Positions 1 to 64,000 of a DNA stretch of 64,000 nt are shown one piece after another; within the stretch, counting starts at the first letter, position 1, and every line of letters begins with the position of its first letter. The translations under genes and the position numbers were made by a program. The DNA comes from an uncultured Candidatus Poseidoniales archaeon (lineage in GTDB: Archaea > Thermoplasmatota > Poseidoniia > Poseidoniales > Thalassarchaeaceae), in contig CAYFFQ010000004.1 of assembly GCA_964342465.1 (NCBI GenBank), forward strand, positions 95,077 through 159,076. The letters are read 5' to 3'. The notes under the pieces were generated by a model. The model did not search any database, was not told the DNA's origin, and saw nothing but the letters and a program-made list of their open reading frames with translations.

Positions 1-485
1 TGAGGAATGATTCCACTGGCTCGGACATTTCTGAAGAATATCTCAGCATAACTGCCGAGACTCGCAACTCCCTCCTGTATTCGCGCACCGCCGCTATCAT
101 TGAGGCCAATAACAGGTGCGCCGGTTTTCATCGCCATGTCGAGGACTTTGCAGATTTTCAGACCATGCATTTCACCAAGACTACCGCCATAGACTGTGAA
201 ATCCTGAGCAAAACAGTATATTGGCCGTCCATCGATTGTTCCATGACCTGTCACCACACCGTCGCCGGGGATGACATTCTGGTCCATCCCGAAATCCCGA
301 CATCGGTGTTCAACGAGAGAATCGTACTCCTGAAACGAGCCTTCGTCAAGCAGCAGTTCGAGGCGCTCGCGCGCCGTCATCTTGCCTTTGTTGTGCTGCG
401 CATCAACTCTCTGAGTGCCGCCGCCTGCTGCGGCAACAGCCTTTCGGCGGCGCAAGTCACCCAACCTCTCCTCAGTCGAATCCAT
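1..485 (-). CDS. pccB: Acyl-CoA carboxylase carboxyltransferase (beta) subunit, propionyl-CoA carboxylase / methylmalonyl-CoA decarboxylase type; N-terminal ~161 aa only, gene continues past the window start
   Basis: Not in the ORF track (no stop in window). My translation of the minus strand from ATG at 485 reads [67 protein letters not shown]...[79 protein letters not shown]. This is the canonical carboxyltransferase N-domain signature. The + strand ORF 165..677 is its shadow. Confidence 0.85.
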
Positions 486-840
486 CCGGCCCAATCCTTT
501 CCGGACATGACTCGCCAATTAACTATGGGGGTCAAATCGCAGAATAACTCCATTCGGACTTTGGGAATGGACTTGGGTTTCTTCCTTGGCAAAGTTCTAT
601 CAAAAAATATGATGATGCGTATTCTCTATAATTGGGGCTACGAAAAAACCACACATATCGGGTGGTGCCCTCTATGAATCGAGGGTTCACTAACACACAA
701 ACCATTTATTCCTCTTGGATTTGATAGCGGCCATTCAGTGCTCCCTCTTCTCCGTCGATGTCTGCGGTCAATAATTCTGAATCGCAATCCCAACGATGTT
801 TGTCTGCGCTCAATTCAAGTGGAAGCCACATCTCGACGGG

Positions 841-1290
841 ATGGAGATAGGCATGCGTATCGTGATTGCCAAACCGGGCCTTGATGGTCACGACAGGGGT
901 GCGAAGGTCGTCGCCCGCGCCCTCAGGGATGCCGGTCATGAGGTGATTTACACTGGCCTCAGACGAACCCCTGAACAGATAGTGAGATGCGTCCTCGATG
1001 AAGATGCGCAGATGTTAGGTCTCTCATCTCTCTCCGGCGCACACCTCTTCCTCTTTCCAAGAGTATGTCAACTGTTGAAGGAAGCTGGATTGGGAGATGT
1101 CGTGGTCTTTGGTGGGGGTATCATTCCACAGGAAGACCGCGCCTGTTTGAGTGATGCCGGCATCAGAGCCATTTTCGGACCTGGGACGAGAATGGATGAA
1201 TTGTGCGAGTTCGTTGAGGAAGCAGCGAGTCGCATCGATTCTGGGCAGAATGTTGGAGTTGGTTTTGACAGCGATTGGAAGTGGGCCTGA
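841..1290 (+). CDS. Methylmalonyl-CoA mutase, small B12-binding subunit/domain
   Basis: MRIVIAKPGLDGHDRGAKVVARALRDAGHEVIYTGLRRTPEQIV... contains the DxHxxG cobalamin-binding motif (DGHDRG) and a Rossmann-like B12 domain. Start chosen at ATG 841 (MEIGMRIV; ATG 853 also possible); the track start at 796 is probably too long. Confidence 0.85.
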   Translation: MEIGMRIVIAKPGLDGHDRGAKVVARALRDAGHEVIYTGLRRTPEQIVRCVLDEDAQMLGLSSLSGAHLFLFPRVCQLLKEAGLGDVVVFGGGIIPQEDRACLSDAGIRAIFGPGTRMDELCEFVEEAASRIDSGQNVGVGFDSDWKWA

Positions 1291-1300
1291 GGGTATCTTG

Positions 1301-2173
1301 ATGTCCGAAGAACTGATTCAGAAGGCCATCGCCGGAGAGCGCAGAGCACTAGCCAAACTTCTCACCGCCTGTGAGAAGGGAGAAGTGACCAGCCAATCAT
1401 TGGAGAACTACGAAATCCCGATTGAGTCGGTCACAATCGGAGTAACTGGTGCGCCGGGTGTCGGTAAGAGTAGTCTCATTGAAGCACTTCTCGCTTACTG
1501 GTCACAAGAGCAGAGGATGGTTGCAGTTATTGCAGTTGACCCATCATCTCCCATAACTGGAGGTGCTTTGCTCGGCGACCGAGTGAGGATGGATACAGCA
1601 GATGATGATGACAATGTATTCGTCCGGTCTATAGCATCAAAGAACCAACCGGGCGGCCTCCCCCAAGCGGTCGCTATCTCAGCCGATGTGCTGAAGTTAT
1701 GCGGCTACAATCCAGTCCTGATAGAGACAGTCGGAGCCGGCCAGTCAGAGGTGAGAATAGTCGCAATGGCTGAAAGAATAGTGTTGGTCGAAGCACCTAA
1801 TGCTGGTGATGAGGTGCAAGCAGCCAAAGCGGGAGTGATTGAACTTGCAGACCTGCTGGTAGTCAACAAGGCAGACTTGGATGGGGCAGAACAGACCGCC
1901 ACTCGCCTCATATCCTCATTGTCCTATTCCGAGTCCCCACCTGAAGTATTGCTCACCTCAACGACAACTCACCAAGGAATCAAGAAACTAGGAGAAGTGC
2001 TAGTCAATCTCCCTCAGAGGGAGGGAGCGGAAATCGCCCGCCATAGGGAACGTCTGTTGGCTGCGTGGGACCAAGCACTACTGGAAAGACCAGACCTTGA
2101 TGATGTTCTTCAGGCATTGACCTCTGGAGAGGAATCTGCATCGTCATGGGTCGGAGATACTCTTGGGTGGTAG
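1301..2173 (+). CDS. meaB: MeaB/ArgK-type G3E GTPase (methylmalonyl-CoA mutase chaperone)
   Basis: P-loop GVTGAPGVGKSS, then AVDPSSPITGGALLGDRVRM, ETVGAGQSE and VVNKADL motifs. In-frame ATG at 1301 (MSEELIQKAIAGERRALAKLLT) lies 11 nt after the mutase stop. The track start at 1151 overlaps the previous gene. Confidence 0.85.
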   Translation: MSEELIQKAIAGERRALAKLLTACEKGEVTSQSLENYEIPIESVTIGVTGAPGVGKSSLIEALLAYWSQEQRMVAVIAVDPSSPITGGALLGDRVRMDTADDDDNVFVRSIASKNQPGGLPQAVAISADVLKLCGYNPVLIETVGAGQSEVRIVAMAERIVLVEAPNAGDEVQAAKAGVIELADLLVVNKADLDGAEQTATRLISSLSYSESPPEVLLTSTTTHQGIKKLGEVLVNLPQREGAEIARHRERLLAAWDQALLERPDLDDVLQALTSGEESASSWVGDTLGW

Positions 2174-2174
2174 A

Positions 2175-2822
2175 ATGGAGGAGAGCGTGCTTCTCGATGA
2201 GGGCTCGTACGAGCCAGACCATGTAAAACACAGTGTCGGTGGAATCGCCGGCCACAGCCTCAGAAGAATGGTACATCTTTCGATGGCGGGATTCCCATAC
2301 CTATACTATTGGCACGGCGACTCTGTGGGGGGGGTAGTCTCACTCTCATCGAGCCAACTCGTTTGGTTAATTATTGGAATAATCGCAGTGGCAGAAGCAG
2401 TTCGCTTGAAGTTGGGATTCACGATAATCGGTCAGAGGGAATATGAGGCGAGGCAACTTAGTGCGCTTTTCTGGGGGGCTACTGGGCTCGCTCTCACTTT
2501 TTTGCTCGCACCCCCTGTCGGTCTTCGTAGTGCGGCGCTCGGCACTCCTCTTGTGTGGGGGCTCGCATTTGGTGACCCGGTAATGGGTGAATCGCGCCGC
2601 GCCGGCCTCTCCAAGAACCAAGTTTTCTTTGTCGGGCTAGGGGTGGTAACTGTGTGTTGGGTATTGGCTTGGTATTTTTTGGCCACTCCTCTCATTTTCG
2701 TTCTGTTGATGCCGCTAGTGCAAACAGCATCAGAATTGCCTCGGCTTCGTTGGATTGATGACAACGGCACGATGATTCTATTCCCTCTATTGGCGATTTT
2801 GATTCTATCTATGATTGTCTGA
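2175..2822 (+). CDS. Polytopic membrane protein, possibly dolichol/polyprenol kinase-like (CTP-dependent kinase family)
   Basis: Six or so hydrophobic segments. The motifs AFGDPVMGESRRAG and WIDDNGTMILFP resemble the GD..A..G..G and DDN motifs of the dolichol/phytol kinase family. Family assignment is by eye only. ATG at 2175 is in frame with the TTG track start at 2163. Confidence 0.35.
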   Translation: MEESVLLDEGSYEPDHVKHSVGGIAGHSLRRMVHLSMAGFPYLYYWHGDSVGGVVSLSSSQLVWLIIGIIAVAEAVRLKLGFTIIGQREYEARQLSALFWGATGLALTFLLAPPVGLRSAALGTPLVWGLAFGDPVMGESRRAGLSKNQVFFVGLGVVTVCWVLAWYFLATPLIFVLLMPLVQTASELPRLRWIDDNGTMILFPLLAILILSMIV

Positions 2823-3179
2823 ATCTAGTGTGCGTTCAATCGCTATGGTTAAAATCCAATTTCCTCTGGCGTAGGTCGTATGAGCGAAGAGGCACTTCAG
2901 GACGACGCCCCATCACAGAGCCTCTATCTACTCGCTTGGTCAGTTTCACTGATTTTGACCTTCATCATCGGCGTCACTTATTGGTGAGATGTACACATCA
3001 TCTCTTCACTTCTGTGGGGTGTGTCATCCGTTGGGTTTTACCACCACATTTTGAGGAAATGGTCAATTCTAGGATGGGTTAGACCCATCATCAATCGACG
3101 CTCGCCGTCACTAGCATCCCCTCGGTTGAATTGTTCCTTCCACACGCGTTGATAGGTGATGAGTGGTGCGCAGGAGTGG

Positions 3180-5048
3180 ATGTGTGGTATCGGGGTGCTC
3201 CTTGGGAGGGGTGATGCACCGTTTGCTCGTCGGATGGCAGGGGCACTATCACACCGCGGCCCTGATGGAATTGGCGTCTGGAATGATGATGTTTGCACCT
3301 TTTCTCACTCCCGCCTCTCCATCGTCGACCTACTCGGCTCCGACCAACCCATCGGCTCAGAACATGGCTGTTGGCTGGTTCAGAATGGTGAAATCTACAA
3401 TTATCAGGAATTGAGGCGGGAGTTCTCAGCATACGATTGGAGAACCAAGGGTGACGGAGAGACTATTCTTGCCGCCCACAAAACCGTCGCGAGAGGTGGT
3501 GGCGCCTCCACGCCACAACAACCTGTTCGCTCAGTCATCGTCGGGGATGTGAGACGGACTGCGGCTGCTGACGACGATGCCAATGTGGCACAGAGGCATG
3601 TTGAATGGGTGAGGAAACTCGATGGGATTTGGGGTTTCGCTCTTTGGGATTCGGTTGAAGAGGAACTTATCCTCTGCCGCGACCCCTTAGGAGTCAAACC
3701 ACTCCTCAGAACACTCACCGATAGTGGAGAGTTGATGGTTGCTTCGGAAGCGAAGGCATTCAGAGTTCATTCGGAATACACACCTCGTATCGATGAGAAT
3801 GCCCTATTGGCCCGATTGGCATTTGAATATCCGCTCGATGAGACCACCTTGTTCGAGGGTGTGTCTCAAGTGGCGCCGGGCACAATCGAGACTTGGGCTC
3901 TTGATGAAATGGGCAGAGCCACCTTGACGGGAGTGGCGCGATACATTTCCGATAGGGTGGCGCCGGCGCAATCGTGGAATCCTGCTACTGACGCTGCCCC
4001 CCTTCTTGATTCGCTCTGCTCTTCAGTTGAACAGAGGCTGATGGCGGATGTTCCTGTCGGAATCATTCTCTCAGGTGGCCTTGATTCGAGCATGGTCGCT
4101 GGCCTTGCTCATCGTGCTGCCAAAAATGCCGGAAAACCGGTGCCAGAGTGCTGGACGGTGGCGGAGAGCGAGGACAATCCGGATTTCATCGCCGCCGAGG
4201 AGGTATGTTCGGTACTTGACCTCTCTCACCATACATCTACGCTTGAGGAAGGGGCCTTCTGGAACCACTTGCCTGCTCTCAGTTGGTTCGGAGAAGACCT
4301 TGACATCTCTGTCCTCTTCTTCCAACCCCTATTCGCAAAGATGGCAGAGGAGTTGTCCGTCGGGTTGTGTGGGCAAGGTGCTGATGAATTGCATGGCGGT
4401 TATCCACGATACCGCGAACTCTCTCGCCACCGTCAATCGATTGCTGACCGTCTCACCGCCAGCCGCCACCCCTTCGCTCCCCATCTGCTCACCGACATCT
4501 CCACAGTCACGCCCGTCGGGGCCGGCCAACCTTGGCGGAAGAAGGCACATAATCCCCATTCTGACTTCCGTGACCTCGCATCGACTCTCCAATACGAACT
4601 TGACCACGGCCAACTGACCAATTTCCAACTCCGCTTGGTGGACAGGCACAGCATGGCTCATGGCTTGGAGGTGAGGGTGCCGTTCCTCGGCTCTTCACAT
4701 CGCAAGGCATCACACACCATACCTATGGATTGGCGAGTTCGAGGGAGTGAGGAGAAACTTGCTCTTCGCTCTGCGGCTGCATTGACCGACCTCCCTTCTT
4801 CAATAGTGAAGAGGCCGAAACTACCCGCAGGTACGGCAACCACTCCGACAATGTTGGCTGAAATACTTGCAGAACTTCGCCCTCATACTGAGGATTGGCG
4901 AAGGCGATATCCAACCCTTCAACGGGTATTGAAAGGTCAACCGGATATGACTATCGGTCTGCGTCTCTTCGAGTCGTTGCATATCACTGACGGTGGAGTT
5001 GGACGGGAGAAGAAGGAACTTTGGGACCTGCTGAATGATGTCGAGTAA
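3180..5048 (+). CDS. asnB: Asparagine synthetase (glutamine-hydrolysing), AsnB family
   Basis: N-terminal MCGI (catalytic Cys2 requires the start at ATG 3180, not 3156), a class-II GATase domain, the SGGLDSS PP-loop and a C-terminal synthetase domain. Contains a ~45 aa low-complexity insertion before the GIWGFALWD motif. Confidence 0.85.
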   Translation: MCGIGVLLGRGDAPFARRMAGALSHRGPDGIGVWNDDVCTFSHSRLSIVDLLGSDQPIGSEHGCWLVQNGEIYNYQELRREFSAYDWRTKGDGETILAAHKTVARGGGASTPQQPVRSVIVGDVRRTAAADDDANVAQRHVEWVRKLDGIWGFALWDSVEEELILCRDPLGVKPLLRTLTDSGELMVASEAKAFRVHSEYTPRIDENALLARLAFEYPLDETTLFEGVSQVAPGTIETWALDEMGRATLTGVARYISDRVAPAQSWNPATDAAPLLDSLCSSVEQRLMADVPVGIILSGGLDSSMVAGLAHRAAKNAGKPVPECWTVAESEDNPDFIAAEEVCSVLDLSHHTSTLEEGAFWNHLPALSWFGEDLDISVLFFQPLFAKMAEELSVGLCGQGADELHGGYPRYRELSRHRQSIADRLTASRHPFAPHLLTDISTVTPVGAGQPWRKKAHNPHSDFRDLASTLQYELDHGQLTNFQLRLVDRHSMAHGLEVRVPFLGSSHRKASHTIPMDWRVRGSEEKLALRSAAALTDLPSSIVKRPKLPAGTATTPTMLAEILAELRPHTEDWRRRYPTLQRVLKGQPDMTIGLRLFESLHITDGGVGREKKELWDLLNDVE

Positions 5049-5127
5049 GGTGTGGAAAATGCTGGGGTGTAGTGTATCTTTCGTTTCCATCGAAATGCTT
5101 GATTCAAACAAGAATGGGGTGTGAAAT

Positions 5128-6360
5128 ATGGTGGAGTACAGTGGACCCGACCTTCTCGCCGATCTGTCTCAGAGAGTGGAGGAGAAGCGGGAGGAGTTGA
5201 TTCATTTCTTCAAGGCTGAGAGAGAGCGATTGCCTATGCCTCTGTATGCCTCTGTGGACATCAGGGATGCTGGGTGGAAGGTGGCAGCGGTTGATGCCAA
5301 CGCCTATCCGGCAGGATTCAACAATGTCGGAGAGAGTCAACGTGGCGTTATTTCAGAGAACCTTGGAAAATGGTTGCAAAGACACCACCCCAACGCCAAG
5401 AGATTGCATATCTGGCCGGAGGCGCATACTCGCAACATCGCTTATGTGGATAATCTCCTCACTCTGAAATCTCTTTTTGAGAACATAGGAGCCGATGTGA
5501 CTGTAGGTCTTCGAGAACTGAACGATGTCGGGAGAATCAGAGGTGAAAGTGGTGAACTGGAACTCTCCCATGTTGAGATTGGCGAATCAATTCTCGTTGA
5601 CGGAGAGAGGCCTGACCTCATAATCTTAAACAATGACCTCTCGGACGGCCCATCGGAAATCCTCTCAGCAAATGCAGTCGCTCCTCCGCCGGAGATGGGC
5701 TGGTATCAGCGACGCAAGTCGAACCATTTTCGCCATGTACAACCATTCTTAGATGGGGTCGCTGAGATTCTCGGAATCGACCCGTGGTTGATAGGTACTC
5801 ACTGGTTCGTAAGTGAGGACAAATGTCTCGAAAAAGTGGCCTGTCGAGTTGAATTGGCAGCTCAGGTAGATTCCTGCCTCGCATTTCTGAAAGGAAAGTA
5901 TGAGCAGTACGGTATATCTGGTGAACCCGTCCTGTTTGTAAAAAACGACTCGGGAACCTATGGTCTGGGCATCATAGAAATTCGCAGTGGGGAGGAGTTG
6001 TTGAATCTCTCCAACCGAAAGGTCAACCGTCTCACCTATGGCAAAGGGGGTTCTCAAGTGGCAGATTTTCTGCTTCAGGAAGGTGTACCCACTACCCTAA
6101 GAGCGGAGGGTTATGTCGTTGAACCTTGCACTTATGGAGCCGGTGGGGAGAGTTGCGCGACATTCTATAGAGTGAATGACAAAAAGGGGGAAATGTCAAA
6201 TCTGAATACACCATCAACGCAATTTTTCGGGCCGCAAAAGATGATGCAGTTGGAAGGTGGTCCTGAGATTCTCAAGAAACAGTCCAGTTGGCACGCCTTG
6301 GTTGCAGAACTCGCAATGCTGGCAATGGCCGCGGAACTAGAAGAATTGCAAGCGAGTTGA
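5128..6360 (+). CDS. Putative glutamate--cysteine ligase (GshA, 'ferrooxidans-type' family) / ATP-grasp-like ligase
   Basis: The N-terminus PLYASVDIRDAGWKVAAVDANAYPAGFNNV and the later FVKNDSGTYGLGI match my recollection of the small bacterial GshA family (Pfam GshA / TIGR02049). Not verified by search. Confidence 0.5.
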   Translation: MVEYSGPDLLADLSQRVEEKREELIHFFKAERERLPMPLYASVDIRDAGWKVAAVDANAYPAGFNNVGESQRGVISENLGKWLQRHHPNAKRLHIWPEAHTRNIAYVDNLLTLKSLFENIGADVTVGLRELNDVGRIRGESGELELSHVEIGESILVDGERPDLIILNNDLSDGPSEILSANAVAPPPEMGWYQRRKSNHFRHVQPFLDGVAEILGIDPWLIGTHWFVSEDKCLEKVACRVELAAQVDSCLAFLKGKYEQYGISGEPVLFVKNDSGTYGLGIIEIRSGEELLNLSNRKVNRLTYGKGGSQVADFLLQEGVPTTLRAEGYVVEPCTYGAGGESCATFYRVNDKKGEMSNLNTPSTQFFGPQKMMQLEGGPEILKKQSSWHALVAELAMLAMAAELEELQAS

Positions 6361-6371
6361 CTTCTCGATAT

Positions 6372-6809
6372 TCATGAGAAAATGTGAACTAATTGGGAGA
6401 TGTCTCTACTAATCCCCTTGTTGAGATGGCGGCGAATCAACGGAGTCATCAATCTCATCATCAATCCCTTCGGTTTCCAGCGACATTCGATGGTGACCAG
6501 CGAGCCGAGCAGACTGCTGTCAAATATGTGCTCGCTGACCCAAGTGACACCACCCTCTTCACACTCCACAGTGAACGACTCACCATGTCGGCAGGTAGTC
6601 AATTCAAATTCCATGGTCGCCTCCCTCTTTCCCATTTTCCGAATCTCCCGCCATCGCATGCCGGGTTCCCTCGTCGTTTCGGTCAGCATCTCTATGGCCA
6701 AGATATCTGTGAACATGGTATGGTTGTTGGCATCTATCAAGAAGTCATAGACGGAATGGCATGATGCGGGGACTTCGGCGGAAACTCTGACACTAACCTC
6801 TGCCATCAT
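6372..6809 (-). CDS. SRPBCC (START/polyketide-cyclase-like) superfamily protein
   Basis: 145 aa. The VRVSAEVPASCHSVYDFLIDANNHTMF... pattern is typical of the N-terminal beta-strand/helix of SRPBCC ligand-binding proteins. Confidence 0.45.
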   Translation of the reverse strand: MMAEVSVRVSAEVPASCHSVYDFLIDANNHTMFTDILAIEMLTETTREPGMRWREIRKMGKREATMEFELTTCRHGESFTVECEEGGVTWVSEHIFDSSLLGSLVTIECRWKPKGLMMRLMTPLIRRHLNKGISRDISQLVHIFS

Positions 6810-6955
6810 CGTAAAGGTGTCTGTCGTCTTGTTTAGTAGTGTCTGCTTGCTAGCCTTGCAATTACAGGTTCCTATTACTTGATGAACATTTGAGTATATT
6901 CTTCATACTTCTCTGCTATGGGAGTTGAGAAACTTGGTTCATAATAATTGATGGG

Positions 6956-7480
6956 TCACCATTCCGATTCATGGGTCAGCAGCCACTGCTTTGTCTCAGC
7001 ACCATCAGCAGCAGAATAGCGCCCCAATCCTCCACATGATTTTAGAACTCTATGACAAGGTATGACCAAGGAAATAGGGTTATTCGCCATGACGGTGCCA
7101 ACGGCGCGGGGGGCCCCTTCATGCCCAGATGCGGAAGCGAGGGCCGCGTACGAAATCGTCTCACCGAGTTGTACCTGCCTGACGAGTGTCATTGAGACAC
7201 TTTTTGCAAATGATGATAATTGATTGAGATCTAACTTCGGAGTCTCTCTCATCTCTTTTGAAAAATAGCCAGTGACCCACGCCTCGGTGTGGTCAAGGTG
7301 CACATTCCCCTCTTCACACTCTGGTCTGTCCGACAACTGACCCCAGTAGAGGCGAGTTAGACCGACATCTGATGCTTCTGCTACCATTTCTCCATGTGGT
7401 GTTCTGATGGTTCGCCATGCGGATTCTACAGTCAAGAACATCAGCCTCTTTCTGAGTTCTCGATTGTCAAGAACCTTCAT
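6956..7480 (-). CDS. ogt: Methylated-DNA--protein-cysteine methyltransferase
   Basis: Active-site motif IPCHRV followed by LGRYSAADGAETKQWLLTHE. Size 174 aa. Confidence 0.85.
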   Translation of the reverse strand: MKVLDNRELRKRLMFLTVESAWRTIRTPHGEMVAEASDVGLTRLYWGQLSDRPECEEGNVHLDHTEAWVTGYFSKEMRETPKLDLNQLSSFAKSVSMTLVRQVQLGETISYAALASASGHEGAPRAVGTVMANNPISLVIPCHRVLKSCGGLGRYSAADGAETKQWLLTHESEW

Positions 7481-7796
7481 CTGCTCCCTGCATCGGTGAA
7501 TCCTCTAGCTCACCCGTGGATGAATCCGGCTGTTCCATGCCTACAATTTCATAATTGGATGGAAAAAGCGCGATTGCAATGCCAGCGATGAGGGCTGCAA
7601 GCCCAAGATAGAATCTCTGTTGTGTGATCATCAATTCAAGCGCCACAACAACCAGTAGTAGCCCACCTACATTGGACACCCAAACTAAGGTCTTGAATGT
7701 TGAAAGAGAAACTCCACTGTTGTGTTTTGAGCGATATGGGCCGAATTCGGCACCGAATCTGACGGGTTCCTTCTCTTCTTCACTCATCATAATCAC
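7467..7796 (-). CDS. Small membrane protein (2 TM), last gene of the respiratory operon
   Basis: 109 aa with two hydrophobic helices (VGGLLLVVVALELMI, LGLAALIAGIAIALF). The start overlaps the ferredoxin stop by 4 nt (7793-7796) and the end overlaps the ogt start. Confidence 0.5.
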   Translation of the reverse strand: MIMMSEEEKEPVRFGAEFGPYRSKHNSGVSLSTFKTLVWVSNVGGLLLVVVALELMITQQRFYLGLAALIAGIAIALFPSNYEIVGMEQPDSSTGELEDSPMQGADEGS

Positions 7797-8125
7797 CGGT
7801 CAATCATGGAAATGGCATTGGTCGGGCAGGCGAGGACACAGAGTCTGCAACCTGTGCAATCATCACGCAATATCTCGGCCTTTTTGTTGACTTCAATCCC
7901 ATCAATCTCGCTCCTGAGCGGTGCGTCATAAAGGCGAATCGCCTTGTCATCACAGACGAGAATGCATTGGTCACAACCGATACAGGCGTCAATGGCAACG
8001 AAAGCGACGACAGTGGCACCCTCTTCTATTTCAGCAGCAATGTTATCCCGTGCATTGGAAAATGCCGTCAGAATGTGTTCAGCGTGGGCTGCACGCCTAC
8101 TCTCCACCTCATCACCTCTGCTCAT
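7793..8125 (-). CDS. 2x[4Fe-4S] ferredoxin-domain protein
   Basis: Two cluster motifs, CIGCDQCILVCD and CTGCRLCVLACP. Lies 40 nt downstream of the cytochrome b-HdrD-like fusion gene on the same strand. Confidence 0.8.
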   Translation of the reverse strand: MSRGDEVESRRAAHAEHILTAFSNARDNIAAEIEEGATVVAFVAIDACIGCDQCILVCDDKAIRLYDAPLRSEIDGIEVNKKAEILRDDCTGCRLCVLACPTNAISMIDR

Positions 8126-8165
8126 CCTGATACCTTAGGCGAGGCCATCGGCTATCATTCCTTGC

Positions 8166-11066
8166 TCAAGCGGCTACTTCTTCTGCTTTGATGCTGGCGA
8201 CCGCATCAGCGAGATTATCTCCCGCATTTTTCTCTTCCAATTGTCTAGCGAGGAAGGTGACTACATCTGTGATCTCGAAGTCATAGGCGGGGTCGCCTTC
8301 GAACTTGAGGCACTCGAAGTGAGCAACACACTTGGGGCAGGAAGTGACCATCATCTCTGCTCCGCTGTCGATTACTTCCTTGAATCTCTGGACACGGATG
8401 GTTCGGCTGTCCTCATTACATGACATCATGGATGAGACTCCGCAGCAGAGAGCATCTTCCCGGGAATGTACCATCTCGACGAGGTCAACACCACCTACGG
8501 CTGAAATCAATTCTCTCGGTTCATCATAGATGTTCATCTGTCGCCCCAGTCTGCATGGGTCGTGGAATGTGACCTTCTTCGGGCAGGAGGTGTTGAGTTC
8601 AACATCGAAGCCGGCTTCTTTGAGGTATTCGGTGGTGTGCATGACCTTGATGCCCTCAAGGCCGTAGTCCATGGCGAATGTTCGGAAACATTCGGCACAA
8701 CTGCTGACCAGTGTATCAATTCCACTCGCTTCAAGTTTCGCCTTGTTGTGGGCCTTCAGTTTGTCAAAGACATCATCCAATCCCTGCCATTTCTGGTCAT
8801 GCCCACAACATTTCAGGAAATCTCGTCCGAGGTAGGAGACATCGACACCCATTTCATCGAACAGGGTGAAGGCGGCGGTAGTCGTCTCTCCTAGATTCAT
8901 CTCGCCCCTGTTGAGATGACTGAAGACCATGTCTTGGTCGAGATAGTCTACACATCCGGGGTAGTAGCCTACATTGGATGATATCGGGTATTCATCCACT
9001 GTCATGAACTCTTCGTCGGCATCACTTTCCGCCTCAGCGTTGATAATCGCCTGCAGAACTGTGTGCGGAATGTTGGCGGCTGGTGGGCCACCGACAATCA
9101 GATTGCGCCTGATATCCACATACGAATCGTAGTCGACCAACTGTGGGCAGGCATTGGTACACGCTGAACAGGTCAGACATGAGAAGAGTGGCACACCATC
9201 GTCTTCGTTGTTCCAAGTGTTGTAGATGATGTTCAGTTTGTCTCCACCGGTGAAGAGACGAACCGGACAGGCGTCATCACAGAGGTCACAACCGTAACAC
9301 TTGTTCATCTCGTATTCGTAGCCACGAGCCATGCTCCGGAGGAGGACATAGACCATCGCACCCAAGCCCAATGGGGGAATGAAAAGTGAGTAGGTAAGTT
9401 TAGCGTCCAGCGCCTTCGGATTCTTGTGGAATGTAGGGTTGGTCATCACCAATCCGGCGAGGTCATCGTCTGACACACCTGCAAGGGTCATCTCAGTGAC
9501 ATTACCGCGGTCGAGTGCCATTCCGGTATCTGGATTGAGGATAAGTGGCTGGAATACTGAGACTGCGGTGGTAGCATCTACCACAACACTGCTGTTTCCT
9601 GAGTCGAACTCGGAATCGAATGTCATCATCACCGTGTAATCTCCTGGCGAAGCGTCGAATGTCTTAGTCGTGCAGGTCATGCCTTCCTCGAGGTCACCAG
9701 CCAATGAGGCGACTACGACTCCTGCTGCATCCTTCACCGTCATCGATATGGAGTGGTCGCCAGCCTTGCGAGTTGATGTTCGGAATGTGCATCCAAGGTC
9801 CATTGACAATTCTTCCACTCCGAGGTCTTCTACACTCATCGTATAGGTGTTGGAAATGGAATTGTCACCGGAGAAGGAGAGGACATCACTGTACCCATTG
9901 ACACCTCCGGTGACGACCCCCTCGCTGCTGTGTGTCTCGATATGGTTGTTAGCATCATTGAAGTCGATTAAAGTCGCTTGAACGGGTTGGTATATTCCCC
10001 AATTCATCCAGTGGACAGCGGGAAGAAGGCAGTATTCACCTCTGTCGGCGGCATCAGCGCCACTGAACTTGGAATCCTGCCAAAGAACACTTCCCGAACT
10101 CGCTCCATAGGAGAGACAGTTGCCACTCATGCTATCCCAATCATGCCCCTCACCATACACGACAAGCGTATCCTGAGGTTGATTTCTGAGCGTCGCAAGT
10201 TCATCGACTTCGTCCATCGCACCCAATCCACCCATGTCCCAAAACCCGCCTTCGTAGATAGGCCAAGAGACGACAGATAGCAGCACCGCGATGATTAGTG
10301 CCCCCAATCCGACCATCCTGCCGATTCGGGGGGTGGCTCGCGAACCAGCCGCCTTGATGAGATATGACTTGGCTAGGAAAAAGAGAACTATCCAGATGAG
10401 GATTCCAGTCAGAATCCATGGAATGGCGTTGAAGAGGTCGGCAATCCACGGCTCCCTGACACCGCAACTTAGTCCTGCATGGGAATTTAGTAGACAGAAA
10501 TCTGAACGATTCTTCCCATACAGGAGCAAAAATATGTTTATCGAAAAGACGGAGATGAACCAGATGTGAGCGAGGTAAATCACTCCAGCCGCTGCGAACC
10601 ACGGGTCTTCCACACCTCTCTTGGCACGCCCACCGAGGAAAGGGGGAAGCGCGAGTATTCCGACTGGGAAACCGGTTAGGAATGCACCCCACCATCCAGC
10701 ATTCCAAGAGATGACAGGACTTCCGAAGAAGTCAGCGATTATCTGTGGGAGAGGGATGTCAAACTGCGGAAGGTATTCCCCCCATCGGAGATATCCATAG
10801 GAGAAGAGCACATACCAGTCTGGAAAGACGAACCCCGCCTGAGCGAATGGGTCTGCGGCGCTGTGGAGAGGTGGTGGAATCAACCACGAATAAAAGCATA
10901 ACACAGCCGTCATAGCGGCAAGAACGATTGTATCGCGCAGAACTTCATGCGGCCACAATGGATGGCCGACGAATGTTCTCTGCCGCCCCACCTCTGCATC
11001 TAGGAGTTTGTCCTTTTCCTGCATATAGACATCGGCAATGCGGCCAAAATTATCGAACATACCCAT
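8166..11066 (-). CDS. Fusion protein: cytochrome b C-terminal (subunit IV-like) domain + ~290 aa extracytoplasmic domain + TM + HdrD/GlpC-like Fe-S/CCG domain
   Basis: aa 1-270 are polytopic with the Qo-site-like motif FPDWYVLFSYGYL (PEWY equivalent). aa ~270-555 are hydrophilic with NxS/T sequons. A TM helix follows (LFIPPLGLGAMVYVLL). After it come CYGCDLCDDACP and CLTCSACTNACP (two 4Fe-4S motifs, nt ~9141-9300) and two CCG-type Cys-rich repeats (FLKCCGHD ~8799-8820, ALCCGVSS ~8441-8456, plus HDPC and SCPKC). Confidence 0.8.
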   Translation of the reverse strand: MGMFDNFGRIADVYMQEKDKLLDAEVGRQRTFVGHPLWPHEVLRDTIVLAAMTAVLCFYSWLIPPPLHSAADPFAQAGFVFPDWYVLFSYGYLRWGEYLPQFDIPLPQIIADFFGSPVISWNAGWWGAFLTGFPVGILALPPFLGGRAKRGVEDPWFAAAGVIYLAHIWFISVFSINIFLLLYGKNRSDFCLLNSHAGLSCGVREPWIADLFNAIPWILTGILIWIVLFFLAKSYLIKAAGSRATPRIGRMVGLGALIIAVLLSVVSWPIYEGGFWDMGGLGAMDEVDELATLRNQPQDTLVVYGEGHDWDSMSGNCLSYGASSGSVLWQDSKFSGADAADRGEYCLLPAVHWMNWGIYQPVQATLIDFNDANNHIETHSSEGVVTGGVNGYSDVLSFSGDNSISNTYTMSVEDLGVEELSMDLGCTFRTSTRKAGDHSISMTVKDAAGVVVASLAGDLEEGMTCTTKTFDASPGDYTVMMTFDSEFDSGNSSVVVDATTAVSVFQPLILNPDTGMALDRGNVTEMTLAGVSDDDLAGLVMTNPTFHKNPKALDAKLTYSLFIPPLGLGAMVYVLLRSMARGYEYEMNKCYGCDLCDDACPVRLFTGGDKLNIIYNTWNNEDDGVPLFSCLTCSACTNACPQLVDYDSYVDIRRNLIVGGPPAANIPHTVLQAIINAEAESDADEEFMTVDEYPISSNVGYYPGCVDYLDQDMVFSHLNRGEMNLGETTTAAFTLFDEMGVDVSYLGRDFLKCCGHDQKWQGLDDVFDKLKAHNKAKLEASGIDTLVSSCAECFRTFAMDYGLEGIKVMHTTEYLKEAGFDVELNTSCPKKVTFHDPCRLGRQMNIYDEPRELISAVGGVDLVEMVHSREDALCCGVSSMMSCNEDSRTIRVQRFKEVIDSGAEMMVTSCPKCVAHFECLKFEGDPAYDFEITDVVTFLARQLEEKNAGDNLADAVASIKAEEVAA

Positions 11067-11081
11067 TCAGATGACCCCCTC

Positions 11082-11951
11082 TCAATGCGGCTCCGCAATA
11101 CCTTGCACCCAAACGATGAACAGGTGAATGATGATGAGTGTGGTGACGATGACGGGCAGAATGAATACATGTAGGAAGTACATCCTCGTCACTGTGGCGC
11201 CTGAGAGTGAGGTCCCACCGAATAGCATGATTGCTGCCCAATTACCTATCAGTGGGGTGGATTTCGCCATGGCGATACCGATGGTCGCTGCCCCGAAAGC
11301 GAGAGCATCCCACGGGAGCAGATATCCGGAATATCCGAAGACGATTGTCAGCAGCATTAGTCCAACTCCGATTAGCCAGTTCAACTCACGTGGGTTTCGG
11401 TAGGCGCCGGTGAAGTAGACGCGGCACATGTGGAGGAAGACCGAAGCCACCATGAAGTGTGTCCCCCAGTGGTGGATGCTTCTGATGATGTAGCCGAACG
11501 GAAGTGAGGTCATGATGAACTCCATACTTGCGTAGGCGGGGGTTGTATCGCCTTCACCCCCCGGCACATAGTAGATGCCGAGAATGGTGCCGGTGATGAC
11601 TAGGATGATGAAGGCGAGAAAAGATATTCCACCTAGACAGTAGAGTGGATACCAATACCAAATTATTCGAAGTTTGTACTTCTCAGAGTGGGTCAGAGGC
11701 ATCTGTCGATGCACCGAGTAGTATGCGTCGCGGCTCATCGCCCAATAGTCCTGAATACGGAAACGTGTGTCAAGCCAAGAAAAGGTCCACAGAAACAACT
11801 TCTCAGCCATCCCCATTTTACCGACCGATTCGACGGCGCGGAGTATCTCCTTGCGAGGCACATCCTCACCTTCTTTTCTCAGAGTGAGAGCCACCAAGAC
11901 CGTGACGATGATGATAAAGAGCCACAGAAACCAGAATTGTAGTAACATCAT
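11082..11951 (-). CDS. Cytochrome b, N-terminal (b6-like, di-haem) subunit
   Basis: SIHHWGTHFMVASVFLHMCRVYFTGAYRNPRELNWLIGVGLMLLTIVFGYSGYLLPWD is the classic cytochrome b/b6 helix B-D region with paired haem-ligand His residues. Confidence 0.9.
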   Translation of the reverse strand: MMLLQFWFLWLFIIIVTVLVALTLRKEGEDVPRKEILRAVESVGKMGMAEKLFLWTFSWLDTRFRIQDYWAMSRDAYYSVHRQMPLTHSEKYKLRIIWYWYPLYCLGGISFLAFIILVITGTILGIYYVPGGEGDTTPAYASMEFIMTSLPFGYIIRSIHHWGTHFMVASVFLHMCRVYFTGAYRNPRELNWLIGVGLMLLTIVFGYSGYLLPWDALAFGAATIGIAMAKSTPLIGNWAAIMLFGGTSLSGATVTRMYFLHVFILPVIVTTLIIIHLFIVWVQGIAEPH

Positions 11952-11959
11952 CTCATCTC

Positions 11960-12835
11960 CTAATTGCAGAATGTGTACCAGTCGAGAATCTCGACCACAC
12001 CCTCCGCTTCAAAATCGATCGCTTCCATTACATCGTTATTGACAACGAATGGAATCAGAGGCATGCCCACCGGTGCAGGGCCGCCCGTTCGTTTGACACC
12101 GAAATACTCGAAGGATGAACCGGTGTCCTTGTTGATGTTGGTGTTCTTTTCAATGACAGTGGGGTCGAACCGTGATGAATGACAAATGCAGAATAGTTTG
12201 TTTCCGCCAGAATCGAGGCCGCCGGGAATCCAGTTGTCAGCGGTGAAATCGTTGGCAACGAGTTGCCAGCCGGGGATGCAACAGAGGTGCGGGCAGCGAG
12301 ACATGATGATGATGATGTTGTCGTGAATCTTGAGGACAGACAATTTCTCATCCTCTTCTATTTCACCGCCATAACCGATGACAGCTCCGGTCTGGTCGAC
12401 ACCATCCATGAATTGGAATCTAACTCCACCCGATGAAGTCGGTGAATTCTTGTTTTCATCGTGTGGGACATAGACGACAGTGACCGGCATCCCACCCCAA
12501 ACGCCCTGTGCTCCAGCCATGCCAGTGGCGCTCTTCGCCGCTTCGCCCTCGAAGTCAGACTTCTTCATCGGCTCTTGGTGCTTCGAGCCATACCAAACGA
12601 CATCTTCCTGTCCCTTCGGCACCCAGAAGAGGATGGCGTTGTTGCCACCATCTCCATCCTGCGTTCCCATCAGGAGTGAGGCGAATCCGATTGAGCCGAG
12701 ACTTGCCATCGTTATCACGCCGGCTGCGGAATTGAAAGAATAGCGCATGAACTTCCGCCTGTCGAGGCTGTATCCGGGTGTTGGTGTAGGCTCGCCTGCT
12801 GCTGGAGAGGGCCGCAGTCTGAATTCTCTAGCCAT
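11960..12835 (-). CDS. Rieske [2Fe-2S] protein with Tat-like signal
   Basis: Rieske box I CPHLCC and box II CICHSSRF. The N-terminus has RRKFMRYS followed by a hydrophobic stretch (twin-arginine-like signal/anchor). Confidence 0.9.
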   Translation of the reverse strand: MAREFRLRPSPAAGEPTPTPGYSLDRRKFMRYSFNSAAGVITMASLGSIGFASLLMGTQDGDGGNNAILFWVPKGQEDVVWYGSKHQEPMKKSDFEGEAAKSATGMAGAQGVWGGMPVTVVYVPHDENKNSPTSSGGVRFQFMDGVDQTGAVIGYGGEIEEDEKLSVLKIHDNIIIIMSRCPHLCCIPGWQLVANDFTADNWIPGGLDSGGNKLFCICHSSRFDPTVIEKNTNINKDTGSSFEYFGVKRTGGPAPVGMPLIPFVVNNDVMEAIDFEAEGVVEILDWYTFCN

Positions 12836-12838
12836 CCT

Positions 12839-13291
12839 TCACACCTCATATTTCTGCCAACTCTCGGGGTCCTTGGGAGCGACGAACTTGCCCCGCCTGT
12901 GTTTGACAATGACGAGGTCTGGAGCCACCCACTTCAGGTAGACAATGCCCATTATGATTAGTGTCACCATGGTCATGCCGAGATGGAATGAGAGTTGCTG
13001 CTGGTCCCATCCGTGGTAGAGTCCGTATGAGAGTGAGCCAGCCCAATAGAGGGTCCAGGCCACCCCCCAGAGAAAGACAAGAATAACCAGTGCAGAGGTT
13101 CCTGAAGGTGCCAGTGAAGCGCGCACTACAGTGCCCGGTTCGACCCTGTTGAATACTCCGTGGTCGATGGCCGCTTCGTAGGTTTCCTCGTCGAGGTCGA
13201 AATCACTCAGGGCAGTTCGCGCGTCGGCGACACTCACCTTGCCGGAGGCGACATCCCTGAGCATCTGGGTGATGACATCCTTCTCCATCAT
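12839..13291 (-). CDS. Membrane protein (2 TM) of unknown function in the respiratory operon
   Basis: 150 aa. Soluble acidic N-terminal ~60 aa, then two hydrophobic helices (ALVILVFLWGVAWTLYWAG, LGMTMVTLIIMGIVYL). Ends 3 nt before the Rieske gene start. Confidence 0.5.
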   Translation of the reverse strand: MMEKDVITQMLRDVASGKVSVADARTALSDFDLDEETYEAAIDHGVFNRVEPGTVVRASLAPSGTSALVILVFLWGVAWTLYWAGSLSYGLYHGWDQQQLSFHLGMTMVTLIIMGIVYLKWVAPDLVIVKHRRGKFVAPKDPESWQKYEV

Positions 13292-13362
13292 CGACCACCC
13301 CTCTTGGCTAGGTAATCGTCAAGGGCGTCCTTCCAGACTTGCAAGTTCAGAGGATTGCTCAT
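13288..13362 (-). CDS. Speculative 24-aa micro-ORF bridging two operon genes
   Basis: My translation is ATG(13362) MSNPLNLQVWKDALDDYLAKRGGR TGA(13288). Its ATG overlaps the upstream stop as ATGA (13359-13362), and its TGA overlaps the downstream ATG (13288-13291). Too short for the ORF track, and there is no homology evidence. Confidence 0.2.
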   Translation of the reverse strand: MSNPLNLQVWKDALDDYLAKRGGR

Positions 13363-14186
13363 AGTTGGTCACCTCTCCTCAGATGTCTGATTCGCAGTTG
13401 CAGCAGATTGGTGCGGCCGGTGTAGTGGCGGCTGAAACCGTAACGTAGGAAGAAACCACAGAAGATGATGACAGAGATGACAGCGCCGAATCCGAGTAAG
13501 CCGAGCCAGTGGGCGCGGAAGGGTGCGCCCATGCTGTGCAAGTCGATGTGGCCGCTGTCGACGGCCGGCGGTTGGATATTGCCATCGCCGGCCATTATAG
13601 TCCGAGTGTCGCCGTTGTCGCTACCTTCTTTGAGAGTTACAGAGAGGCGGTTGTAGGCGTCAGGAGCCATTGGCGCGCCATTGCCATCAACGGCGTTTCC
13701 AGACAACCACACGGTCACATCACCACTCCCAGTGGCGGGTGCTGTCCATGTCACCACCCACAGTCTGTCAGCCACCTGAGAGCCATCAGACGAGTGTGTC
13801 ATCGTCTGTTCTGAGCCATCATTGTCAACAAGAGTCTCAAAGCCAGCAGCGGCCGCGAGCATGCCACTGGAAACCCGCATCGAGAATCCACCCGTGGGTG
13901 AGTGGCCGCCAGCGATATCAGGCCCACCGATGAGTTGGATGGTGAAGGTGTAGGTTGTTCCTTCCATCCATGCGTAGGGTACGCCGTCGAGAATGAGGGT
14001 CACACTGTCAGAGGGGGCGATTTCGTTGTTGGTGTGGCAGGTACAACCGTTCTTGGCGACATCTGTTCCACCCTCTGCGACATCTCCGGTTATTCCGTCC
14101 GATTCTGCAATCGAGGCGCCAGCAAGCAGGAGTGCGGATAGGAGCAGAACCACCGCCAGTTTGAGGTCGTTGATTTTACCACCCAT
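13359..14186 (-). CDS. Secreted, C-terminally membrane-anchored protein, Reeler/DOMON-like pattern; first gene of the respiratory operon
   Basis: Signal peptide (LKLAVVLLLSALLLAGASIA). It has NGCTCH, TYTFTIQLIGG, GGFSMRV, MTHSS and WVVTWTAPATGSGDVTVWLSGNAVDGNG, an order of motifs resembling Reeler-type domains. A C-terminal TM (LGLLGFGAVISVIIFCGFFL) is followed by a basic tail. Confidence 0.6.
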   Translation of the reverse strand: MGGKINDLKLAVVLLLSALLLAGASIAESDGITGDVAEGGTDVAKNGCTCHTNNEIAPSDSVTLILDGVPYAWMEGTTYTFTIQLIGGPDIAGGHSPTGGFSMRVSSGMLAAAAGFETLVDNDGSEQTMTHSSDGSQVADRLWVVTWTAPATGSGDVTVWLSGNAVDGNGAPMAPDAYNRLSVTLKEGSDNGDTRTIMAGDGNIQPPAVDSGHIDLHSMGAPFRAHWLGLLGFGAVISVIIFCGFFLRYGFSRHYTGRTNLLQLRIRHLRRGDQL

Positions 14187-14391
14187 GCTACCCTCAACCT
14201 AAGTTGAATCGGCGGAATTGTATAGGTCTAATAATCGTTTGCTGACCACTAGGTGCAAGAGGGATTGCAGTAGTCCGTTCACAGTCACTCAATGATGCCG
14301 TCTAGTAGTACTGGCTGAACCACTTCTCAGAAGAGAGTGGTTGGAACGCCCAACATACAATCTCACACTTTGGGTGGATAAGGGTGATTGA

Positions 14392-14500
14392 AGGTCGAAG
14401 TTGCGCTCCACACCCCAAGATGGGCAGACCTACCAACAAATCGGCTACCTATGTGGGAGGGTGTCGTAGTTGCGCTCCACACCCCCATCTGGGCAGACCT
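14392..14500. repeat. Two-copy direct repeat, 32-40 bp core, 69 bp period
   Basis: GTTGCGCTCCACACCCCAAGATGGGCAGACCT (14400-14431) versus GTTGCGCTCCACACCCCCATCTGGGCAGACCT (14469-14500). The copies differ only in the central AAGAT/CATCT. Intergenic, upstream of the TPR gene. Confidence 0.8.
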
Positions 14501-14617
14501 TTCAGTTCACGGACATCAAATGGACCACTCACCCCGTGGTGCAGGTTTCTACAATCGGCCGACCATATTTCAGAAGAGATGAAAGGGAGAAGTTCTCTCC
14601 ATCAATCAGTGGTGAGA

Positions 14618-14920
14618 ATGGCGGAGAAGGGTTGGGCCAACATCTACAATCTATCCGATAGTCAGATATCTGACCTCGATGAAGCTGAGAGAAGGATGGA
14701 GATGCATGACTTGACCGGTTCGGAGGAATTGTTGTTGACGATGTTGGAGCAGGATGCGGAGTGCATCCCAGTTCTGAGCAATCTTGGACACCTGTATGGG
14801 AAATACTTCACCGATTTCGAAAAGGCGATTGAGTACTATAGGAGAGTGCTTGAATTGGAGCCGGACAATGCTTGGGCGCGTGATGAGCGCCGCCGATACG
14901 AACGCTACGCCTCCTACTGA
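14618..14920 (+). CDS. Small TPR-repeat protein
   Basis: The C-terminal LSNLGHLYGKYFTDFEKAIEYYRRVLELEPDNAWA is a textbook TPR unit. Start set at ATG 14618 (MAEKGW; ATG 14579 also possible). The track's longer N-terminus (from 14384) is translated from the intergenic repeat. Confidence 0.6.
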   Translation: MAEKGWANIYNLSDSQISDLDEAERRMEMHDLTGSEELLLTMLEQDAECIPVLSNLGHLYGKYFTDFEKAIEYYRRVLELEPDNAWARDERRRYERYASY

Positions 14921-15126
14921 CGCTCTCTCTCCTGCAAACAGTGCCCACACCACATGCCTTGCGACCATTTTTCCGAGAAGCGCGGCTCAACCAGCCATTT
15001 CTCCTTGGCAGTAGAAAGGTGGGAGATAATCCTCTCCCCTCTCGGGGTGGATGGTCAACCTCTCATCTGTTGTCGTGGTGGTCACTGGTCAGCGCGCTGA
15101 GATTCACATACCCTTCACGACACTCG

Positions 15127-15366
15127 TCTGCTGTAGTAGGGTGACAACCACAAAACTACAACTTCCGGCAGAAAGGGGAGAAATCAGCGAGATACTCTGC
15201 TGAGATAGGGTGACAAACACAAACTACAACTTCCGGCAGAAAGGGGAGACATCAGTGAGATACTCTACTGAGATAGGGTGACAAACACAAACTACAACTT
15301 CCGGCAGAAAGGGGAGACATCAGCGAGATACTCTACTGAGATAGGGTGACAAACACAAACTACAAC
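15127..15366. repeat. Tandem repeat, 68 bp unit x ~3.5
   Basis: The unit GGGTGACAAACACAAACTACAACTTCCGGCAGAAAGGGGAGACATCAGCGAGATACTCTACTGAGATA recurs at 15139, 15208, 15276 and 15344 with few substitutions. It ends 26 nt before the ftsZ-like start. Confidence 0.9.
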
Positions 15367-15391
15367 CGCCTTCCACCCTCTCGGTTGGAAT

Positions 15392-16294
15392 GTGCATGAC
15401 GGAAGCATCCTAATCGCCGGTGTCGGTGGTCTTGGCTGTCAATGGGCGAAGAGGGCACACGCTCGTTGCCTGGATTCATGCGACCTGCTTTTGGTCGATG
15501 GCGACGACGAGTCATTCGAAGATTCTAGGCACGCACACTGCCTACCACTTGGGGAAGTTAGTGGGGCTGGGTGCGCCGGCCTTCCCGAACTCGCCTCTTC
15601 GCACTTCAAACGAGCGACGGCAATCATGGACAAGATTCTCGCTCCTGTTGAACTTTTGATACTACTGACCGGCCTCGGCGGTGGAGTAGGCAGCGGAGTA
15701 TCGGCAGCCTTGGCAGCGCAAGGCAAGGAGTCAGGGGCGCTGGTGATTTCAATTGCATCAATTCCATTCGAAGACCATCCGACGAGGAGGGAGATTGCGC
15801 AACCGGCATTCAACAGATTGGCTCGCTCATCCGATGTCTGTGCCGAGTTATCCTTAGACAGATTGGCTTGGCAGGCGCGCAGCCGCGGTACAGACTGGGC
15901 CACTCACCCTTCTTGGGTCGAAGAATTGGTCGAGGGTCTTGTACTCACTCTAGGGCAGGTGGGAATAATCAATCTCGACTTGATGGACCTACGCTCGGTG
16001 GTTCGCCACGGTGGGTCTGCGACGATGGTCGTGGCTGAAGGTGATGCGAATGACCCCGACACCCTCTTCCTCAAGGCGCTCGCCGCCCCACTGGCATCGA
16101 TGGATGTGTTGGGAGCGAAGGGCTGCCTGCTGCAATTGGAGGGTGGCCGTCAGATGACCATCTATCAGATGGAGCAGGTGGCGAATACATTCACCCGTGG
16201 CCTTGCTGAGGATGCGCAGGTGATTCTCGGCTCTCGACATAGCGAAGGCTTGGAAGGGCGAATGAGAGTCGTTGCTGTTATGAGCGGCCTGTAG
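15392..16294 (+). CDS. FtsZ/tubulin-superfamily GTPase, short divergent FtsZ homologue (no C-terminal tail)
   Basis: ILIAGVGGLGCQWA (G1 region), GLGGGVGSG (tubulin signature variant of GGGTGSG), IPFEDHPTRR, GIINLDLMDLRSVV (T7-loop region) and GAKGCLLQLEGG...VVAVMSGL follow the FtsZ domain order. GTG start. Confidence 0.7.
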   Translation: MHDGSILIAGVGGLGCQWAKRAHARCLDSCDLLLVDGDDESFEDSRHAHCLPLGEVSGAGCAGLPELASSHFKRATAIMDKILAPVELLILLTGLGGGVGSGVSAALAAQGKESGALVISIASIPFEDHPTRREIAQPAFNRLARSSDVCAELSLDRLAWQARSRGTDWATHPSWVEELVEGLVLTLGQVGIINLDLMDLRSVVRHGGSATMVVAEGDANDPDTLFLKALAAPLASMDVLGAKGCLLQLEGGRQMTIYQMEQVANTFTRGLAEDAQVILGSRHSEGLEGRMRVVAVMSGL

Positions 16295-16297
16295 TTT

Positions 16298-17779
16298 TCA
16301 CCCGCCCGATGCACTAACCGCTTCATCTGTCGATGCAGCGCCGAGATGTTCACTGAAACTTTTCCTTCTTATCCGCACAGCGTGGGTGCTGAGAACACGT
16401 CGATGAAGAACCAGCACAGTGACAGCAGTCAAAGAATGACCGAACGCCATCGTCGTAGCTAGATTTCCTTCTCCAAGAGAACTCGTCAAGTGGGTGAGCA
16501 TGGCGATGCTGCCGGCATAGCCGAAACCGAATGAGAGCCCCCAGAACAGGGCGTTCTCAGAGGTGAACAAGCGCCCGCCTCCAGCAACATTTCGGCTGGC
16601 GAGAGACCAGATTGCCATCAGCACAGTCATCACCATCAGCACGAACTCCTCGATGAGCATTCCGAACGGCTCACCATCCCCGAAGAGGCGACGCCATGCC
16701 GAGGCGATGTGCCAAGTGACAAACAGTTGCGAAATCACAACCCATCTAGTAGCGAAGACCTTCCCTCCCGCAGTGCTGCTCAACTCGTTCATGTGTGATA
16801 GTGAATATCGAACCAACCCCACTTGGATGGCGAGGGAGATAATGATGAACACAACCCACTTTACTGTCACACTCACCCCCGCCTCGAACCCAGAACTGAA
16901 CCCATATCCTAGGAGCGTGGCGAGTATGCCGACGGCGACTAGTTGAGAAAAAATGGTAGATTTGTTTCCAGAAACTCTTTCCTGTGGATTCAAAGTTGAT
17001 TCCGCCTTGGACAGCCAAGAAGAAGTGCCGATGTTGAATGAAACACCTTGGCCTATAGACCAAGCAACGAAAAGGGTGGCCAACGCCAAGATGAGTGTTT
17101 CACCGATGCTTGGATTATCGCTTGATACTTTTACTATGAGATAACCGATTCCGAGGGTGAGGAGAAGAGGTATGCTCCACGACCTGACTGAATGGATAAT
17201 GACGGATTTCAACTTCGAGCCTGTATGTCTCTCCCCGATTCTGACCCATCTGTTGATGAATTGCCATCTTGCCATCACCGCTGTCACGGCATATCCAACG
17301 GAGAGTGAGATGAATCCGATGGCTGAGAAAGTAGCAAGAGAAGAACTGATTCGAGGTAACGAATAGAGAATTGATGAGAAGACCAACAGCAGAACGATGT
17401 GAGGAGCAGTCTTGAGGTCGAGCATCAATGCGAGTAATTCACCTAATCCGAATCGAGGCTCAGGTTCAATTTCGGTGGCCTCATCATCGGAAAGATTCGC
17501 TTCGGTTGATTCAGAATACTCTTCGTCTGAGGGAGAGTACTCCTCATCTCCACCAATTTCAATGACTGGCTCAGGCGATGTACCCTGCTCGTCGCCGCTT
17601 CCCTCTGCCCCGCTTGTAAGTGACACCTCACTTGATATCCCCTCACGCTCTGTTGAGGTGAAATCCACAGTATCTCCTGAATCTTCATCAGTATGAGATT
17701 TCTTGGCGACGGACTCGTCAAAAGGAGAATCCAATTCGCCGACGAGTTCAACATCATCGTCACCACTTTCTGATTGCAC
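16298..17779 (-). CDS. Polytopic membrane protein with long acidic N-terminal region, unknown function
   Basis: 493 aa. The first ~110 aa are D/E/S-rich, followed by about 10 hydrophobic segments. No motif recognised. Confidence 0.5.
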   Translation of the reverse strand: MQSESGDDDVELVGELDSPFDESVAKKSHTDEDSGDTVDFTSTEREGISSEVSLTSGAEGSGDEQGTSPEPVIEIGGDEEYSPSDEEYSESTEANLSDDEATEIEPEPRFGLGELLALMLDLKTAPHIVLLLVFSSILYSLPRISSSLATFSAIGFISLSVGYAVTAVMARWQFINRWVRIGERHTGSKLKSVIIHSVRSWSIPLLLTLGIGYLIVKVSSDNPSIGETLILALATLFVAWSIGQGVSFNIGTSSWLSKAESTLNPQERVSGNKSTIFSQLVAVGILATLLGYGFSSGFEAGVSVTVKWVVFIIISLAIQVGLVRYSLSHMNELSSTAGGKVFATRWVVISQLFVTWHIASAWRRLFGDGEPFGMLIEEFVLMVMTVLMAIWSLASRNVAGGGRLFTSENALFWGLSFGFGYAGSIAMLTHLTSSLGEGNLATTMAFGHSLTAVTVLVLHRRVLSTHAVRIRRKSFSEHLGAASTDEAVSASGG

Positions 17780-18136
17780 GAACCGGTGAGGTGGGTCATC
17801 ACCATTAAGTCCGATGGGCCGTCGGCAGATGTGGCTCGGTTATCTAAGGCGAAGCGTGGGAAGCGGCGCTGGGTCGGCCTCTCGATTCCGGATTCAATCT
17901 CAACCCGCGCCGACCTCAGAAAAGCATTGTCTCATTCCGAACTCTTCGGAGACGATTGGAAACTCGCAGATTTTTCACAAGGGAAAGCGATAGTCAGGAT
18001 ATCACTTTCGGCCTACAATACTCAGAAAGAGGAATTGATGCGAGGATTCGACGGCATCAAATCCCTTACAGCCTCAGGAAAAATCAGGTTGGTCAGGGAG
18101 AGACTGGGGTTGGAGAAACCACCACGCAGGAAGTAA
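17774..18136 (+). CDS. Probable RNase P protein component 2 (Pop5/Rpp14 family)
   Basis: AKRGKRRWVGLSI (matches the R..KRYI.F pattern of Pop5 N-termini), and the C-terminal IKSLTASGKIRLVRERLG resembles the SGTI+.a+ ending. ORF bounds are from the track (TTG). A GTG at 17786 or 17831 is a more likely true start. Confidence 0.5.
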   Translation: MHEPVRWVITIKSDGPSADVARLSKAKRGKRRWVGLSIPDSISTRADLRKALSHSELFGDDWKLADFSQGKAIVRISLSAYNTQKEELMRGFDGIKSLTASGKIRLVRERLGLEKPPRRK

Positions 18137-18254
18137 TTCGTCGCCCGAAGACGGACTTCACACTGGCGAAGTAGTCGGGGAAGGGGAAACCACGACGATG
18201 GAAGTACTTCGAGGAGAGGCAGAGAAATCAGTATAGACTGATTTAGCAATCGGC

Positions 18255-20828
18255 TCAATGTTTGCCAGCCCAAGAATCTTCGACTGATAGAGCTCTGTTC
18301 TTCAGAGGGATAATCTTGCGATATACTTCAGAAGGCTCGCATACCCTACCGCTGACAGTCAGTAGACGCTTCAGTGGTATGCCGAAATGTGCCTCGTTTT
18401 CCAACAAGAGAGGTTCGATAACGCGCCAATCTGCCTCACTCAATCCGACAAACTCTGCACCATTGAGTTGTGACTCCGAGAGTATCTCGTAGGGGTCACG
18501 AACATAGATGGCTCCACCACTCGAAAGCGAGAAGAGGTTGCCGCCTGGATATGGTGTGGAAAGTTCCTCCAATTGGCCATCTCTCGTGTATCTCATGCCG
18601 TTGATGATGACAAACCCACCCCCCTCTAGAGGGTTGCCGGCCATGAACGACTCGGCGAGATAGTCAAGAGCGGTGCCGTTGATAACCAGTTTCGGACTCC
18701 CCACCGAGTTTATCATCGGCCTTCCCGCAGCGTTTCCCAAAACGAAGAGGTGCCCCCCCTTCGCCCCATAACCATAACACTGCCCTACATCGCCGTGGAC
18801 CACTAGTGTCCCTCGCTTGTGGATCTGCCCGATTTGGTCCTGTCCGTTGCCATGCATGTGTATGGTCATTCCGTCGCTGCCACTACCGAGGTAGTCGCCG
18901 ACGCTGCCGTAGACATCTATTCGCACAGATTCACTTTCCATTCCAAATCCGTTCCCGATGAATCTGTGGCCGCGACAATGAATCACGGTGAACTTCTTCC
19001 AGCCGGCACGATAGAGGGCTACCAACTCTCTTGCTAGTGACTCGGTTCCTTCGATGGGGAATAGCCGCGCATCCACGATGATGCTTTGCCCAAGGTTTTC
19101 GGGGGTTGGCAAATGGCCTGTGGACTTCTGCCTATGGAAATGTTCACACTCACGCTGTCCCACATGCCCAAAGATGGACATGATGCTGTCTTCGACAAGG
19201 TCGTCCCAACGGCTTCGCCGCTTGTCACCGATGTCGTAGTGGCGGTCGAGCAGAAGTGTAAGGAGTTCGACCGCCTCCTTTCGGGATTTTTCCGCCCCAT
19301 AGGTAGATATTTCACTCAACAGGCATCTCGCTGCAGCCCAATCAAGATTGGAGATGGTGTCGCTGACGCTACTGAACATCTCCTCGGCGGACCACGATTG
19401 AGGCCAGTAAAATCCAGATGTCATGGCCGCATCTACTATTCTGAAATCACCCTCTGGATGTGTGTCCACAACATCGCCGAATTTGTTGGTCATCTCCAAT
19501 TGATAGGAACCATCGCCCTCTGGTGCGACATTGAAGATGAACGAACCACCATCGGTGTATGAACCACCCCGTGCGTTCCAATACTCGTCGCATCGTCGCC
19601 AGAATCGTTTGTCCTCAGAACTGAGGCTTTCAAGAACTGCATCGATGACCTGCTTCTCAGAACCGCAGAAAGCGATGCCAACCTCTCCCCTCTGGTAGGA
19701 GAAAACCTGCGGCCTGAGCATGCTCGTATCGGTGATGCCAATGAGTTGGTGCGCAGGTCCATCGGATTTTGCGATGATGAAAAACCAAGGTCCGTCAGGG
19801 GAGCCGTGGATGTGGGTCTTCTGAATCGCCTCATAGATTTCCTGTTTCTCGTCGGAAAGCATGACGAAATCCAACTCGCCCGTCGGTGCCAGTGATTCAA
19901 TGACGTATTCAATCGGATAACCATAGACGCGAGAGTGCAGGTCGAATCCGAGAGCGGCGACCTCGGTGTCTGTGAAGAAGAGAGGTTCCATGTTTCTCTG
20001 GGCGAGATAATCCTTCACCGAGACGTAGTTGGAGAAGTCCCCATTGTGTACCAGTGCGACATCCACACCCTGTCCAAATGGGTGCGCCCCGCCGGGGTGA
20101 GTAACCCTCCCACGTGTGGGGTAGCGATGGTGGCCTATCCAGACATGTGCAGTCAAGTCATCCATTCTATAGTATCTGATGACATCTTCAGCGTAGCCGA
20201 CTATCTTGAGAATGAGCATATCCATGCCGTGGCTGAGGACGAATGCATCCGCACGCTGATTCTCGGCATAGAACTCGACATTGAGTCGATGCGTATTTTG
20301 AAAGACCATCTCATCCCACATTGCCTTCTTGTCGGCGAAGTCGGATTCCACCAAGCCACCTGCGGCGAGAAACTCTGCCACTGCGGCCGGTTTAGGGCGG
20401 ATGAAATAACAGACAACATTCGGTGGCCTCACCTCGAGATTAGGCAATGACTTCCAATCATCGAGAATCGGAACTTCGTGGATATGGTCTACATCGAAGT
20501 TACATTGAATGTACTTCTCCTCGACATCACCTCTGACCGAGTCGTCCAAGTAAGCAATTGCATACAAGTAATCATTCTTCAGTGTTTCAGGACTCACTCC
20601 GAACTGAGTTTCATCCAGCCCGACGAGAGCTACGCCGCCCCCTTTTCCGTTTCCACGGTTCCTCATCTGCTCGAGGGATTTTATCAGGTGTCGGCCGGCG
20701 ATGGGGACTTCCGATGCCAATCCGACGACGCCACAGCCGCCCTCAGCGGCATCGTCGTCATTCATCTTAACCGAAGCAAGAGTTTCGTTCATCATTCGCC
20801 GTGAATTCAGAATCGCATTTGGGTCCAT
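18255..20828 (-). CDS. Glutamate-synthase-like protein: class-II glutamine amidotransferase domain + unknown middle region + GXGXG (GltB C-terminal) domain
   Basis: N-terminal ...AAEGGCGVVGLAS (Ntn Cys after a ~31 aa propeptide) with RGNGKGGGVAL. The C-terminus has IGNGFGMES...VYGSVGDYLGSGSDGMTIHMHGNGQDQIG...VVHGDVGQCYGYGAKGGHLFVLGNAAGRPMI, the repeated GXGXG beta-helix. Confidence 0.7.
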   Translation of the reverse strand: MDPNAILNSRRMMNETLASVKMNDDDAAEGGCGVVGLASEVPIAGRHLIKSLEQMRNRGNGKGGGVALVGLDETQFGVSPETLKNDYLYAIAYLDDSVRGDVEEKYIQCNFDVDHIHEVPILDDWKSLPNLEVRPPNVVCYFIRPKPAAVAEFLAAGGLVESDFADKKAMWDEMVFQNTHRLNVEFYAENQRADAFVLSHGMDMLILKIVGYAEDVIRYYRMDDLTAHVWIGHHRYPTRGRVTHPGGAHPFGQGVDVALVHNGDFSNYVSVKDYLAQRNMEPLFFTDTEVAALGFDLHSRVYGYPIEYVIESLAPTGELDFVMLSDEKQEIYEAIQKTHIHGSPDGPWFFIIAKSDGPAHQLIGITDTSMLRPQVFSYQRGEVGIAFCGSEKQVIDAVLESLSSEDKRFWRRCDEYWNARGGSYTDGGSFIFNVAPEGDGSYQLEMTNKFGDVVDTHPEGDFRIVDAAMTSGFYWPQSWSAEEMFSSVSDTISNLDWAAARCLLSEISTYGAEKSRKEAVELLTLLLDRHYDIGDKRRSRWDDLVEDSIMSIFGHVGQRECEHFHRQKSTGHLPTPENLGQSIIVDARLFPIEGTESLARELVALYRAGWKKFTVIHCRGHRFIGNGFGMESESVRIDVYGSVGDYLGSGSDGMTIHMHGNGQDQIGQIHKRGTLVVHGDVGQCYGYGAKGGHLFVLGNAAGRPMINSVGSPKLVINGTALDYLAESFMAGNPLEGGGFVIINGMRYTRDGQLEELSTPYPGGNLFSLSSGGAIYVRDPYEILSESQLNGAEFVGLSEADWRVIEPLLLENEAHFGIPLKRLLTVSGRVCEPSEVYRKIIPLKNRALSVEDSWAGKH

Positions 20829-22154
20829 TCATTCACCTCCCCCGTAATAAAGAAGGTCAGTTCTTCCCACCAACTCCTTGACATTCTTGAGACCGAGTTT
20901 TCTGAGGATCTCTCGCAACCTTGATTGAACCGCCGTGTAGTAGTTGTCCAACCGCTTCACGGCCCACTCCAATTGCACCCACTCCTGCAGTTCGATGTCA
21001 GTCGTAGTCAGTCCCCAAGGGCACCCCCTACCTGATGGGCCGCCCTCGCAGTTGGAGCAGCGCGTACATCCAAGTGCCACCAAGTCACTGGTGCCAAGAA
21101 CCACTCCGTCCGCCCCGAGGGCAATCGCCTTGGCGATATCATCAGCGGTCCTGATTCCACCAGAAGCGATGAGGGTAACCTCGTCACGGACGCCCTCACT
21201 GATGAGGAACTTGTGAACTTTCGGAATCGCCAATTCTATTGGCATGGCTATATTCTTCTTCGCTATCTCTGGGGCGGCACCGGTCCCACCGAATCCACCA
21301 TCGAGATGAATGATGTGAGCGCCGGCATAATAGGAACCGACTGCCACCATGTCGACATCGTGCGGTGTTGATACCTTGACTGCAATCAGTGCATTCGGAT
21401 TGACCGTCTGAATCCAATCAATGTGCTTTGAGTGGTCTTCCACAGAATAGGTGGAATGGAATGGAAATGGGCTGAACAGACTGACAAAGGGAACCGAGCC
21501 GCGCATCTTGGCGACCTCTTCTCCAGCCTTGCTGGCGAGCAGGTGGCCTCCCAATCCCGGTTTGGCGCCCTGTGCGTACTTGAACTCCACAATCGGTGCT
21601 GCCTGAATGGCCCTCTCCTCGACACCGAAGTAGCCGGTAGCGACCTGAGTAATGACATGCTCCTTGCATTCATAGAGCTGTTCGGGATAACCCCCTTCAC
21701 CTGTTGACATGTAGGTGCCCCAATTCTTGGCGTGGCGAGCACGGGCTAACATGATGTTCACCGAGACAGAGCCGTACGACATTCCTCCTCCGTAGATGGG
21801 TATGGGTATTTCGAGTGTTTTCCTCTCATCACCTCGGCGGTTGAGTGTGATGCTGGTGTCAATGGTCTCATCTTCAGGTACCCAATTGACCTCATCGCTC
21901 ATCTTGAATGAGAGCCTGTCAAAGCCGCCGTCGCTATCTCCCGTCTTGAAATTGAGATGGTCGGGCATTTTTCCAGTGGATGCCATGTACCAGGTTGAAA
22001 GAATCAATTCGTCCGTCCAGCGAGCATCTCCGAGTGCGGGCGGTATCTCGAATTTCCCGAATGCACGAGCATCCATGCCACCATGCATCAGGTGGGTTGT
22101 GCTTTCAATCAGAGTCGCACTCGGTCTGACAGGTTCCTTGTTCATCGCCATCAT
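20829..22154 (-). CDS. Glutamate synthase FMN-binding (GltB domain 3-like) protein
   Basis: PIYGGGMSYGSVS, MSTGEGGYP, KYAQGAKPGLGGHLL, SPFPFHSTYSVEDH and LDGGFGGTGAAP are the hallmark motifs of the Glu_synthase FMN domain. A C-terminal Cys cluster CTRCSNCEGG...GCPWG is present. Confidence 0.8.
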   Translation of the reverse strand: MMAMNKEPVRPSATLIESTTHLMHGGMDARAFGKFEIPPALGDARWTDELILSTWYMASTGKMPDHLNFKTGDSDGGFDRLSFKMSDEVNWVPEDETIDTSITLNRRGDERKTLEIPIPIYGGGMSYGSVSVNIMLARARHAKNWGTYMSTGEGGYPEQLYECKEHVITQVATGYFGVEERAIQAAPIVEFKYAQGAKPGLGGHLLASKAGEEVAKMRGSVPFVSLFSPFPFHSTYSVEDHSKHIDWIQTVNPNALIAVKVSTPHDVDMVAVGSYYAGAHIIHLDGGFGGTGAAPEIAKKNIAMPIELAIPKVHKFLISEGVRDEVTLIASGGIRTADDIAKAIALGADGVVLGTSDLVALGCTRCSNCEGGPSGRGCPWGLTTTDIELQEWVQLEWAVKRLDNYYTAVQSRLREILRKLGLKNVKELVGRTDLLYYGGGE

Positions 22155-23692
22155 TCACCACTCCTCTGATATCCTTCGATGTCACCGAAAGCTTCTGCTT
22201 CGAGATGTGAACACCACATGGCTCGTCCGGTTTCTCCGCGGAGGCGACGCACTTCACGGATGCCCATGGCACCGAGAATTTCCAACAATTGGTCTCGCCA
22301 CGAACAAGAGAGATTGACCATTCTCTGCGTCGCCCAATCGCTCTCCATGTTTCTCGGCAACTTGGCTTTGTATCCCTGCCTTGATGAGATGTCTCCAGAC
22401 AGTCTCGCTTGTATCGCTACCAGTAGAGGGAGGTCAAGGGCCACCGCGTCCAATCCGCAGATGATGGCCTTAGGCAAGTGGTCGGCGGCGACAACGCCGC
22501 CGCTGTTCATCAGAGTGATTTTATCCCTCACACCGGCATCCAAGAGTGATTGGTGCGCTTCGAGCATGTTCTCCATCACGAATTTGCCACCGGCCATGCC
22601 GTGATTGTCAGAGATGAAGTGAATGACTGGTACACCAACTTCCACCATCTCTTGTAGACTGCTTCGCCAATTGGAATCAAAAGAGATGCGGACTCCTACT
22701 AGCAGGTCTGCGTCGCCACTCGCAGCGGCATCGTAGGCTGCTCGCTCCCAGCCATCGATTTCAACCATCCTTGTGCCGTTTCCGAATCGTCCGGCTGATG
22801 CCGCCTCGCCGAGCGGTAGAACAGGCACGACCGACGGGCCGGCCAATCGCTGTTTCCGTACCATCTCCGCCGGCAGCAGCGCTAGCGAGTCGATACGCTT
22901 CGCACAATCCGCCCACACCTCTGCCAATTGTGGGGTGAAGGCGGTCAGAGCGGGTGTATCAAGAATAAAAGGCACCTGAATCGTCATCATTTTCGGCCCT
23001 TGGCTGACGAGACCGCCTTCGCTGTCGAACCTAAGCGACATCGGTTTGCTACCGATGTCAACGACAGTGCTTATCAATTCGCGGCCATGTATTCCATCTC
23101 GGCTCGGCCGAACGATCTCCGACATGTCGGTAAACATTCCATCCCACCCACTGCCGCCGAAACGGCCGCGGTAACCTTGGCCTCGTACGGGCACACAACC
23201 CTTGCGCGCTTCTTCGTCGATGGTCGAGATAATCTTCTGGTTCATGTACGAATCACCGAGCGATAGTCTGGCAGGATTGGGGGTTATCTTGACGAACTCT
23301 GGGTGTTGAATGGTGCACCTCAGACACCCTACACACTTCTCTGGTTGGGGGGCGAATCCCCCGACTGGTCCAGAGAAGACACCGTATGTGCAGGGGCGTG
23401 AGAAAACGACATCCCATTGGCCGAAGTAGGTGAATGACTCCTTGAGAATCAATTTTGCGAGGCCGAATTTCCCGACCTTGACTAGGTAGCGGTTGGGGAG
23501 TGGTTGCTTGTCAGCGACCTCAAATGCATCGATGTGGTATCTGTGGTATTCTGAGGCCCTCTCTCGCGACTGCCGAGCAAACTCAGAGAAATCCAAGGAA
23601 TTCTTCTTTCCGCTCATCACCTCTTCCCCTTCAGATTCGCTCAGCAGTTGCATTGACCGCCCCCCATAGGGGGCGCTGGGAGCGCGCCCCAT
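22151..23692 (-). CDS. Glutamate-synthase-related protein (degenerate FMN/TIM-barrel-like paralogue with N-terminal Cys motif)
   Basis: CVGCLRC motif. GSGWDGMFTDMSEIVRPSRDGIHGRELISTVVDIGSKP resembles the entry region of the Glu_synthase domain, but the GEGG motif is absent. The stop overlaps the next gene start (ATGA at 22151-22154). The true start may be an internal Met (MQLLSE or MSGKKN). Confidence 0.5.
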   Translation of the reverse strand: MGRAPSAPYGGRSMQLLSESEGEEVMSGKKNSLDFSEFARQSRERASEYHRYHIDAFEVADKQPLPNRYLVKVGKFGLAKLILKESFTYFGQWDVVFSRPCTYGVFSGPVGGFAPQPEKCVGCLRCTIQHPEFVKITPNPARLSLGDSYMNQKIISTIDEEARKGCVPVRGQGYRGRFGGSGWDGMFTDMSEIVRPSRDGIHGRELISTVVDIGSKPMSLRFDSEGGLVSQGPKMMTIQVPFILDTPALTAFTPQLAEVWADCAKRIDSLALLPAEMVRKQRLAGPSVVPVLPLGEAASAGRFGNGTRMVEIDGWERAAYDAAASGDADLLVGVRISFDSNWRSSLQEMVEVGVPVIHFISDNHGMAGGKFVMENMLEAHQSLLDAGVRDKITLMNSGGVVAADHLPKAIICGLDAVALDLPLLVAIQARLSGDISSRQGYKAKLPRNMESDWATQRMVNLSCSWRDQLLEILGAMGIREVRRLRGETGRAMWCSHLEAEAFGDIEGYQRSGE

Positions 23693-23918
23693 CTTTAATC
23701 ATTGAGTAAGGGGCGTTCAATAATTTAACTCAACTTTGCTCAAACGAGCATTTATTGTGGGTTTGACCATTCATCCGTTCAAAAAACTGCTATTTCGCCT
23801 ATACATTGAGAGAAGTCCGAGCCAGCCTTGAAAACGCTTCTCCGCAGTTGGATATTTGCTTTCTGAGGGGGCGGCTCCAAGGGCGATATTCATGACATGA
23901 ACACTTCTCGGGTTAGTT

Positions 23919-24452
23919 ATGGCGGGTGGCGGCGAGGGTGCGAAGGTGGAGATTCACGACCTCGCCATCATCGTCGGGGCGATAGGTCTGATTGGAGCCA
24001 TCATCATCGCCTTCTTCGCATTACCTCTGACGGTCGACCTCGGTTCTTCTTCCTCGACAGAGGAGGTGAGGACTCTTTCTCTCGGTCAATTGGGTTCCAA
24101 TGACGAGGTGGTGGTCGCTGCCACCCCTCTCTGTGTGGATAACCAAACCTGCCACATTTCCAATCTCAGACTGATTGACGAGAGCGGCGGAGAGGTGGTT
24201 TCGCAGAGTGATCTCGAGGTTGCCGAGGATGGCTCACTCTCTACCACGCTCTCGGCTCAGGATGGTGGTGCAGTCACGGTCGAGGTGTCGGGTGTTGGCG
24301 TTTGGGAGTTGTCCATCACGGCGCAGAGGCAGATACCCATCCACTTCCTGCCTTCACTCTTCTCCCTACTCATACTTGTTTGGGGTGTTTGGCGCAAAAC
24401 GCAGGAAACCGCTGACCGAGATATTGATGATGTTGTCGATTCGGCAGATTGA
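23919..24452 (+). CDS. N-terminally anchored exported protein, unknown function
   Basis: 177 aa with an N-terminal TM (LAIIVGAIGLIGAIIIAFFALPL), a hydrophilic S/T/V-rich middle and a second C-terminal hydrophobic helix (LPSLFSLLILVWGVW). Confidence 0.45.
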   Translation: MAGGGEGAKVEIHDLAIIVGAIGLIGAIIIAFFALPLTVDLGSSSSTEEVRTLSLGQLGSNDEVVVAATPLCVDNQTCHISNLRLIDESGGEVVSQSDLEVAEDGSLSTTLSAQDGGAVTVEVSGVGVWELSITAQRQIPIHFLPSLFSLLILVWGVWRKTQETADRDIDDVVDSAD

Positions 24453-24631
24453 CTTCTGCACAGAAGGGATAGGTTCGGAGTTCAAGGGCAGATTGTCGGG
24501 TTGGGGAGGTTCGCTTGCCCAGTGGACAACTCGGATGCCTTCCCTGCCGGCACTTCCATCGTCGCGCTGAGATTAACTCCTGCCGAGGATAATCGGCTCC
24601 GTTCAGAGTTGTGGAAGTTAGAGCCCCCCTC

Positions 24632-26104
24632 TCACCGCCAAGTCAACTCGAAACTGTCGGTCACATATTCCACCAACCTATCGTCGGTGATGACGGCCAC
24701 CCCGCCTTCTGCCAACCCGCATTGTCTATGGGGGGTGCCATCTCTCAGAATTGACAATCCATTTGATAGACTGTTGGCCATCAACTGCCAAAGTAGAGGG
24801 ATTTGGTCGCGGCTTGCTGGCAGCAATGGGCCACTCTCGAATAGGCTGGAAACCGAGGTGTCGAGGATGCGAGAATACTCTTCCATCGTAATATCCATGT
24901 TGACAATCTGGGGGATTGAGATGGCGGGGAAGTTGACCCCCGTTTTCTCCACCAGATTGACCCCAATTCCGAGTACGACCTTTTGGTGCGAACCCGTCTG
25001 ACGACCCTCGACGAGACATCCTGATAATTTTCCCCCCCCCACCCAAACATCGTTCGGCCAGCGAATCGCTACAGATTTCTCACTGCTGTCACCAGCCTCT
25101 GCCCAATGTACGCTGGCCAGACTTCTATCTTGCAGCAGCCTGACTGAGTCCACCACTGCGAGTGCAGCGCGCACTTGGGTCAGGGTGGCGGAAGCGAGGA
25201 CATTTTCTTCGTCCAAGAGCCAACTGCCGGTGAAATCCCCTGTTTCCGAGTACCAACTTCTCCCTCGCTGACCTCGGCCTGCCGCCTGGTTGACGGCTAC
25301 TAGACAGTCACCGATTACCGACTCTGCATCGAGGAGTGCCCTGTTGGTGGAATCGACTTCCCCTACTACGGTCATTTTCCTCCCTTGCCAAGGCCTCCAA
25401 GCAGAGACGCATGTTAACACCTCGCCGTCACCGAGGGTCATCTGTTCTGCGATTCGAGTTGCGAACCCTCCTTTTCGCCATCGGTTCTGTAGCATCCTCC
25501 CCCTTTTGGATGATGTGTGGATTAGGTGGACCGTACCGCCATCGGCCAACAGTTCTGGAATATCACCGAGAACTCGCAAGAGTTTGTCGGACCAACCCTC
25601 CTCGCCTTTCAAATCAACCAGTCCCGCATCTTCGAGTGGCCCAAGCCTCGCCTCCCCTACAGATGGGGGGTCGAGATATGGTAGGTTCCAGACAATGAGG
25701 TGATAAGGTGCTAAGGAAACTAATTCCGGGGTCATCCTCACCTCCCCTGAATCATTCAAATCAATGCCACCCTCGACTGTGGTTATCTCGATGTTGTACT
25801 CTATTGCATTACCTTTGGTAGCGGCTACTGCTAGTGGATTGACATCACAAGCCGTCACCTGCCACCCTCGTTGGGCGGCTGCAATCGAGATGGCTCCGGA
25901 GCCACAGCCGATCTCAAGCATCCGCCGCCCGCCCCCTCCGCCTATTCTTCCTATACATCTGTCCAATAGCGTAGTATCAATCCTAGGTGGGTAGACAGTA
26001 GGCGGTACCCGAAGGTGCATTCGGCGCAGTCCGGCCGCTCTCCACTCGTACATGACGGCGGGAGTGGATGAGATGGCGACTTCGCGGCTGATGAGTTCAT
26101 CCAC
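24632..26104 (-). CDS. birA: Fusion: HemK/Mtq2-like SAM-dependent methyltransferase (N) + biotin--[acetyl-CoA-carboxylase] ligase BirA (C)
   Basis: The N-terminal half has VYPPRIDTTLL, LEIGCGSGAISIAAA (SAM motif I) and IVWNLPYL (NPPY-type motif). The C-terminal half has QAAGRGQRGRSWYSETG (BirA GRGRxGRxW motif), IRWPNDVWVGGGKLSGCLVE and VVLGIGVN. Confidence 0.8.
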   Translation of the reverse strand: MDELISREVAISSTPAVMYEWRAAGLRRMHLRVPPTVYPPRIDTTLLDRCIGRIGGGGGRRMLEIGCGSGAISIAAAQRGWQVTACDVNPLAVAATKGNAIEYNIEITTVEGGIDLNDSGEVRMTPELVSLAPYHLIVWNLPYLDPPSVGEARLGPLEDAGLVDLKGEEGWSDKLLRVLGDIPELLADGGTVHLIHTSSKRGRMLQNRWRKGGFATRIAEQMTLGDGEVLTCVSAWRPWQGRKMTVVGEVDSTNRALLDAESVIGDCLVAVNQAAGRGQRGRSWYSETGDFTGSWLLDEENVLASATLTQVRAALAVVDSVRLLQDRSLASVHWAEAGDSSEKSVAIRWPNDVWVGGGKLSGCLVEGRQTGSHQKVVLGIGVNLVEKTGVNFPAISIPQIVNMDITMEEYSRILDTSVSSLFESGPLLPASRDQIPLLWQLMANSLSNGLSILRDGTPHRQCGLAEGGVAVITDDRLVEYVTDSFELTWR

Positions 26105-26295
26105 ATCTCTCGGAGAAGGTGGCTAATATCAAGCGTTTTCTCTCGGATTAGAGGATACCTTTATTTCAAACCCCTCTGAATGGAGTACCGGAGGAGCCAA
26201 CTCCACCACTGACTGGGCGGTCAGCATGGTTAGCGTATGCCATGCGGTAGGTTTTTGAATAGTACCCAAGTCCGAGGTTAGCCCACTACAGCCAT

Positions 26296-26369
26296 GGGCC
26301 TGTAGCTCAGTCAGGTAGAGCGACGGACTTTTAATCCGTTGGTCGCGGGTTCGAACCCCGTCGGGCCCG
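26296..26369 (+). tRNA. tRNA-Lys (anticodon UUU)
   Basis: Folded by hand. Acceptor GGGCCTG/CGGGCCC (one G-U pair), D arm GCTC-AGTCAGGTA-GAGC, anticodon arm ACGGA-CTTTTAA-TCCGT, variable TGGTC, T arm GCGGG-TTCGAAC-CCCGT, discriminator G. 74 nt, no encoded CCA. Confidence 0.9.
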
Positions 26370-26420
26370 CTCGCCGCTGGGACGCAGTACTGTGGTTGTG
26401 AAGGGTTACGGGGTGTTGGC

Positions 26421-27011
26421 ATGGCGGTAAAATCATCAACGAAGAAGAGGCTGATGGAACTTGGAGTCAAGGAAGAACTGGCCCACAAACTCGCCGACGA
26501 CGCCAACATGGATACCATCAAGAAGATGAGTACGAACGATGTCGCAACCAAACTCGGACTCAAGATTGGCGACAACGAACTCGAATCCATCATGGACATC
26601 ATTCGTAAGCAGACCGCATCGAAGAGAAGCCAGCCGACTCGCAGAGTCGAGATGAAGGCGAGGCTCAGAAAACTGGAAACCAACATCCCGTTAGGTGAAC
26701 GCAGATTCAACGTTCTCAACCATGAACTCGTCCCCATGCATGAACTCGTTCCTCTTGAGGAGGAGGTGGGCGAATTAGCACCTTGGGAACTTATGGGAGA
26801 GGGTTTCGATGGCGAACCCCGCCTCCGCCGTGAACTTCTCCCCAAGATTCTAATTTCAGACCCAGCGATTCAGTCACTCAAAGAGGCCTCGGAAGCGGCA
26901 GACCCGGAGTTGCGAGCAGGGTGGTTGAAGAACCGCATCGTGAGGATCACGAGAAGGAGTCCTTCGGCCGGCTCCCACATCGCATACAGACTAGTGGTAG
27001 AGGGTATCTGA
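26421..27011 (+). CDS. rpoH: DNA-directed RNA polymerase subunit H (Rpb5 homologue) with ~95 aa N-terminal extension
   Basis: The C-terminal ~100 aa (FNVLNHELVPMHELV...LPKILISDPAIQSL...IVRITRRSPSAGSHIAYRLVV) is canonical RpoH. At 196 aa it is over twice the usual ~80 aa. Position immediately upstream of rpoB. Confidence 0.85.
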   Translation: MAVKSSTKKRLMELGVKEELAHKLADDANMDTIKKMSTNDVATKLGLKIGDNELESIMDIIRKQTASKRSQPTRRVEMKARLRKLETNIPLGERRFNVLNHELVPMHELVPLEEEVGELAPWELMGEGFDGEPRLRRELLPKILISDPAIQSLKEASEAADPELRAGWLKNRIVRITRRSPSAGSHIAYRLVVEGI

Positions 27012-27025
27012 GGGGGGTTGAAAAC

Positions 27026-30000
27026 ATGCGAGAGATCATTGAGACATATTTCAGAGAGAGAAGCCTAGTGAACCATCAGATTGCATCTTACGATGACTGC
27101 CTCCCCAAGGGTGATGGCAGTGAATGCCGGTTCGAGAAGATAATCCAGAACATCCGAATCGGGACCGACGAGATCATCAACGATGACGAAGGTGGATTGG
27201 TCAAACTAGACGTGCTTGATAATGAGATTTCCGTCAGAATGAAGAATCTCACTCTCGGCCCACCTACAATCCGCGAAGCGAACGGAGCCAACAACGAGAA
27301 TGCTACTCCCCTCGAGTGTCGCTTGAGGAAACTCACTTACGGTTCACCGATCTATCTCGACTTCACCATCAACAGGGAAGACCTCCCCACCCCTATCAAG
27401 GAGGACAGAGTGCAGGTGGGTACCATGCCCATCATGGTCCGCTCAGAGCGATGCAACCTCCACCCGAGCCATGTAGACAGAGACAGAAACCTCAACCCGA
27501 GTATGAGTGAGGAGGACAAGGCATACTACGAGAACCTCCTCGCAAAGATGGGTGAGGACCCCAACGACCCAGGTGGGTATTTTATCATCAACGGAACAGA
27601 GCGCGTCCTCATTTCGATGGAGGACCTCGCCCCCAACCGAGTGACGGTTGAGATGAACAAGAGATACAGTAGAAAGACAGAGGTTGCCAAGATTTTCTCC
27701 CAGAAGGATGGTGTGAGGAAACCTTTGACCGTCGAGAAGAGGAAGGATGGAATGCTGATGGTGAAAATCAGTTCCGCAGGAGCACAGGTCATTCCCGCAG
27801 TTCTGCTGATGCGCGCTCTTGGAATTGATTCAGACGAGGAGATTTTCGCCTCTATCGCCGGCCAGAAAGAGGCATTCAAGTATGTCGTGGCCAATATCAA
27901 TCATGTCCGCGACCCACATACGAAGGACGCCTACGGGGTCGAGACCCATGAGGAGGCAATCGGTTGGCTGGAGAAGAAATTTGCCGCCGGCCAGCAGAAG
28001 GACTACCGAGAACAGCGTGTCACCAATCTGATGGACAAGGAACTTCTCCCTCATCTTGGCGACCAACCCGAACACCGAATGAAGAAGGCGGTATTCTTGG
28101 GGAGAATAGTCAGACAGGTTCTCGAGATGGCCATCTCCGAAGACCAGAAACCGAATGACAAGGACCACTACGCCAACAAGCGTGTCCGTCTCGCTGGTGA
28201 CCTCATTGAAGACCTGTTCAGGGTCAGCATGAGCCAACTCGCACGCGACCTGAAGTACCAGTTGGAGCGTCATCACAACCGCAAGCGCGAGTTGAAAATA
28301 GGCAGTTGTCTGAGGCCAGATGTCCTGACCTCCAAGATAATGCACGCCCTCGCTACTGGCAACTGGGTAGGTGGCCGCACCGGTGTCAGTCAACTGCTGG
28401 ACCGCACGACATTCATCTCCGCCCTCTCCCACATGCGCAGGGTGACAAGCCCTCTCGTTCGCAGCCAACCTCATTTTGAGGCGCGAGACCTGCACCCTAC
28501 TCAATGGGGCAGATTGTGCCCCAATGAGACTCCTGAAGGTCAGAACTGCGGTTTGGTGAAGAATGCGGCCCACATGATTGATGTTTCTGAGGCAGTCCGC
28601 GAAGACGATGTCAAGGCACTCCTGCTAGAGGCCGGCGTCATCGAGCCGGAAGACTGGTCGGAAGGCTCCCGTGTTCACGTCAATGGCGACATTTTCGGAC
28701 TGCATAAGAATCCACACCGACTCGTCCAGCACTTCAAGAGGAGACGCAGAAACGGCAGAATCCGTCCAGAGGTCTCAATCCGCCACGATTCCGTCAACCG
28801 CGACATCTTCATCAACACCGACAAGGGTAGAATCTTGCGGCCCCTGTTGGTACTTGAGTCTGGCAACATCGTCCTCTCCAAGGAGCACCTCACAAACCTC
28901 AGAAACAGAGAGGTGACCTTCACCGACCTCATCAACGAGGGTGTAGTCGAGTGGGTGGATGCTGAGGAAGAAGAGGACCTACTCATCGCACCGCGGCCGT
29001 TCGACCTGCCACACTTCTCACCGAAGTTCAACCGACCCATCAATCCAGCCAAGGTGACATGGACCAACCTCGGTGAATTCGAAATCGACAGTGCGAACCT
29101 CGAAGTTGAAGTCCAACTCCCCAACGGTAAATGGGAGACTGAGCGGTTTCAGGTTCCATTGAACTACCATCAAGACGATGTCGATGCACTTCGCCGCAAG
29201 GAGAGAAGGTCCGGAGAGGTTTTGGTCTACACCCATGTTGAGATAGACCCACAGTTGATTCTCGGTGTCTGCGCTTCCCTTGTGCCATATCCTGAGCACA
29301 ACTCCACGCCTAGAGTCACAGGTGGTACGGCGATGGTGAAACAATCCCTCGGATTGCCATCAAGTAATCACCGAGTAAGGCCAGACACCCGCATGCATGT
29401 TCTGGACTACCCGCAGCGTTCTATAGTTCAAACTGAGGCGATGAAGCACACCCGATTCGTTGAACGGCCGGGCGGCCAGAATTACATCGTCGCCGTCCTC
29501 AGCCACCACGGCTACAACATGCAGGACGCGGTCATCATGAACCGAGCCTCGGTAGAACGCGCCCTCGGCCGCTCCAGTTTCACTCGCACATACAATGCAG
29601 AGAGAAAGAGATTTCCGGGCGGACAGGAAGAGGAGATCCAAATCCCAGGCGTTGGCCAAGATGAGGTCAAAGGTCGCAAGGATGGGACCGAGTATGAACA
29701 TCTTGAATTCGATGGACTCCCTCACCCTGAGACCTTCCTTTCGGGAAAGAACGATGAGAACAAGGCGGTGTTGGTTGGGAAAACCAGTCCACCACGCTTC
29801 TTGGAAGAGGGCCATGGTGCATTCATGATGGGCCAATACCGTCAGGAATCGAGCATGCATGTACGGCACGGTGAGTCAGGTCATCTCGACCACCTCTTCG
29901 TCACAGAGAGTCTGGACGCTGGAAGATTGGTTAGAATCACCCTGCGTCAACACAGAATTCCCGAATTGGGAGACAAGTTCTCCTCCCGCCACGGACAGAA

Positions 30001-30702
30001 AGGTGTGATCGGCCGGCTTGTCGATCAGGAAGACATGCCCTTCACCGTCGATGGTGTGGTCCCTGACCTCATAATCAACCCGCACGCTATCCCAAGCCGC
30101 ATGACCGTCGCCCACATCCTCGAGATGATCGGTGGCAAGACCGGAGCGATGGAAGGGAGATTTATCGATGCGACTGCCTTCTCTGGTGAGAAGGAAGCTG
30201 CCATCAGGGAAGGACTGCTGAGAAACGGATACCAGCATACCGGTCGTGAGCGAATGGTGAACGGTGAGACCGGTGAAGAATATCCAGCCAATGTCTTCGT
30301 AGGCTGCATCTACTACCAGAAACTGCATCACATGGTATCGAGCAAGATTCACGCCCGCGCTAGAGGTCGTGTCCAGATTCTCACCCATCAGCCGACAGAG
30401 GGTCGTGCCCGACAAGGCGGATTGAGATTCGGTGAGATGGAGAGAGACTGCCTCATCGCCCACGGTGCGTCGATGGTCATTAAGGACAGATTGCTCGATG
30501 AATCCGACGGCGTGACACTGGCTGTCTGTGCAGAGAGCGGCCATGTGGCATATTGGGACAACCGCCGTCGTTGTCATATCAGCCCGGTTCACGGAGAGGG
30601 TGCTGAAGTTCATCTCGTGGAGACCTCGTACGCATTCAAACTGCTCCTCGATGAGATGAAATCGCTTGGAGTCGCTATGCGGCTCCAATTGGAGGACAGG
30701 AG

Positions 30703-30706
<4 letters not shown>
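27026..30706 (+). CDS. rpoB: DNA-directed RNA polymerase subunit B (unsplit)
   Basis: 1226 aa from ATG 27026 (MREIIETYFRERSLVNHQIASYD). Conserved blocks include GYFIINGTERV, FEARDLHPTQWGRLCPNETPEGQNCGLVKN, SSRHGQKGV and GGLRFGEMERDCLIAHGA. The track start at 26921 overlaps rpoH. Confidence 0.95.
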
Positions 30707-35342
<4,636 letters not shown>

Positions 35343-35387
35343 AAATCCCACCATGAGATACAAATGTGGAGTATGGAGGAATAAAGA

Positions 35388-35687
35388 ATGGATATTGTAA
35401 AACAATTGCGAAATGCGATGAAGAGTGGCAGCCTGCTGTTTGGTCAGAATCAGGCTGAGGCTGCCTGTGCGAAAGGGGAAGCGAAGTTGGTGATAGTTGC
35501 TGCTAACTGTCCGCGAGATTATGTGGAAAACCTGCACACCTCCCACCCTGATGTACCTCTTCATCAGGTGCCGCTCGTCAACAGAGAACTCGGTGCGGCT
35601 TGTGCAAAGCCATTCCATGTGAGTTCCATCTGTGTGCTTGACGCCGGTAACAGCGACCTGCTCTCATTGGACACCAATGTCGAATGA
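35388..35687 (+). CDS. rpl30e: Ribosomal protein eL30 (L30e)
   Basis: 99 aa. LLFGQNQAEAACAKGEAKLVIVAANCP is typical of L30e/L7Ae-fold eL30. Conserved position after rpoA''. Confidence 0.85.
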   Translation: MDIVKQLRNAMKSGSLLFGQNQAEAACAKGEAKLVIVAANCPRDYVENLHTSHPDVPLHQVPLVNRELGAACAKPFHVSSICVLDAGNSDLLSLDTNVE

Positions 35688-35688
35688 A

Positions 35689-35700
35689 CTCTCTTTTCTG
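35689..35700 (+). terminator. Possible archaeal oligo-T terminator after rpl30e
   Basis: CTCTCTTTTCTG lies immediately after the TGA at 35685-35687. Pyrimidine/T-rich tracts are the usual archaeal termination signal. Weak. Confidence 0.3.
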
Positions 35701-35849
35701 CTCAAATTAGGCGGTCTCCGACCGAGGGATAGCCAATACTGCTCTTAGGCTCACGCCGCTCGCGGCTACACCTTGAAGTAGAAGATAACCCCTCTTCATG
35801 CTTATCAGAGATGAGAGGTTTCATTTGCTGACAGGGGGGCGCCGGTCTG

Positions 35850-36812
35850 ATGGCCTTCTCTCTATCTTCAGTCCTTAGTGAACTGGGAATAGAAATTGAA
35901 GAGGTGGGGATGGTCAGCAGGACCCCTGGAATCACCTGCCTCGGCACAATTTCATCACTGTATGATGATACGGTGCGCTGTCCTCTACCAATTGGCTCAT
36001 TCGTTTGGCACGCCGAGGCTGGGTGGGCGGCGATTGACAGGATGGAGATGGAGCGCTGGATGGTTGACGCTCCGGCAGGAAATCACTGGATGATATCGGA
36101 GAGAAAGTTGGTTGAACTGAACCGACTCCCCTCCCGCGAGGGGGTCGTATTGACCCTCTGGTCGTCAGAAACACTCAGCGCTTGGCTGGGCAGGGCCGTG
36201 TTGGAAGGCAAACTACACCTCTCCTGCTCACATGTCGCAGCAACATCGACATTCACATCGATACAGGACCGTGCCGAGTCGTTGAGCACACCGGAACCGA
36301 AAGCCATTGCCCTCAAACCGAGCGTCAACCTTACCGATTGGTTACGGGATATGGGATACGAGTCCCTACCCGTAAAACCACTCCTTCTCGAGGGTAGGAG
36401 ATGGGATGTGTGTGGGGAGTTGGTGGGCCCGGAAGATACTCGTGAGAGCCATTCGTGGTCACTCTTGGATGACCCGTTCCTGAACTCCCTGTCACCCGCA
36501 GAAGATGCTCAGGAGTTGCCATTCGTGCCGCAGTTGGAGCGGTTGCAGCCGCCATTTTGGCGAAGTCAGGGAACTATCCGCTCTGAACTGACGACGGTCT
36601 GTGAGGAGAGGCGCCACTGGAGGGTCAATCAAACATCTGCTGATGGTCTTGTGCAGGGAAGTATTCTGCACTGGTGGCGAATTGACGAAAAAACCGCAGA
36701 GATGACTCACTCGCCCGTACTGATTCCTGCTTGGCAGGTGGAATTTCCCGACAGTGGGGCCATGGTTGTGCATGGACTATGCGGAAAACTTGTCAATCTG
36801 CCCAAATTGTAG
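35850..36812 (+). CDS. Hypothetical protein, Trp-rich, no recognisable motif
   Basis: 320 aa ORF with coding-like composition. Unusually Trp-rich by eye (more than a dozen W). Occupies the position where nusA/rps12/rps7 normally follow rpl30e. Confidence 0.5.
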   Translation: MAFSLSSVLSELGIEIEEVGMVSRTPGITCLGTISSLYDDTVRCPLPIGSFVWHAEAGWAAIDRMEMERWMVDAPAGNHWMISERKLVELNRLPSREGVVLTLWSSETLSAWLGRAVLEGKLHLSCSHVAATSTFTSIQDRAESLSTPEPKAIALKPSVNLTDWLRDMGYESLPVKPLLLEGRRWDVCGELVGPEDTRESHSWSLLDDPFLNSLSPAEDAQELPFVPQLERLQPPFWRSQGTIRSELTTVCEERRHWRVNQTSADGLVQGSILHWWRIDEKTAEMTHSPVLIPAWQVEFPDSGAMVVHGLCGKLVNLPKL

Positions 36813-36864
36813 GGTAGGTGAGAATAGGGATAGACTCAGAGGTCGTCTATTGTTGGGGTGACTG

Positions 36865-37548
36865 TCAGTCGAACAGAGGTCCCATGACCGTGACACCACC
36901 AGGGCTGATGTCGATGGCTTGTTTTTCCATTGAGTGTCTGATGTGTCGCATCTTTTCAATCTGCATCGTTCTGACGATCTTACCATTTCTTCTGTCCAAG
37001 CCGAGATTGAAAATTGAATCTGCGATGAATCCCTCATTTCCCTCCAACTCTGCGAACTCTCCCGTCTGACGCTCGGTGATGATGAATGAGAAAAGCCCCT
37101 GAGAGCGCAGGAAATCAAAGAAGCCGAACATCTTCTTTCGCATCTCTTCATCGACCTTAGTCAGACTGTAAATGGCACCGAGACTGTCTAGGATGAAGAC
37201 TGTGAACTGCTCACCCCTCTCTTGCTTGAAATGTTGAATCATCCGGCGGGTGAATTTGAGATAGTCCATGGCCTCATTCTCCTTCCTAAGTTCAGTGAGG
37301 TCGGTGATTTGTAGGTTTGGTGGAAGTTCGAGTCCCATGGAATTGCAGGTCTTCAGTAGACTGCCAACCGATTCTTCCACGGTGCAGTAAAGTCCGAACT
37401 CACCTGTTCGCCGCAGATAGTTGGAAATCAGCGACAGAGCGAAACTCGTCTTCATGGAGCCCGGCGGGCCGGTTATCAAACTCAAATATGGTGGCGAAAC
37501 ATCGCTACTCATGACTCGCTCCATGCCTGCAATGCCGCCTATGAACAT
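36865..37548 (-). CDS. KaiC/RecA-superfamily single-domain ATPase (COG0467-like)
   Basis: Walker A ITGPPGSMKTSFAL, Walker B-like FTVFILDSLGAI, and a KaiC-like tail RTMQIEKMRHIRHSMEKQAIDISPGG. 227 aa. Confidence 0.7.
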   Translation of the reverse strand: MFIGGIAGMERVMSSDVSPPYLSLITGPPGSMKTSFALSLISNYLRRTGEFGLYCTVEESVGSLLKTCNSMGLELPPNLQITDLTELRKENEAMDYLKFTRRMIQHFKQERGEQFTVFILDSLGAIYSLTKVDEEMRKKMFGFFDFLRSQGLFSFIITERQTGEFAELEGNEGFIADSIFNLGLDRRNGKIVRTMQIEKMRHIRHSMEKQAIDISPGGVTVMGPLFD

Positions 37549-37737
37549 CCGAATCGGGCCGCCATCTTGGCCGCTGTATTAATCGTTGTCGTAGTCAGTG
37601 AGTGGCAGGAGTTGCAAATCGCCAGATTTCCAATTCAACGAAATTAAATCATAGTGGTTAAATGCCCTCCCCAACTCGAAGTGCTACGCAGTAGCACACC
37701 GTGGGTACCTTCGGCGTTGATTTCAGAGGGTGGCGAG

Positions 37738-38577
37738 ATGAAGAACACCTTGCAACAGATAGTTTCAACTGCAGATTCTCTGACTTCTCAGCACCAGAAA
37801 ACACGCGATGAATGGAACAAAATCTCAGTTGACCACCGCAACAGAAGAGAACACCTCAACAGTCAGAAGAGAGAGGTCTTCGACGAGATTGAGAGGCAGC
37901 GAAATGTTCGTGACAAGGAGAACGCCAATGTTCGTAAAGCCAAGAAACTGCGCGAGTTCGTCAAGGACAAGTTCCACGCCAAGAGAGACGAGGTCAACCC
38001 CAATAGACAATGGGGGGGGCGCTCGAGGAGGGAGGAATCCCTTCCCGAACTTAAGGAGAAGATTCGTCGTCTTGAAATGGATCACCAGATTGGAAAACTC
38101 AAGGAGAAGGAATTCAACGAGCGTGCAGACAAACTGCGCCGGCGGGTGAGAGAATTGGAAGAGGGAGCCAGCAATTCCTCCAGCGACAGCGACCATCCGG
38201 AGTTGGCAAAACTTGAGGCCGCCTTCGAGGAAGCACACCGCCGAGTCTTGGATGCAGCAGATTCAGCGCAGGCGGCACACGACCTGATGGGTAAACTTCA
38301 GGACGAAACGCGCCGACTCTCAGATGAACATGAGCGCGCTCATGTAGCCTTCATGCGTGCGCGCGATGAATCTGATAAGGAGCACCGCAGATACATCGTC
38401 GCCATGAGATTGGCTTTCAGCGGCAAGAATCTGATACGAGCCATCAAGGAGAGAAGTGATGGAGTGCAACCTGCCAAAGCGGCTGCGACAGCGGAGAGCG
38501 TTGACCTGATGAGTGCGCTACTGTCCGGACAAGCACTCTCAACTGAACAGTTGATGGCGATGCAAAGGCGTGACTGA
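37738..38577 (+). CDS. Archaeal coiled-coil protein (COG1340-like), paralogue 1
   Basis: 279 aa from ATG 37738, preceded by GAGGGTGG. K/R/E-rich heptad-like sequence throughout. It has a central LPELKEKIRRLEMDHQIGKLKEKE block and a C-terminal LLSGQALSTEQLMAM motif shared with the paralogues. Confidence 0.6.
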   Translation: MKNTLQQIVSTADSLTSQHQKTRDEWNKISVDHRNRREHLNSQKREVFDEIERQRNVRDKENANVRKAKKLREFVKDKFHAKRDEVNPNRQWGGRSRREESLPELKEKIRRLEMDHQIGKLKEKEFNERADKLRRRVRELEEGASNSSSDSDHPELAKLEAAFEEAHRRVLDAADSAQAAHDLMGKLQDETRRLSDEHERAHVAFMRARDESDKEHRRYIVAMRLAFSGKNLIRAIKERSDGVQPAKAAATAESVDLMSALLSGQALSTEQLMAMQRRD

Positions 38578-38591
38578 GGTCGGTGTGAGGA

Positions 38592-39749
38592 ATGATTAAC
38601 TCTTCTGATATCGCCGAAATCCTCAATGATTACGACAGGATGAAGTTGAGAATCGGAATGACGGCCAGCCACTCCGCCCTTGACATCTGCGACGGGGCCA
38701 TCGAAGAGGGTTTTCCAACCGTGGCGTATTGCCAAAAGGGTAGAGAAAAGACTTACTCCGAGTACTTCAAGACTGCTCGGAACCAATCTGGAAGAGTGGT
38801 ACGAGGGATGGTTGATAAAGCGATAATTCTTGAAAGATTCGACGATGTTCTTAATCCTGACTTTCAGCAGGGGATGCGGGAGAGAAACGTCGTCTACATC
38901 CCAAATCGCTCATTCACATCCTATTGTGGAATCCAAGCTATCGAGGATGATTTTCGAGTCCCTATGTTCGGCAGTCGCAACATGCTGAGGATGGAAGAGA
39001 GAACGGAGGAGCAGGATTACTACTGGATATTGGACAGAGCAGGACTGCCATATCCCGAAGCCATTGAGAACCCCGAGGACATCGATTGCCTTGTGATAGT
39101 CAAACTTCACCACGCTGAAAAGAAGTTGGAGAGAGGTTTCTTCACCTGCGCTACTAGGGAGGAGTATGAGGAGAAATCACAGTCACTTCTATCTCAAGGT
39201 GTAATCGACCAAGAGAGTCTTGCTGGAGCACGAATCGAGCGATATGTCATCGGGCCGGTCTTCAATCTCAACTTCTTTTACAGCCCTCTCGCAGAGGATA
39301 TGCCCAAACTAGAACTGCTCGGTGTGGATTGGCGATTTGAATCAAGTCTTGATGGTCATGTCAGACTACCGGCACCACAGCAGATGACGATGCCCTTGCA
39401 TCAACAGATTCCTGAAATGACCGTGGTGGGTCACAATACTGCGACCATTCGTGAGAGTCTTCTCGAGAGCGCCTTCGAACTGGGTGAGAAGTTCATCACC
39501 GCCAGTAAGGAACACTATGACCCTGGTATCGTCGGACCGTTTTGCCTCCAGACCTGTATAGACAAGGACATGAACTACTCCATCTATGATGTTGCACCTC
39601 GTGTGGGCGGGGGCACGAATGTCCATGTCAGTGTCGGCCACCCATACGGAAACGCTACATGGCGAAAGCCGATGAGCAGCGGCCGAAGAATCGCCATGGA
39701 GTTGAGAAAGGCGGTTGAACAGGACCGCCTCGATGAAGTCCTGACCTGA
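38592..39749 (+). CDS. purP: 5-formaminoimidazole-4-carboxamide ribonucleotide (FAICAR) synthetase PurP (ATP-grasp)
   Basis: LRIGMTASHSALDICDGAIEEGFPTVAYCQKGREKTYSEYF matches the PurP N-terminal domain. The C-terminal ATP-grasp half ends with GGTNVHVSVGHPYGNATW. Confidence 0.75.
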   Translation: MINSSDIAEILNDYDRMKLRIGMTASHSALDICDGAIEEGFPTVAYCQKGREKTYSEYFKTARNQSGRVVRGMVDKAIILERFDDVLNPDFQQGMRERNVVYIPNRSFTSYCGIQAIEDDFRVPMFGSRNMLRMEERTEEQDYYWILDRAGLPYPEAIENPEDIDCLVIVKLHHAEKKLERGFFTCATREEYEEKSQSLLSQGVIDQESLAGARIERYVIGPVFNLNFFYSPLAEDMPKLELLGVDWRFESSLDGHVRLPAPQQMTMPLHQQIPEMTVVGHNTATIRESLLESAFELGEKFITASKEHYDPGIVGPFCLQTCIDKDMNYSIYDVAPRVGGGTNVHVSVGHPYGNATWRKPMSSGRRIAMELRKAVEQDRLDEVLT

Positions 39750-39840
39750 GCACCTTCTCGCCGCAGCCTTCATGACGGCCCCTGCACCGAATTGGGTGAC
39801 CCTCGGAAGTGGAGGTAGGAAGAAGTCCTATCCCGTCTTT

Positions 39841-40296
39841 TCATCCAAGCCTGTTCAGACGCTCTGTGCAATCAACCATCATAGCCCTCACCAACCCTAG
39901 ATTAGCCCCCGTTTCCAGTTTCAGGATGAGGAAATGAGAGTCGTCGACCACCCTCGCAGTTATCACGCCTCCAGTGGCCAAAATCGTCGCAGAATCAACC
40001 CCCTCTATGGAAAGTTCCTCCATCAATGATTCTCCTCTGCCGATGAGTGAAGGTAGAAGGGATGCTTCTCCCTCAACATATTTGGGTGACCCACCCACGA
40101 TTTCTTCCATGAACCCCTCGCTCGTGGAAAGGGCTACCCACTCGACCCCTTCGACCTGCAACAGTTCGCTGAGGATGGCCCGCTTCACAGAATGATGCGA
40201 GGAAATGAGGTCAATAAACACAATCCCCAAGGGCCACCCAGACATCGTGCTTGCCGTAAGTAGTAATGAGGCACAATACTCAAAGCCGTTAGGCAT
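39841..40296 (-). CDS. Roadblock/LC7 (MglB-like) domain protein
   Basis: LLQVEGVEWVALSTSEGFMEEIVGG...ESLMEELSIEGVDSATILATGGVITARVVDDSHFLILKLETGANLGLVRAMMVDCTERL follows the Roadblock/LC7 consensus, including the ...ANLGLVR... motif. The true start may be the internal MSGW (40245). Confidence 0.6.
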   Translation of the reverse strand: MPNGFEYCASLLLTASTMSGWPLGIVFIDLISSHHSVKRAILSELLQVEGVEWVALSTSEGFMEEIVGGSPKYVEGEASLLPSLIGRGESLMEELSIEGVDSATILATGGVITARVVDDSHFLILKLETGANLGLVRAMMVDCTERLNRLG

Positions 40297-40305
40297 GAAA
40301 ATGGC

Positions 40306-41535
40306 TCAATCATCTCGCTTCTTGTAGGCGCGAGCAGTCCCTCGCCTGACATTGATTCTCAGATTCACACTCCTACGACCCTTCCTTTTCTTCGTCTTCT
40401 TCTCAGGGGTGTCTGCGGCATCCGGCTGATTGAGATGTTCGAGTCCACCAGAATCAAGGATTCTTGAAAGGTCGTCAAGCGTTAGCGCACCGCCGGTGGC
40501 AGCGTGTTTGCGTAATGTAGAGATGCGGATGCGAACTTTCCGCCCTCGTTTCTCATCACCTCTCCTGATGTTCAGGTATGCCTCAAGGCGACCGATCTCT
40601 CGCTTGTGATTCCGCCGCCGTTTGTGTTGTCTGTCCATCGTGGATGCCAATTTAGCAATGCTGTCATTCAGTTTTTCAACTTCCTTGAAATTGATGTCTA
40701 CACCCTCAAGTCGAGTAGATTTTGCGGCGGTGGTCTCTGCCATGTCCTGTTGTTCATCCTTTAGTTCATCCAACTTCTTCACGATTTCCTTCTGTGAGCG
40801 ATAGAGTTCAACCAATGTCTTGTGCAATTGTTCAGATTGTTTCTTCAATTTGTGCATTTCAATTAGTTCAAAGAAGAAAGAAAACCGCTGGATTTCAATC
40901 GGAAGGTGAGGTGCTGAAGTCGGCGGGTCTGGAACCTGAGTCAACTCATGGTAGGTTTTTCGCATCCTCTCTTCAATGACGAAAAGTGGTGGGGAAATCC
41001 GCTCGTTGATGCTGTCCCTTTCCCTCTTTATAGAGCCAATTTGGGAAGAACGTTCTCTCATCTCCCTGAACAGTTTTGTGCGTTCCTTGGACATGCCATG
41101 TGTCATGTTGAGGGCATTCCTCAACGCTTGGACTGTGGAAATCTGATTGCTCCTCTCCTGTTTGTTTGATTCTATCTGACTATCTAGCGCCCGCAGGTCA
41201 GATTTGTGTTCCTTGAGCATCTCTTCGATTTTGTGACTCTCTAATTCTCTGATGTCCGCGAACAGGTCTGCTTTGGACGAATCACGCCCCTGCTGAGGAT
41301 GTGAACCACCATCTCGCCGTTGGCGACCGCCGCCACCACTGCCGCGGCCACCACTCTGCCCACGGCCTCCGCCTCGCTGTTGGCGACCGCCGCGACCACT
41401 GCCGCGGCCACCACTCTGCCCACGGCCTCGACCGCCGCCACCACTCTGCCCACGGCCTCCGCCTCGCTGTTGGCGACCGCCGCCACCGTGACGGCGCCCG
41501 CCTCTCTCGGCCGGTGAATCGGAATCGTCACTCAT
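40306..41535 (-). CDS. Coiled-coil protein (COG1340-like), paralogue 2, with N-terminal RGG/GAR-like repeat region and basic C-terminal tail
   Basis: aa ~10-77 read GGRRHGGGGRQQRGGGRGQSGGGGRGRGQSGGRGSGRGGRQQRGGGRGQSGGRGSGGGGRQRRDGG, followed by ~300 aa of coiled coil. C-terminal GGALTLDDLSRILDSGGL motif and a KKTKKRKGRR tail. The start overlaps the upstream gene stop (41532-41535). Confidence 0.65.
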   Translation of the reverse strand: MSDDSDSPAERGGRRHGGGGRQQRGGGRGQSGGGGRGRGQSGGRGSGRGGRQQRGGGRGQSGGRGSGGGGRQRRDGGSHPQQGRDSSKADLFADIRELESHKIEEMLKEHKSDLRALDSQIESNKQERSNQISTVQALRNALNMTHGMSKERTKLFREMRERSSQIGSIKRERDSINERISPPLFVIEERMRKTYHELTQVPDPPTSAPHLPIEIQRFSFFFELIEMHKLKKQSEQLHKTLVELYRSQKEIVKKLDELKDEQQDMAETTAAKSTRLEGVDINFKEVEKLNDSIAKLASTMDRQHKRRRNHKREIGRLEAYLNIRRGDEKRGRKVRIRISTLRKHAATGGALTLDDLSRILDSGGLEHLNQPDAADTPEKKTKKRKGRRSVNLRINVRRGTARAYKKRDD

Positions 41536-42350
41536 TCCTTCACCTCGGTGTCATCGTCATCTTGCGCCTTGCGCGACATGCTCGATGGTCCGCCGTCTGC
41601 GACTACCCTAGCTGCGGCAAGCAGGTCTCCTGTGCCATCCTTCAGGTCATCGAATCCATTTTCAATGCGATGATTCCAATACTTCAGTATGTTGTCAGAT
41701 ACCTCGAGGAGTGACCGCGCTTTGTTGTATTGGCCCTTGACAACTCTACGCACCTCTTTGTGGTCCTGATATTTCTGGTCCTGACTCTCACTCTCAGTTG
41801 CCAGTTTAATCAAATCGCCATGATGTCTGTCCGCTTCATCAAGCAGTTGCCGATGCTTCGCCCACCCCTCCCGATACTCCTTCAGTTGAGGGTCGTTGTC
41901 CAACCGGTTTGCCACCCATTCCTCATGTTTGCGGGTGAGTTGTTTCATCTCACGAAGCAATTTTCTCTCTTGGTTCAAAGAGTGTGCAGAGGTTTGGATT
42001 CTCGATTCAACATCTGAAATCTTGTTGGCAAGTTTCTCCTTGGCCCAGGCGGGGTTGGGATTCTTCAGGCGTCCTTCGGATATGAGGGTCTCGCGCAGGG
42101 CCGTGAGGCGAGTTCTCAACTCTCGCGCTTCAGTCTGCAAGGCATCCCTCAACTTCTTCAATTCAGCGACTTCCGCAGTCGCTCTGTTGCGAGAAGCGAG
42201 TTCCTGTTCGACTAGAGGTTCAACCGTATCCAATTCGCTTTTTCGCTCTCGGATAATCTCAGGCAGTACCGCATTCAGGTCATGTCTTCTCTCAATTATC
42301 GCTCTCGCGAGAGTCTCCGGCGTCATGACCAGCAGTTTGTCGACTTTCAT
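41532..42350 (-). CDS. Coiled-coil protein (COG1340-like), paralogue 3
   Basis: 272 aa, heptad-rich (ELKKLRDALQTEARELRTRLTALRETL...). Has a central KISDVESRIQTSAHSLNQERKLLREMKQL block. Translationally coupled to paralogue 2. Confidence 0.6.
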   Translation of the reverse strand: MKVDKLLVMTPETLARAIIERRHDLNAVLPEIIRERKSELDTVEPLVEQELASRNRATAEVAELKKLRDALQTEARELRTRLTALRETLISEGRLKNPNPAWAKEKLANKISDVESRIQTSAHSLNQERKLLREMKQLTRKHEEWVANRLDNDPQLKEYREGWAKHRQLLDEADRHHGDLIKLATESESQDQKYQDHKEVRRVVKGQYNKARSLLEVSDNILKYWNHRIENGFDDLKDGTGDLLAAARVVADGGPSSMSRKAQDDDDTEVKE

Positions 42351-42447
42351 GGGTGTTATTGTCCACCAGCCGACTACTCATAAAGCCTGCCTCAAGACAG
42401 TGATTCAACAGTAAAGGTCATTCAACCAATGTGGCTGAGGTGAAGTC

Positions 42448-45168
42448 ATGCGAGGCGGTAGGCGACCATCCCACCCCTCCCTCCACAACCAAGGTATTGG
42501 GATATTCATTCCATTCACCATCCTTTGCATGACCCTTCTCTCGCCACTGGTTAGCCTAGCTGAGGCGTCTGGCGGGGGATTGCTCTTTGATTCTTCGACT
42601 CTCAGCATCCAAGGAAACATGGGTGTTGGTGCTGGCGATGTGAATATCTCAGTCGAGGTAAAATCACACGACATCGGTACGAATGGAAGCATCAATATCT
42701 CTCTGATTGCGGGCGAGAGCGAAGTTGTATCATTCCAGAACAGTAGTCTGAACATGACATTCAACGAGATTTCCGTAATTCACTTCAACATCACTTCACT
42801 CCCAGTGGGCCAATACACCCTCACTGTGCTGTTGTTCGGGGATGTGGGGATTCCGTTTGGCAACAATATGAGTCAGTTGAATCAATTTGTCAAGAGGCTA
42901 GCGCCAGCGGACCCGACACTCCTCGCTTCTTCAACTTGGTCAGCGACTCCAGTGGATGGCGAATCTGCAGAGGCTAGCGGAAATGCTACTTTCAGGGATG
43001 GAGATGCGGGTTGGCTCTTGGTTCCGGTGGAAAACCGCGGCGAGGTGAATTGGTCCGGTCAGATTTCCCTCTCGGTTGATAGCGGCCAACCGATGGGACT
43101 GAACATCACTGTTTCAGCCCTGGCAACATCACAAGCCAATTTCTCCCTTCCACAATTAACGGAATCCACCGCTGTCTCTCTTGAAGTCAATCTCTCTGGA
43201 CAGGTCGCCACACTCAACATCTCTGTAGGGCCACCTCCTCTCCCCACTCTCGTGTTGAGCGGTGACGCCGACTTCTCCTCCCCCTCTCTCGGCGATGAAG
43301 TGAATTGGACCATGAACATCTCAAACAGTGGTGAGAAAGATTGGGACGGCTCTCTTGTCTGCACATTTTCAGGCTCACAAATCGCAGATGAACAGTTCTT
43401 GGTGGGGGTTGGGCAGACACTATCGCATTCCTTCACCCTATCAGTCCGGCCCGGTGAGTTGAGTTGCTGGTTGGCTGCGGGTCAGCGAGTGGCTGCTGAA
43501 TCTCAGTTGTCCCTCAATTATTCCTACGACATGGATGCCGCACACTTTACGCCGGCGAGTTCCATCGGATTGGTGTTTGATGGTGGTGGATTGCATGTTG
43601 GTGACACCTTACATGCATCACTTATCGTCCATAACGGTGGAGATTTGGCTGGAAACGCAAAGTTGGTCATTACAGATTCTGCACAGGTTTCACAAGGAAT
43701 TAGTAGGACATACCAGGTAGGTGAAAGCCTTCAAGTAGAGGCTGAACATCAACTCATCGGTAGCGCTGGAAACAGAACCATACAATGGGCATTGGTGAGT
43801 GAGGATGGATTGGTGGCGGAAAATCTGTCGGGTGAATTGAGCATTGATGTACTCTCACCACAACGATGTGATGTCACAATTTCTAAGGCCGATTGGACGA
43901 ATTCAGGTGGAATCGTTCAAACAGTTGACATCTCACTCTCCGAGGGCGGCCCGAGAGTAGTAAGGGTTCAGTCAGGGATTGTCATATCCGGCGAGAAGAG
44001 CACCGTATTCGATTTCTCGGTGAGCATCCAACCCGGAATCCGCTCTCTCTCTCTGAATCTCGGTCATATTCGAGGGGCTGAGTCGGTATGGGTCAACATC
44101 TCAGAGGATGGTTGGCTAGCGGCGGGAGCCTCAGAATTGAGTGATTCACGCACAATCACGGAACCGACCATCATTCCTTCTGTTGTTCTCGGTGTGGCCA
44201 ACCCGCCTGTTCCGATGAACGGAGAGCCGGTGCGAATCGCCTACACCATCTCCAATGCCGGTAGTGGTACAGCGCAAGTCGGAGTCCTTGTCCTGACCAT
44301 GACTTCCTCAGGAGAAGTTCTTTGGGAAGGTTCAGCACCACTCGTTGAGGCCGACTCCAGTGAGTCGGGGATGATAGAGTTGAGTGAATGGCCTTCTGGA
44401 ACAGTGGTGGATGTTGAACTCGAATGGCGAGTGAACGGTGAGGAAACCGTAGCGATGAAGTCATTCCCATCCAAGAATCAAGACGAAGAAGGGGGGTGGG
44501 ACATCGCTTGGGCCTCTCTTCTCTATGGCGCCGTCGCAGGTATTGTCGTCTCAGCCATCGCTCGATTCGTCTTCGTTTGGAGAGACCAAGACCCAGAGGA
44601 GAAGGCACGGTTCAAGGATGAGAGGAGAGCAGCGAGAGAAGCAGCCAAGAAGAAGGCAGAGGAGCGGATGAATCAGAAACGTGCTTCAACTGAGAAAAGG
44701 GAGGTCGCCTGCCCCGATTGTGAGATGACCCTGCGCGTACCGTCAGATTACTCCGGCCAAGCGAGATGCCCAGCCTGTACGACGGTCTTCGCCGTCGAAG
44801 CGGAGACTGCACCAGAGGCGGTGCAGACAGCGGATTCAAGAGTATCAGCAGGAGATGCGGCGGAAGTTGCGGCCGAGGAAGTCACGGCGCACTCAGATGC
44901 AGAAGAGGATACATCTTCTGCCCCGCAGGGTGAGAGGATGAGACAATCAGAATCTCTTTCCCCTGAGCAGAGCGATGAGAACAAGTCCTATCCCAAGCCG
45001 AGAAAAGAAAGTGCCGGCGACGCAGAGATTCAAAAAAGAGCATTCTCATCGAACGATGAAATACGCTGCCCAGATTGCGGCCAACGGTTAAGAGTGCCCT
45101 ATGAACGGCGACCTATTACAGCAAAATGTGCGAGGTGTGAATGCAAATTCAGCGCAGAGAAGAAATGA
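42448..45168 (+). CDS. Large surface (S-layer-like?) glycoprotein candidate with single TM and cytoplasmic tail carrying two zinc ribbons
   Basis: Signal/anchor (IFIPFTILCMTLLSPLVSLAEA) followed by a ~640 aa ectodomain with at least 18 NxS/T sequons. TM helix (AWASLLYGAVAGIVVSAIARFVFVW), then CPDCEMTLRVP...CPACTTVF and CPDCGQRLRVP...CARCECKF (MJ0042-type zinc-ribbon pattern). Confidence 0.65.
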   Translation: MRGGRRPSHPSLHNQGIGIFIPFTILCMTLLSPLVSLAEASGGGLLFDSSTLSIQGNMGVGAGDVNISVEVKSHDIGTNGSINISLIAGESEVVSFQNSSLNMTFNEISVIHFNITSLPVGQYTLTVLLFGDVGIPFGNNMSQLNQFVKRLAPADPTLLASSTWSATPVDGESAEASGNATFRDGDAGWLLVPVENRGEVNWSGQISLSVDSGQPMGLNITVSALATSQANFSLPQLTESTAVSLEVNLSGQVATLNISVGPPPLPTLVLSGDADFSSPSLGDEVNWTMNISNSGEKDWDGSLVCTFSGSQIADEQFLVGVGQTLSHSFTLSVRPGELSCWLAAGQRVAAESQLSLNYSYDMDAAHFTPASSIGLVFDGGGLHVGDTLHASLIVHNGGDLAGNAKLVITDSAQVSQGISRTYQVGESLQVEAEHQLIGSAGNRTIQWALVSEDGLVAENLSGELSIDVLSPQRCDVTISKADWTNSGGIVQTVDISLSEGGPRVVRVQSGIVISGEKSTVFDFSVSIQPGIRSLSLNLGHIRGAESVWVNISEDGWLAAGASELSDSRTITEPTIIPSVVLGVANPPVPMNGEPVRIAYTISNAGSGTAQVGVLVLTMTSSGEVLWEGSAPLVEADSSESGMIELSEWPSGTVVDVELEWRVNGEETVAMKSFPSKNQDEEGGWDIAWASLLYGAVAGIVVSAIARFVFVWRDQDPEEKARFKDERRAAREAAKKKAEERMNQKRASTEKREVACPDCEMTLRVPSDYSGQARCPACTTVFAVEAETAPEAVQTADSRVSAGDAAEVAAEEVTAHSDAEEDTSSAPQGERMRQSESLSPEQSDENKSYPKPRKESAGDAEIQKRAFSSNDEIRCPDCGQRLRVPYERRPITAKCARCECKFSAEKK

Positions 45169-45177
45169 GGTTTTCAG

Positions 45178-45828
45178 ATGACTGGCCCGATAAGAGAAGA
45201 CCAGGAGATGTACCTCAAGATTCTCTACGAGGCTCACAAACGCGACTCTACACGCCCCATCCGCACTTCCGAGGTGGCTGAGGCGATGGGTGTGACGGCG
45301 GCGAGTGCCAGTGAGATGCTCAAACGATTAGGGGTCAAGGGTTTTGTGGACCATGTTCCCTACAAAGGGGTCACCCTCAATGCACAGGGAGTGGTGGCAG
45401 CAAGCCGGGTGAAGAGACGAGAGGCTCTTCTAGAGATTTTCCTTGAGAGGGTACTTCATTTCCAAGGCGATATCAATGATGCTGCGTGCAGGTTGGAACA
45501 CGCCTTGACAGATGACCTTGAATTGGCTATAGACCGTATTCTTGGATTCCCTGACCAGGCGCTTGACGGTTCCCCCTTCCCCCCTCGCACCCACAATGCA
45601 TCTAGCCGAAGTGGGATTCGCTTGATGGCATTGGAAATGCTTCCCGAGGGGACTGTCGGCATTGTGGAACTGATAGCCCTCGATGGGGCCGGTCGTGATT
45701 CACTCTCCCAACTTGGGTTAGAGGTTGGTGCGAGGATTCTACGAACGGCTGATGGGTTGTTGATAGATGGGAGTCACCATCTCGTCTCGCAATCACTTCT
45801 CGAACATATCCTAGTTCAGCCCCAGTGA
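45178..45828 (+). CDS. DtxR/MntR-family metal-dependent transcriptional repressor with C-terminal FeoA/SH3-like domain
   Basis: EMYLKILYEAH...IRTSEVAEAMGVTAASASEMLKRLGVKGFV (wHTH), a RREALLEIFLERVL dimerisation helix, and C-terminal LPEGTVGIVELIA. Confidence 0.8.
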   Translation: MTGPIREDQEMYLKILYEAHKRDSTRPIRTSEVAEAMGVTAASASEMLKRLGVKGFVDHVPYKGVTLNAQGVVAASRVKRREALLEIFLERVLHFQGDINDAACRLEHALTDDLELAIDRILGFPDQALDGSPFPPRTHNASSRSGIRLMALEMLPEGTVGIVELIALDGAGRDSLSQLGLEVGARILRTADGLLIDGSHHLVSQSLLEHILVQPQ

Positions 45829-45868
45829 GGGGGTGTGGGTCGGTTGTCGGCCATCAGAGCGACCATAC

Positions 45869-45985
45869 TCGCAAGCAATCTTGGCGAATGGAAACCGAGT
45901 TCGCCAGCAATCTTGTCGACGGGAAACTGAGTTCGCCAGCAATCTTGTCGACGGGAAACCGAGTTCGCCAGCAATCTTGTCGACG
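45869..45985. repeat. Tandem repeat, 32 bp unit x ~3.7
   Basis: TCGCCAGCAATCTTGTCGACGGGAAACCGAGT at 45901 and 45933, a diverged copy at 45869 and a truncated copy at 45965. Each unit contains a SalI-like GTCGAC palindrome. Confidence 0.9.
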
Positions 45986-46039
45986 ACTGCGAAATGCGGT
46001 GATAGGACCGTGAGTGACGGACTCACTCGTCTCAATACC

Positions 46040-46305
46040 GATTGTTTGCGGCCAGTGAGGTGGAGTGCGTTATTCTTGCAGCGGACGACAGCGAGGGTGC
46101 GATTGTTTGTGGCCTCAGAGGTGGAGTGCGTTATTCTTGCAGCGGAAGACAGCGAGGGTGCGATTGTTTGTGTCCTCAGAGGTGGAGTGCGTAATTCTTA
46201 CAGCGGACGACAGCGAGGGTGCGATTGTTTGCGGCCTCAGAGGTGGAGTGCGTAATTCTTACAGCGGACGACAGCGAGGGTGCGATGGTTCACCCGCAGT
46301 GAGGT
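46040..46305. repeat. Tandem repeat, 61 bp unit x ~4.3
   Basis: GATTGTTTGCGGCC(A/T)(G/C)(T/A)GAGGTGGAGTGCGT(T/A)ATTCTT(G/A)CAGCGGACGACAGCGAGGGTGC starts at 46040, 46101, 46162 and 46223, with a degenerate copy at 46284. Ends ~50 nt before the paralogue-4 start. Confidence 0.9.
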
Positions 46306-46354
46306 GCAATTCCATAAGTCGCCTTGATATGGGGGGGGTGGCTCGGCGTGTGCG

Positions 46355-47368
46355 ATGGCAACGGTGGATGAGCAGCGAGACCCAGTTGCGGAGGCGGTGA
46401 GAGAGCGACTTTCGTCGATGGAAGCGAAGATGCGGAAATTGAGCGACCAACGCAGAGCCCACAACGATTCTGCTCGTGCCAACGCCGATAAGCGCAACGC
46501 GATTCAAGCGCAGTACAACGAACTGAAGGATGTCATCAAAGAGATACTGGAGTCTCAGAAAGAGGTCCGTCTTAGGGCGAAAGTGCACCAAGCGCGAAGA
46601 GATGCCATTCAGGAGCAATTGCGCGGCATGTTCGCGAGGTCAAAGGAAGCAAAGGGAAACCGCAAGAAGTCGGTGGTTTTGCAACTTTCTGAAAACCGAG
46701 CCGAAGTAGAAAGGCTGGAAAACAGATTGGAGCGTGATGGAAATGTCTCCCTCGATGCAGAGAAGGGAATTCACCGCCGCCTCAAGACTCTAAGGTCTGA
46801 GATAGCGGTTCTTGAACCTCAAGTGGAGGAAGAGGTCAGAATCAAAATTGACCTTGATGACATGGAGGGCTCGATTGAACTTCTGAGGGTCGAGGCTGAT
46901 GCAGAACATAAACTGATGGTGGAAGCACACGCTGAAGCGGACAAAATCTGGGAAGAAATCAAACCCAAGTTCGATGAGAGGGATTTTCTTAAGGCGGAGG
47001 GGGACAGGCTTCACAACCTCTTCGTTAAACACAGAGAAGAGGCCAATTCCGTCCATCAACAGATTCAGGAGTTGGCCGACCAAGTGACCGAGGCTCGCAA
47101 CGAACTGCAGGCGATGAGAGAGGAGAGAGAATCGTGGATAGTTGAACACAACAAGTCGGTTGAGGAATCCACTTCTACACCTAAGGATGATGAAGAACTC
47201 GCAGAAAATCTGGTCCATGGACTTCTCGGGTCAGGTAGTCTATCGCTGGGGGGGTCTACTCTTTCCTCAAATACTGTCCGTGCCACCAAGAAAAAGCGGC
47301 GCAGAACCCAATACAAACCGACTGGTCCTCGCCGTGGTGGCAGAGCGGCGAGAGAGAATAACGAATAG
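46355..47368 (+). CDS. Coiled-coil protein (COG1340-like), paralogue 4, basic C-terminal tail
   Basis: 337 aa. LSENRAEVERLENRLERDGNVSLDAEKGIHRRLKTLRSEI central block, long heptad regions, C-terminal LLGSGSLSLGG motif and a KKKRRRTQYKPTGPRRGGR tail. Confidence 0.65.
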   Translation: MATVDEQRDPVAEAVRERLSSMEAKMRKLSDQRRAHNDSARANADKRNAIQAQYNELKDVIKEILESQKEVRLRAKVHQARRDAIQEQLRGMFARSKEAKGNRKKSVVLQLSENRAEVERLENRLERDGNVSLDAEKGIHRRLKTLRSEIAVLEPQVEEEVRIKIDLDDMEGSIELLRVEADAEHKLMVEAHAEADKIWEEIKPKFDERDFLKAEGDRLHNLFVKHREEANSVHQQIQELADQVTEARNELQAMREERESWIVEHNKSVEESTSTPKDDEELAENLVHGLLGSGSLSLGGSTLSSNTVRATKKKRRRTQYKPTGPRRGGRAARENNE

Positions 47369-47507
47369 AACCGCTCCTCCCTCGGCTGGTAGTGCGGAGG
47401 TGACGAGGCTGTGGCACACATTCGCCCGAGGCATCTATCCCTCCGCAGCAGTTTGAAGGCCGCCCATCGCCCTGTTGCCTAGTCATCATCGGTTGCACAG
47501 AACCCTC

Positions 47508-48728
47508 TCAAGTCCACTGCTCAATTCTCGTCTGGCGGCTCCTTGTATTGAACCAGCAACCCCTAAGTTTGTTCGGCTGAGAAATCTTCGGAGCGACATG
47601 GTCTATGGCTGAAGAAAGGTTATCGAAAACCAAAGGCTTCTGTTTCATCGCTTCACGCATCGTCTCCCTGATGAGCCAGACACCGACAGGAGCCCAATAT
47701 CCTTCACCTATATCGCGCCAGACAAGGGCAGCCGCTGAACGTCTCCTTCTTTCGAGATTTTCCAGTACGGCGAGTCGTGCAGAATAGTAGGCGCCGGTGA
47801 TGTTGCTCGCGTACGAAGACCTCGGTACATCTTCCTCCCAATCCTCCAAGACCCTCTCATCCTTGCTCCACAGAGAGCCCCCCATCCACACTTCCAACAT
47901 CTGAAACGCCCAGTATTCCGGTGTCAGAATCACTTGGAAATGGTTGTCGAGATAGTCCGCTTGGTAGACCTCAACCTTGTCTATGGTGGGGAAGTCTCGC
48001 ACTTTACTCCAGATTTGTTTTCCGAGCATATCATCCACAGCAGTGATTGACCACCTCGTTGGAACCATACGTCGGCGACTTCTCTGCCCTAACAATCCAG
48101 CCGACAAGAGGCGACTGATATGGGTTTCACCGATGTTAGAGGTGGACAATTCTGAGATGGCAGTGGTGGCGAGAAGATGGGTTTCATCGACAACTCTGTC
48201 CACTTTTTTCGGGATGAATGGGTTGCTGGTGATGTCGGCTCGGACGACCTCACCGCTCGCTGCGTGTGGCCTTGCTAGCGAATCAAAGGTCGGTGTGCCG
48301 GTGAGTCGCAGCGGTTGTGAGAATTGCATTTCCACATCGACATCCTTGGCAGCCATCGCAATTTCCTGAGTGGTGGCCACTACTCGGGAAGGTGACGAAG
48401 CATCCTTCACTGAAACTTCGCTTCGTCCACGCACCAGATTGGCATGGCGGGCTGCGACAACCTCCAATGGTTGTCCGAACAAATCGGCGGGGTCTGCAGG
48501 CGACACCCCCTCCTCTCCCTGCATGGGGGGGTTGGCCTGAGGTCCGATGGAAACCTTGGGGTAGCCATATCTTCCCACGAAAAGAGACGGTGGGCTTGTG
48601 CCGTGAAAGGATTCAATCTGTAGGGCCGAGGAATTCGGCAACTGCCTTCTGACTTCAGCAAGGAGTGGGCACGGCTGAATACCACACATCGACCGCACAC
48701 CGCGACAGTCGAGACACTCGGGGAACAT
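47508..48728 (-). CDS. nreA: Archaeal DNA repair protein NreA (Nre family)
   Basis: The N-terminal Cys-rich MFPECLDCRGVRSMCGIQPCPLL is typical of Nre proteins. 406 aa, with C-terminal GYWAPVGVWLIRE. Confidence 0.65.
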   Translation of the reverse strand: MFPECLDCRGVRSMCGIQPCPLLAEVRRQLPNSSALQIESFHGTSPPSLFVGRYGYPKVSIGPQANPPMQGEEGVSPADPADLFGQPLEVVAARHANLVRGRSEVSVKDASSPSRVVATTQEIAMAAKDVDVEMQFSQPLRLTGTPTFDSLARPHAASGEVVRADITSNPFIPKKVDRVVDETHLLATTAISELSTSNIGETHISRLLSAGLLGQRSRRRMVPTRWSITAVDDMLGKQIWSKVRDFPTIDKVEVYQADYLDNHFQVILTPEYWAFQMLEVWMGGSLWSKDERVLEDWEEDVPRSSYASNITGAYYSARLAVLENLERRRRSAAALVWRDIGEGYWAPVGVWLIRETMREAMKQKPLVFDNLSSAIDHVAPKISQPNKLRGCWFNTRSRQTRIEQWT

Positions 48729-48877
48729 CGCAGTAAACAGTGGTGCGAGAGTTCAAAGCAATATCCCTTCTTCTAGGAGGGGTGAGCCGTGTTCCGGAGG
48801 GGATGGGTTCCTCTCAGGAGTTGACCTCGGCCAGTCCGGCATCACCCTCAAATATGTGATTTGTAGGGGGGGCGGCA

Positions 48878-49120
48878 ATGGTCAGGAAGATGGGAAAGCC
48901 TCGACGCTCCTACGACAGGCAGTGGGACGAGATTGAAGAGATGCTCAGACTTGCCGAGGAGCGGGTGGCCGAGTGGAAGGAGTGGTTCGAGGAGTGCCGC
49001 GACAACGCCGATAAAGAGGGAATGAAGGAAGCAGCGCGGAACTACAAAGCTCTTCAAGGGGTCGTCAAATGTCTCAAGTGGGTGCTCGGCGAAGAAGGGG
49101 TGGACCATCCCCTAGAATGA
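48878..49120 (+). CDS. Small helical hypothetical protein
   Basis: 80 aa, charged and helical (WDEIEEMLRLAEERVAEWKEWFEECRDNADKEGMKEAARNYKAL). No motif recognised. Confidence 0.4.
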   Translation: MVRKMGKPRRSYDRQWDEIEEMLRLAEERVAEWKEWFEECRDNADKEGMKEAARNYKALQGVVKCLKWVLGEEGVDHPLE

Positions 49121-49137
49121 CTCTTCACTCTGCTGTC

Positions 49138-49312
49138 AGTCTCGCAACATGAAGGGGAATGGTCAGCGAGGCTGCTACTCTGTTCAGCGCTCCCGCCCGT
49201 CATCCGATATGACGGTGAAAGGTCCGCGAGGCGGCCACTCTGTTCAGCGCTCCCGCCCGTCACCCGATATGACGGTGAAAGGTCAGCGAGGCGGCCACTC
49301 TGTTCAGCCCTC
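49138..49312. repeat. Tandem repeat, 60 bp unit x ~2.9, each unit with a short hairpin
   Basis: The unit GGTCAGCGAGGCGGCCACTCTGTTCAGCGCTCCCGCCCGTCACCCGATATGACGGTGAAA occurs at 49151, 49211 and 49271 (truncated). The inverted repeat CCGTCAT-CCGAT-ATGACGG lies at 49187-49205. Confidence 0.9.
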
Positions 49313-49447
49313 CCGCCCGTCGCCCTATTATTGGGGGAAAAGTATTTTCAGGTCAGATGGTAATTGGTCACGATAGTCTCCGTGAAATGAACCTGGGCGC
49401 ACCGCCAACATTGATGAAAGGGAGTCATCTCGGCCGCTCTGATTGCG

Positions 49448-50431
49448 ATGGCGATTGACCTCAATGAGATGAGATACGGCACTGAACTGCTGAAGCGTGG
49501 CTTCGCCACGATGCAAGAAGGAGGCGTGATAATGGATGTTGTCACTCCCGAACAGGCGGCTGTTGCGGAGGATGCCGGAGCTAGTGCCGTGATGGCCCTT
49601 GAGAGAGTTCCTGCCGACATCCGAGCAGACGGAGGCGTCGCTCGAATGAGCCATCCGGACCTCATCAATGGAATCATGGAGACGACCAGCATTCCACTCA
49701 TGGCGAAAGCGAGAATCGGACATTCAGAGGAGGCGCGAGTCCTTGAATCCCTCGGTGTGGACATGGTGGATGAATCGGAGGTTCTCACCCCCGCAGACCC
49801 GTTTTTCCACATTCCAAAAAGGGATTTCACTATTCCGTTTGTCTGTGGCTGCACAAACCTTTGGGAGGCTGTGCGGAGAATCCACGAGGGCGCGGCGATG
49901 ATTAGAACCAAGGGGGAAGCCGGCACCGGCAATGTGGTCAGCGCAGTTCAACACGCAAGATTGGTGGCGCAAGAGATTGAGTGGTTGCAATCCTCAGATG
50001 AAGAGGAGTTCACGGATGCTGTCAGCGCCACGATGTCAGCATTCCTTCGCCTTGAGCAATCAAGTGAGGTTGAAATCGAAATGGTTCGGACTCCGTTCGG
50101 TACGGTTGATGAGTGCATCTCCGGAGTCGAGGAGATTCTGAACGACATTGTTCAGAGAGGGAGACTTCCCGTTGTCACCTTCTCAGCTGGCGGTATCGCC
50201 ACCCCTGCTGATGCAGCATTGATGATGAACCATGGAATGGATGGCATATTCGTCGGTTCTGGAATCTTCAAGTCGGAAGACCCCGAGACCACAGCGAGGG
50301 CGATAGTCCACGCCACCCAGCACTTCAGCGATCCTGATGCGATTGCTGAGGCGTGCGCCATGATGGCGGCACCGATGGTGGGTCTAGAGATAGATACCCT
50401 CGAAGTCAGGATGGAAGAGAGGGGTCACTGA
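49448..50431 (+). CDS. pdxS: Pyridoxal 5'-phosphate synthase, synthase subunit PdxS
   Basis: [76 protein letters not shown] and [13 protein letters not shown] form the full PdxS/SNZ signature set. Confidence 0.9.
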
Positions 50432-50581
50432 ATTCAGACGGAGACATCGTTCACTTCGTTGAATTTGAGTCGCCTGACAATCGTGACCCGTTCTTTTTCT
50501 CATTTCCCATCGCCACATCAAACGTTTCAGTTAGGTGAGTCCGACTGACCTGCCAATTTGAGCCGACTGAGGATAGGACAT

Positions 50582-51364
50582 TCATTCTTCCAGTAGGGCA
50601 GCGAAGCACTGCCAAATCACTCCACGCATGTCTGAGGCCATCGACTCTATAGCGAAGTGGTCGATTTCGGCATCGGCATCGAGGGGATTTTTTCCCGCCG
50701 CCCAGTTGCTGGAGGCTATCAATCCGATGTGAGGGATACCAGTCTCTGCGACGAGTCTTGCTTCTGGCGAAATCGTCATGCTCGCAGCAGTAGCCCCGAG
50801 CCGATGGAAAGCATCGATTTCTGCTGGTGTCTCGAATTGTGGCCCATTCACATGGGAAACGACATGGTCAAGGGACAATTCTTCATCACGTTGCAGCAGT
50901 AGTACATCCCGCAAAAGGTCTCGCAGGTGAGCAGGATAGTGGTTGGTCATATCGGCATGATGAGCATTCTCCTCTGAGAAGGTCACAGGGTTGCTCACAA
51001 GGTCGAGTGTGTGCATCGCCATACCGACGATACCGGGGGGAAATAGTGGGTCCATCGAACCCACCGACTGTATTGAAACGATGGCATCCGGCTGAGTAGC
51101 CTGCGCCGCTTTGACATTGGCGTGGTAGTTGATGAGATGAGGTGGAGTGATTGCCCCCTCCTCTCCGTGGTGGCGATGGATGATGAAAATCTTGGCTTCC
51201 TCATCGCCATTGTCGAGAGAGATGATTTCGACGGGAACATCGCCGTAATCGGTCTCAGCAACTGTCGAATCGGTGTTGGTGATGGAAAATGATGAGCCTG
51301 AGAGGTCGGCTTCAGCGACGAGTTGCTTCATGCCGGTGCCGCCGATGACGGCAACCCGACGCAT
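50582..51364 (-). CDS. MTAP-family purine nucleoside / 5'-methylthioadenosine phosphorylase
   Basis: VAVIGGTGM, IIHRHHGEEGAITPPHLINYHANV, SVGSMDP, NGPQFETPAEI and ASMTISPEARLVAETGIP follow the MTAP/PNP (PNP_UDP_1, trimeric type) motif order. Confidence 0.65.
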   Translation of the reverse strand: MRRVAVIGGTGMKQLVAEADLSGSSFSITNTDSTVAETDYGDVPVEIISLDNGDEEAKIFIIHRHHGEEGAITPPHLINYHANVKAAQATQPDAIVSIQSVGSMDPLFPPGIVGMAMHTLDLVSNPVTFSEENAHHADMTNHYPAHLRDLLRDVLLLQRDEELSLDHVVSHVNGPQFETPAEIDAFHRLGATAASMTISPEARLVAETGIPHIGLIASSNWAAGKNPLDADAEIDHFAIESMASDMRGVIWQCFAALLEE

Positions 51365-51376
51365 CCCCTCATCACC

Positions 51377-52354
51377 TCACTCGCCGAGACGGGCGATGAG
51401 GTCGGCTTTCTTTCCGCTGACCGGCTTGCCAGCCTCTCTGCACATCTCCTTGAGTTGAGCGACAGTCTTGCCACTGAGGTCAACAGCGGCATCTCCTGCC
51501 TCTGCGACTTCAGCCTCGGCCTCTTCGCTCTCTTCCTCAATAACCACATCAGATGCCTCGGTTGAACCGTCAGCCTCCACATCGGAGTTGGAATCATCCG
51601 CTTCCTCTGCTTCATCTAACTCCGATTCTGCCGCTGCTTCTTCAGCCATCGCCTTCTCAAGAGCGGCGGCCTTCTTTGCCGCCATCTCTGCGTTAGCCCG
51701 TTTTTCATCCTCAAAGACTTCCTCGAGGGTTGGACCATCATCGGCGACAACACCAGATTGAATCAACTGAACCTTTCGCATCATCACCGACTTGGTCGGA
51801 TTAACGTTTTTGATTGCATCGATGATCAACTGCTCCATAGAAGTGCCGAGAAGCCCTTTCTGAACGTCGAGCCAAGTGTGGCTGGCGGTGTGTTGGAGGA
51901 TGGAATCGCGCATCAATTTGCGAATCTGACTCTTCTGGGAAGTCTTCAATCGAGCTGATGCGATGACAGTCGGTTTCATACGGATGTAGTATCCATCGGC
52001 AGTGACACAATCAATCACATCATCGACTCTTCCACGGTGGCGACGAATCTGCCGGCGCACATGGTCGTTGCCGATGGCCGAACCGATGAATTCGGTGAGG
52101 GCATCCTCACCGCGCGTCTCCGTGACGCGGAATCGCAACTTGACATTCATCTTGGAGAAGTCTCCATCGACTTCATTCTGTGTCGTTTCGTAGATTCTTC
52201 CCAACAGGTGTTCCGCCGTCTCACCAAGAGTCTCCCCAATAACCTTGTATTGCCACGGTAGTCGAGGTGCGCGGATGGTGTACCATCTCTTGGCCTTCCA
52301 TTTGTCCCTCTGCTTTCTCGCTGCTGCTCTCGCCTTTGCTCCTTTCGCGGCCAT
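51377..52354 (-). CDS. rps3ae: Ribosomal protein eS1 (S3Ae) with ~120 aa acidic + SAP-like C-terminal extension
   Basis: The N-terminal 200 aa (KDKWKAKRWYTIRAP...IGETLG...GRIYETTQNEV...KLRFRV) is canonical S3Ae. It is followed by an E/D/A-rich linker and the terminal LSGKTVAQLKEMCREAGKPVSGKKADLIARLGE. Confidence 0.9.
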   Translation of the reverse strand: MAAKGAKARAAARKQRDKWKAKRWYTIRAPRLPWQYKVIGETLGETAEHLLGRIYETTQNEVDGDFSKMNVKLRFRVTETRGEDALTEFIGSAIGNDHVRRQIRRHRGRVDDVIDCVTADGYYIRMKPTVIASARLKTSQKSQIRKLMRDSILQHTASHTWLDVQKGLLGTSMEQLIIDAIKNVNPTKSVMMRKVQLIQSGVVADDGPTLEEVFEDEKRANAEMAAKKAAALEKAMAEEAAAESELDEAEEADDSNSDVEADGSTEASDVVIEEESEEAEAEVAEAGDAAVDLSGKTVAQLKEMCREAGKPVSGKKADLIARLGE

Positions 52355-52527
52355 GTCTGAACACCTGTGGTCTTTCGGGGGCTACCCCATCAGCACCCCG
52401 CCGACCTACCCTCACTATTTGAACTAAACCTCAATGAAAAGGCACTAACCGTAGAGCGAGAAGAGTGCTATTGACATCCACCCACAAGTCTTGTCAGACA
52501 GTCGTCTTTCATTTTTCCCTCGGCATC

Positions 52528-52535
52528 ATAAATTA
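52528..52535 (+). promoter_or_regulatory. Candidate TATA box for the downstream (probably leaderless) gene
   Basis: ATAAATTA is centred ~27 nt upstream of the ATG at 52558. The spacing fits an archaeal TATA-to-TSS distance with a leaderless mRNA. Confidence 0.35.
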
Positions 52536-52557
52536 GGGAGAACCCGTCCACGCGCCC

Positions 52558-53088
52558 ATGCCCCTCCCCCTGCACAGGTTGGAGTATGTCGTTCACGCAT
52601 CTGGTCTCGCTGAAATCAACATAATATGCGATGCACTGGCTTGGCTGGTCGGTGACGAGAGACTGGTTGCGGTTGAAGAGACCAAATCATTTCACAACTC
52701 TCCACTCTACATCATTACCGCCACAAGCGCCAAGAAAGGAGATGCGAGAAGAGCCCTCCCACGCCTCGGGGAGAGAACTCTATCTCTTCTGGCCGGAGGA
52801 CTCGAATTGAGGTTGGATGAGGAGAACAACCTCCACTTTCGTCTAAGTCTCGATGAACTGGTGGCCGGCGAGATTGTTCTCATCAGCGCCACACACCCGA
52901 TGACTCCAGTGAAGGCAAAGTGCAAGTTGGAAGTCTATCCTCGGGATACGCCATTAGAGGTGGCGGCAACAATGCTTGCAGATGCGGCAGAGGTGGCACG
53001 GCGGAGAAATCTCCCCGAGAAACCTCCCCTGTATAGGATAACAGATGAGGAGCCCATTTCACATGAAAAAAATGAGAGCCCCACCTGA
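52558..53088 (+). CDS. DUF54/COG1931-like predicted RNA-binding protein
   Basis: LEYVVHASGLAE..ICDALAWLVG...EETKSFHNSPLYIITATSAKK...LELRLDEENNLHFRLSLDELVAGEIVL matches the ...RIDEE..LYLRLDKQ.A..G pattern I recall for this archaeal family. Unverified. Confidence 0.45.
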   Translation: MPLPLHRLEYVVHASGLAEINIICDALAWLVGDERLVAVEETKSFHNSPLYIITATSAKKGDARRALPRLGERTLSLLAGGLELRLDEENNLHFRLSLDELVAGEIVLISATHPMTPVKAKCKLEVYPRDTPLEVAATMLADAAEVARRRNLPEKPPLYRITDEEPISHEKNESPT

Positions 53089-53170
53089 TGACCCACTCCG
53101 CATGAAAACTCACCTGATGACCCACTTCACATCAACATGTGCGAGCACACCACCTGATGGCTCACTCCGC
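53082..53170. repeat. Three copies of a ~20 bp motif that includes the stop codon of the upstream gene
   Basis: CACCTGATGACCCACTCCGC (53082), CACCTGATGACCCACTTCAC (53111) and CACCTGATGGCTCACTCCGC (53151). The first copy contains the gene's TGA (53086-53088). Confidence 0.8.
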
Positions 53171-53335
53171 AGTATCATTCGCCTGAGACCCCTCTGGGAT
53201 AAACCAACTTAGGAAGCCAAATTGGTGAGAGGTTCCCCCCCTCTCCACACAACCATTCCGAGACTGGATTGCGCTACGGAGAAGATGAGTAAGTTCATAG
53301 ATGAGTGAGGGGCAGGGTCGCATTGAGGAATTGGA

Positions 53336-53608
53336 ATGCCCCACATAGTGACATCAGGATGCGTTGACAAGAAGTACCAGGAATGCGTGGCTGTCTGCCC
53401 GGTTGAGGCCTTCAGGGAGGCGGCCACATATCTGGTGATTGACCCCGATGAGTGCATTGATTGTGCTGCCTGTGTCGCCGAGTGCCCTGAAGAGGCGATA
53501 TTCGCAGATACCGATGTCCCTAGTGATGAAGAGGAGTGGATTGAGAGAAATGAGAAGGAAGCAATCCAACTACCCGTCGCGGAAGGCGATTCACCGGTTC
53601 TCGCTTGA
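53336..53608 (+). CDS. fdxA: 7Fe-type ([3Fe-4S][4Fe-4S]) ferredoxin, FdxA-like
   Basis: [56 protein letters not shown] is near-identical in pattern to Azotobacter-type FdxA (C..KY..CV.VCPV.CF...L.I.PDECIDC..C..ECP). Confidence 0.85.
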
Positions 53609-53704
53609 GACGAATCACCTTCACCCCCACCCTTTCGCAGACAGTCATTCGTGACTTGCGTTCCATCGGCAATTATTTTCACCTCTCTGATAGACCCCCC
53701 CGTC

Positions 53705-54115
53705 ATGAGTGAGAGGGCGCGCGATGTGAGTGAGTGGATGGCTCATCCGAGACAAGCAGAGGTGGGGGATGCCCCTCGCCCCGATGGTTCATGGGAGACG
53801 ATGATGTGCCGAGTGGCGAGATTCCATGCGAAACACGATTTCGCTTCTCCTGACAACAATGGGCATGACATGGGCTACAGACTCGCTCTAATGATTGAGG
53901 AGTTGGGTGAGTTGTCGGCCGCCATCACCAAGCGCAAGCCGGCCGAAGAGGCTGCTGAGGAGTTGGCTGATGTATTCATTCTCACGCTCGGGAATGCTCT
54001 GGCGATGGAAGTCGATTTGGAAGCGGTTTTTCACCAGAAGATGGACCGCATCATGCAGCGCAAGGCGAGGCGAGGAAATCTCGGCATTCGCGTCACCGAA
54101 TACACCGATGAATAA
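53705..54115 (+). CDS. MazG-like nucleotide pyrophosphohydrolase
   Basis: LALMIEELGELSAAI...AAEELADVFILTLGNA...FHQKMDRIMQR shows the EExxE/ExxD helix pair of all-alpha NTP pyrophosphatases. Start at ATG 53705 (MSERARD). Confidence 0.65.
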   Translation: MSERARDVSEWMAHPRQAEVGDAPRPDGSWETMMCRVARFHAKHDFASPDNNGHDMGYRLALMIEELGELSAAITKRKPAEEAAEELADVFILTLGNALAMEVDLEAVFHQKMDRIMQRKARRGNLGIRVTEYTDE

Positions 54116-54173
54116 TGATGATGCGGCAACCCATCCAAAAAGGATGGCTGCTAGACGGGGCAGGCCGACTCGG

Positions 54174-54677
54174 TCAGGACTTTGGCTCATAGGTGGCGAA
54201 TGCCATGTCATACTGGTTGTGTTCGTTTGCCCTTAAAGTTTCACGGCGGATCTCATCCCAATCATCCCAGTTGATGTATGGGAACCAAGTATCCCCTCCA
54301 CCAACCTTTGCCTTCACATGAGTCACCAGCAATCTGTCACAATGGGGAAGAAGCGTGGCATAGATGGCTCCTCCGCCGATGACCCAAGCCCACCCATCCA
54401 TTCCAGCATCGATTCCAGCGACATCCAAGGCATCGTCAATCGAATGAACGATTGTCACTCCGCCGACATACCACTCCATATCTCTAGTGAGGACAATATT
54501 CAATCGCCCCGGTAGGGCGCGGCCAATCGCCTCGTATGTCTTCCGCCCCATGATTATCGGGCAACCCAATGTGCTTCGCTTGAAGTGAGCGAGGTCGGCA
54601 GGCAAGTGCCACGGCATCACTCCATCTCTGCCTATGACTCCATCCTCGTCCATGGCGACTATCATTCCGAGTTTCAC
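54174..54677 (-). CDS. folA: Dihydrofolate reductase
   Basis: MIVAMDEDGVIGRDGVMPWHLPADLAHFKRSTLGCPIIMGRKTYEAIGRALPGRLNIVLTR is the classic DHFR N-terminal signature. Confidence 0.9.
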   Translation of the reverse strand: MKLGMIVAMDEDGVIGRDGVMPWHLPADLAHFKRSTLGCPIIMGRKTYEAIGRALPGRLNIVLTRDMEWYVGGVTIVHSIDDALDVAGIDAGMDGWAWVIGGGAIYATLLPHCDRLLVTHVKAKVGGGDTWFPYINWDDWDEIRRETLRANEHNQYDMAFATYEPKS

Positions 54678-54721
54678 GATTCATCGCCTCCTGCTGGTCG
54701 CTGTCGCTACGGTTTGAAGAA

Positions 54722-55516
54722 TCACACACTTATAGGTGCAGCGATATGTGGATGGTGGTTATAGTCAATAATCTTAATGTCGTCGTAAGAGAAGTCGTCT
54801 ATCTCACTACACTCGGGGTTGAGCCATAGTTCCGGCAGTTTGAGAGGGGTCCTTCCGACCTGTTCCCTCGCTTGGTCTAGGTGGTTGAGATAGAGATGAG
54901 CATCTCCAATGGTGTGGACAAATTCTCCCGGTTTCAAACCGCATACCTGTGCCATCATGCAAGTCAACAGACTATATGATGAGATGTTGAATGGGACGCC
55001 GAGAAAAACATCGGCACTTCTCTGATAGAGTTGGCATGATAACTCGCCGTTGGCGACATAGAATTGGAAGAACGCATGACATGGCATCAGTGCCATCTCA
55101 TCTAGTTCACCAACATTCCATGCAGAAATGATGATTCTACGCGACTGCGGATTTTCACGCAGAGTCCGAACCGCTCTTCTCACTTGGTCGACCACTCGGC
55201 CATCTTTGCCCTCCCAGGCGCGCCACTGTTTCCCGTAGACGGGTCCCAGTTCACCACCCTCGTCCGCCCATTCATCCCATATTCTGACCCCGTTGTTCTG
55301 GAGGTAGTGCACATTCGTGTCTCCGGAGAGGAACCACAGTAGTTCGTGAATGACGCTCGGCCAGTGAACCCGTTTGGTGGTTATAGCGGGAAATCCCCTT
55401 CTCAGGTCATACCTTGTCTGGTGACCGAAAATCGAGAGGGTCCCCGTGCCGGTGCGGTCGTCCCTCTCCACTCCCTCGGAGAGGATGCCTCGCAGGAGTT
55501 GCAGATACTGTTCCAT
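54722..55516 (-). CDS. thyA: Thymidylate synthase (ThyA type)
   Basis: [41 protein letters not shown] (catalytic Cys), [13 protein letters not shown]. 264 aa. Confidence 0.95.
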
Positions 55517-55588
55517 ACCGACGCCGAACCTCCCGCGTGTGAGCCGGCACTAAGAACAATGCGCTTCGCTCGCCGATTGCGTGAAGCC

Positions 55589-56368
55589 TCAAGGGGCTCC
55601 GAGTGCTTGAATAGTGGCGATGCTCTGATTGGTGAATTTTCGAAAGAGATTGCGCAGTTTCTCTCTTCTTTCCTCGTCGGCCATCGCTTCGAGTTCATCA
55701 ACATCAGATTCGGATAATCCACCCCCGCGTGCATGACCGACCCAATCATTCCAGGTGATTGAACTGGAGAACCTCAACTCGGTTCGTTTCCAGGTGCGGG
55801 GGAGGAATGGTTCCCCTGGGGCGAGGATGTCCCTCGCTCCATCGATGCCACAGAAGATTACTGGTGTGTCCGGAAATGCCGCGGCTATGCGGGCAATTCC
55901 AGTCTTACCCCTAGCTAGGAATGGTGGTGTGGTTCGGCGAGAGCGAGTTCCTTCAGGGAAGATTCCCAACGGCATACCGGCTGAAAGGACATCCGCCGCT
56001 CTCGCCAGCGCATCGTCACCCCCCCTCTCGCGATTCGTCTCGACTTGGCCTGTGGACAGCATCAACTGCTTCCAGCCATGTTTGCGGAAGTGTTCGTCCT
56101 TGGCGAGATAGAAGAGTTTGCGGCGGGAGGAGAAAATCGCCAACACCGGGTCGAGGTGGGAGAGATGATTGGCGGCGACGATGGCTGCTCCTCTTCTCGG
56201 AATGTGTTCACTGCCGTAGACTCTGAGTCTGGTGACGATGTTGATGAGTGGAACAGCAAAATTAAGCAGGCCGGAGTAGATGGGTGTTGGTGGGAGCGGC
56301 CTGCCTGCAGGTGCGACAGAAGTCATTCGGGCGAGGCGAGCTTTTGCGTCGTCACTGAGGCTACTCAT
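55589..56368 (-). CDS. PlsC-family (lysophospholipid / 1-acyl-sn-glycerol-3-phosphate) acyltransferase
   Basis: HX4D catalytic motif in VAANHLSHLDPV, plus GIFPEGTRS and PVIFCGIDG blocks. Start placed at ATG 56368 (MSSLSDD). The ORF extends to an ATG at 56500. Confidence 0.75.
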   Translation of the reverse strand: MSSLSDDAKARLARMTSVAPAGRPLPPTPIYSGLLNFAVPLINIVTRLRVYGSEHIPRRGAAIVAANHLSHLDPVLAIFSSRRKLFYLAKDEHFRKHGWKQLMLSTGQVETNRERGGDDALARAADVLSAGMPLGIFPEGTRSRRTTPPFLARGKTGIARIAAAFPDTPVIFCGIDGARDILAPGEPFLPRTWKRTELRFSSSITWNDWVGHARGGGLSESDVDELEAMADEERREKLRNLFRKFTNQSIATIQALGAP

Positions 56369-56527
56369 CGCTTCGTTGCGATACCTTCTCGGTATTGACG
56401 ATTGCTCCGTAGTGACATTCTGATGACTGGTTTCAACATCCGAACGGGAAAGTCCACTATAACCAACACACGACCTGTTGGTGGCTGAAAAAATCGCCAC
56501 TTTTCACTCTTTCATGGAGTGTTGACA

Positions 56528-56636
56528 GTATACGATTCCGAGAGTGTGTTGCATGTCGTTCCACGTGAGGGAACGGTGTGCCTTGTGGCGCGACCAGCGG
56601 TATACGATTCCGATAGTGTGTTGCATGTCGTTCCAC
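56528..56636. repeat. Two-copy direct repeat, 37 bp core, 72 bp period
   Basis: GTATACGATTCCGAGAGTGTGTTGCATGTCGTTCCAC (56528-56564) and GTATACGATTCCGATAGTGTGTTGCATGTCGTTCCAC (56600-56636), with 1 mismatch. The intervening 35 bp is unique. Confidence 0.85.
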
Positions 56637-56744
56637 CGCTCCCTTGATGGGGGGTTCTCGCTTCGCCATCTTGTGAATGGTCATTTCACCAGCGCAGTGC
56701 AACTGCGACGGCACAACAATACGCCCCTTCCCGTATCCGCCCTC

Positions 56745-57890
56745 ATGCTTTCCCTCATCCTGCTATCCCCTCTCATCTCTCCTGTCGCTGGTGAGTGGGA
56801 GGAGGATTCATGGTTGTCCAACATCATCGGTCCTGAGAGGTTGGAAGCAGGCGACGAGTTTGGTTGCCATGGCATGGTGGGTGAACATTTCCCCACGTAT
56901 TTAGATGAAATCAAGGCATGTAGGGATTACCTTATCGCGAGGGCTCCAGCATCGAGGTGGGGTTCAAATCCAATTTCACTCGGTCTTGATGAGGCCAGGG
57001 TGGCGCAGGTTGATGCTGCTGAGATGGCGGCTGCCGGTTTTCGCGTCGTTGACAATTTCGAGAAATCCTCTCACCTCTCTTCCATCGTCTACAACGGTGG
57101 TTCGTTGGAAAAGAATGTAGGCTCGCTGGCAGATTACGACGCTCTTCTCAATACGGATGTGGAGTTAATCAACTTCTATTGGATGGGCCGTGACCACGAT
57201 GTTGTTGTCCGACCACAATCAGACTTGGTTGCCGCTATAGAATCAACCCCTGCATGGCTGACGACATGGGGTGAACATTATTCATATCAAGCAACCTCAC
57301 GGAGATTCAACACTTCCAACCCTATTTCGGATGTGTGGAATGTCTCCCTTTCCTATGTCGCAGATACAGGAGCAGACGGCGATGCATGGCTGCTACCGAT
57401 ATCCAACCGATTCAGAGGGATTCCCGCAGATGTTGTCCATGTGAAATCGAGCGGCGAGATGCTTCCTGAATTATCATCAGACACACAGCATCTGCAAACC
57501 GGTTGGTACCAAGTCGGCTCTGACCTGATTCTCACTCTCGCCCCTAGGATGGAAGTGGAGATACAGTTTGAATCCTCTGCAATCGCACCTCGAGACCAAG
57601 TGTCCTGCCCTCTCTTCAATTGCCACAAGGTGGCCATCACCGTCGCTGGCCATCACACATCTGACCTCTTTGACTGGTCACGCCGTTGGGATGATTCGCC
57701 ACTCCGATTCACTTGGCTGGTTGAGCCGAGAGAGGTCGGACAATTCAGTTGGATTCTACCGACAGCGGCCCTCATCATCGCCATTGCCGCGCCTGTTGCG
57801 ATAATCTGGTTGGTGAAGAAGGACCATAGGGCTCAGAGGGCGGCAGCACTCCTCTACAGGTTGGATGAGATGTCCGGTGAACAGGAATGA
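56745..57890 (+). CDS. Secreted protein with C-terminal membrane anchor, unknown function
   Basis: Starts at ATG 56745 with a signal peptide (MLSLILLSPLISPVAGE). ~330 aa hydrophilic domain, then a C-terminal TM (WILPTAALIIAIAAPVAIIWLV) and a charged tail. The track N-terminus (from 56544) is translated repeat DNA. Confidence 0.55.
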   Translation: MLSLILLSPLISPVAGEWEEDSWLSNIIGPERLEAGDEFGCHGMVGEHFPTYLDEIKACRDYLIARAPASRWGSNPISLGLDEARVAQVDAAEMAAAGFRVVDNFEKSSHLSSIVYNGGSLEKNVGSLADYDALLNTDVELINFYWMGRDHDVVVRPQSDLVAAIESTPAWLTTWGEHYSYQATSRRFNTSNPISDVWNVSLSYVADTGADGDAWLLPISNRFRGIPADVVHVKSSGEMLPELSSDTQHLQTGWYQVGSDLILTLAPRMEVEIQFESSAIAPRDQVSCPLFNCHKVAITVAGHHTSDLFDWSRRWDDSPLRFTWLVEPREVGQFSWILPTAALIIAIAAPVAIIWLVKKDHRAQRAAALLYRLDEMSGEQE

Positions 57891-58082
57891 GCACGATTAC
57901 AGTTTGATTCGATATGGTCAAATTTCCCGCACCGACTGGTTGCCACCCGAGTCATACGCTGATTTATCGTCGTGGGTGGTGAAGGAGAGCCGTGGATAGG
58001 AGTCAGGTGCATTTCGCGCTAAGGAGCGGTTGCGGGTTGAGGTGCACGGTCTGGCTGCGGGGTGCATGCAGATATCGTGCAT

Positions 58083-58220
58083 GGGTGATGGTGCCTCGCC
58101 CAAGAGAAGAAATGGTGGTTCGCCAAAGAGCGGGTGACGGTGGCTCGGTTAGGAGCGGGTGATGGTGATTCTCCCAAGAGCAGGAGATGTTGGCTCGGTT
58201 AGGAGCGGGTGATGGTGGCT
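58083..58220. repeat. ~25 bp degenerate tandem array reiterating the 3' end (including stop codon) of the adjacent minus-strand gene
   Basis: GCTCGGTTAGGAGCGGGTGATGGTG occurs exactly at 58143-58167 and 58193-58217. The latter copy contains the gene's TAA (58199-58201). Diverged ~25 bp copies lie between and beyond, back to ~58083. Confidence 0.8.
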
Positions 58221-59269
58221 CCCGCAGCCGTCAGTCGCTCGATGATGACACCCAGCCCACCGATGTACTCATCGGGTGAGACGACCCCCGAGATTTCACC
58301 CCTAATCAGTGCCTCACAGGCGACGATGAACGGAATCCCCGTGGCAATTGCCATCGACGGCCAGAGGCGGCCGGCCTCCCGGTCAATTCCAGGGATGTCA
58401 AACTCCCATCGTATCACTTCTCCAGCAATATCGGTGAAGGTGATATCCATGTAGGTGAATTCACCAATGCAGGTCTCCCATGCCCATTGCTGAACGAGGT
58501 CATCCGCACTGATACCGCCGTTATCTCGGAGTCGGATGAATTTCTCGATATGGCCCGGCCAGCGCACTGTATATTCGGTCAGTGATTGAGCTGTCACCTT
58601 CCGATTCTGCAAGAGTGACCGTAATCCATCAGTCAGGAACGCCTCCATTCTTCCGCGACAGCCAGCCTCGAAGAGATGTCTGTCGCTGAGAGCAGGAACT
58701 TCTCTGGTTTCCCCATCCACCCGAATCCGTGCCGGTCGCCTGTATTCGGCGAGCACATCCGTTGGAGAAAATGGAGCACAGTACGACCACCCGTCGTCGG
58801 GATGAACAGGATTGCCGCCGACCCTGATTCTAATCGAACGCATCGGCGCCCTTCCCGCCTGCTCACTCACAACAATCATGTTGGAGACACCCGGAGCGAT
58901 TCCACAGTCGTGAATCATCGCTGCGCCCCTCTCCTCTGCGAGAGGGGCGAATCGCTCAGCCCTCTCGCCGCTGAAGGCGAGGTCGCAAACCGTAGCACCA
59001 GCAGAAATCAACGGTTCTCTGAGCGAATCCCCGATATCCCCCGGTAACAGATTGAGAATCAAGTCGTATGATTCCAAATCACATTGTTCAAGGAAAATGA
59101 AGGCATCCTTCTCTACGATTTTGAATGTGAGTCCATCCCTCACCTCCCGAAGAAGCGGCACCGCCTGATGGTTCAAGGCAACGGCAGTGACGGTATGTCC
59201 GGCTTCTTGCAATTGCTGACAGATGTATGTGCCGACCAGTCCTGCTCCGAAGGAGAGTATGTCGGCCAT
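58199..59269 (-). CDS. Saccharopine dehydrogenase-like NAD(P)-binding oxidoreductase
   Basis: From ATG 59269: MADILSFGAGLVGTYICQQLQEAGHTVTAV (Rossmann GxGxxG), DLILNLLPG, and HDCGIAPGVSNMIV, typical of the Sacchrp_dh family. The ORF extends to 59347. Confidence 0.6.
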   Translation of the reverse strand: MADILSFGAGLVGTYICQQLQEAGHTVTAVALNHQAVPLLREVRDGLTFKIVEKDAFIFLEQCDLESYDLILNLLPGDIGDSLREPLISAGATVCDLAFSGERAERFAPLAEERGAAMIHDCGIAPGVSNMIVVSEQAGRAPMRSIRIRVGGNPVHPDDGWSYCAPFSPTDVLAEYRRPARIRVDGETREVPALSDRHLFEAGCRGRMEAFLTDGLRSLLQNRKVTAQSLTEYTVRWPGHIEKFIRLRDNGGISADDLVQQWAWETCIGEFTYMDITFTDIAGEVIRWEFDIPGIDREAGRLWPSMAIATGIPFIVACEALIRGEISGVVSPDEYIGGLGVIIERLTAAGATITRS

Positions 59270-59609
59270 GAGTTGGGCGATACAGCCCCTTCTTAATAAT
59301 GCGACTTTTACCTCCTGAGCGATAACCTTCGGTTCTGGTGATACCACCCCCTCAATTCCCTCCTAACGGTCTGACCAACAAGGTCTTGTGAGAGATAAAC
59401 ACGATACCTCTCTCTCAGAGCGCGCCGCGATTTGTTGGGTGAAACCCCCAAGGGTCTGCTCTGACGACCCTCCACCCGTGTGGGGAATAGGTGGGTGAGA
59501 GGCGGAATTTGCCAACTAGCACCCTCCAACTGTTTGGCGAATTGGTCGTGTTGAAGTTCTTGAGCCGTAGCATTCATGCGACTGGTGCCTACGAGACCGT
59601 ATCGGGGAT

Positions 59610-60998
59610 ATGATGGGAGAGGACGTTTCAATCGACCCGTGGTCATCCGATGTCTCGACGGACTATGCAAAGATGATAGCACAATTCGGGCTGGAAGCCA
59701 TTGACCCCTCTCTGCTCCCGAGCCCCTCGATGCTGCACAGAAGAGGAATCGTTTTCGCCCACAGGGACCTGAATCTTGTATTGGATGCCCATGCGGGGAG
59801 CGACCCTTTTGGAGTACTTACCGGACTGATGCCTTCTGGCAGGATGCACCTCGGTCACAAGATGGTCATAGACCAAGTAAAGTGGTTTCAGGAGCGCGGC
59901 GGGGATGTGACTATCGCGGTGGCGGACCTCGAAGCACATGCGACGCGAGGACTTTCACTGACCGAGTGTAGAAGAACAGCACTTGATGAGTATGTGACGA
60001 ACTACGCTGCACTCGGCCTTGATGTCGAGAAAACCTCGGTATATTTCCAATCCATGCGGCCGATAGTTCAGAGACTCGGTTTTACTCTCGGCAAGAGAAC
60101 AAACCTATCGGAATTTGAAGCTATCTATGGGTTCAGAGGAGATACAAATCTCGCCCATGTTCAGGCTCCTCTGGTTCAAGCTGGAGACATTCTACATCCA
60201 CAATTAGACGAGTATGGCGGACTCAGGCCGATAGTTGTACCTGTTGGGGTGGACCAAGACCCACACCTGCGGCTGACGCGGGGGCTGGCGGCAAAGACGA
60301 ACTGGTTCAACATCAAATCAAGAAAATCCGGTGGGCTGTCCATCGGCCTCTCCATTCAGGACGAAAATGCATCTGCCTTGGGGGTGGTTGAAGGTGGGCG
60401 GATAGACAAGAGTATCCGTCAATCCGTTTTCGCGAAATTGACCAACGCACTTCAGCGGCTGGGATTTAGCGACATCAACTCCAATCCGAAGCATGGATTG
60501 ATTGAGATTCCTGCGGCCACAGGTCGCGACCGCGACCTGATAAGGCCGGAACTTCTTCGATTGGAACGGCAAATGGGTGGACTCGGTCTGCTTCAGCCGT
60601 CGTCCACATACCACCAGTTTGCCATCGGGATGACAGGTGACAAGATGTCATCGAGCAGACCGGAGACCACAATCTTCCTGACCGAGGATGTCGCAAAAAT
60701 GGAGAAGAAGGTGAAATCCTCATTCTCTGGTGGTCAGCCGACCCTAGAAGAACACAGGAGATTGGGGGGGGACCCTGAAATCGATGTCGCTTTCCAATAT
60801 CTTAGATATTTCTTTGAGGACGATGACAAAGCCCTCACTGAGGTGGAATCTGGTTACCGAAGCGGCGAGATTCTCACCGGACAGATGAAACAACTTTGCA
60901 TCGACAAGGCCGCTGATTACCTGACCAATCTCAAGGAGATGAGGGACCAGACGGCGCACATCGTGGAAGAATTTCTCGCCGATGATGCTAGCCTCTGA
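59610..60998 (+). CDS. trpS: Tryptophan--tRNA ligase (archaeal/eukaryotic type) with ~95 aa insertion
   Basis: DPWSSDVSTDYAKMIAQFG (TrpRS N-terminal pattern), the HIGH-type motif PSGRMHLGH and the KMSKS-type motif DKMSSS. 462 aa versus the usual ~370-390. Confidence 0.8.
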   Translation: MMGEDVSIDPWSSDVSTDYAKMIAQFGLEAIDPSLLPSPSMLHRRGIVFAHRDLNLVLDAHAGSDPFGVLTGLMPSGRMHLGHKMVIDQVKWFQERGGDVTIAVADLEAHATRGLSLTECRRTALDEYVTNYAALGLDVEKTSVYFQSMRPIVQRLGFTLGKRTNLSEFEAIYGFRGDTNLAHVQAPLVQAGDILHPQLDEYGGLRPIVVPVGVDQDPHLRLTRGLAAKTNWFNIKSRKSGGLSIGLSIQDENASALGVVEGGRIDKSIRQSVFAKLTNALQRLGFSDINSNPKHGLIEIPAATGRDRDLIRPELLRLERQMGGLGLLQPSSTYHQFAIGMTGDKMSSSRPETTIFLTEDVAKMEKKVKSSFSGGQPTLEEHRRLGGDPEIDVAFQYLRYFFEDDDKALTEVESGYRSGEILTGQMKQLCIDKAADYLTNLKEMRDQTAHIVEEFLADDASL

Positions 60999-61025
60999 AA
61001 TCCCTCACCGTATTGGCGGTTCATG

Positions 61026-61191
61026 GCCAGGCGGGGCTTTCGGGGTCGCCTCCGGTTGAGGGTCGAACGGGGGTTTTGAGGCCGCTTAGGGGGAGAGGCC
61101 ACCTCGGATTGGTAGGTCGAACGGTGGTTTTGAGGCCAGACGGGACTTTCGGGGTCGCCTCGGGTTGAGAGGACAAACAGGCTATTTGGAA
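61026..61191. repeat. Degenerate tandem repeat, ~55 bp unit x 3
   Basis: GGCCAGGCGGGGCTTTCGGGGTCGCCTCCGGTTGAGGGTCGAACGGGGGTTTTGA (61026), a diverged middle copy (61081) and GGCCAGACGGGACTTTCGGGGTCGCCTCGGGTTGAGAGGAC... (61135). Confidence 0.75.
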
Positions 61192-61347
61192 GGAAGACAG
61201 ACAAGCCATCGAGGGACATGGGGACTGTGCGGTGGTGAAGATGATGCCGTCTAGTGCTTGAATTCCTGCATCCTTTATCAACGGTGCCATCCCATTACTG
61301 TTTATGGTAGGATGGGGAATAATCGTCAATCCACCACTGCTGGGGAG

Positions 61348-61866
61348 ATGAAACAGATGGACAGAATAGAAGAGATATTTGACAGAAATGAAATCAGAGC
61401 GGAGTTCAAGGATGGCGGTATTTATAACAACAAATATTCGTTATTCACTTATATTATGGAAAATTGCAATGTGGGTTGCCAATTGCACTACGATGAAGAG
61501 GGGAGCAAAACGACTTTGTTTTCATCCCCTGTAGGGTTGAAACTACCCGATAAAAGAAGGATTGAAGTCGTGATGTTGGCCAACGAATTCAACAGACATC
61601 CATATCCAGCTGTTGCGATGGTGGTTGAATCGGTTGGGGATCTAGTGTATTGGATGAAGGCAACGAGTCCCGGGGTGGAAGAACTCTCTGAAGTTGAGGT
61701 CTTGGAATGGATAAATGAATCAACACTAGCCCATAATTTTGTCTATCCAGCGGTGATGAAGGTCGTCCATGGTGAAATGTCAGCACTTGAGGCGTGGAAA
61801 TCCATCATGGGTGGTCCTGAACAGAGCGAGACAGACACAGACACTTCGAACCCGATGTTCGGCTGA
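61348..61866 (+). CDS. Hypothetical protein (possibly YbjN/T3SS-chaperone-like fold), AT-rich 5' half
   Basis: 172 aa from ATG 61348, preceded by GGGGAG. No diagnostic motif. The fold guess rests only on size and the pattern LANEFNRHPYPAVAMVV. Confidence 0.4.
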   Translation: MKQMDRIEEIFDRNEIRAEFKDGGIYNNKYSLFTYIMENCNVGCQLHYDEEGSKTTLFSSPVGLKLPDKRRIEVVMLANEFNRHPYPAVAMVVESVGDLVYWMKATSPGVEELSEVEVLEWINESTLAHNFVYPAVMKVVHGEMSALEAWKSIMGGPEQSETDTDTSNPMFG

Positions 61867-61885
61867 GTCACTAGAACGGAGTGTA

Positions 61886-62524
61886 TCAATCGCCCTCGAA
61901 GACGAGAGATTTCGGTCCCGGCTCCAGTTCACCGATTTCCTCGTCTGTCAGTTCCCTCTCCTCGACATCAGCGTGAGCGATGATGCTGTGACCCTTGGGG
62001 TCAAGAATCTCTACGGTGAGGTCCCCCATGAGTGAGCCATCTCGTAGGGCCGTCAGTGCCAACTCCAACTGGATGAGCATACCCAATCGCTGCTCACCTT
62101 CTCCACTCTCATCACCGTCATGCAGTTCTTCCGCCAGTTGTCGCATCATCATCTGGATGATGTCAATGAACCGCTTGACCACACCCTCGACATTACTCAC
62201 ATAACCGGTTGCTTGAGTTCCCGGAGCAACTTCAAGGTCGAGTTCAGGAATCCTGATGGTGCCCGAAGCACCTCTCACAACTCTGGCAAGTAGGTGTTCT
62301 TCCTTGTCAACTAGCAGCGAGTGAGCGAGAGCCCCTCGCTCTTCAGCCGGAATGAAATCGGTCTGCCGCATTCCGCAAGAATTGCAACTCAGTGTGATTT
62401 GCGTGTGTTCGCCGAAATATGGGATTTCAGATGAATGAGACAGCAGTTTCAGAACTCCTTCCTCCTGACAGGTGGGACAGGGAAAATCGATATCACTCTC
62501 CACTCGCTCACCCGCCATGTTCAT
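61886..62524 (-). CDS. ZPR1-type zinc-finger protein
   Basis: CPTCQEEGVLKLLSHSSEIPYFGEHTQITLSCNSCGMRQTD (C4 ZPR1 finger) followed by VRGASGTIRIPELDLEVAPGTQATGYVSNVEGV, the ZPR1 A-domain pattern. Start at ATG 62524 or 62518. The ORF extends to 62587. Confidence 0.75.
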   Translation of the reverse strand: MNMAGERVESDIDFPCPTCQEEGVLKLLSHSSEIPYFGEHTQITLSCNSCGMRQTDFIPAEERGALAHSLLVDKEEHLLARVVRGASGTIRIPELDLEVAPGTQATGYVSNVEGVVKRFIDIIQMMMRQLAEELHDGDESGEGEQRLGMLIQLELALTALRDGSLMGDLTVEILDPKGHSIIAHADVEERELTDEEIGELEPGPKSLVFEGD

Positions 62525-62981
62525 GGACTTCGCGGTCCAAACCCTCAAGTCCGACCACAGTTGGAGGGAGGATGAGCACTCGTTCATCCCCTAGTTGAAG
62601 AAGCGAGCCGCCCAAATCGCCTTTGACAAATTTAGTGATGTGTTCTATAGCAGTATTCAACTCGAAATTGCGGTCAATGATATTCCCCAATTCGACGATC
62701 ACCACACTACCATCAGCGGCCCAATCCAGTATTGATTCCAGTCCGTTCACATCGTGCAGAACCGCCCTTTGAACAACGGTTTCCCCGATTTTCCTTGGCA
62801 CTGGCGCGTGAGGATATAGTTGTGCTAGGTCGTGGTAGACCTGACCTGGTGCTGGGCGTGGCATTTCTCCGTCGTGTTGGCTTGGAATGTCCAGCCATTT
62901 CGGCCCCTCACTTCGCTCTTCGTCCATCTTCATCTCGCTGGGGGGTCGCCATATCCCATAACCAATTGCATCCGACCACAC
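62508..62981 (-). CDS. sepF: SepF-like cell division protein (DUF552)
   Basis: The C-terminal VQRAVLHDVNGLESILDWAADGSVVIVELGNIIDRNFELNTAIEHITKFVKGDLGGSLLQLGDERVLILPPTV fits the SepF core (..D...i.d.l..g..Vi.nL...). The start is uncertain (62981, 62933 or 62927). Confidence 0.6.
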   Translation of the reverse strand: MWSDAIGYGIWRPPSEMKMDEERSEGPKWLDIPSQHDGEMPRPAPGQVYHDLAQLYPHAPVPRKIGETVVQRAVLHDVNGLESILDWAADGSVVIVELGNIIDRNFELNTAIEHITKFVKGDLGGSLLQLGDERVLILPPTVVGLEGLDREVHEHGG

Positions 62982-63002
62982 TATCGGGAAGCCATTTCTA
63001 TT

Positions 63003-63107
63003 GCTGAATCAGAATGGCAGGTTGGTGCTGTGTGGTGGGTCAGAGTAGGGGCAGGTATCGGCGGAGTAGCCGCTGAATCAGAATGGCAGGTTGGTGCTGT
63101 GTGGTGG
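63003..63107. repeat. Two-copy perfect direct repeat, 36 bp core, 69 bp period
   Basis: GCTGAATCAGAATGGCAGGTTGGTGCTGTGTGGTGG occurs at 63003-63038 and again at 63072-63107, separated by a unique 33 bp. It lies between the divergent sepF and psmB genes. Confidence 0.9.
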
Positions 63108-63210
63108 CCTATCAATGCTGTTCGAGGGTGAGAAACCACCACTACTCAGCGGCTGTGAAAGGCGCAACACTCGCGGGGTTGATAAGGGGCCGACTTCCCG
63201 GCAGTTCAGC

Positions 63211-63230
63211 CGAAGCGGCGCTCCGCTTCG
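63211..63230. promoter_or_regulatory. Perfect 8 bp-stem palindrome just upstream of psmB
   Basis: CGAAGCGG-CGCT-CCGCTTCG ends 6 nt before the psmB ATG (63236). It could be a protein operator or a 5'-proximal RNA hairpin. Confidence 0.35.
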
Positions 63231-63235
63231 TGCGA

Positions 63236-63895
63236 ATGTTCAAAGAGAGGAGATTCGGGGGTGGGGTCATGGATGCAGAGATGAAGGCGATGAAGACCGG
63301 AACCAGTACTGTTGGGATTTGTTTTGACGGTGGTGTGGTAGTCGGTGCTGACCACCGCGCTACTATGGGTCACTTCGTAGCCAACAAGAATGTGCAGAAA
63401 CTATTTTCCATAGCAGACAATATCGCTCTCACCACCGCTGGGTTGGTGGGTCACGCACAGGTTCTCTCCCGTGTTCTCGCTGCTGAGATAGCCATTTTTG
63501 AGATGAAGCGTGGTGGCCAGATGAAAGTTGAGGCAGCGGCCACCATGACTGCCAACATCCTCGGTGGCAGACCGTATTGGGTGCAACTGTTAATCGCTGG
63601 TGTCGACGAAGATGGCAGCCATGTCTTCTCCATAGATTCGGCTGGTGGTTCCATCAGTGACACATACTGTGCCACCGGGTCAGGCTCTCCCTACATGTAT
63701 GGTGTATTGGAAGACCAATTTGAAGAGGGGATGAACGAGAAACAGGCTCTCGGCTGCGCTGCCAAGGCTCTTCTCGCTTCGGCTCAGAGGGATGCCGCCA
63801 GCGGCAACGGCATGGACCTCTGTGTCATCACGCCCGAAAATGGCTTCAAACTTCTTTCTCAGGCGGAGAAGACCCGCCTCATCAAATCGCTGTGA
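63236..63895 (+). CDS. psmB: Proteasome subunit beta
   Basis: Propeptide MFKERRFGGGVMDAEMKAMK, then the TGTSTVGICFDGGVVVGADHRATMG mature N-terminus (catalytic Thr), then ALTTAGLVGHAQ and YCATGSGSPY. The track start at 63083 lies inside the upstream repeat. Confidence 0.9.
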   Translation: MFKERRFGGGVMDAEMKAMKTGTSTVGICFDGGVVVGADHRATMGHFVANKNVQKLFSIADNIALTTAGLVGHAQVLSRVLAAEIAIFEMKRGGQMKVEAAATMTANILGGRPYWVQLLIAGVDEDGSHVFSIDSAGGSISDTYCATGSGSPYMYGVLEDQFEEGMNEKQALGCAAKALLASAQRDAASGNGMDLCVITPENGFKLLSQAEKTRLIKSL

Positions 63896-64000
63896 GCGAT
63901 TTACATATTCCCGGCATTCAGACTGCCATGTGCCCCTACCCGAACGGTAGTAGGCAGTTTTGACCCGGGCGAACATCAGCGTGAGGTTTTGAGATGAGAC

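What the first reader, a model, noticed from the sequence alone, without database searches (positions are those of the whole stretch)
7467..14186. Eight-gene Rieske/cytochrome b operon without any CXXCH cytochrome c, with ferredoxin and several small membrane proteins
All genes are on the minus strand with 0-40 nt gaps or 4-nt overlaps. The order is secreted Reeler-like protein, micro-ORF, 2-TM protein, Rieske, cyt b-N, cyt b-C/HdrD-like fusion, 2x[4Fe-4S] ferredoxin, 2-TM protein. I scanned each translation and found no CXXCH haem-c motif, so the usual c1/f electron exit of complex III is missing. Candidate exits are the secreted first-gene product on the outside and the HdrD-like domain plus ferredoxin on the inside. 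That is an atypical wiring for a bc-type complex.
Basis: partly seen in the sequence, partly recalled or inferred. Interest (0 to 1): 0.65.

Follow-up and report, generated by a model that had tools for sequence, protein, structure and literature searches.

The report
Marine archaeal complex III with Hdr-like module
This is the respiratory "complex III" operon of the abundant ocean archaea called Marine Group II. It has no cytochrome c subunit, and one membrane subunit is fused to a cytoplasmic iron-sulfur module that probably links the complex to ferredoxin.

Summary
The gene cluster is real, but it holds seven genes, not eight. The micro-ORF is not conserved. The window comes from a Marine Group II archaeon (Poseidoniales, Thalassarchaeaceae).

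The order g1-g7 is collinear in all 80 related species genomes wherever the contig reaches, and also in family MGIIa. No product carries CXXCH in any species, and no cytochrome c, cupredoxin or oxidase gene lies next to the operon.

The core is a b6-type Rieske/cytochrome b complex:
- a Tat-exported Rieske protein;
- a cytochrome b6 with four haem histidines and the YCLGG cysteine that binds haem ci in b6f;
- a subunit IV with a PDWY motif.

Subunit IV is fused, through extra helices and an outside beta-domain, to a cytoplasmic HdrD-like module (two [4Fe-4S] motifs and two complete CCG motifs). Shorter versions of this fusion occur in other archaea. There they are followed by MvhD/FlpD-, HdrA- or HdrBC-like genes, and the outside module varies (cupredoxin, pentahaem cytochrome).

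Most likely the complex oxidises quinol and passes electrons to blue-copper carriers encoded elsewhere. The ferredoxin plus HdrD-like module probably feeds cytoplasmic electrons into the haem bH/ci-Qi side. The direction of that flow and the cofactor of the reeler-fold GCTCH protein remain open. Parts of this have been noted in the literature; I call it a new variant of a known kind.

The parts
13359..14186 (-). g1: type-I membrane protein of 275 aa. It has a signal peptide (aa 8-26), an acidic reeler-fold ectodomain with an invariant GCTCH (aa 47-51), a C-terminal TM helix (228-246) and a basic tail. It is the candidate outside-face (p-side) redox subunit; its cofactor is unknown.
   Evidence: NCBIfam NF041895 choice-of-anchor V, 73 bits against a cutoff of 42. 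In the AF2 model the core (aa 60-200) is confident; the best Foldseek matches are F-spondin reeler domains (E 2e-5, TM 0.6), while cytochrome f matches only weakly. C48, C50, H51, Y79, H131, H217, M219 and H226 are invariant or nearly so in 74 MGII sequences. Topology. It is the first gene in 71 of 71 loci that reach that far.
13288..13362 (-). It is not a gene.
   Evidence: tblastn match in 1 of 80 loci. g1 and g2 abut or overlap in 59 of 71 loci. Independent gene callers do not call it.
12839..13291 (-). g2: DUF7318-like two-helix membrane subunit (150 aa), with both ends predicted to be cytoplasmic.
   Evidence: Pfam DUF7318, E 9.5e-5, below the family cutoff. Homologs that do pass as DUF7318 are the gene before Rieske in distant archaeal loci; tblastn E 5e-11. 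Topology.
11960..12835 (-). g3: Rieske [2Fe-2S] protein (291 aa) with a twin-arginine signal and an N-terminal anchor helix. Motifs: CPHLCC, CICHSS and the GPAP loop.
   Evidence: Motifs; they are conserved in 75 orthologs. Alignment A6 has RR, C181, H183, C186, C216, C218, H219, G252 and P253 invariant. A profile of A6 matches the Thermus Rieske protein 1nyk (E 6.5e-9) and b6f PetC. TIGR01416 matches weakly.
11082..11951 (-). g4: cytochrome b6-type subunit (289 aa). It has an extra N-terminal helix, haem ligands H160/H174/H261/H276, and Cys105 in LYCLGG, which equals Cys35 of b6 (the covalent haem ci site).
   Evidence: PF00033 E 2.6e-42. phmmer against cytochrome b6 structures gives E 6e-43, and the alignment places C105 on Cys35 and all four His on the b6 ligands. 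LYCLGG is present in 77 of 78 orthologs.
10212..11066 (-). g5, aa 1-285: subunit IV-like membrane part (helices about 39-62, 123-143, 155-185, 207-243 and 246-275) with the Qo motif PDWY (aa 82-85).
   Evidence: phmmer against b6f subunit IV, E 8e-4, over aa 27-94. TIGR01156 matches weakly. PDWY is present in 80 of 80 orthologs. It aligns with non-MGII fusions that hit PF00032 (12 of 12, best E 1e-12). Helices from AF2.
9417..10184 (-). g5, aa ~295-550: beta-rich ectodomain inserted on the outside face. It is variable in sequence, with four conserved Cys (317, 346, 426, 465).
   Evidence: AF2 strands 300-505 with pLDDT 75-90. Weak matches to filamin Ig and PKD folds. Conservation. It is absent from the shorter non-MGII fusions and enlarged in the 1334-aa variants.
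9327..9404 (-). g5, aa ~555-580: the sixth TM helix, which returns the chain to the cytoplasm.
   Evidence: AF2 helix 563-590. This segment is conserved (LTYSLFIP...G.GA in the consensus). The first Fe-S cysteine (C590) follows about 12 residues after the hydrophobic stretch.
8307..9314 (-). g5, aa 585-920: cytoplasmic HdrD-like module. It has two CX2CX2CX3CP motifs (C590-C600, C630-C640) and two complete CCG motifs (C705...C753C754...C790xxC793; C838...C874C875...C910xxC913).
   Evidence: PF02754 CCG, two copies, E 3.6e-23, and Fer4 dicluster families. Best NCBIfam match is TfrB, E 1.6e-28. Cysteine positions. Foldseek: EtfD 9ojn E 6e-15, LutA TM 0.77, HdrB TM 0.63-0.66. The residue alignment with EtfD shows that g5 keeps the Hdr-type ligand set.
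7793..8125 (-). g6: soluble 2x[4Fe-4S] ferredoxin (110 aa). It corresponds to the 'RnfB-like' protein of the MGII literature.
   Evidence: Fer4 families E 1e-12. TIGR01944 rnfB scores 40.9 bits, below its cutoff of 68.7. Present in 77 of 80 loci. It resembles the Fer4 part of the Fer4+FlpD proteins that follow the fusion gene in Thermoplasmata (E 9e-7).
7467..7796 (-). g7: small two-helix membrane protein with an acidic C-terminal tail. Gene callers start it at an internal ATG (106-107 aa).
   Evidence: Present in 75 of 80 loci. An HMM of the MGII orthologs matches the last small gene of the distant operons L081, L084, L085 and L086 (E 1e-7 to 8e-4 with Z set to 1000). Topology. Gene calls.

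Best explanation
The region is the seven-gene operon for the Marine Group II (Poseidoniales) form of a b6-type Rieske/cytochrome b complex, that is, a quinol-oxidising complex III.

Shown by sequence:
- a Tat-exported Rieske protein;
- a cytochrome b6 with four haem ligands plus the cysteine that binds haem ci;
- a subunit IV carrying a PDWY Qo motif.

Together these form an ordinary Q-cycle core. PDWY points to menaquinol as substrate. Subunit IV is covalently extended by two more helices, an outside beta-domain and a sixth helix. That helix leads into a cytoplasmic HdrD-like module with two cubane and two CCG-type iron-sulfur sites. The first of these sites starts about 12 residues from the membrane.

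Inferred:
- On the outside, the Rieske cluster passes electrons to blue-copper carriers (halocyanin or plastocyanin) encoded elsewhere. This happens either directly or through g1, a membrane-anchored reeler-fold protein whose invariant Cys-x-Cys-His, His and Met residues could hold a haem or a copper centre.
- On the inside, the small ferredoxin g6 docks on the HdrD-like module. It delivers low-potential cytoplasmic electrons through the Fe-S chain to haem bH/ci, where quinone is reduced at the Qi site. The likely source of those electrons is 2-oxoacid:ferredoxin oxidoreductases.
- The complex would therefore be both a quinol oxidase and a ferredoxin:quinone entry point. This resembles the proposed ferredoxin-to-haem ci route of cyclic electron flow in b6f.
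- g2 (DUF7318) and g7 are conserved small membrane subunits.
For: Identity and conservation:
- Homologs of g5 are full-length in hundreds of Poseidoniales protein clusters.
- The order g1-g7 is collinear in 80 species genomes and in MGIIa.
- Motif conservation: PDWY 80 of 80, LYCLGG 77 of 78, GCTCH 69 of 71, both Rieske boxes in all 75 orthologs.

Core:
- g4 aligns to b6 at E 6e-43, with Cys35 and the four His in register.
- The Rieske profile hits solved Rieske proteins.
- Subunit IV homology is supported.

Topology:
- AF2 helices and the positive-inside rule place the beta-domain outside and the Fe-S module inside.

Entrance rather than exit:
- The closest solved relative is mycobacterial EtfD (phmmer E 1e-22, Foldseek E 6e-15). 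EtfD forms an Fe-S-to-haem b-to-menaquinone wire that brings electrons into the quinone pool (PMC13083937).
- Related archaeal operons place MvhD/FlpD-, HdrA-, FrhB- or HdrBC-like genes directly after the fusion gene. This fits a flavin- or Fe-S-based donor that uses the quinone pool as its high-potential acceptor.
- The same idea was put forward for Angelarchaeales (PMC9038741).
- The 'orphan RnfB' reported in many MGII families (PMC6336850) is probably g6 (my inference, not checked against that paper's gene list).

Outside carriers:
- Halocyanin and plastocyanin genes are highly transcribed in Thalassarchaeaceae (PMC9723583).
- In relatives the slot occupied by g1 holds a pentahaem cytochrome as first gene, or a cupredoxin fused to cytochrome b.
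Against: - Nothing here measures electron flow, so the direction through the HdrD-like module is an inference.
- g5 keeps both CC pairs of the CCG motifs and lacks the Thr and His substitutions that make EtfD's clusters non-catalytic (one search compared). By ligand set it therefore looks like a catalytic heterodisulfide reductase, which would favour an output (reductase) role.
- The CxGG motif predicts haem ci but does not prove it, and no maturation system was examined.
- g1 has no homolog in the non-MGII operons. Its family is a general bacterial surface domain, its resemblance to cytochrome f is weak (TM 0.25-0.31), and the motif region is modelled with low confidence.
- In 23 loci an opposite-strand small gene, and in about 11 loci an opposite-strand glycosyltransferase, separate g6 and/or g7 from g1-g5. 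Co-transcription of all seven genes is therefore not universal.
- The AF2 model of g5 is only moderate (pLDDT 66, pTM 0.38).
Confidence: 0.5

Rival explanations
1. Output wiring. The HdrD-like module is a second electron exit. Quinol oxidation at Qo sends one electron up to Rieske. The other goes down through bL, bH and ci into the Fe-S chain, where the two CCG clusters reduce a cytoplasmic disulfide or, through g6, ferredoxin. Part of the low-potential branch of the Q cycle would thus serve as a quinol-driven reductase, an Hdr-type variant of what has been proposed for the anammox Rieske/cyt b complexes.
For: Both CCG motifs are complete, both CC pairs are kept, and the EtfD-type Thr/His replacements that shield and inactivate the clusters are absent (compare). 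The best NCBIfam matches are thiol/disulfide enzymes or Hdr-like proteins (TfrB 1.6e-28, also DsrK and HdrC). HdrB is a good fold match (TM 0.63-0.66). In HdrDE, the namesake enzyme, electrons flow from a membrane b cytochrome to HdrD and on to a disulfide (established knowledge). A glutamate-cysteine ligase gene lies just downstream in both MGII families, so a low-molecular-weight thiol is probably made.
Against: MGII are described as obligate aerobic heterotrophs (PMC6336850) with no obvious need for quinol-driven disulfide or ferredoxin reduction. No substrate-handling gene is part of the operon. Reducing a 2x[4Fe-4S] ferredoxin from haem bH/ci would be steeply uphill. The gshA linkage may reflect only the general synteny of this order, because the whole neighbourhood is conserved. 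Most CCG proteins that work with quinones (EtfD, GlpC, GlcF, LdhH) are electron inputs.
Confidence: 0.22
2. EtfD-like entry for beta-oxidation. The HdrD-like module accepts electrons not from ferredoxin but from electron-transfer flavoprotein (acyl-CoA dehydrogenases) and passes them to quinone through the b haems. This would make the complex the ETF:quinone oxidoreductase of these lipid- and peptide-degrading archaea. g6 would be an internal or accessory wire.
For: EtfD is the closest solved relative by both sequence and fold, and its function is ETF to menaquinone (PMC13083937). MGII rely on fatty-acid and protein degradation (PMC6336850), and 3-hydroxyacyl-CoA dehydrogenase is among their most transcribed genes (PMC9723583).
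Against: Identity to EtfD is only about 23%, and the EtfD-specific cluster ligands are not shared. No etfAB genes are in the operon or its flanks. A dedicated ferredoxin gene is conserved next to the module (77 of 80 loci). Whether MGII genomes have ETF or a canonical ETF-QO was not examined.
Confidence: 0.12
3. g1 is not a redox subunit. The Rieske protein reduces halocyanin or plastocyanin directly, as assumed for other archaeal complexes. g1 would then be a structural, assembly or cell-surface protein that merely shares the operon. Its Cys-x-Cys-His would form a disulfide or a structural metal site.
For: Blue-copper carriers exist and are highly expressed. The choice-of-anchor V / reeler domain is a general surface domain with no known redox role. 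g1 is absent from the non-MGII operons. No cofactor motif of any known class is present.
Against: g1 is the first gene in every MGII locus that reaches that far, in both families. Its TM helix and tail are the best-conserved part, as expected for a subunit packed into a membrane complex. Six potential ligand residues in the ectodomain are invariant or nearly so in 74 sequences. The corresponding slot in relatives holds a cytochrome or a cupredoxin.
Confidence: 0.45
4. An ordinary complex with incidental neighbours. Only Rieske and cytochrome b form the complex, and the other genes are adjacent by chance.
For: Some loci carry opposite-strand insertions between g5/g6 and between g6/g7. All 80 loci belong to one order, so conserved synteny could partly reflect shared descent.
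Against: The HdrD-like module is in the same polypeptide as subunit IV, so it cannot be incidental. The same fusion recurs at 34-42% identity in Thermoplasmata, Geothermarchaeales and other archaea, again with DUF7318, Rieske and b6 upstream and with an Fe-S protein and a g7-like small gene downstream.
Confidence: 0.03

Closest known systems
Cytochrome b6f and the Firmicute/heliobacterial b6-type menaquinol:cytochrome c reductases (split cytochrome b with haem ci)
   Same: Cytochrome b is split into a b6-like protein and subunit IV. g4 aligns to b6 at E 6e-43 with all four haem His and the Y-C-L-G-G cysteine of haem ci. A Qo motif sits on subunit IV (PDWY, as in Firmicutes; PMC4122944). The Rieske protein has the two cluster boxes. 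Ferredoxin-to-haem ci electron input has been proposed for b6f (established knowledge).
   Different: There is no cytochrome f/c1 and no fused cytochrome c domain. Subunit IV has two extra helices, an ectodomain and a cytoplasmic HdrD-like module. b6 has an extra N-terminal helix. The organism is an archaeon, whereas in 2014 the CxGG motif was known only from Firmicutes, cyanobacteria/chloroplasts and the 'APWY' clade (PMC4122944). The presence of haem ci is untested.
Membrane b-cytochrome plus CCG iron-sulfur enzymes: HdrDE, mycobacterial EtfD (PDB 9ojn), DsrMK, QmoC, GlpC
   Same: The cytoplasmic module has two ferredoxin-type [4Fe-4S] motifs and two CCG domains, and it is attached to a haem b membrane part that talks to the quinone pool. 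In EtfD, as here, the membrane part and the Fe-S part are one polypeptide.
   Different: The membrane partner here is subunit IV of a complete Rieske/cyt b Q-cycle machine, not a NarI/HdrE-type cytochrome b. The EtfD-specific ligands (Thr in place of the second Cys of CCG1; His583) are not shared. There is no CoM/CoB metabolism in these organisms.
Complex III locus of Ca. Angelarchaeales (Thermoplasmatota) with hdrD-like and rnfB-like genes (Diamond et al. 2022, PMC9038741)
   Same: Both belong to the phylum Thermoplasmatota. Both have a cytochrome b/Rieske locus without cytochrome c, an adjacent hdrD-like and an rnfB-like gene, and the same proposed role as an entry point for reduced ferredoxin.
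   Different: There a plastocyanin-like gene lies upstream of Rieske in 23 of 30 loci; MGII has the reeler-fold g1 instead and no adjacent cupredoxin. That paper does not describe a fusion with subunit IV, an ectodomain or a haem ci motif. I could not check whether its hdrD-like gene is the same fusion.
Sulfolobus SoxLN-CbsAB-OdsN Rieske/cyt b complex (from my own knowledge, not checked here)
   Same: It is an archaeal Rieske/cyt b operon without cytochrome c1. A secreted, C-terminally anchored, beta-rich protein (CbsA, cytochrome b558/566) is encoded alongside and is thought to stand in for c1. This is the same architecture as g1.
   Different: No sequence similarity between g1 and CbsA was tested. 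CbsA is a demonstrated haem b protein, whereas g1's cofactor is unknown. There is no Hdr-like module in Sulfolobus.
Anammox (Kuenenia) Rieske/cyt b complexes with extra cytoplasmic oxidoreductase subunits (from my own knowledge)
   Same: A Rieske/cyt b core is encoded with additional cytoplasmic redox subunits, which led to proposals that the low-potential branch is coupled to a cytoplasmic redox couple.
   Different: Those extra subunits are NAD(P)-linked flavoproteins and multihaem proteins, not CCG/Hdr-type. They are separate polypeptides, and c-type cytochromes are present.

Membership tests
Rieske/cytochrome b complexes (bc1/b6f superfamily) | Rieske [2Fe-2S] subunit with CxH...CxxH cluster boxes, exported to the p-side | tested here: met
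   CPHLCC and CICHSS, an RR signal and the GPAP loop are invariant in A6. The profile hits solved Rieske proteins at E 6.5e-9.
Rieske/cytochrome b complexes (bc1/b6f superfamily) | Cytochrome b with four His ligands for haems bL and bH | tested here: met
   H160, H174, H261 and H276 align with the b6 ligands. PF00033 E 2.6e-42.
Rieske/cytochrome b complexes (bc1/b6f superfamily) | Qo-site motif (PEWY or a variant) on the C-terminal part / subunit IV | tested here: met
   PDWY at g5 aa 82-85, in 80 of 80 orthologs. Subunit IV homology.
Canonical cytochrome bc1 / b6f | A c-type cytochrome subunit (c1 or f) with CXXCH | tested here: not met
   No CXXCH in any of the seven products or their orthologs in 80 species. 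None is encoded in the flanks.
b6-type complexes with haem ci | Split cytochrome b plus a CxGG motif whose Cys aligns with Cys35 of b6 | tested here: met
   LYCLGG; C105 aligns with Cys35. Present in 77 of 78 orthologs and in 5 of 6 distant relatives.
b6-type complexes with haem ci | Covalently bound haem ci actually present | not testable with these tools
   This needs haem staining or spectroscopy of the b6 polypeptide.
HdrD / CCG-domain iron-sulfur proteins | Two CX2CX2CX3C(P) motifs and two CCG motifs (C...CCG...CXXC) | tested here: met
   C590/593/596/600, C630/633/636/640, C705/753/754/790/793 and C838/874/875/910/913. PF02754 in two copies.
HdrDE heterodisulfide reductase | An HdrE/NarI-type membrane cytochrome b partner, and CoM-S-S-CoB as substrate | tested here: not met
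   The partner is subunit IV of a Rieske/cyt b complex. All NCBIfam Hdr and Tfr scores are far below their cutoffs. The substrate is not testable.
EtfD (ETF:menaquinone oxidoreductase) | Linear [3Fe-4S] site (Thr replaces the second Cys of CCG1) and a His completing the noncubane cluster | tested here: not met
   g5 has CCG where EtfD has CTG, and Glu792 where EtfD has His583 (definitions from PMC13083937).
Choice-of-anchor V / reeler-fold domain | Match to NF041895 above its cutoff, and a reeler-like beta-sandwich fold | tested here: met
   73 bits against a cutoff of 42. The top Foldseek hits are F-spondin reeler domains, E 2e-5, TM 0.55-0.61.
Cytochrome f / c1 (for g1) | A CXXCH haem-binding motif, and the fold of the large domain | tested here: not met
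   The motif is CxCH, not CXXCH. Foldseek against cytochrome f gives E about 1e-3 but TM only 0.25-0.31. Only the overall layout is alike: an N-proximal Cys/His motif, a beta domain and a C-terminal anchor.
RnfB (for g6) | Score above the TIGR01944 cutoff, and the rest of the Rnf complex | tested here: not met
   40.9 bits against a cutoff of 68.7. The literature reports no RnfACDEG in MGII (PMC6336850). g6 is a plain two-cluster ferredoxin.

The most novel reading that the evidence does not exclude
The MGII operon, with its relatives in other archaea, may represent a distinct class of Rieske/cytochrome b machine. In this class the Q cycle is hard-wired, through a subunit IV::HdrD fusion next to a haem ci, to the cytoplasmic ferredoxin/flavin (Hdr-type) electron economy. 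Quinone-based and flavin/Fe-S-based bifurcation chemistry would then meet in one complex. In MGII the place of cytochrome c1/f would be taken by a reeler-fold protein holding a new kind of redox centre on an invariant Cys-x-Cys-His plus His/Met set. That centre could be an unusually attached haem or a CuA-like copper site.
Probability: 0.2. Interest if true: 0.85.

Novelty: new variant of a known kind. Interest (0 to 1): 0.6.

Why it matters
Marine Group II archaea are among the most abundant archaea in the surface ocean and have no cultured member. Their energy budget is therefore inferred from genes alone.

- **Energy models.** If their only complex III also takes in ferredoxin (or ETF) electrons at the Qi/haem ci side, current models mis-state how reducing power from peptide and lipid breakdown reaches oxygen and how many protons are moved per electron. 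Those models describe a 'non-canonical complex III' plus an unexplained orphan 'RnfB'.
- **Evolution.** An archaeal b6-type cytochrome with the haem ci cysteine bears on the debate about the origin of b6f-like complexes.
- **A wider class.** The recurring subunit IV::HdrD fusion, followed by MvhD-, HdrA- or HdrBC-like partners in several archaeal lineages, points to an undescribed class of complexes that join the Q cycle to Hdr-type chemistry.
- **A testable candidate.** The reeler-fold GCTCH protein is a concrete candidate for a new membrane-anchored redox subunit.

Tried and rejected
- **Micro-ORF as a gene.** Rejected: 1 of 80 loci has a match, most genomes leave no room for it, and gene callers do not call it.
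- **g1 as a cytochrome f homolog.** The layout and the motif position are alike. However, the Foldseek TM is only 0.25-0.31 and there is no CXXCH. I kept this only as an analogy.
- **g1 related to the Cys-x5-Cys-His-Gly ectodomain fused to cytochrome b in Thermoplasmata.** hhalign probability 2%, and there is no NCBIfam hit for that domain. Rejected as homology.
- **Sequence searches of g1 and g3 against solved structures.** Nothing for g1 and nothing for g3 as a single sequence. Only the g3 profile worked.
- **Pfam.** No hit for g1, g3 or g7, even at E up to 1 for g1.
- **A redox partner elsewhere in the 64-kb window.** Only housekeeping genes were found: RNA polymerase-size ORFs, glutamate synthase, MeaB, Nre, PdxS and others. 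The only CXXCH in the window lies in a 1034-aa ORF unrelated to respiration.
- **Conserved flanking genes as partners.** The upstream neighbours are divergent TPR and FtsZ-like genes. The downstream neighbours are ogt, gshA and asnB-like genes. None is a cupredoxin, cytochrome or oxidase.
- **Literature searches.** Searches for a subunit IV-Hdr fusion, for 'choice-of-anchor V', for CXCH haem binding and for Rieske with HdrA/MvhD returned nothing relevant.
- **Whether L081 (complete Thermoplasmata genome CP070808.1) is the Angelarchaeales genome of PMC9038741.** This could not be established.

Full report
**1. What is in the sequence**

Seven ORFs lie head to tail on the minus strand between 7467 and 14186. 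The gaps between them are 67, 3, 8, 15, 40 and -4 nt. Upstream of g1 there is a 197-nt spacer followed by a divergently oriented small TPR gene. Downstream, an ogt gene overlaps g7 by 14 nt.

It has a tblastn match in only 1 of 80 related loci. In 59 of 71 loci g1 and g2 abut or overlap, so there is no space for it. Two independent gene callers do not call it. I treat it as spurious.

None of the seven products contains CXXCH, CXXXCH, CXXXXCH or CXXCK.

**2. Whose genome it is, and how conserved the cluster is**

The 966-aa product of g5 has full-length homologs at 62-100% identity in hundreds of protein clusters. Where these carry names, the names are Thalassarchaeaceae, Poseidoniales or Thermoplasmatota archaea. 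The window therefore comes from a Marine Group II (MGIIb) archaeon; the identical protein sits on marine-metagenome contigs of up to 388 kb.

A scan of one genome per species returned 336 relatives. The best 80 are all Poseidoniales. In every one of these 80 loci the order g1-g2-g3-g4-g5-g6-g7 is collinear wherever the contig reaches: 71, 72, 75, 78, 80, 77 and 75 loci respectively. A Poseidoniaceae (MGIIa) contig has the same seven genes and the same flanks.

Across the 80 species:
- no ortholog of any of the seven genes has CXXCH;
- clustering of all flanking ORFs found no cupredoxin, cytochrome or oxidase gene next to the operon.

**3. The core is a b6-type Rieske/cytochrome b complex**

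*g3 (Rieske).* It has a twin-arginine signal, an anchor helix, the boxes CPHLCC and CICHSS, and the GPAP loop. All are invariant in an alignment that includes distant relatives. A profile of that alignment finds solved Rieske proteins (Thermus 1nyk E 6.5e-9; b6f PetC).

*g4 (cytochrome b6).* It aligns to cytochrome b6 structures at E 6e-43, far better than to long cytochromes b (1e-30 or weaker). All four haem histidines are in register: H160, H174, H261 and H276. In the same alignment Cys105, in L-Y-C-L-G-G, falls on Cys35 of b6. That is the residue which binds haem ci (cn) through a single thioether. The motif is present in 77 of 78 orthologs. Kao and Hunte (PMC4122944) found the CxGG motif only in Firmicutes, cyanobacteria/chloroplasts and their 'APWY' clade, with YCLGG being the heliobacterial/cyanobacterial form. 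An archaeal occurrence is therefore noteworthy.

*g5, N-terminal part (subunit IV).* It matches b6f subunit IV (E 8e-4 over aa 27-94) and carries PDWY in 80 of 80 orthologs. It aligns with shorter archaeal homologs that all hit Pfam Cytochrom_B_C (12 of 12, best E 1e-12). According to the same paper, PDWY goes with menaquinol and a lower-potential Rieske protein.

**4. The unusual part: subunit IV is fused to an HdrD-like module**

The AF2 model of g5 is of moderate quality (pLDDT 66). Together with hydropathy it gives this layout:
- five helices (39-62, 123-143, 155-185, 207-243, 246-275);
- a confidently modelled beta-rich domain (about 300-505);
- a sixth helix (563-590);
- a soluble C-terminal part.

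With the N-terminus inside, as in subunit IV, the beta-domain is outside and the C-terminal part is cytoplasmic. Four conserved cysteines in the beta-domain fit an extracellular location.

The cytoplasmic part has two CX2CX2CX3CP motifs, the first beginning about 12 residues after the membrane helix. It also has two complete CCG motifs. Its best solved relative is Mycobacterium smegmatis EtfD (9ojn): phmmer E 1e-22 and Foldseek E 6e-15. LutA (TM 0.77) and HdrB (TM 0.63-0.66) follow.

EtfD is a single polypeptide in which CCG clusters, two cubane clusters and a haem b form a wire from ETF to menaquinone (PMC13083937). In the residue alignment, g5 keeps the second Cys of the first CCG motif, where EtfD has Thr. 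g5 also has Glu where EtfD has the cluster-completing His583. By ligand set it thus resembles catalytic Hdr proteins more than EtfD.

**5. The fusion is a family, not an MGII oddity**

A search of 1.84 billion cluster representatives found shorter proteins (about 540-800 aa, 34-42% identity). They have the same subunit IV::HdrD architecture but lack the ectodomain. A profile built from them retrieved about 40 clusters carrying PF00032 + Fer4 + CCG. The named ones are a Thermoplasmata archaeon and a Geothermarchaeales archaeon.

I inspected six gene contexts. They share a core:
- a small membrane gene, DUF7318 in five of the six, homologous to g2 (E 5e-11);
- Rieske;
- a b6 that is 50-54% identical to g4, with CxGG in 5 of 6;
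- the fusion gene;
- an Fe-S protein;
- in four of the six, a last small hairpin protein that an HMM of g7 recognises (E 1e-7 to 8e-4).

What varies is the cytoplasmic partner and the outside module.

| Side | Variants seen | Loci |
|---|---|---|
| Cytoplasmic partner | polyferredoxin fused to FlpD/MvhD | L081, L084, L085 |
| | FrhB + HdrA + MvhD | L082 |
| | HdrC + HdrB + HdrA + MvhD | L083 |
| | flavoprotein + Fer4 + FlpD | L086 |
| Outside module | pentahaem cytochrome c with a C-terminal anchor, as first gene | L083 |
| | plastocyanin-like cupredoxin fused to the N-terminus of b6 | L086 |
| | large ectodomain on b6 that starts with an invariant Cys-x5-Cys-His-Gly | L081, L084, L085 |

MGII has the simplest inside partner, the 110-aa two-cluster ferredoxin g6. 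It resembles the Fer4 part of the Fer4+FlpD proteins (E 9e-7). On the outside MGII has g1.

**6. g1**

g1 has a signal peptide, an acidic ectodomain, a C-terminal helix and a basic tail. It passes the NCBIfam choice-of-anchor V model. Its AF2 core matches F-spondin reeler domains best, so 'Reeler-like' is correct.

The most conserved parts are the membrane helix with its tail and a small set of ectodomain residues. C48, C50, H51, Y79, H131, H217 and M219 are invariant or nearly so in 74 sequences from both MGII families. The two segments that hold most of them (24-58 and 210-217) are exactly the low-confidence parts of the model.

This residue set would suit a haem (His/Met or His/His axial ligands, Cys thioethers) or a CuA-like two-Cys/two-His/Met centre. 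It would equally suit a disulfide with no cofactor. CxCH is not a known haem c motif. The layout recalls cytochrome f and, from my own knowledge, Sulfolobus CbsA. The fold match to cytochrome f is weak, however (TM 0.25-0.31). g1 has no homolog in the non-MGII operons. Its redox role is plausible from its position but unproven.

**7. How it most likely works**

*Shown:* all parts of a Q-cycle core are present and conserved, and the Fe-S module is cytoplasmic and in the same chain as subunit IV.

*Inferred, outside:* electrons leave through Rieske to blue-copper carriers. Halocyanin and plastocyanin genes are among the most transcribed Thalassarchaeaceae genes (PMC9723583). The absence of c1/f is therefore the usual archaeal solution. 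g1 may or may not be an intermediate.

*Inferred, inside:* I favour electron entry, running ferredoxin g6 → CCG and cubane clusters → haem bH/ci → quinone at Qi. The reasons are:
- the closest characterised relatives that work with quinones are inputs (EtfD; also GlpC, GlcF and LdhH);
- HdrA/MvhD/FrhB partners in the relatives fit flavin-based donors that use quinone as their high-potential acceptor;
- ferredoxin to quinone is downhill, whereas the reverse from haem bH is steeply uphill;
- a haem ci at Qi is the cofactor through which ferredoxin is thought to feed b6f;
- the same suggestion was made in passing for Angelarchaeales (PMC9038741).

This reading also gives a home to the orphan 'RnfB' that Tully (PMC6336850) reported in many MGII families, since g6 gives a sub-threshold rnfB hit. 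I did not check g6 against that paper's gene list.

The main rival is output, with the low-potential branch reducing a disulfide or ferredoxin. The Hdr-type ligand set supports it. A third option is ETF rather than ferredoxin as donor. None of these can be settled from sequence.

**8. Novelty**

*Already in print:*
- MGII have cytochrome b and Rieske but no canonical bc1, called an 'MGII specific complex III';
- hdrD-like and rnfB-like genes sit beside complex III in one Thermoplasmatota order, with a ferredoxin-entry hypothesis.

*Not found in the searchable literature:*
- the covalent subunit IV::HdrD fusion as a recurring archaeal family with variable Hdr-type partners and variable outside modules;
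- the haem ci motif in archaeal b6;
- the MGII-specific ectodomain in g5;
- the reeler-fold GCTCH subunit.

I rate this as a new variant of a known kind, with moderate to high interest. The organism is globally abundant, and the wiring, if confirmed, joins two modes of energy conversion that are usually treated separately.

**9. Limits**

- All 80 synteny loci come from one order, so gene order alone is weak evidence for function. The cross-order conservation of the core (section 5) carries more weight.
- In 23 loci an opposite-strand 85-aa gene lies between g5 and g6, and in about 11 loci an opposite-strand glycosyltransferase lies between g6 and g7. A single seven-gene transcript is therefore not universal.
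- Both AF2 models are only moderate.
- No whole-genome check for haem-maturation, ETF or oxidoreductase genes was possible with the budgeted scans.

Noticed in passing
L019:10811-11068 (also in 35 other loci; absent from the window, where the g5-g6 gap at 8126-8165 is 40 nt): An ~85-aa, very hydrophobic ORF occupies the g5-g6 gap in 36 of 80 Poseidoniales loci. It is on the operon strand in 13 loci and on the opposite strand in 23, at 35-47% identity between lineages. It is a real small gene that has been inverted, or a mobile insertion. In those lineages it breaks the operon.
   Followed up: partly
L022:11537-12772: A 411-aa glycosyltransferase gene on the opposite strand separates g6 from g7 in about 11 loci (L021, L022, L028, L033, L034, L039-L041, L053, L070, L078).
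   Followed up: no
window 5128-6360 (+) and 3156-5048 (+): A GshA-type glutamate-cysteine ligase (PF08886, E 4e-96) and an asparagine-synthase-like amidotransferase lie convergent just downstream of the operon, in both MGIIa and MGIIb. This implies a gamma-glutamylcysteine-type thiol in these archaea. It may be relevant if the HdrD-like module acts on a disulfide, or it may simply reflect conserved synteny.
   Followed up: partly
L081:5343-7973, L084:4366-6984, L085:4304-6931: In Thermoplasmata relatives, cytochrome b6 carries a ~620-aa N-terminal ectodomain. After a signal-like helix it begins with an invariant Leu-Cys-x5-Cys-His-Gly, followed by beta-rich sequence and Big_5 repeats. It has the same kind of N-proximal Cys...Cys-His motif as g1, but homology is not detectable (hhalign probability 2%).
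   Followed up: partly
L086:5406-6968: A plastocyanin/amicyanin-like cupredoxin domain is fused to the N-terminus of cytochrome b6, in an operon that also has the subunit IV::HdrD fusion. The operon lies next to the V-type ATPase genes.
   Followed up: partly
L083:4729-13487: One relative combines a pentahaem cytochrome c (five CXXCH, C-terminal anchor) upstream with a full HdrC-HdrB-HdrA-MvhD set directly after the subunit IV::HdrD gene, and a further multihaem gene.
   Followed up: partly
L088:7001-11005 (P0453; also P0482): Some MGII lineages have a 1334-1344-aa version of g5 in an otherwise identical operon. I infer that the extra length is a larger outside domain, but I did not align it.
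   Followed up: no
window 6956-7480 (-): A methylated-DNA-protein-cysteine methyltransferase (ogt) gene overlaps the end of g7 by 14 nt on the same strand. It follows g7 in 38 of 80 loci. It is probably co-transcribed but functionally unrelated.
   Followed up: no
window 14384-14920 (+): The 178-aa ORF upstream of g1 is probably over-extended at its 5' end. Its orthologs are TPR proteins of about 100-112 aa, which leaves a longer divergent promoter region between it and g1.
   Followed up: no
window 42448-45168 (+), 22151-23692 (-), 56544-57890 (+): Three large ORFs (906, 513 and 448 aa) have no Pfam match at E <= 1e-5. I did not examine them further.
   Followed up: no

Follow-up and report, generated by a model that had tools for sequence, protein, structure and literature searches.

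A subunit of the Rieske/cytochrome b complex covalently carries a cytoplasmic-side iron-sulfur module in a marine archaeon of Marine Group II (MGII; Poseidoniales). The window analysed here is a stretch of 64,000 nucleotides, and its minus strand holds an open reading frame (ORF) of 966 aa with an ATG start codon that joins a cytochrome b subunit IV-like part, an MGII-specific insertion and an HdrD-like part; the three-part architecture described in the initial annotation was confirmed by domain, motif and helix analysis. Our best explanation as a whole, to which we give an even chance, is that this organism's Rieske/cytochrome b6-type quinol oxidase is the product of the surrounding operon (7467-14186) and that the module acts as an electron wire between haems bn/cn and a cytoplasmic partner, with inward flow. 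The features on which the following account relies are listed below with the basis of each assignment.

7467..7796, minus strand: two-helix membrane protein, 109 aa, conserved last subunit (shared motif)
7793..8125, minus strand: two-[4Fe-4S] ferredoxin, 110 aa, directly downstream of the fusion (Pfam Fer4 families)
8166..11066, minus strand: whole 966-aa fusion protein, subunit IV-like part, MGII insertion and HdrD-like part (ORF, orthologs)
8307..8969, minus strand: two CCG domains, aa about 700-920, predicted cluster sites of HdrB/HdrD type (PF02754)
9135..9311, minus strand: two-[4Fe-4S] ferredoxin domain, aa 586-644 (Pfam Fer4_8/9/10 and Cys conservation)
9330..9395, minus strand: last transmembrane (TM) helix, aa 558-579, which returns the chain to the cytoplasm (hydropathy and mapping)
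9411..10523, minus strand: MGII-specific insertion, aa 182-552 (alignment gap in non-MGII relatives)
10524..10979, minus strand: cytochrome b C-terminal/subunit IV-like core, aa 30-181, helices E, F, G and ef loop (profile comparison)
10812..10823, minus strand: Qo-site motif PDWY, aa 82-85 (motif location and family alignment)
11082..11951, minus strand: cytochrome b6-type subunit, 289 aa (PF00033, E=2.6e-42)
11960..12835, minus strand: Rieske iron-sulfur subunit, 291 aa (TIGR01416, E=8e-10, under the cut-off; motifs)
12839..13291, minus strand: DUF7318-like small membrane subunit, 150 aa (PF24002, E=9.5e-5)
13359..14186, minus strand: outside protein, 275 aa, with a C-terminal TM anchor (NCBIfam choice-of-anchor V)

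The gene order DUF7318, Rieske, cytochrome b6, fusion, ferredoxin, small two-TM protein is conserved, and its Rieske/b6/fusion section is kept in MGII and in other archaeal lineages. That the fusion lies within a Rieske/cytochrome b operon, with a separate cytochrome b6-like gene directly upstream, had been noted from the start and is borne out by the PF00033 match and the Rieske motifs. In the ortholog alignment, the cytochrome b6-type subunit keeps the four His that bind haem as well as the cysteine of CLGG that serves haem cn; one relative (L002) is without this cysteine. The orthologs of the Rieske subunit conserve its CPHLCC and CICH boxes and a twin-arginine (Tat, RR) signal. In most of the related operons that were inspected the first gene belongs to the DUF7318 family, and BLASTP also matches the L004 counterpart. 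Pfam and NCBIfam detected no cytochrome c family in the operon, whose first gene has CxCH, not CxxCH. Relatives have a cytochrome c or a cupredoxin-like protein at the position of this 275-aa gene, and its anchor motif is common to the cytochrome c and cupredoxin-like subunits found there; GCxCH, H131 and HxM persist across 115 orthologs of the outside protein, which is a candidate for taking the Rieske electrons. At the other end of the operon, the ferredoxin keeps its position in MGII, larger Fer4 or Fer4+FlpD proteins standing there in relatives, and it is likely a cytoplasmic partner or a subunit of the complex. The 109-aa protein shares a motif with counterparts in MGII, Thermoplasmata, a Halobacteria MAG and L009. 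HdrA, FlpD/MvhD, HdrBC and FrhB-like genes adjoin the fusion in some relatives, and near the MGII operon there are no ETF, dehydrogenase or Hdr genes.

Judged from its sequence, the N-terminal part of the fusion is a diverged subunit IV with helices E-G and an invariant PDWY. PF00032 (Cytochrom_B_C) missed the whole protein in a scan at E<=0.01 and still gave no match when aa 1-275 were scanned at E<=10, and the homology of this part was therefore shown by other means; of the Pfam check proposed earlier, the CCG and Fer4 domains were found and PF00032 on the N-terminal part was missed. The same family does recognise relatives of the fusion (P0173, 48.7 bits; P0264, 46.7; P0283, 39.5; P0149, 32.6; cut-off 20.7), and hhalign aligned the MGII sequences with PF00032-positive relatives at 99.8% (E=1.2e-29 over 143 columns). 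Against the PDB, the MGII N-terminal profile matched cytochrome b6f subunit IV only, in register (E=0.005), with query 30-94 aligned to positions 24-89 of the solved chain, and NCBIfam TIGR01156 reached E=0.006 on the fusion protein. A profile search of 1.84 billion proteins retrieved only 119 relatives. P[DEA]WY is found in every relative of at least 200 aa that covers the motif region, nearly always as PDWY, and P82, D83 and W84 are invariant in a family alignment of 71 sequences.

Hydropathy places the helices of the fusion protein at about 46-64, 127-145, 162-180, 214-232, 248-266 and 558-579. The PDWY loop that follows the first of them contains 1 K+R in 62 residues, compatible with an outside location, and the loop Lys/Arg counts as a whole are compatible with an N-in, C-in arrangement, a predicted topology that supports an outside position for the middle domain and a cytoplasmic one for the Fe-S/CCG part. 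The membrane part of the AlphaFold model has moderate confidence (pLDDT about 45-85), and such a model cannot position haems or clusters.

Relatives from outside MGII can be aligned over aa 30-181 and again over 553-956, and the intervening insertion in MGII comprises an outside loop with two conserved Cys, the TM helices 214-232 and 248-266, and, at about 267-552, an outside domain rich in beta structure. A hydrophilic middle segment of about 290 aa bounded by TM helices had been described as one of the three parts; it is present, as an acidic segment of 291 aa (267-557; 43 D+E vs 12 K+R) between the last two helices, but belongs to an MGII-only insertion that includes two extra helices and is not a general feature. 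The AlphaFold model shows the insertion as beta-rich (pLDDT about 85-95), and Foldseek matched the outside domain to generic jelly-roll/GOLD-like folds only. The insertion is the least conserved part of the protein, with 50% mean identity within MGII, and the outside beta-sandwich domain together with the two extra helices would represent a lineage-specific decoration with no recognisable redox site. The last TM helix, beyond the insertion, equates to the fourth helix of the short relatives when these are mapped on the MGII fusion; in the family alignment L557 never varies and G569 hardly does.

The iron-sulfur module opens with a ferredoxin domain that Pfam places at aa 586-642 (Fer4_8/9/10) and that contains the motifs CYGCDLCDDACP at 590-601 and CLTCSACTNACP at 630-641. 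All eight of its Cys are invariant among the 71 sequences, which come from several archaeal lineages, and it is the most conserved part of the protein (92% identity within MGII). PF02754 (CCG) matched twice (E=3.6e-23), with CCG motifs at aa 753-755 and 874-876 lying in complete C...CC...CxxC sets (C705/C753C754/C790xxC793 and C838/C874C875/C910xxC913), in which every Cys ligand is either invariant or kept by at least 90% of the sequences in the family alignment. Motif scan and Pfam thereby located the two CxxCxxCxxxCP motifs and the two CCG repeats first noticed in the bare sequence; what the sequence shows of putative noncubane [4Fe-4S] clusters and a possible thiol/disulfide activity is the HdrB/HdrD ligand pattern. 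Membership in a named NCBIfam equivalog (HdrD, TfrB, DsrK, GlpC, GlcF or LdhH) is not supported, all scores falling far short of the cut-offs: TfrB (99.6 vs 385), LdhH (80.9 vs 800), DsrK (30.9 vs 400) and GlpC (34.6 vs 278). Foldseek matches the CCG region to EtfD, LutA and HdrB. The junction, a helix followed by GYEYxLNxCYGC, is strongly conserved. In the short relatives about 15-30 residues separate the fourth helix from the start of the first [4Fe-4S] motif, which must therefore lie on the n side, at the face of the membrane.

The full-length protein has orthologs of 908-969 aa, with 62-100% identity, in hundreds of independent MGII assemblies drawn from TARA, JGI, ENA, NCBI and Logan, and the ORF runs uninterrupted in them. 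M1 and G8 are invariant among these orthologs and G2 is present in at least 90% of the sequences, the domain junctions being likewise conserved. A search for fused and split versions in marine Thermoplasmatota had been suggested; the fused form is indeed found in MGII but is not unique to marine Thermoplasmatota, as MAGs of Thermoplasmata, Geothermarchaeales and Bathyarchaeia contain shorter fused relatives of 518-798 aa, and the HdrD-like module directly follows the fourth helix in the four short relatives that were rescanned (P0173, P0264, P0283, P0149). A split variant exists too, the CCG part being a separate gene in one relative, and one relative is a minimal variant with two [4Fe-4S] clusters only and no CCG domain, which makes these two clusters the core element. 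A full-text literature search found no paper describing a cytochrome b subunit IV-HdrD fusion, consistent with the earlier impression that this architecture is uncharacterised.

In the explanation that we prefer, subunit IV and cytochrome b6 would jointly form the Qo site, and subunit IV would be extended on the cytoplasmic (n) side by an HdrD-type module with two cubane [4Fe-4S] and two CCG cluster sites. Module and downstream ferredoxin would constitute a wire from the n-side haems bn and cn, in the Qi pocket, to a cytoplasmic redox partner. A cytoplasmic donor, which could be reduced ferredoxin, a thiol or a flavoprotein dehydrogenase, would pass electrons to the n-side haems and so reduce quinone at Qi; re-oxidation of the quinol would follow at Qo of this one complex, via the Rieske protein. 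The sequence data show the architecture, the homologies, the conserved ligands of every cluster, the topology as a prediction and the conserved operon; we infer an Fe-S chain within electron-transfer distance of the haems, a partner among the kinds just named, and inward flow, the direction that is favoured here. Invariant Fe-S ligands, the n-side position of the first cluster motif in the short relatives, the ferredoxin domain as the best conserved part, and the existence of the minimal and split variants all argue for such a wire, as does EtfD, whose cluster chain ends 7 Å from a b haem beside menaquinone.

As for the direction, GlpC, GlcF, LutA and SdhE feed electrons to quinone in aerobes, and quinone would be a natural high-potential acceptor, as in FixABCX, for modules such as the HdrA, FlpD/MvhD, HdrBC and FrhB-like proteins encoded beside the fusion in relatives. 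The CCG superfamily nevertheless works both ways, because HdrDE and DsrMK carry electrons from quinol to a cytoplasmic disulfide. EtfD passes its electrons to menaquinone (PDB 9OJN). Against the inward reading stands the complete five-Cys CCG pattern, as in catalytic HdrB/HdrD and unlike the altered pattern of EtfD; this pattern would fit a thiol/disulfide active site and gives no direction. The relative L002 with its missing haem cn cysteine, and an MGII operon that has no ETF, dehydrogenase or Hdr genes near it, count against that reading too. Since the haem cn Cys of the Qi pocket is kept, CCG modules of aerobes usually feed quinone, and EtfD is an input enzyme, the comparative evidence appears to lean slightly toward electron input and against outward flow.

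Outward flow, the direction suggested in the initial annotation, where quinol oxidation would pass or bifurcate electrons to a cytoplasmic thiol/disulfide-type site, is possible but rather unlikely in our estimation. Bifurcation at Qo would send one electron through the Rieske protein to oxygen and the other via bL, bn and the Fe-S chain to the cytoplasm, where the acceptor would be either the downstream ferredoxin or, at the CCG clusters, a low-molecular-weight disulfide, in place of quinone at Qi or alongside it. Such a route agrees with the complete HdrB/HdrD-type Cys pattern at both CCG sites, those of EtfD being non-catalytic, with the likeness of the module (40-42% identity across about 360 aa) to the HdrD-like proteins of Methanoperedens and ANME-2, whose genes lie with those for HdrA, HdrB and HdrC, with the direction taken by HdrDE and DsrMK, and with the relative L002, which has no haem cn cysteine. 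A comparable way of making NAD(P)H has been proposed for anammox Rieske/cytochrome b complexes (PMC12954380). However, MGII are described as obligate aerobes that have no other complex III (PMC6336850), and to return every second quinol electron to the cytoplasm would be wasteful in the absence of regulation. Moreover haem cn is retained, ferredoxin reduction from haem bn would run uphill and against the membrane potential, and no thiol-metabolism gene is consistently linked to the operon, GshA adjoining it here and in L005 and not in L006.

It is improbable that subunit IV only anchors an HdrD/GlpC/LutA-like enzyme that exchanges electrons with quinone or a soluble partner and not with haems b. 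SdhE, GlpC and LutA work on the surface of the membrane and have no haem partner, and Foldseek puts the module near LutA (TM 0.76 on target), but across several archaeal lineages the module is without exception joined to subunit IV of a Rieske/cytochrome b operon, the sequence at the helix junction hardly varies, and the minimal variant, with its two cubane clusters, would own no catalytic or quinone-facing site. Finally, we reject as next to impossible the reading of the ORF as an assembly chimera or two-gene read-through, for which the lack of a PF00032 match is the sole point in favour, because very many independent assemblies and sources carry the same uninterrupted ORF, with conserved N terminus and junctions, and other archaeal lineages hold shorter fused relatives.

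Returning to the electron wire, we suggest, tentatively and as a possibility only, that the MGII complex, which belongs to the most abundant archaea of the plankton, does not run a plain Q cycle and is hard-wired to cytoplasmic iron-sulfur chemistry, either as an injector or as a bifurcating enzyme. The injector form may provide a covalent ferredoxin- or thiol-to-Qi route, comparable to the long-debated ferredoxin:quinone route via haem cn of cytochrome b6f, and the bifurcating form may be quinone-based and deliver the low-potential electron to a cytoplasmic disulfide or ferredoxin. If this is true, relatives with adjacent HdrA and MvhD would join quinone- and flavin-based bifurcation in one assembly.

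Marine Group II is among the most abundant microbes of the surface ocean, and its respiratory chain has been described so far only as being without a canonical complex III (PMC6336850). The missing MGII subunit IV is now assigned, the orphan "RnfB" reported for MGII genomes is probably explained by the fusion, and the MGII complex III is placed in an archaeal family with a proposed cytoplasmic-side Fe-S wire. If that wire reaches the haems, it would offer a natural system for n-side electron entry or exit in a Rieske/cytochrome b complex, relevant to the cyclic, ferredoxin-dependent route of cytochrome b6f and to the anammox proposals, as well as a system for coupling quinone-based and flavin-based bifurcation; energy-yield estimates for MGII heterotrophs would change too.

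Like cytochrome b6f and the Bacillus-type bc complexes, the MGII complex divides cytochrome b between two subunits, has the four His ligands and, in CxGG, the cysteine of haem cn, and includes a P(E/D)WY subunit IV in register and a Rieske protein with a Tat signal. It differs from them in having no cytochrome f or c1, the 275-aa protein taking that operon position, in a subunit IV that adds a fourth helix and the cytoplasmic HdrD-type module, to which the MGII versions add two more helices and the outside domain, and in DUF7318 and the small two-TM protein as extra subunits. Textbook complex III is without the electron route between complex and cytoplasm that the MGII fusion implies.

The HdrD-like proteins of HdrDE and of Methanoperedens and ANME-2 have the same two CxxCxxCxxxCP and two complete CCG motifs, and the order of downstream HdrC, HdrB and HdrA at the Methanoperedens/ANME-2 loci is kept by some fusion relatives. 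The statement that HdrD-like modules normally pair with their own b-type cytochromes (HdrE/DsrM/NarI-type) stands: the membrane partner in HdrDE is the dihaem cytochrome HdrE, whereas in the MGII fusion it is the Rieske/cytochrome b6 complex. CoM and CoB are not expected in the MGII host, since it is an aerobic heterotroph.

Among solved structures, EtfD (Rv0338c), the mycobacterial ETF:menaquinone oxidoreductase (PDB 9OJN), comes closest in sequence (E=1.5e-26) as well as in fold, and it is also one polypeptide, from an aerobe, with a membrane domain and an HdrD-like chain ending at a b haem and quinone. The fusion protein is not an EtfD: its membrane part is subunit IV-like and not a five-helix haem b domain, its first CCG site reads CCG where EtfD has C-T-G with a linear [3Fe-4S] cluster, and Glu (CAEC) replaces His583 (CPHC), a ligand of cluster D2; the MGII operon is moreover without nearby ETF genes.

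In a few bacteria a PDWF-FeS cytochrome b is fused to a 4Fe-4S domain, two of these proteins having an MvhD domain as well, and the paper reports no Rieske protein in their gene clusters and mentions no CCG domain in the proteins (Kao and Hunte 2014, PMC4122944). These fusions likewise join a cytochrome b-family protein covalently to Fe-S, and their MvhD domain parallels the FlpD/MvhD genes beside some of the archaeal relatives. Membership of the MGII fusion in this class is rejected in view of its PDWY in place of PDWF, split cytochrome b, Rieske gene and HdrD-type module with CCG domains, and the bacterial proteins are a partial precedent. In sulfate reducers, QmoC and DsrMK provide a quinone-interacting haem protein wired to HdrC/HdrD-like clusters, often with HdrA/MvhD-like proteins; their cytochromes are of the NarI/HdrE type, with no Qo site or Rieske protein.

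The central gene of the operon encodes a single polypeptide of 966 amino acids in which a subunit IV-like part, an insertion found in Marine Group II archaea (MGII; Poseidoniales) and an HdrD-like part follow one another. The ORF listing and the associated searches give the following features in the window:

8166..11066, minus strand: fusion ORF of 966 aa, ATG start
7793-8125, minus strand: two-[4Fe-4S] ferredoxin of 110 aa, directly downstream of the fusion
7467-7796, minus strand: two-helix protein of 109 aa with the motif VGG..L....LE...AG..I.L.P, kept at the end of the related operons examined in several archaeal lineages
12839-13291, minus strand: DUF7318-like membrane protein of 150 aa, kept at the start of the related operons examined in several archaeal lineages
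13359-14186, minus strand: operon-first protein of 275 aa with signal peptide, outside domain and C-terminal TM anchor

A motif scan of the fusion locates the Qo-site motif PDWY at aa 82-85 and two ferredoxin motifs, CYGCDLCDDACP (aa 590-601) and CLTCSACTNACP (aa 630-641), and Pfam recognizes a two-cluster ferredoxin domain (aa 586-642) and two copies of the CCG domain (PF02754, E=3.6e-23). Both CCG motifs have the full five-Cys pattern (C705/C753C754/C790xxC793 and C838/C874C875/C910xxC913). Hydropathy analysis gives six helices (approximately 46-64, 127-145, 162-180, 214-232, 248-266, and 558-579), the last two separated by an acidic segment of 291 aa. Loop by loop, the Lys/Arg counts agree with N-in, C-in topology, which places the middle segment outside and the Fe-S part in the cytoplasm. 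The three-part architecture given in the initial annotation is confirmed by these data and its topology is supported, and the gene directly upstream is the cytochrome b6-type subunit that it had named (PF00033, E=2.6e-42, 11082-11951). In a family alignment of 71 sequences, P82, D83, W84 and all eight ferredoxin cysteines are invariant, as are C705, C753, C790, C793, C838, C874, C875, C883, C910, C913, and C919 of the CCG region together with H756, D757, H835, D836, and H916; C754 is conserved in at least 90%, its position being occupied by V or T in two distant members, as in EtfD.

Of the 457 homologs returned by a protein search with the fusion, the best 120 cover its full length (923-969 aa), bar one record marked partial, with identities of 62-100%; they derive from TARA, JGI, ENA, NCBI, and Logan assemblies, with some contigs longer than 100 kb. 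Their source names point to Poseidoniales (Thalassarchaeaceae, Poseidoniaceae), and their annotations are limited to “Fe-S oxidoreductase”, “heterodisulfide reductase-related” or “hypothetical”. An assembly chimera of two genes, the artifact considered at the outset, is ruled out by these independent assemblies, which carry the same uninterrupted full-length ORF.

The N-terminal part had been read as the C-terminal half of cytochrome b, for which the Pfam model is PF00032. This model did not match the whole fusion, nor its isolated N-terminal 275 residues even at E<=10; the sole direct signal was to NCBIfam cytochrome b6f subunit IV (E=0.006), and Foldseek with this part gave nothing among the best 50 matches. 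A profile built from 16 MGII N-terminal regions matched exclusively cytochrome b6f subunit IV chains in the PDB (E=0.005), aligning query 30-94 to chain 24-89 with the WP...ADPFA...PEWY...LR elements in register. Only 119 proteins were found when the same profile was run against 1.84 billion protein representatives, and all of those with at least 200 aa that cover the motif region have P[DEA]WY, nearly always PDWY. PF00032 scores above its cut-off in the relatives P0173 (48.7 bits), P0264 (46.7), P0283 (39.5), and P0149 (32.6), and hhalign joins the MGII profile to such PF00032-positive relatives with 99.8% probability (E=1.2e-29, 143 columns, helices E, F, and G). On the PDB profile match, the motif in the representatives and this transitive evidence, the N-terminal part is identified from sequence as a diverged subunit IV. 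The assignment thus stands by profile methods and fails by Pfam; the missing PF00032 match reflects limited sensitivity of the model and does not refute the homology.

Approximately 45 shorter relatives (518-798 aa) came from the search of representatives and from another protein search that started from an alignment of distant matches, proteins whose precomputed Pfam content is PF00032, Fer4 and CCG and in which the ferredoxin motif lies approximately 15-30 residues after the fourth helix. Since in the 71-sequence alignment they match residues 30-181 and then 553-956 of the window protein, residues 182-552 are an MGII-specific insertion, made up of a loop on the outside that contains two conserved Cys, a pair of additional helices and a beta-rich outside domain. 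This domain is the least conserved part of the fusion, with 50% identity within MGII against 92% for the ferredoxin domain. AlphaFold gave a poor model with 23 close homologs (pLDDT 55); with the 71-sequence alignment the pLDDT rose to 75.7, the membrane part still being moderate, and the outside domain was confidently modelled as a beta sandwich. Foldseek matched it solely to generic jelly-roll or GOLD-like folds, and no recognisable metal-site pattern was seen in it. The outside domain of the MGII fusion is expandable. In two MGII proteins of 1334-1344 aa (P0306 and P0335), the middle region is approximately 370 residues longer than that of the window protein. A scan of GTDB representative genomes found full-length versions in Thermoplasmata/Thermoplasmatota MAGs, Candidatus Geothermarchaeales, Candidatus Bathyarchaeia and one unclassified archaeon. 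Both fused relatives and a split version (locus L009, CCG part separate), for which the initial annotation had proposed a search, exist, and the fusion is not restricted to marine Thermoplasmatota.

MGIIa and other MGII loci have a gene order identical to that of the window operon: the 275-aa outside protein, the DUF7318-like protein (~150 aa), Rieske protein (~285 aa), cytochrome b6 (288 aa), the fusion, and at the end a two-[4Fe-4S] ferredoxin of 91-126 aa and a two-helix protein of ~100 aa. Four His ligands are present in cytochrome b6, as is the CLGG cysteine, which in b6f-type complexes binds haem cn; the Rieske protein is marked by CPHLCC and CICH boxes and also bears a twin-arginine signal. 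By these motifs the operon encodes a genuine Rieske/cytochrome b6 core. The 275-aa protein matches the NCBIfam choice-of-anchor V domain and no Pfam model; a PDB sequence search gave chance matches only, and its homolog search returned only unnamed MGII proteins. GCxCH (C48, C50, H51), H131 and H217xM219 are kept in all 115 of 115 MGII orthologs, CxCH being no standard haem c motif. The protein may take the place of cytochrome c1/f as an acceptor of a novel type. The DUF7318-like and two-helix proteins are probably extra subunits of the archaeal Rieske/cytochrome b complex. MGII have been described as possessing cytochrome b and Rieske proteins, no canonical complex III and an orphan RnfB (Tully, 2019; PMC6336850), their genomes lacking the rest of Rnf (PMC6336850). 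The 110-aa ferredoxin is probably this orphan RnfB, because its best NCBIfam match is rnfB, below cut-off. Scans of the 20 larger window ORFs, and the regions flanking two further MGII loci, revealed no ETF or dehydrogenase partner.

Just beyond the operon lie a 410-aa ORF (5128-6360, plus) and an Asn-synthase-like ORF (3156-5048, plus). The same arrangement occurs in an MGIIa locus (L005), there with GshA (glutamate-cysteine ligase) and Asn-synthase Pfam matches, and is absent from another locus (L006); it is a weak hint at a link to a low-molecular-weight thiol. Elsewhere in the window, glutamate synthase domains are distributed over two adjacent genes (18255-22154, minus; GXGXG/GATase, 857 aa, and Glu_synthase, 441 aa), an arrangement that may correspond to the split enzyme of archaea, next to an ORF of 513 aa with no Pfam match (22151-23692). 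Three further ORFs at 40306-45168 (409 and 272 aa, minus; 906 aa, plus) have no Pfam match at E<=1e-5.

Related operons elsewhere retain DUF7318, Rieske, cytochrome b, the fusion and the small two-helix protein in order, and differ on both membrane sides. Outside, the first gene encodes a monohaem cytochrome c in a Halobacteria MAG (L008), a multihaem cytochrome in L004 and a cupredoxin-like protein in L009, all sharing with the 275-aa protein the C-terminal anchor motif LRA[HY]W[LI]G. In some Thermoplasmata (L001 5343-7973, L007 5366-7984), Big_5 Ig-like domains are instead fused in front of a cytochrome b N-terminal subunit of approximately 875 aa, so that the outside decoration sits on a different subunit from that in MGII. 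Inside, subunit IV of the Halobacteria MAG carries two [4Fe-4S] clusters only and no CCG domain, and in L009 the separate CCG gene is followed by a polyferredoxin. The Thermoplasmata gene after the fusion (L001 9794-11320, L007 9851-11416) encodes a protein of 508-521 aa with a Cys-rich N terminus, Rossmann GxGxxG, a two-[4Fe-4S] domain and an FlpD/MvhD domain, as judged for the motifs from the sequence in L001. This protein resembles a reduced HdrA/QmoB, of which MGII would retain the ferredoxin part only. L004 has HdrC-like, HdrB-like, HdrA-like (1010 aa) and FlpD genes as neighbours, and Geothermarchaeales have FrhB-like, HdrA-like, FlpD, further HdrD-like, GCV_H and GlcD-like genes. One Geothermarchaeales cytochrome b (L002 1274-1993) has YLGS where others have C[LF]GG and thus lacks the haem cn cysteine; FrhB-like, HdrA-like, FlpD, GCV_H and GlcD-like genes belong to the operon of this subunit.

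The best solved relative of the C-terminal module is Mycobacterium smegmatis EtfD (9OJN; profile E=1.5e-26, top of the Foldseek list), which holds two CCG-bound and two cubane clusters, the chain ending 7 Å from a b haem beside menaquinone, and, in an aerobic organism, delivers ETF electrons to the quinone pool (PMC13083937). The window protein has CCG for the C-T-G of EtfD and Glu for its His583, and because it differs at these diagnostic positions its ligand pattern is of the HdrB/HdrD type; it reaches no NCBIfam equivalog cut-off. Methanoperedens, ANME-2 and other Methanosarcinales have HdrD-like genes to which the module is 40-42% identical over approximately 360 aa. At the two loci inspected in Methanoperedens, such genes are ~340 aa long and lie in HdrD-like, HdrC, HdrB, HdrA clusters, with the same downstream order as L004. 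The Methanoperedens matches of the genome scan were rejected as fusions, being soluble HdrD-like genes adjoining HdrCBA.

Subunit IV is predicted to bear a cytoplasmic Fe-S chain with strongly constrained ligands, starting at the membrane face, and the fusion nearly always has a gene for a ferredoxin-type protein beside it. We suggest that this chain would act as an electron wire, connecting the cytoplasm with the n-side haems (bn, cn). The direction that we favor is inward, a cytoplasmic donor feeding the wire and quinone being reduced at Qi; to a wire with inward flow we give an even chance. It is favored because the complex has kept haem cn, a cofactor of the Qi site; because EtfD feeds quinone, as do GlpC, GlcF, LutA, and SdhE, the CCG subunits of aerobic dehydrogenases; because quinone is a natural high-potential acceptor, as in FixABCX, for the HdrA/MvhD modules beside some relatives; and because inward flow would spare the quinol electrons of an aerobe that has this as its only complex III (PMC6336850). 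Outward, bifurcating flow, as read in the initial annotation, is a serious rival even if a rather unlikely one: the CCG sites resemble catalytic ones, and this is the direction taken by HdrDE and DsrMK. A tethered, electrically separate enzyme is improbable.

The fusion is widespread in archaea and its host group is globally abundant. In the open-access literature we found no account of subunit IV being fused to HdrD, in line with the presumed uncharacterised status of the fusion, such an absence being no proof. The “unusual Rieske/cytochrome b complex” of Methanoperedens (PMC4683180) is, as described, not the same system: c-type cytochromes are among its subunits, and it lacks an HdrD part. 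PDWY has been linked with menaquinol and low-potential Rieske proteins (Kao and Hunte, 2014; PMC4122944), which fits the window complex. The same authors list a few bacterial PDWF cytochromes b that carry fused 4Fe-4S, MvhD or flavin domains and have no Rieske gene in their vicinity (PMC4122944). These are a partial precedent for the MGII protein, in which the known modules, Rieske/cytochrome b6 and HdrD, are joined in a new way.

Follow-up and report, generated by a model that had tools for sequence, protein, structure and literature searches.

Bacterial minisatellites or VNTRs, such as the mycobacterial MIRUs, lie between genes and consist of a few tandem copies of a 40-100 bp unit, with a copy number that changes through slippage; the MIRUs form one sequence family with a few fixed lengths and occupy some tens of loci. 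REP/BIME and MITE families consist of dispersed copies of one sequence and possess terminal or internal palindromes. Pervasive tandem repeats are carried by the Borg extrachromosomal elements of Methanoperedens, where they are described as perfect, A-rich, short (e.g. 18-21 nt), composed of at least 3 units and located on giant linear elements (Schoelmerich et al., 2023, PMC9879509). So-called neo-CRISPR loci are described as arising from non-canonical Cas1-Cas2 integration (Nivala, Shipman and Church, 2018, cited in PMC6698737).

Here we analyse ten repeat loci in a window (the whole 64,000-nucleotide stretch of DNA under study) from a Poseidoniales (Marine Group II) archaeon, together with the remainder of its genome. 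With moderate confidence, we interpret these loci as a sample of a lineage-specific build-up of young, sequence-unrelated duplications, which would stem from a length-measuring process filtered by selection and would not constitute a regulatory device. The build-up would affect the non-essential DNA of this one archaeon genome-wide.

Repeat loci of the window and their reproducibility

All ten intergenic repeat loci that had been listed in the earlier note were recovered in place by Tandem Repeats Finder (TRF) and a direct-repeat search. They are given below (no strand is assigned to intergenic loci), followed by a counterpart located within a gene.

14394-14500: repeat-spacer-repeat; a 38-nt repeat in two copies (89% identical) at a 69-bp offset, enclosing 31 nt of unrelated sequence
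15127/15137-15366: tandem array; 68 bp x 3.4-3.5, 96% matches
45869-45985: tandem array; 32 bp x 3.7, 92% matches
46039-46290: tandem array; 61 bp x 4.1, 93%; a degenerate fifth copy (67%) extends to 46343
49130-49343: tandem array; 60 bp x 3, 91%; copies 100/83/74% relative to the reference copy
53074-53195: irregular triple repeat; a segment of some 25-50 nt with the core CACCTGATGACCCACT, present three times, spacings 29 and 40 bp
56528-56636: repeat-spacer-repeat; a 37-nt repeat in two copies (97% identical) at a 72-bp offset, enclosing 35 nt of unrelated sequence
58083-58236: nested 25/50-bp tandem repeat, found by TRF and the direct-repeat search
61025-61169: interleaved direct repeats; 36-nt copies (92%) at a distance of 109 bp and 23-nt copies (96%) at a distance of 54 bp
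63003-63107: repeat-spacer-repeat; a 36-nt repeat in two perfect copies at a 69-bp offset, enclosing 33 nt of unrelated sequence
41282-41507, minus strand: coding counterpart; 15/30/60-bp repeats, period a multiple of 3

Two of the repeat-spacer-repeat loci sit within divergent gaps (14394-14500 in gap 14187-14617, 56528-56636 in gap 56369-56744), and the former lies outside the 59 conserved bp that adjoin the left gene of its gap. In the third (63003-63107), a candidate ATG at 63083 falls in the second copy. The 15127-15366 array stops 26 nt upstream of the GTG of an FtsZ-family gene (15392-16294), while the 45869-45985 array is found directly 3' of the stop of a DtxR-family gene. The 61-bp array is followed by a conserved promoter-proximal 18-mer (46316-46333) upstream of the ATG at 46355; this 18-mer remains beside its gene, with the arrays inserted upstream of it. 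Upstream of pdxS (49448-50431) lies the 49130-49343 array, and none of 29 relatives has an array in this place. The 53074-53195 locus, which overlaps the stop of gene 52558-53088 and has copies that are 100/60/72% identical, is the weakest among the ten. The 58083-58236 array occupies a convergent gap and extends into the 3' end of the minus-strand gene 58199-59347, the 61025-61169 repeats are located 3' of the stop of gene 59610-60998, and the coding repeats encode the Gly/Arg-rich N-terminus of protein 40306-41535.

Three assemblies were compared, namely the SPAdes-type MAG, MEGAHIT (k127) and Logan (k31), with per-run contigs from eight runs (ERR2281799-806). There were zero indels between the window and the MEGAHIT/Logan contigs across the arrays at 45869-46305, 49138, 53074, 56528 and 58083. 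The 45869-45985 array was reproduced in contigs L137 and L206, the 56528-56636 locus in contigs L200-L203 and the 53074-53195 locus by every assembly covering it. Two SNPs were the sole differences at the 49130-49343 array in 10 spanning contigs (17 MEGAHIT/Logan contigs were fetched), and one SNP but no indel separated the assemblies at the 58083-58236 array. The gaps with the 14394 and 15137 arrays had equal lengths in another assembly, for the latter in an ENA contig (L246). The earlier note had considered that arrays might collapse or vary randomly upon re-assembly; the re-assemblies reproduced them, and no indels were seen in the window arrays with three assemblers and eight runs. This fixity of the window arrays lies below the variability expected of fast-slipping minisatellites.

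An origin of the arrays as assembly or scaffolding artefacts is thus very improbable and largely refuted: they are identical from three assemblers and eight runs, real substitutions separate their copies, and in-frame periods inside genes as well as promoter avoidance (see below) would be impossible for an assembler to create. Period peaks also match no k-mer series, with no excess at 31, 41, 51, 81 or 91 bp. What speaks for artefacts is the state of the MAG, whose 69 N-gaps include 68 runs of 100 N and in which many scaffold joins retain a 55-bp overlap that gives a false 155-bp 'period'. Contigs are broken at arrays: called arrays border 29 of the 69 scaffold gaps and contain 17 of the 90 contig ends. 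Near-perfect arrays are mostly no longer than 195 bp, near the limit of short-read resolution, and their copy numbers may be collapsed.

Period classes, relatives and placement across the genome

The genome is a 2.2-Mb MAG and includes the chromosome with rpoB and ribosomal protein genes. TRF identified 366 arrays with a period of at least 20 bp in the whole genome compared to 2 in a block-shuffled copy, a density far above chance that bears out the enrichment raised in the earlier note. A TRF-free offset scan yielded 424 loci, 322 of them intergenic, and the density is approximately one locus per 5 kb. Roughly 16% of the intergenic DNA consists of arrays, which also account for most of the genome's excess gap length.

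Both independent detectors show identical period peaks, one at 61 bp (27 loci, vs. 9 and 8 at 60 and 62 bp) and one at 68-72 bp (71 loci; 13, 16, 21, 10 and 11 at 68, 69, 70, 71 and 72 bp, respectively), with at most 4 loci per bp at periods of 73 bp and above. Given a background of 1.9 loci per bp of period, the counts at 61 and 70 bp have Poisson probabilities of 4e-22 and 2e-15, respectively. The clustering of periods near 60-72 bp that had been noticed in the window is therefore real and sharper than first described. The two classes differ by 9-10 bp, i.e. about one helical turn. Copies are 85-100% identical and mostly 1.3-4 in number; many loci have only 1.3-1.5 copies, and about half of the arrays with at least 2 copies have 2.0-2.2, without a long partial repeat.

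In an all-against-all BLAST of 366 units just 17 small clusters were obtained, nearly all of them from one and the same locus or from contig ends that had been joined, and 178 of 204 units have no second copy anywhere in the genome. The units are hence mutually unrelated and not one dispersed family, as had been proposed for the window and as now holds genome-wide. Neither an enriched motif among the units nor internal sub-repeats in the 61 and 70 classes were found, and the arrays showed no base bias and no strand bias relative to flanking genes. One dispersed exception was observed, a GC-rich hairpin element with seven members. Loci whose sequences are all different but whose spacing is fixed point to a process, so far undescribed, in which length is measured and sequence plays no part.

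The same properties bear on the idea that the arrays are small RNA genes, as the earlier note had suggested, or RNA repeats that regulate in cis, a role put forward for the intergenic repeats of Borgs. Short hairpins do occur in some units (e.g. CCGTCA..TGACGG in the 60-bp unit at 49149), and many arrays lie in probably transcribed 3' regions. But RNA structure is weaker in the units than in the other intergenic DNA (median z -0.23 vs. -0.66, Mann-Whitney P = 2e-4) and tRNA was the sole match in an Rfam search of the window, which, together with the unrelated unit sequences and the lack of strand bias, makes an RNA function highly unlikely.

Six comparable array-bearing gaps exceed their counterparts in the closest relative (G001) by 142-477 bp. 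The lengths in this genome and the relative are 431/186 bp for the 14394 gap, 471/about 67 for the 15137 gap, 526/49 for the dtxR-DUF7121 gap, 376/118 for the 56528 gap, 308/about 48 for the 58083 gap and 194/about 52 for the 63003 gap; most array-free gaps are nearly unchanged in length. In ten same-genus genomes that carry the two genes in matching orientation, 47-50 bp separate dtxR from DUF7121; the gap seems to be of similar size in six more, where the matches lie about 58 bp apart. Locus density is 1.98 per 10 kb here and 0.74, 0.39, 0.2, 0.1, 0.1 and 0.06 in relatives, the value of 0.74 falling to 0.62 after removal of scaffold-join artefacts. This genome has 142 loci of the 61/70 classes; 500 kb of G001 contained 5, and about 690 kb from five other genomes contained none. 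Only one project (PRJEB17505) has yielded the species, and no relative closer than those compared was found in the collections searched. In comparison with every relative examined, the arrays are inserted DNA, a derived state.

The earlier note had placed most loci immediately 5' of a gene start. This fits loosely within the window but fails genome-wide, where stop codons are nearer (median distance 60 bp, vs. 121 bp to a start codon) and only 8% of arrays lie within 20 bp of a start codon. Arrays fill 29% of long convergent gaps vs. 10.5% of long divergent gaps; among gaps of at least 200 bp, a locus is present in 56 of 85 convergent, 111 of 241 codirectional and 30 of 117 divergent ones. The period is a multiple of 3 in 88 of 92 coding arrays (TRF) and in 75 of 76 coding loci (offset scan), whereas a comparable bias is lacking among intergenic loci (95/112/115). 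In-frame coding periods without an intergenic bias are a selection signature, beyond any artefact.

Selection might instead act on length and not on sequence, if the arrays were spacing or architectural elements (61/70-bp protein-footprint platforms, spacers or insulators). A sharply conserved period with free sequence, the occupation of two thirds of the long convergent gaps, the fixity of arrays across eight samples and the presence of one Alba gene would agree with such a role, which we nevertheless regard as improbable. A histone-fold gene (PF00808) was found neither in this genome nor in 17 high-quality Poseidoniales (one marginal match among 41), HU (PF00216) is absent from this genome, and the units lack an A/T periodicity of about 10 bp as well as a common motif; the phased histone binding envisaged in the earlier note is therefore not supported. 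Furthermore, the same gene pairs of relatives work with array-free gaps of 47-190 bp, the many loci with 1.3-1.5 copies offer nothing to phase, and the placement resembles 'wherever it does no harm'.

Possible origins of the loci

True repeat-spacer-repeat (r-X-r) loci with abrupt edges number 47, their r copies being 96.6% identical (20 perfect). X shares 28.7% and 26.7% identity with neighbouring DNA (random segments 25.6%), its G+C is 56.6% vs. 57.6% in r, and no source of X was found within the genome. In the 68-72 class, r measures 34.5+-2.9 bp and X 35.5+-3.3 bp (20 loci whose r is 30-40 bp). For loci with a period p of exactly 61 bp, r extends from 20 to 31 bp as X shrinks from 41 to 30 bp, so that the sum is constant and neither r nor X is. 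Units of multi-copy arrays carry identical X. Slippage is insufficient for r-X-r loci because X has no residual similarity to neighbouring DNA. The replication-slippage hot spots considered in the earlier note hence explain a part only: they can account for change in copy number (two assemblies give 3 and 5 units for one 62-bp array), but the locked period and the r-X-r loci do not fit.

In the length-measuring duplication that we favour, DNA would be gained in steps of constant size (61 or about 70 bp) through a duplication/insertion process whose sites are essentially random. The product might be either a plain tandem duplication with 2.0-2.2 copies or an r-X-r locus, in which a local 20-40 bp duplicate is placed behind about 30-40 bp of new sequence. 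Copy number would then rise or fall through slipped-strand mispairing or unequal recombination between copies. Purifying selection would purge events that hit promoters or break reading frames, and survivors would therefore accumulate 3' of genes, within convergent gaps and 5' of conserved promoter cores. A sequence-specific function of the arrays themselves is most probably absent. It counts against this reading that the exact spacing is not accounted for by a purely neutral process, that simple slippage does not yield r-X-r loci, and that the window arrays show no indel variants across eight runs.

The length could alternatively be set by CRISPR adaptation. Cas1 (PF01867) is found only in this genome among 41 Poseidoniales genomes, in a type V-B locus encoding a C2c1/Cas12b-like protein (1475 aa), a Cas4-Cas1 fusion and Cas2, and an ENA contig (L232) physically links this locus to chromosomal contig C8. 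The corresponding CRISPR combines a repeat of 35 nt with a spacer of 36 nt, i.e. a 71 bp period within the 68-72 peak, and its leader-adjacent spacer is not the same between assemblies, which suggests active adaptation. The loci might have been seeded by Cas2 and the Cas4-Cas1 fusion through off-target integration: a roughly 35-bp spacer would enter non-CRISPR sites, staggered cleavage would duplicate the target over about 35 bp (or, with one helical turn fewer, about 26 bp), and the resulting repeat-spacer-repeat units of about 70 or 61 bp would be amplified into tandem arrays by recombination between the duplicated flanks. Off-target products in E. coli reportedly show a 28-bp duplication and a 33-bp spacer. 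The r-X-r loci, with an X unlike its neighbours and r and X of similar size in the 68-72 class, would agree with such an origin, as would period classes one helical turn apart, the DNA that arrays contribute without counterpart in the ancestral gap, and an r-X-r locus built on cas2 itself, the last 34 bp of which are duplicated around a 37-bp insert. We consider it unlikely, though, since the constant sum of r and X at p = 61 bp is the opposite of a repeat-length ruler and since about half of the arrays with at least 2 copies lack the long partial repeat. As units of multi-copy arrays carry identical X, a second process would be required. The G+C of X is like that of r, no source of X was found in the genome, the r sequences are unlike the CRISPR repeat (judged by eye), and the genuine CRISPR spacers have no exact match in IMG/VR. 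G001 has five loci at 61-72 bp yet no Cas1 in its 81%-complete MAG, and the correlation with Cas1 comes from a single genome.

Comparison with described repeat systems

The arrays resemble MIRUs and other VNTRs in being intergenic, with few copies and a copy number alterable by slippage, but differ from MIRUs in having their own sequence at every locus, about one per 5 kb. Like REP/BIME and MITE elements they are short, non-coding and often situated behind genes and in convergent gaps, and unlike these they are without family structure, save for the seven-member hairpin element. With CRISPR and neo-CRISPR loci they share the repeat-spacer-repeat geometry (r and X of about 35 bp in the 47 loci), the 71 bp period of the resident CRISPR and the Cas4-Cas1/Cas2 module found only in this genome. 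In contrast to these, 'spacers' are identical within an array, r varies at a fixed period, a common repeat sequence and a leader are lacking, and there is a second class at 61 bp.

Several traits are shared with Borg repeats as described by Schoelmerich et al. (PMC9879509): hundreds of arrays with a unique unit each, intergenic as well as genic and in-frame within genes; confinement to one genome while being virtually missing from relatives; partial repeats that flank arrays, with a middle part not present in the flank; and contigs that end in arrays, which assemblers collapse. The arrays described here are locked at 61 or about 70 bp, and the parts of the Borg report considered here make no mention of a length lock. 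Unlike Borg repeats, they have copies that are 85-100% identical and mostly 1.3-4 in number, show no base or strand bias, and reside on a chromosome with rpoB and ribosomal protein genes.

Repeat arrays in the window and across the genome

The earlier note had described ten loci of short repeats in the intergenic DNA of the window, and all of them were recovered in place by TRF and a direct-repeat finder, together with an eleventh array inside a coding sequence.

Repeat loci of the window
14394-14500: pair of 36-38-nt copies at a spacing of exactly 69 bp
15137-15366: tandem array, 68 bp x3.4, 96% matches
41282-41507: coding array, encoding the Gly/Arg-rich N-terminus of the protein at 40306-41535 (minus strand)
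45869-45985: tandem array, 32 bp x3.7
46039-46290: tandem array, 61 bp x4.1, extended to 46343 by a degenerate fifth copy
49149-49325: tandem array, 60 bp x3
53074-53195: loose triple of a 25-50-nt segment, the weakest of the ten loci
56528-56636: pair of 36-38-nt copies at a spacing of exactly 72 bp
58112-58221: tandem array, nested 25/50 bp
61025-61169: interleaved 54/109-bp pair
63003-63107: pair of 36-38-nt copies at a spacing of exactly 69 bp

The product of the gene carrying the coding array is a coiled-coil protein, whose low-complexity Gly/Arg-rich residues ∼10-77 derive from DNA repeats of 15/30/60 bp. Since its orthologue in the closest relative MAG (G001) aligns only from residue 82, this repeat region is lineage-specific. 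Elsewhere in the window, ARAGORN called a tRNA-Arg(ACG) of 91 nt at 22672-22762 (minus strand), which lies inside the coding region 22151-23653, lacks confirmation by Rfam and is probably a false positive.

An archaeal rpoB-rpoA'-rpoA'' operon is present in the window, and its RpoB is 87-89% identical to that of four Poseidoniales (Marine Group II) MAGs. The assembly is itself a MAG of 2.2 Mb in 45 contigs (89.6% complete), in which our own gene caller placed 1621 genes (86.6% coding). No relative closer than 62-69% identity for the DUF7121 protein or 89% for RpoB was found among JGI metagenomes and GTDB species genomes, and no paper in our literature search connected tandem repeats to Poseidoniales or to Marine Group II. 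The G+C content is ∼54%, vs. 44-47% in the sampled congeners (G001, G005, G011 and G016), and intergenic DNA (52.5%) is nearly equal to genes (54.2%), a shift suggesting that the mutational regime of this lineage has changed.

Genome-wide, TRF reported 413 arrays after merging, of which 366 have a period of at least 20 bp (one per 6 kb, 2.8% of the genome), compared with 2 rows in a block-shuffled genome, so that the high repeat density suspected from the window is well above expectation. Our gene calls place 253 of these arrays between genes and 92 within coding sequence, with 21 mixed; the period is divisible by three in 88 of the 92 coding arrays, and no such bias was seen in the intergenic ones. 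A TRF-free scan for self-matches at each offset from 15 to 159 bp, which also catches loci with fewer than two copies, gave 424 loci (322 intergenic) after removal of a false 155-bp class arising where scaffolds were joined across 100 N with a 55-bp overlap. Array matches have a median of 90-94% and copy numbers a median of 2.1-2.7. The scaffold gaps of the assembly comprise 68 runs of 100 N and one of 10 N, with similar joins in G001. As a 55-bp overlap was kept on either side of the 100 N in many joins, the MAG derives from a k=55 graph assembly, and repeat scans of it should mask these joins.

Assembly support and comparison with relatives

Re-assembly was examined in per-run assemblies of ERR2281799-806 from ENA (MEGAHIT k127) and Logan (k31), picked via exact protein matches. 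Their contigs match the window at 99.9-100% with zero indels, and this indel-free coverage spans the arrays at 45869-46305, 49138, 53074, 56528 and 58083, with a few SNPs inside arrays; for the arrays at 14394 and 15137, the surrounding gaps are equally long in an ENA contig. Moreover, arrays stay in frame within genes and avoid promoters, marks of selection that are beyond any assembler. The arrays nevertheless affect assembly: called arrays border 29 of 69 scaffold gaps and contain 17 of 90 contig ends. Since they limit assembly and most near-perfect arrays do not exceed 195 bp, some copy numbers may be lower bounds; a 62-bp array beside the CRISPR-Cas locus described below has three units in one run's assembly and five in another's. 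The arrays frequently cause contig breaks and scaffold gaps in the MAG, and gene callers that read ORFs through them will be misled.

Contig C4 of G001 aligns collinearly with the window. Gaps without arrays are mostly nearly unchanged in length (90/90, 67/67, 168/168, 349/356 and 14/14 bp in the genome under study and G001, respectively), and those bearing arrays measure 431/186, 471/67, 526/49, 376/118, 308/48 and 194/52 bp. The dtxR-DUF7121 gap spans 526 bp vs. 47-50 bp in the ten genomes of the same genus whose locus holds both genes equally oriented, and looks similarly short in six more (∼58 bp between matches); an array upstream of pdxS was sought in the relatives and none was found. 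What G001 shares within such gaps is the promoter-proximal, gene-adjacent piece, for example AAG(A/T)CGCCTTGATATGGG just 5' of the ATG at 46355, and the arrays lie outside it. A derivation of the units from the ancestral gap was rejected on the same alignment, which covers promoter-proximal bits only. Relative to these genomes, the arrays are derived insertions. Three further gaps, 59348-59609, 24453-24631 and 18137-18254, are long here (262/30, 179/3 and 118/10 bp) without a detectable repeat and may be decayed arrays or other insertions.

The same difference is seen at genome scale. Locus density per 10 kb is 1.98 in the genome under study, 0.74 in G001 (0.62 without scaffold-join artefacts), 0.39 in G005 and 0.06 in G016, with three other genera at 0.1-0.2, and loci of the 61- and 70-bp classes number 142, 5 in 500 kb of G001, and 0 in ∼690 kb of the others.

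The earlier note's remark that most arrays lie immediately 5' of a gene start holds loosely in the window as a local impression, but genome-wide they are nearer to stops: the distance to the stop codon has a median of 60 bp, with 29% of arrays within 20 bp or overlapping, and that to the start codon a median of 121 bp, with 8% within 20 bp. Of the gaps of at least 200 bp, those that hold a locus number 56 of 85 (convergent), 111 of 241 (codirectional) and 30 of 117 (divergent), and loci occupy 29%, 19% and 10.5% of the bases, respectively. This is the pattern that position-blind insertion followed by purifying selection would leave.

Length and anatomy of the repeat units

The clustering of periods near 60-72 bp proposed from the window is found throughout the genome, where the histogram of intergenic periods has the same shape whether obtained from TRF or from the offset scan. 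A flat background of ∼2 loci per bp of period between 20 and 58 bp is followed by a spike at 61 bp (27 loci, with 9 and 8 at the adjacent 60 and 62 bp), a dip to 4-6 loci per bp between 63 and 67 bp, a block at 68-72 bp (13, 16, 21, 10 and 11 loci) and a steep drop, no period of 73 bp or more having over 4 loci. Against a local background of 1.9 per bp, the Poisson probabilities are 4e-22 for 61 bp and 2e-15 for 70 bp. No excess occurs at the assembler k-mer lengths of 31, 41, 51, 81 and 91 bp, and with three assemblers in agreement a k-mer-related artefact was rejected. Neither detector shows peaks at 90 or 120 bp.

The units are mutually unrelated, as the earlier note had supposed: an all-vs-all BLAST of 366 units produced only 17 small clusters, nearly all of which represent the same locus or two contig ends meeting within one array, and for 178 of 204 units the genome holds no further copy. 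Nor was a source for the units found in flanking DNA or elsewhere in the genome. In a k-mer enrichment of the two classes (51 and 71 units) nothing survived multiple testing save one borderline 8-mer, which was probably caused by loci counted twice. Growth from shorter units was likewise discarded, as internal sub-repeats are too few in the two classes (3 of 36 units in the 61-bp and 3 of 56 in the 70-bp class vs. 13 of 43 for periods of 40-57 bp). The units have a G+C content of 56.4% vs. 52.5% for other intergenic DNA, a sense-strand composition of 22% A, 21% T, 28% G and 29% C, and no strand bias relative to flanking genes. Their predicted folds are less stable than those of the remaining intergenic DNA (median z -0.23 vs. 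-0.66), and a gathering search of the window against Rfam returned tRNA only, which speaks against the small RNA genes that the earlier note had considered. No sequence feature explains the 61/∼70-bp length rule. The sole true dispersed family among the repeats is a GC-rich palindromic element (CGAAGGGGGCGAACCCCCCTTTCAAA-like) with seven loci, several of which cluster on contig C8.

Loci of the GC-rich palindromic element (contig and position)
C8: 39317, 52770 and 67593
C12: 31442
C24: 1
C29: 10715
C5: 85

The note had also speculated on phasing by archaeal histones. Neither this genome nor any of the 17 high-quality Poseidoniales genomes has a member of the histone family PF00808, with positive controls, and phasing is unsupported because the order is without histone genes. 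Phasing by HU was rejected as well, the HU gene and a 10-bp periodicity both being absent; the units show no ∼10-bp A/T periodicity (no signal at lag 10).

In 47 intergenic loci with periods of 55-76 bp there are only 1.3-1.6 copies, that is, two copies of a segment r around an unrelated segment X (r-X-r), with the r pairs 96.6% identical and 20 of them perfect. X is 28.7% identical to the DNA past the second r and 26.7% to the DNA before the first, vs. 25.6% for random segments; since X lacks residual similarity to its neighbors, these loci are not decayed two-copy arrays. In the 68-72-bp class, r measures 34.5 ± 2.9 bp and X 35.5 ± 3.3 bp (our arithmetic on 20 loci with r of 30-40 bp), and at a period of exactly 61 bp r varies from 20 to 31 bp and X from 41 to 30 bp at a fixed sum. 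As r and X vary and their sum is constant, the fixed quantity is the offset, i.e., the DNA added, rather than r or X. Among arrays with at least two copies, about half have 2.0-2.2 copies and half n+0.3 to n+0.6, with fractions of 0.7-0.9 depleted; this broad distribution with its mode at 0.4-0.5 led us to reject duplication by microhomology alone. The replication slippage suggested earlier likewise fails, in its simple microhomology form, on the fixed offset and the r-X-r form, and would come in at a later step. The best-supported interpretation is a lineage-specific mutational process that would add 61 or ∼70 bp regardless of sequence, after which slippage or unequal exchange would act on the added DNA and selection would filter the resulting insertions; the arrays themselves are probably without a function tied to their sequence. 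So sharp a ruler that takes no account of sequence implies that DNA is acted on in vivo by a defined molecular machine or nucleoprotein geometry, whose footprint this genome carries hundreds of times. One candidate for the ruler is an adaptation integrase, and another could conceivably be the wrapping of single- or double-stranded DNA in a nucleoprotein complex at the replication fork.

A type V-B-like CRISPR-Cas locus and known repeat systems

An r-X-r form of ∼35+35 bp has the geometry of CRISPR, and we therefore searched for Cas1. A single Cas1 is encoded in the genome, on contig C35, and none in 40 other Poseidoniales genomes.

CRISPR-Cas locus (L231 is the locus on contig C35, and L232 an ENA contig)
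C35 (L231:1-7453) and L232:4098-10942: type V-B-like CRISPR-Cas locus

This contig encodes a C2c1/Cas12b-like protein (1475 aa), a Cas4-Cas1 fusion (548 aa) and Cas2, which we take to be a type V-B arrangement. It is joined to the end of the chromosomal contig C8 by the ENA contig L232, and the Cas island has a G+C content of 41-48% between flanks of 52-57%. Its CRISPR combines a 35-nt repeat with a 36-nt spacer (71-bp period), and the repeat is found on C35 only. The leader-adjacent spacer differs between assemblies, with a 61-nt "spacer" in one assembly (L233), and two genuine spacers gave no exact match in IMG/VR. Directly 3' of cas2 (L231:431-535), an r-X-r locus has as its r the last 34 bp of the gene, including the stop codon, with the second copy 71 bp further on and an unrelated insert of 37 bp between the two. 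Every assembly of the locus contains this structure, which looks like a spacer integrated into the cas2 end. The gaps beside the island hold arrays of 61, 62 and 70 bp.

Off-target integration by Cas1-Cas2 yields repeat-spacer-repeat units in E. coli (Nivala et al., 2018, as cited in PMC6698737). An acquired type V-B adaptation integrase might likewise have inserted DNA of repeat-plus-spacer length chromosome-wide, with subsequent amplification of the units, a scenario that we regard as improbable as a whole. It would involve ∼71 bp per event, or 61 bp if the stagger were one helical turn shorter, a recent acquisition of the locus, and ectopic units that, once amplified, roughly double the intergenic DNA of the lineage. 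The adaptation module (Cas1 and Cas2) is encoded in the same genome as the arrays, r and X of the 68-72-bp class (34.5/35.5 bp) match the resident 35/36 bp, and X is unrelated to the flanks; however, the 61-bp class has a fixed sum with variable r, X segments are identical within multi-copy arrays, arrays of 2.0 copies exist, the composition of X looks local, and G001 has five 61-72-bp loci though this incomplete MAG shows no Cas1. If the scenario were true, it would represent natural, genome-scale collateral damage of CRISPR adaptation, a source of new non-coding DNA and raw material for new CRISPR arrays, and the first natural evidence of adaptation modules remodelling host chromosomes at scale.

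If the ruler were a replication or repair intermediate, it would give access to the DNA metabolism of archaea in a group that is uncultured and globally abundant. In prokaryotes, intergenic regions tend to be short and bear the mark of deletion bias. The free-living marine archaeon studied here has acquired several hundred young duplications, which nearly double its gap lengths vs. its closest relative.

The arrays can be compared with several known systems. Histone-positioning arrays have a ∼10-bp periodicity of A/T dinucleotides and footprint steps of 30 bp (60, 90, 120), both of which are lacking here, and dispersed families such as REP, MITE and MIRU show a similarity between copies at different loci that these arrays do not have. 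In CRISPR arrays, identical repeats alternate with differing spacers and one repeat is common to the units and to the arrays of a system, whereas the arrays of this genome repeat whole units including the "spacer" part (91-100% identity) and no two of the 47 r-X-r loci share an r segment; only the C35 locus is a true CRISPR. Neo-CRISPR products of ectopic Cas1-Cas2 integration have a constant target duplication around one inserted spacer of constant length; the 68-72-bp class comes close to this with its r and X, and the 61-bp class departs from it with its r of 20-31 bp at a fixed sum. The closest case described is that of the pervasive tandem repeats of Borg elements (PMC9879509), which share with the arrays unique units, genome specificity, in-frame occurrence inside genes and partial-repeat flanks. 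According to the same source, however, Borg repeats are perfect, have at least three copies of short units, are A-rich on the coding strand and reside on extrachromosomal elements, which is not the case for the arrays of this genome.
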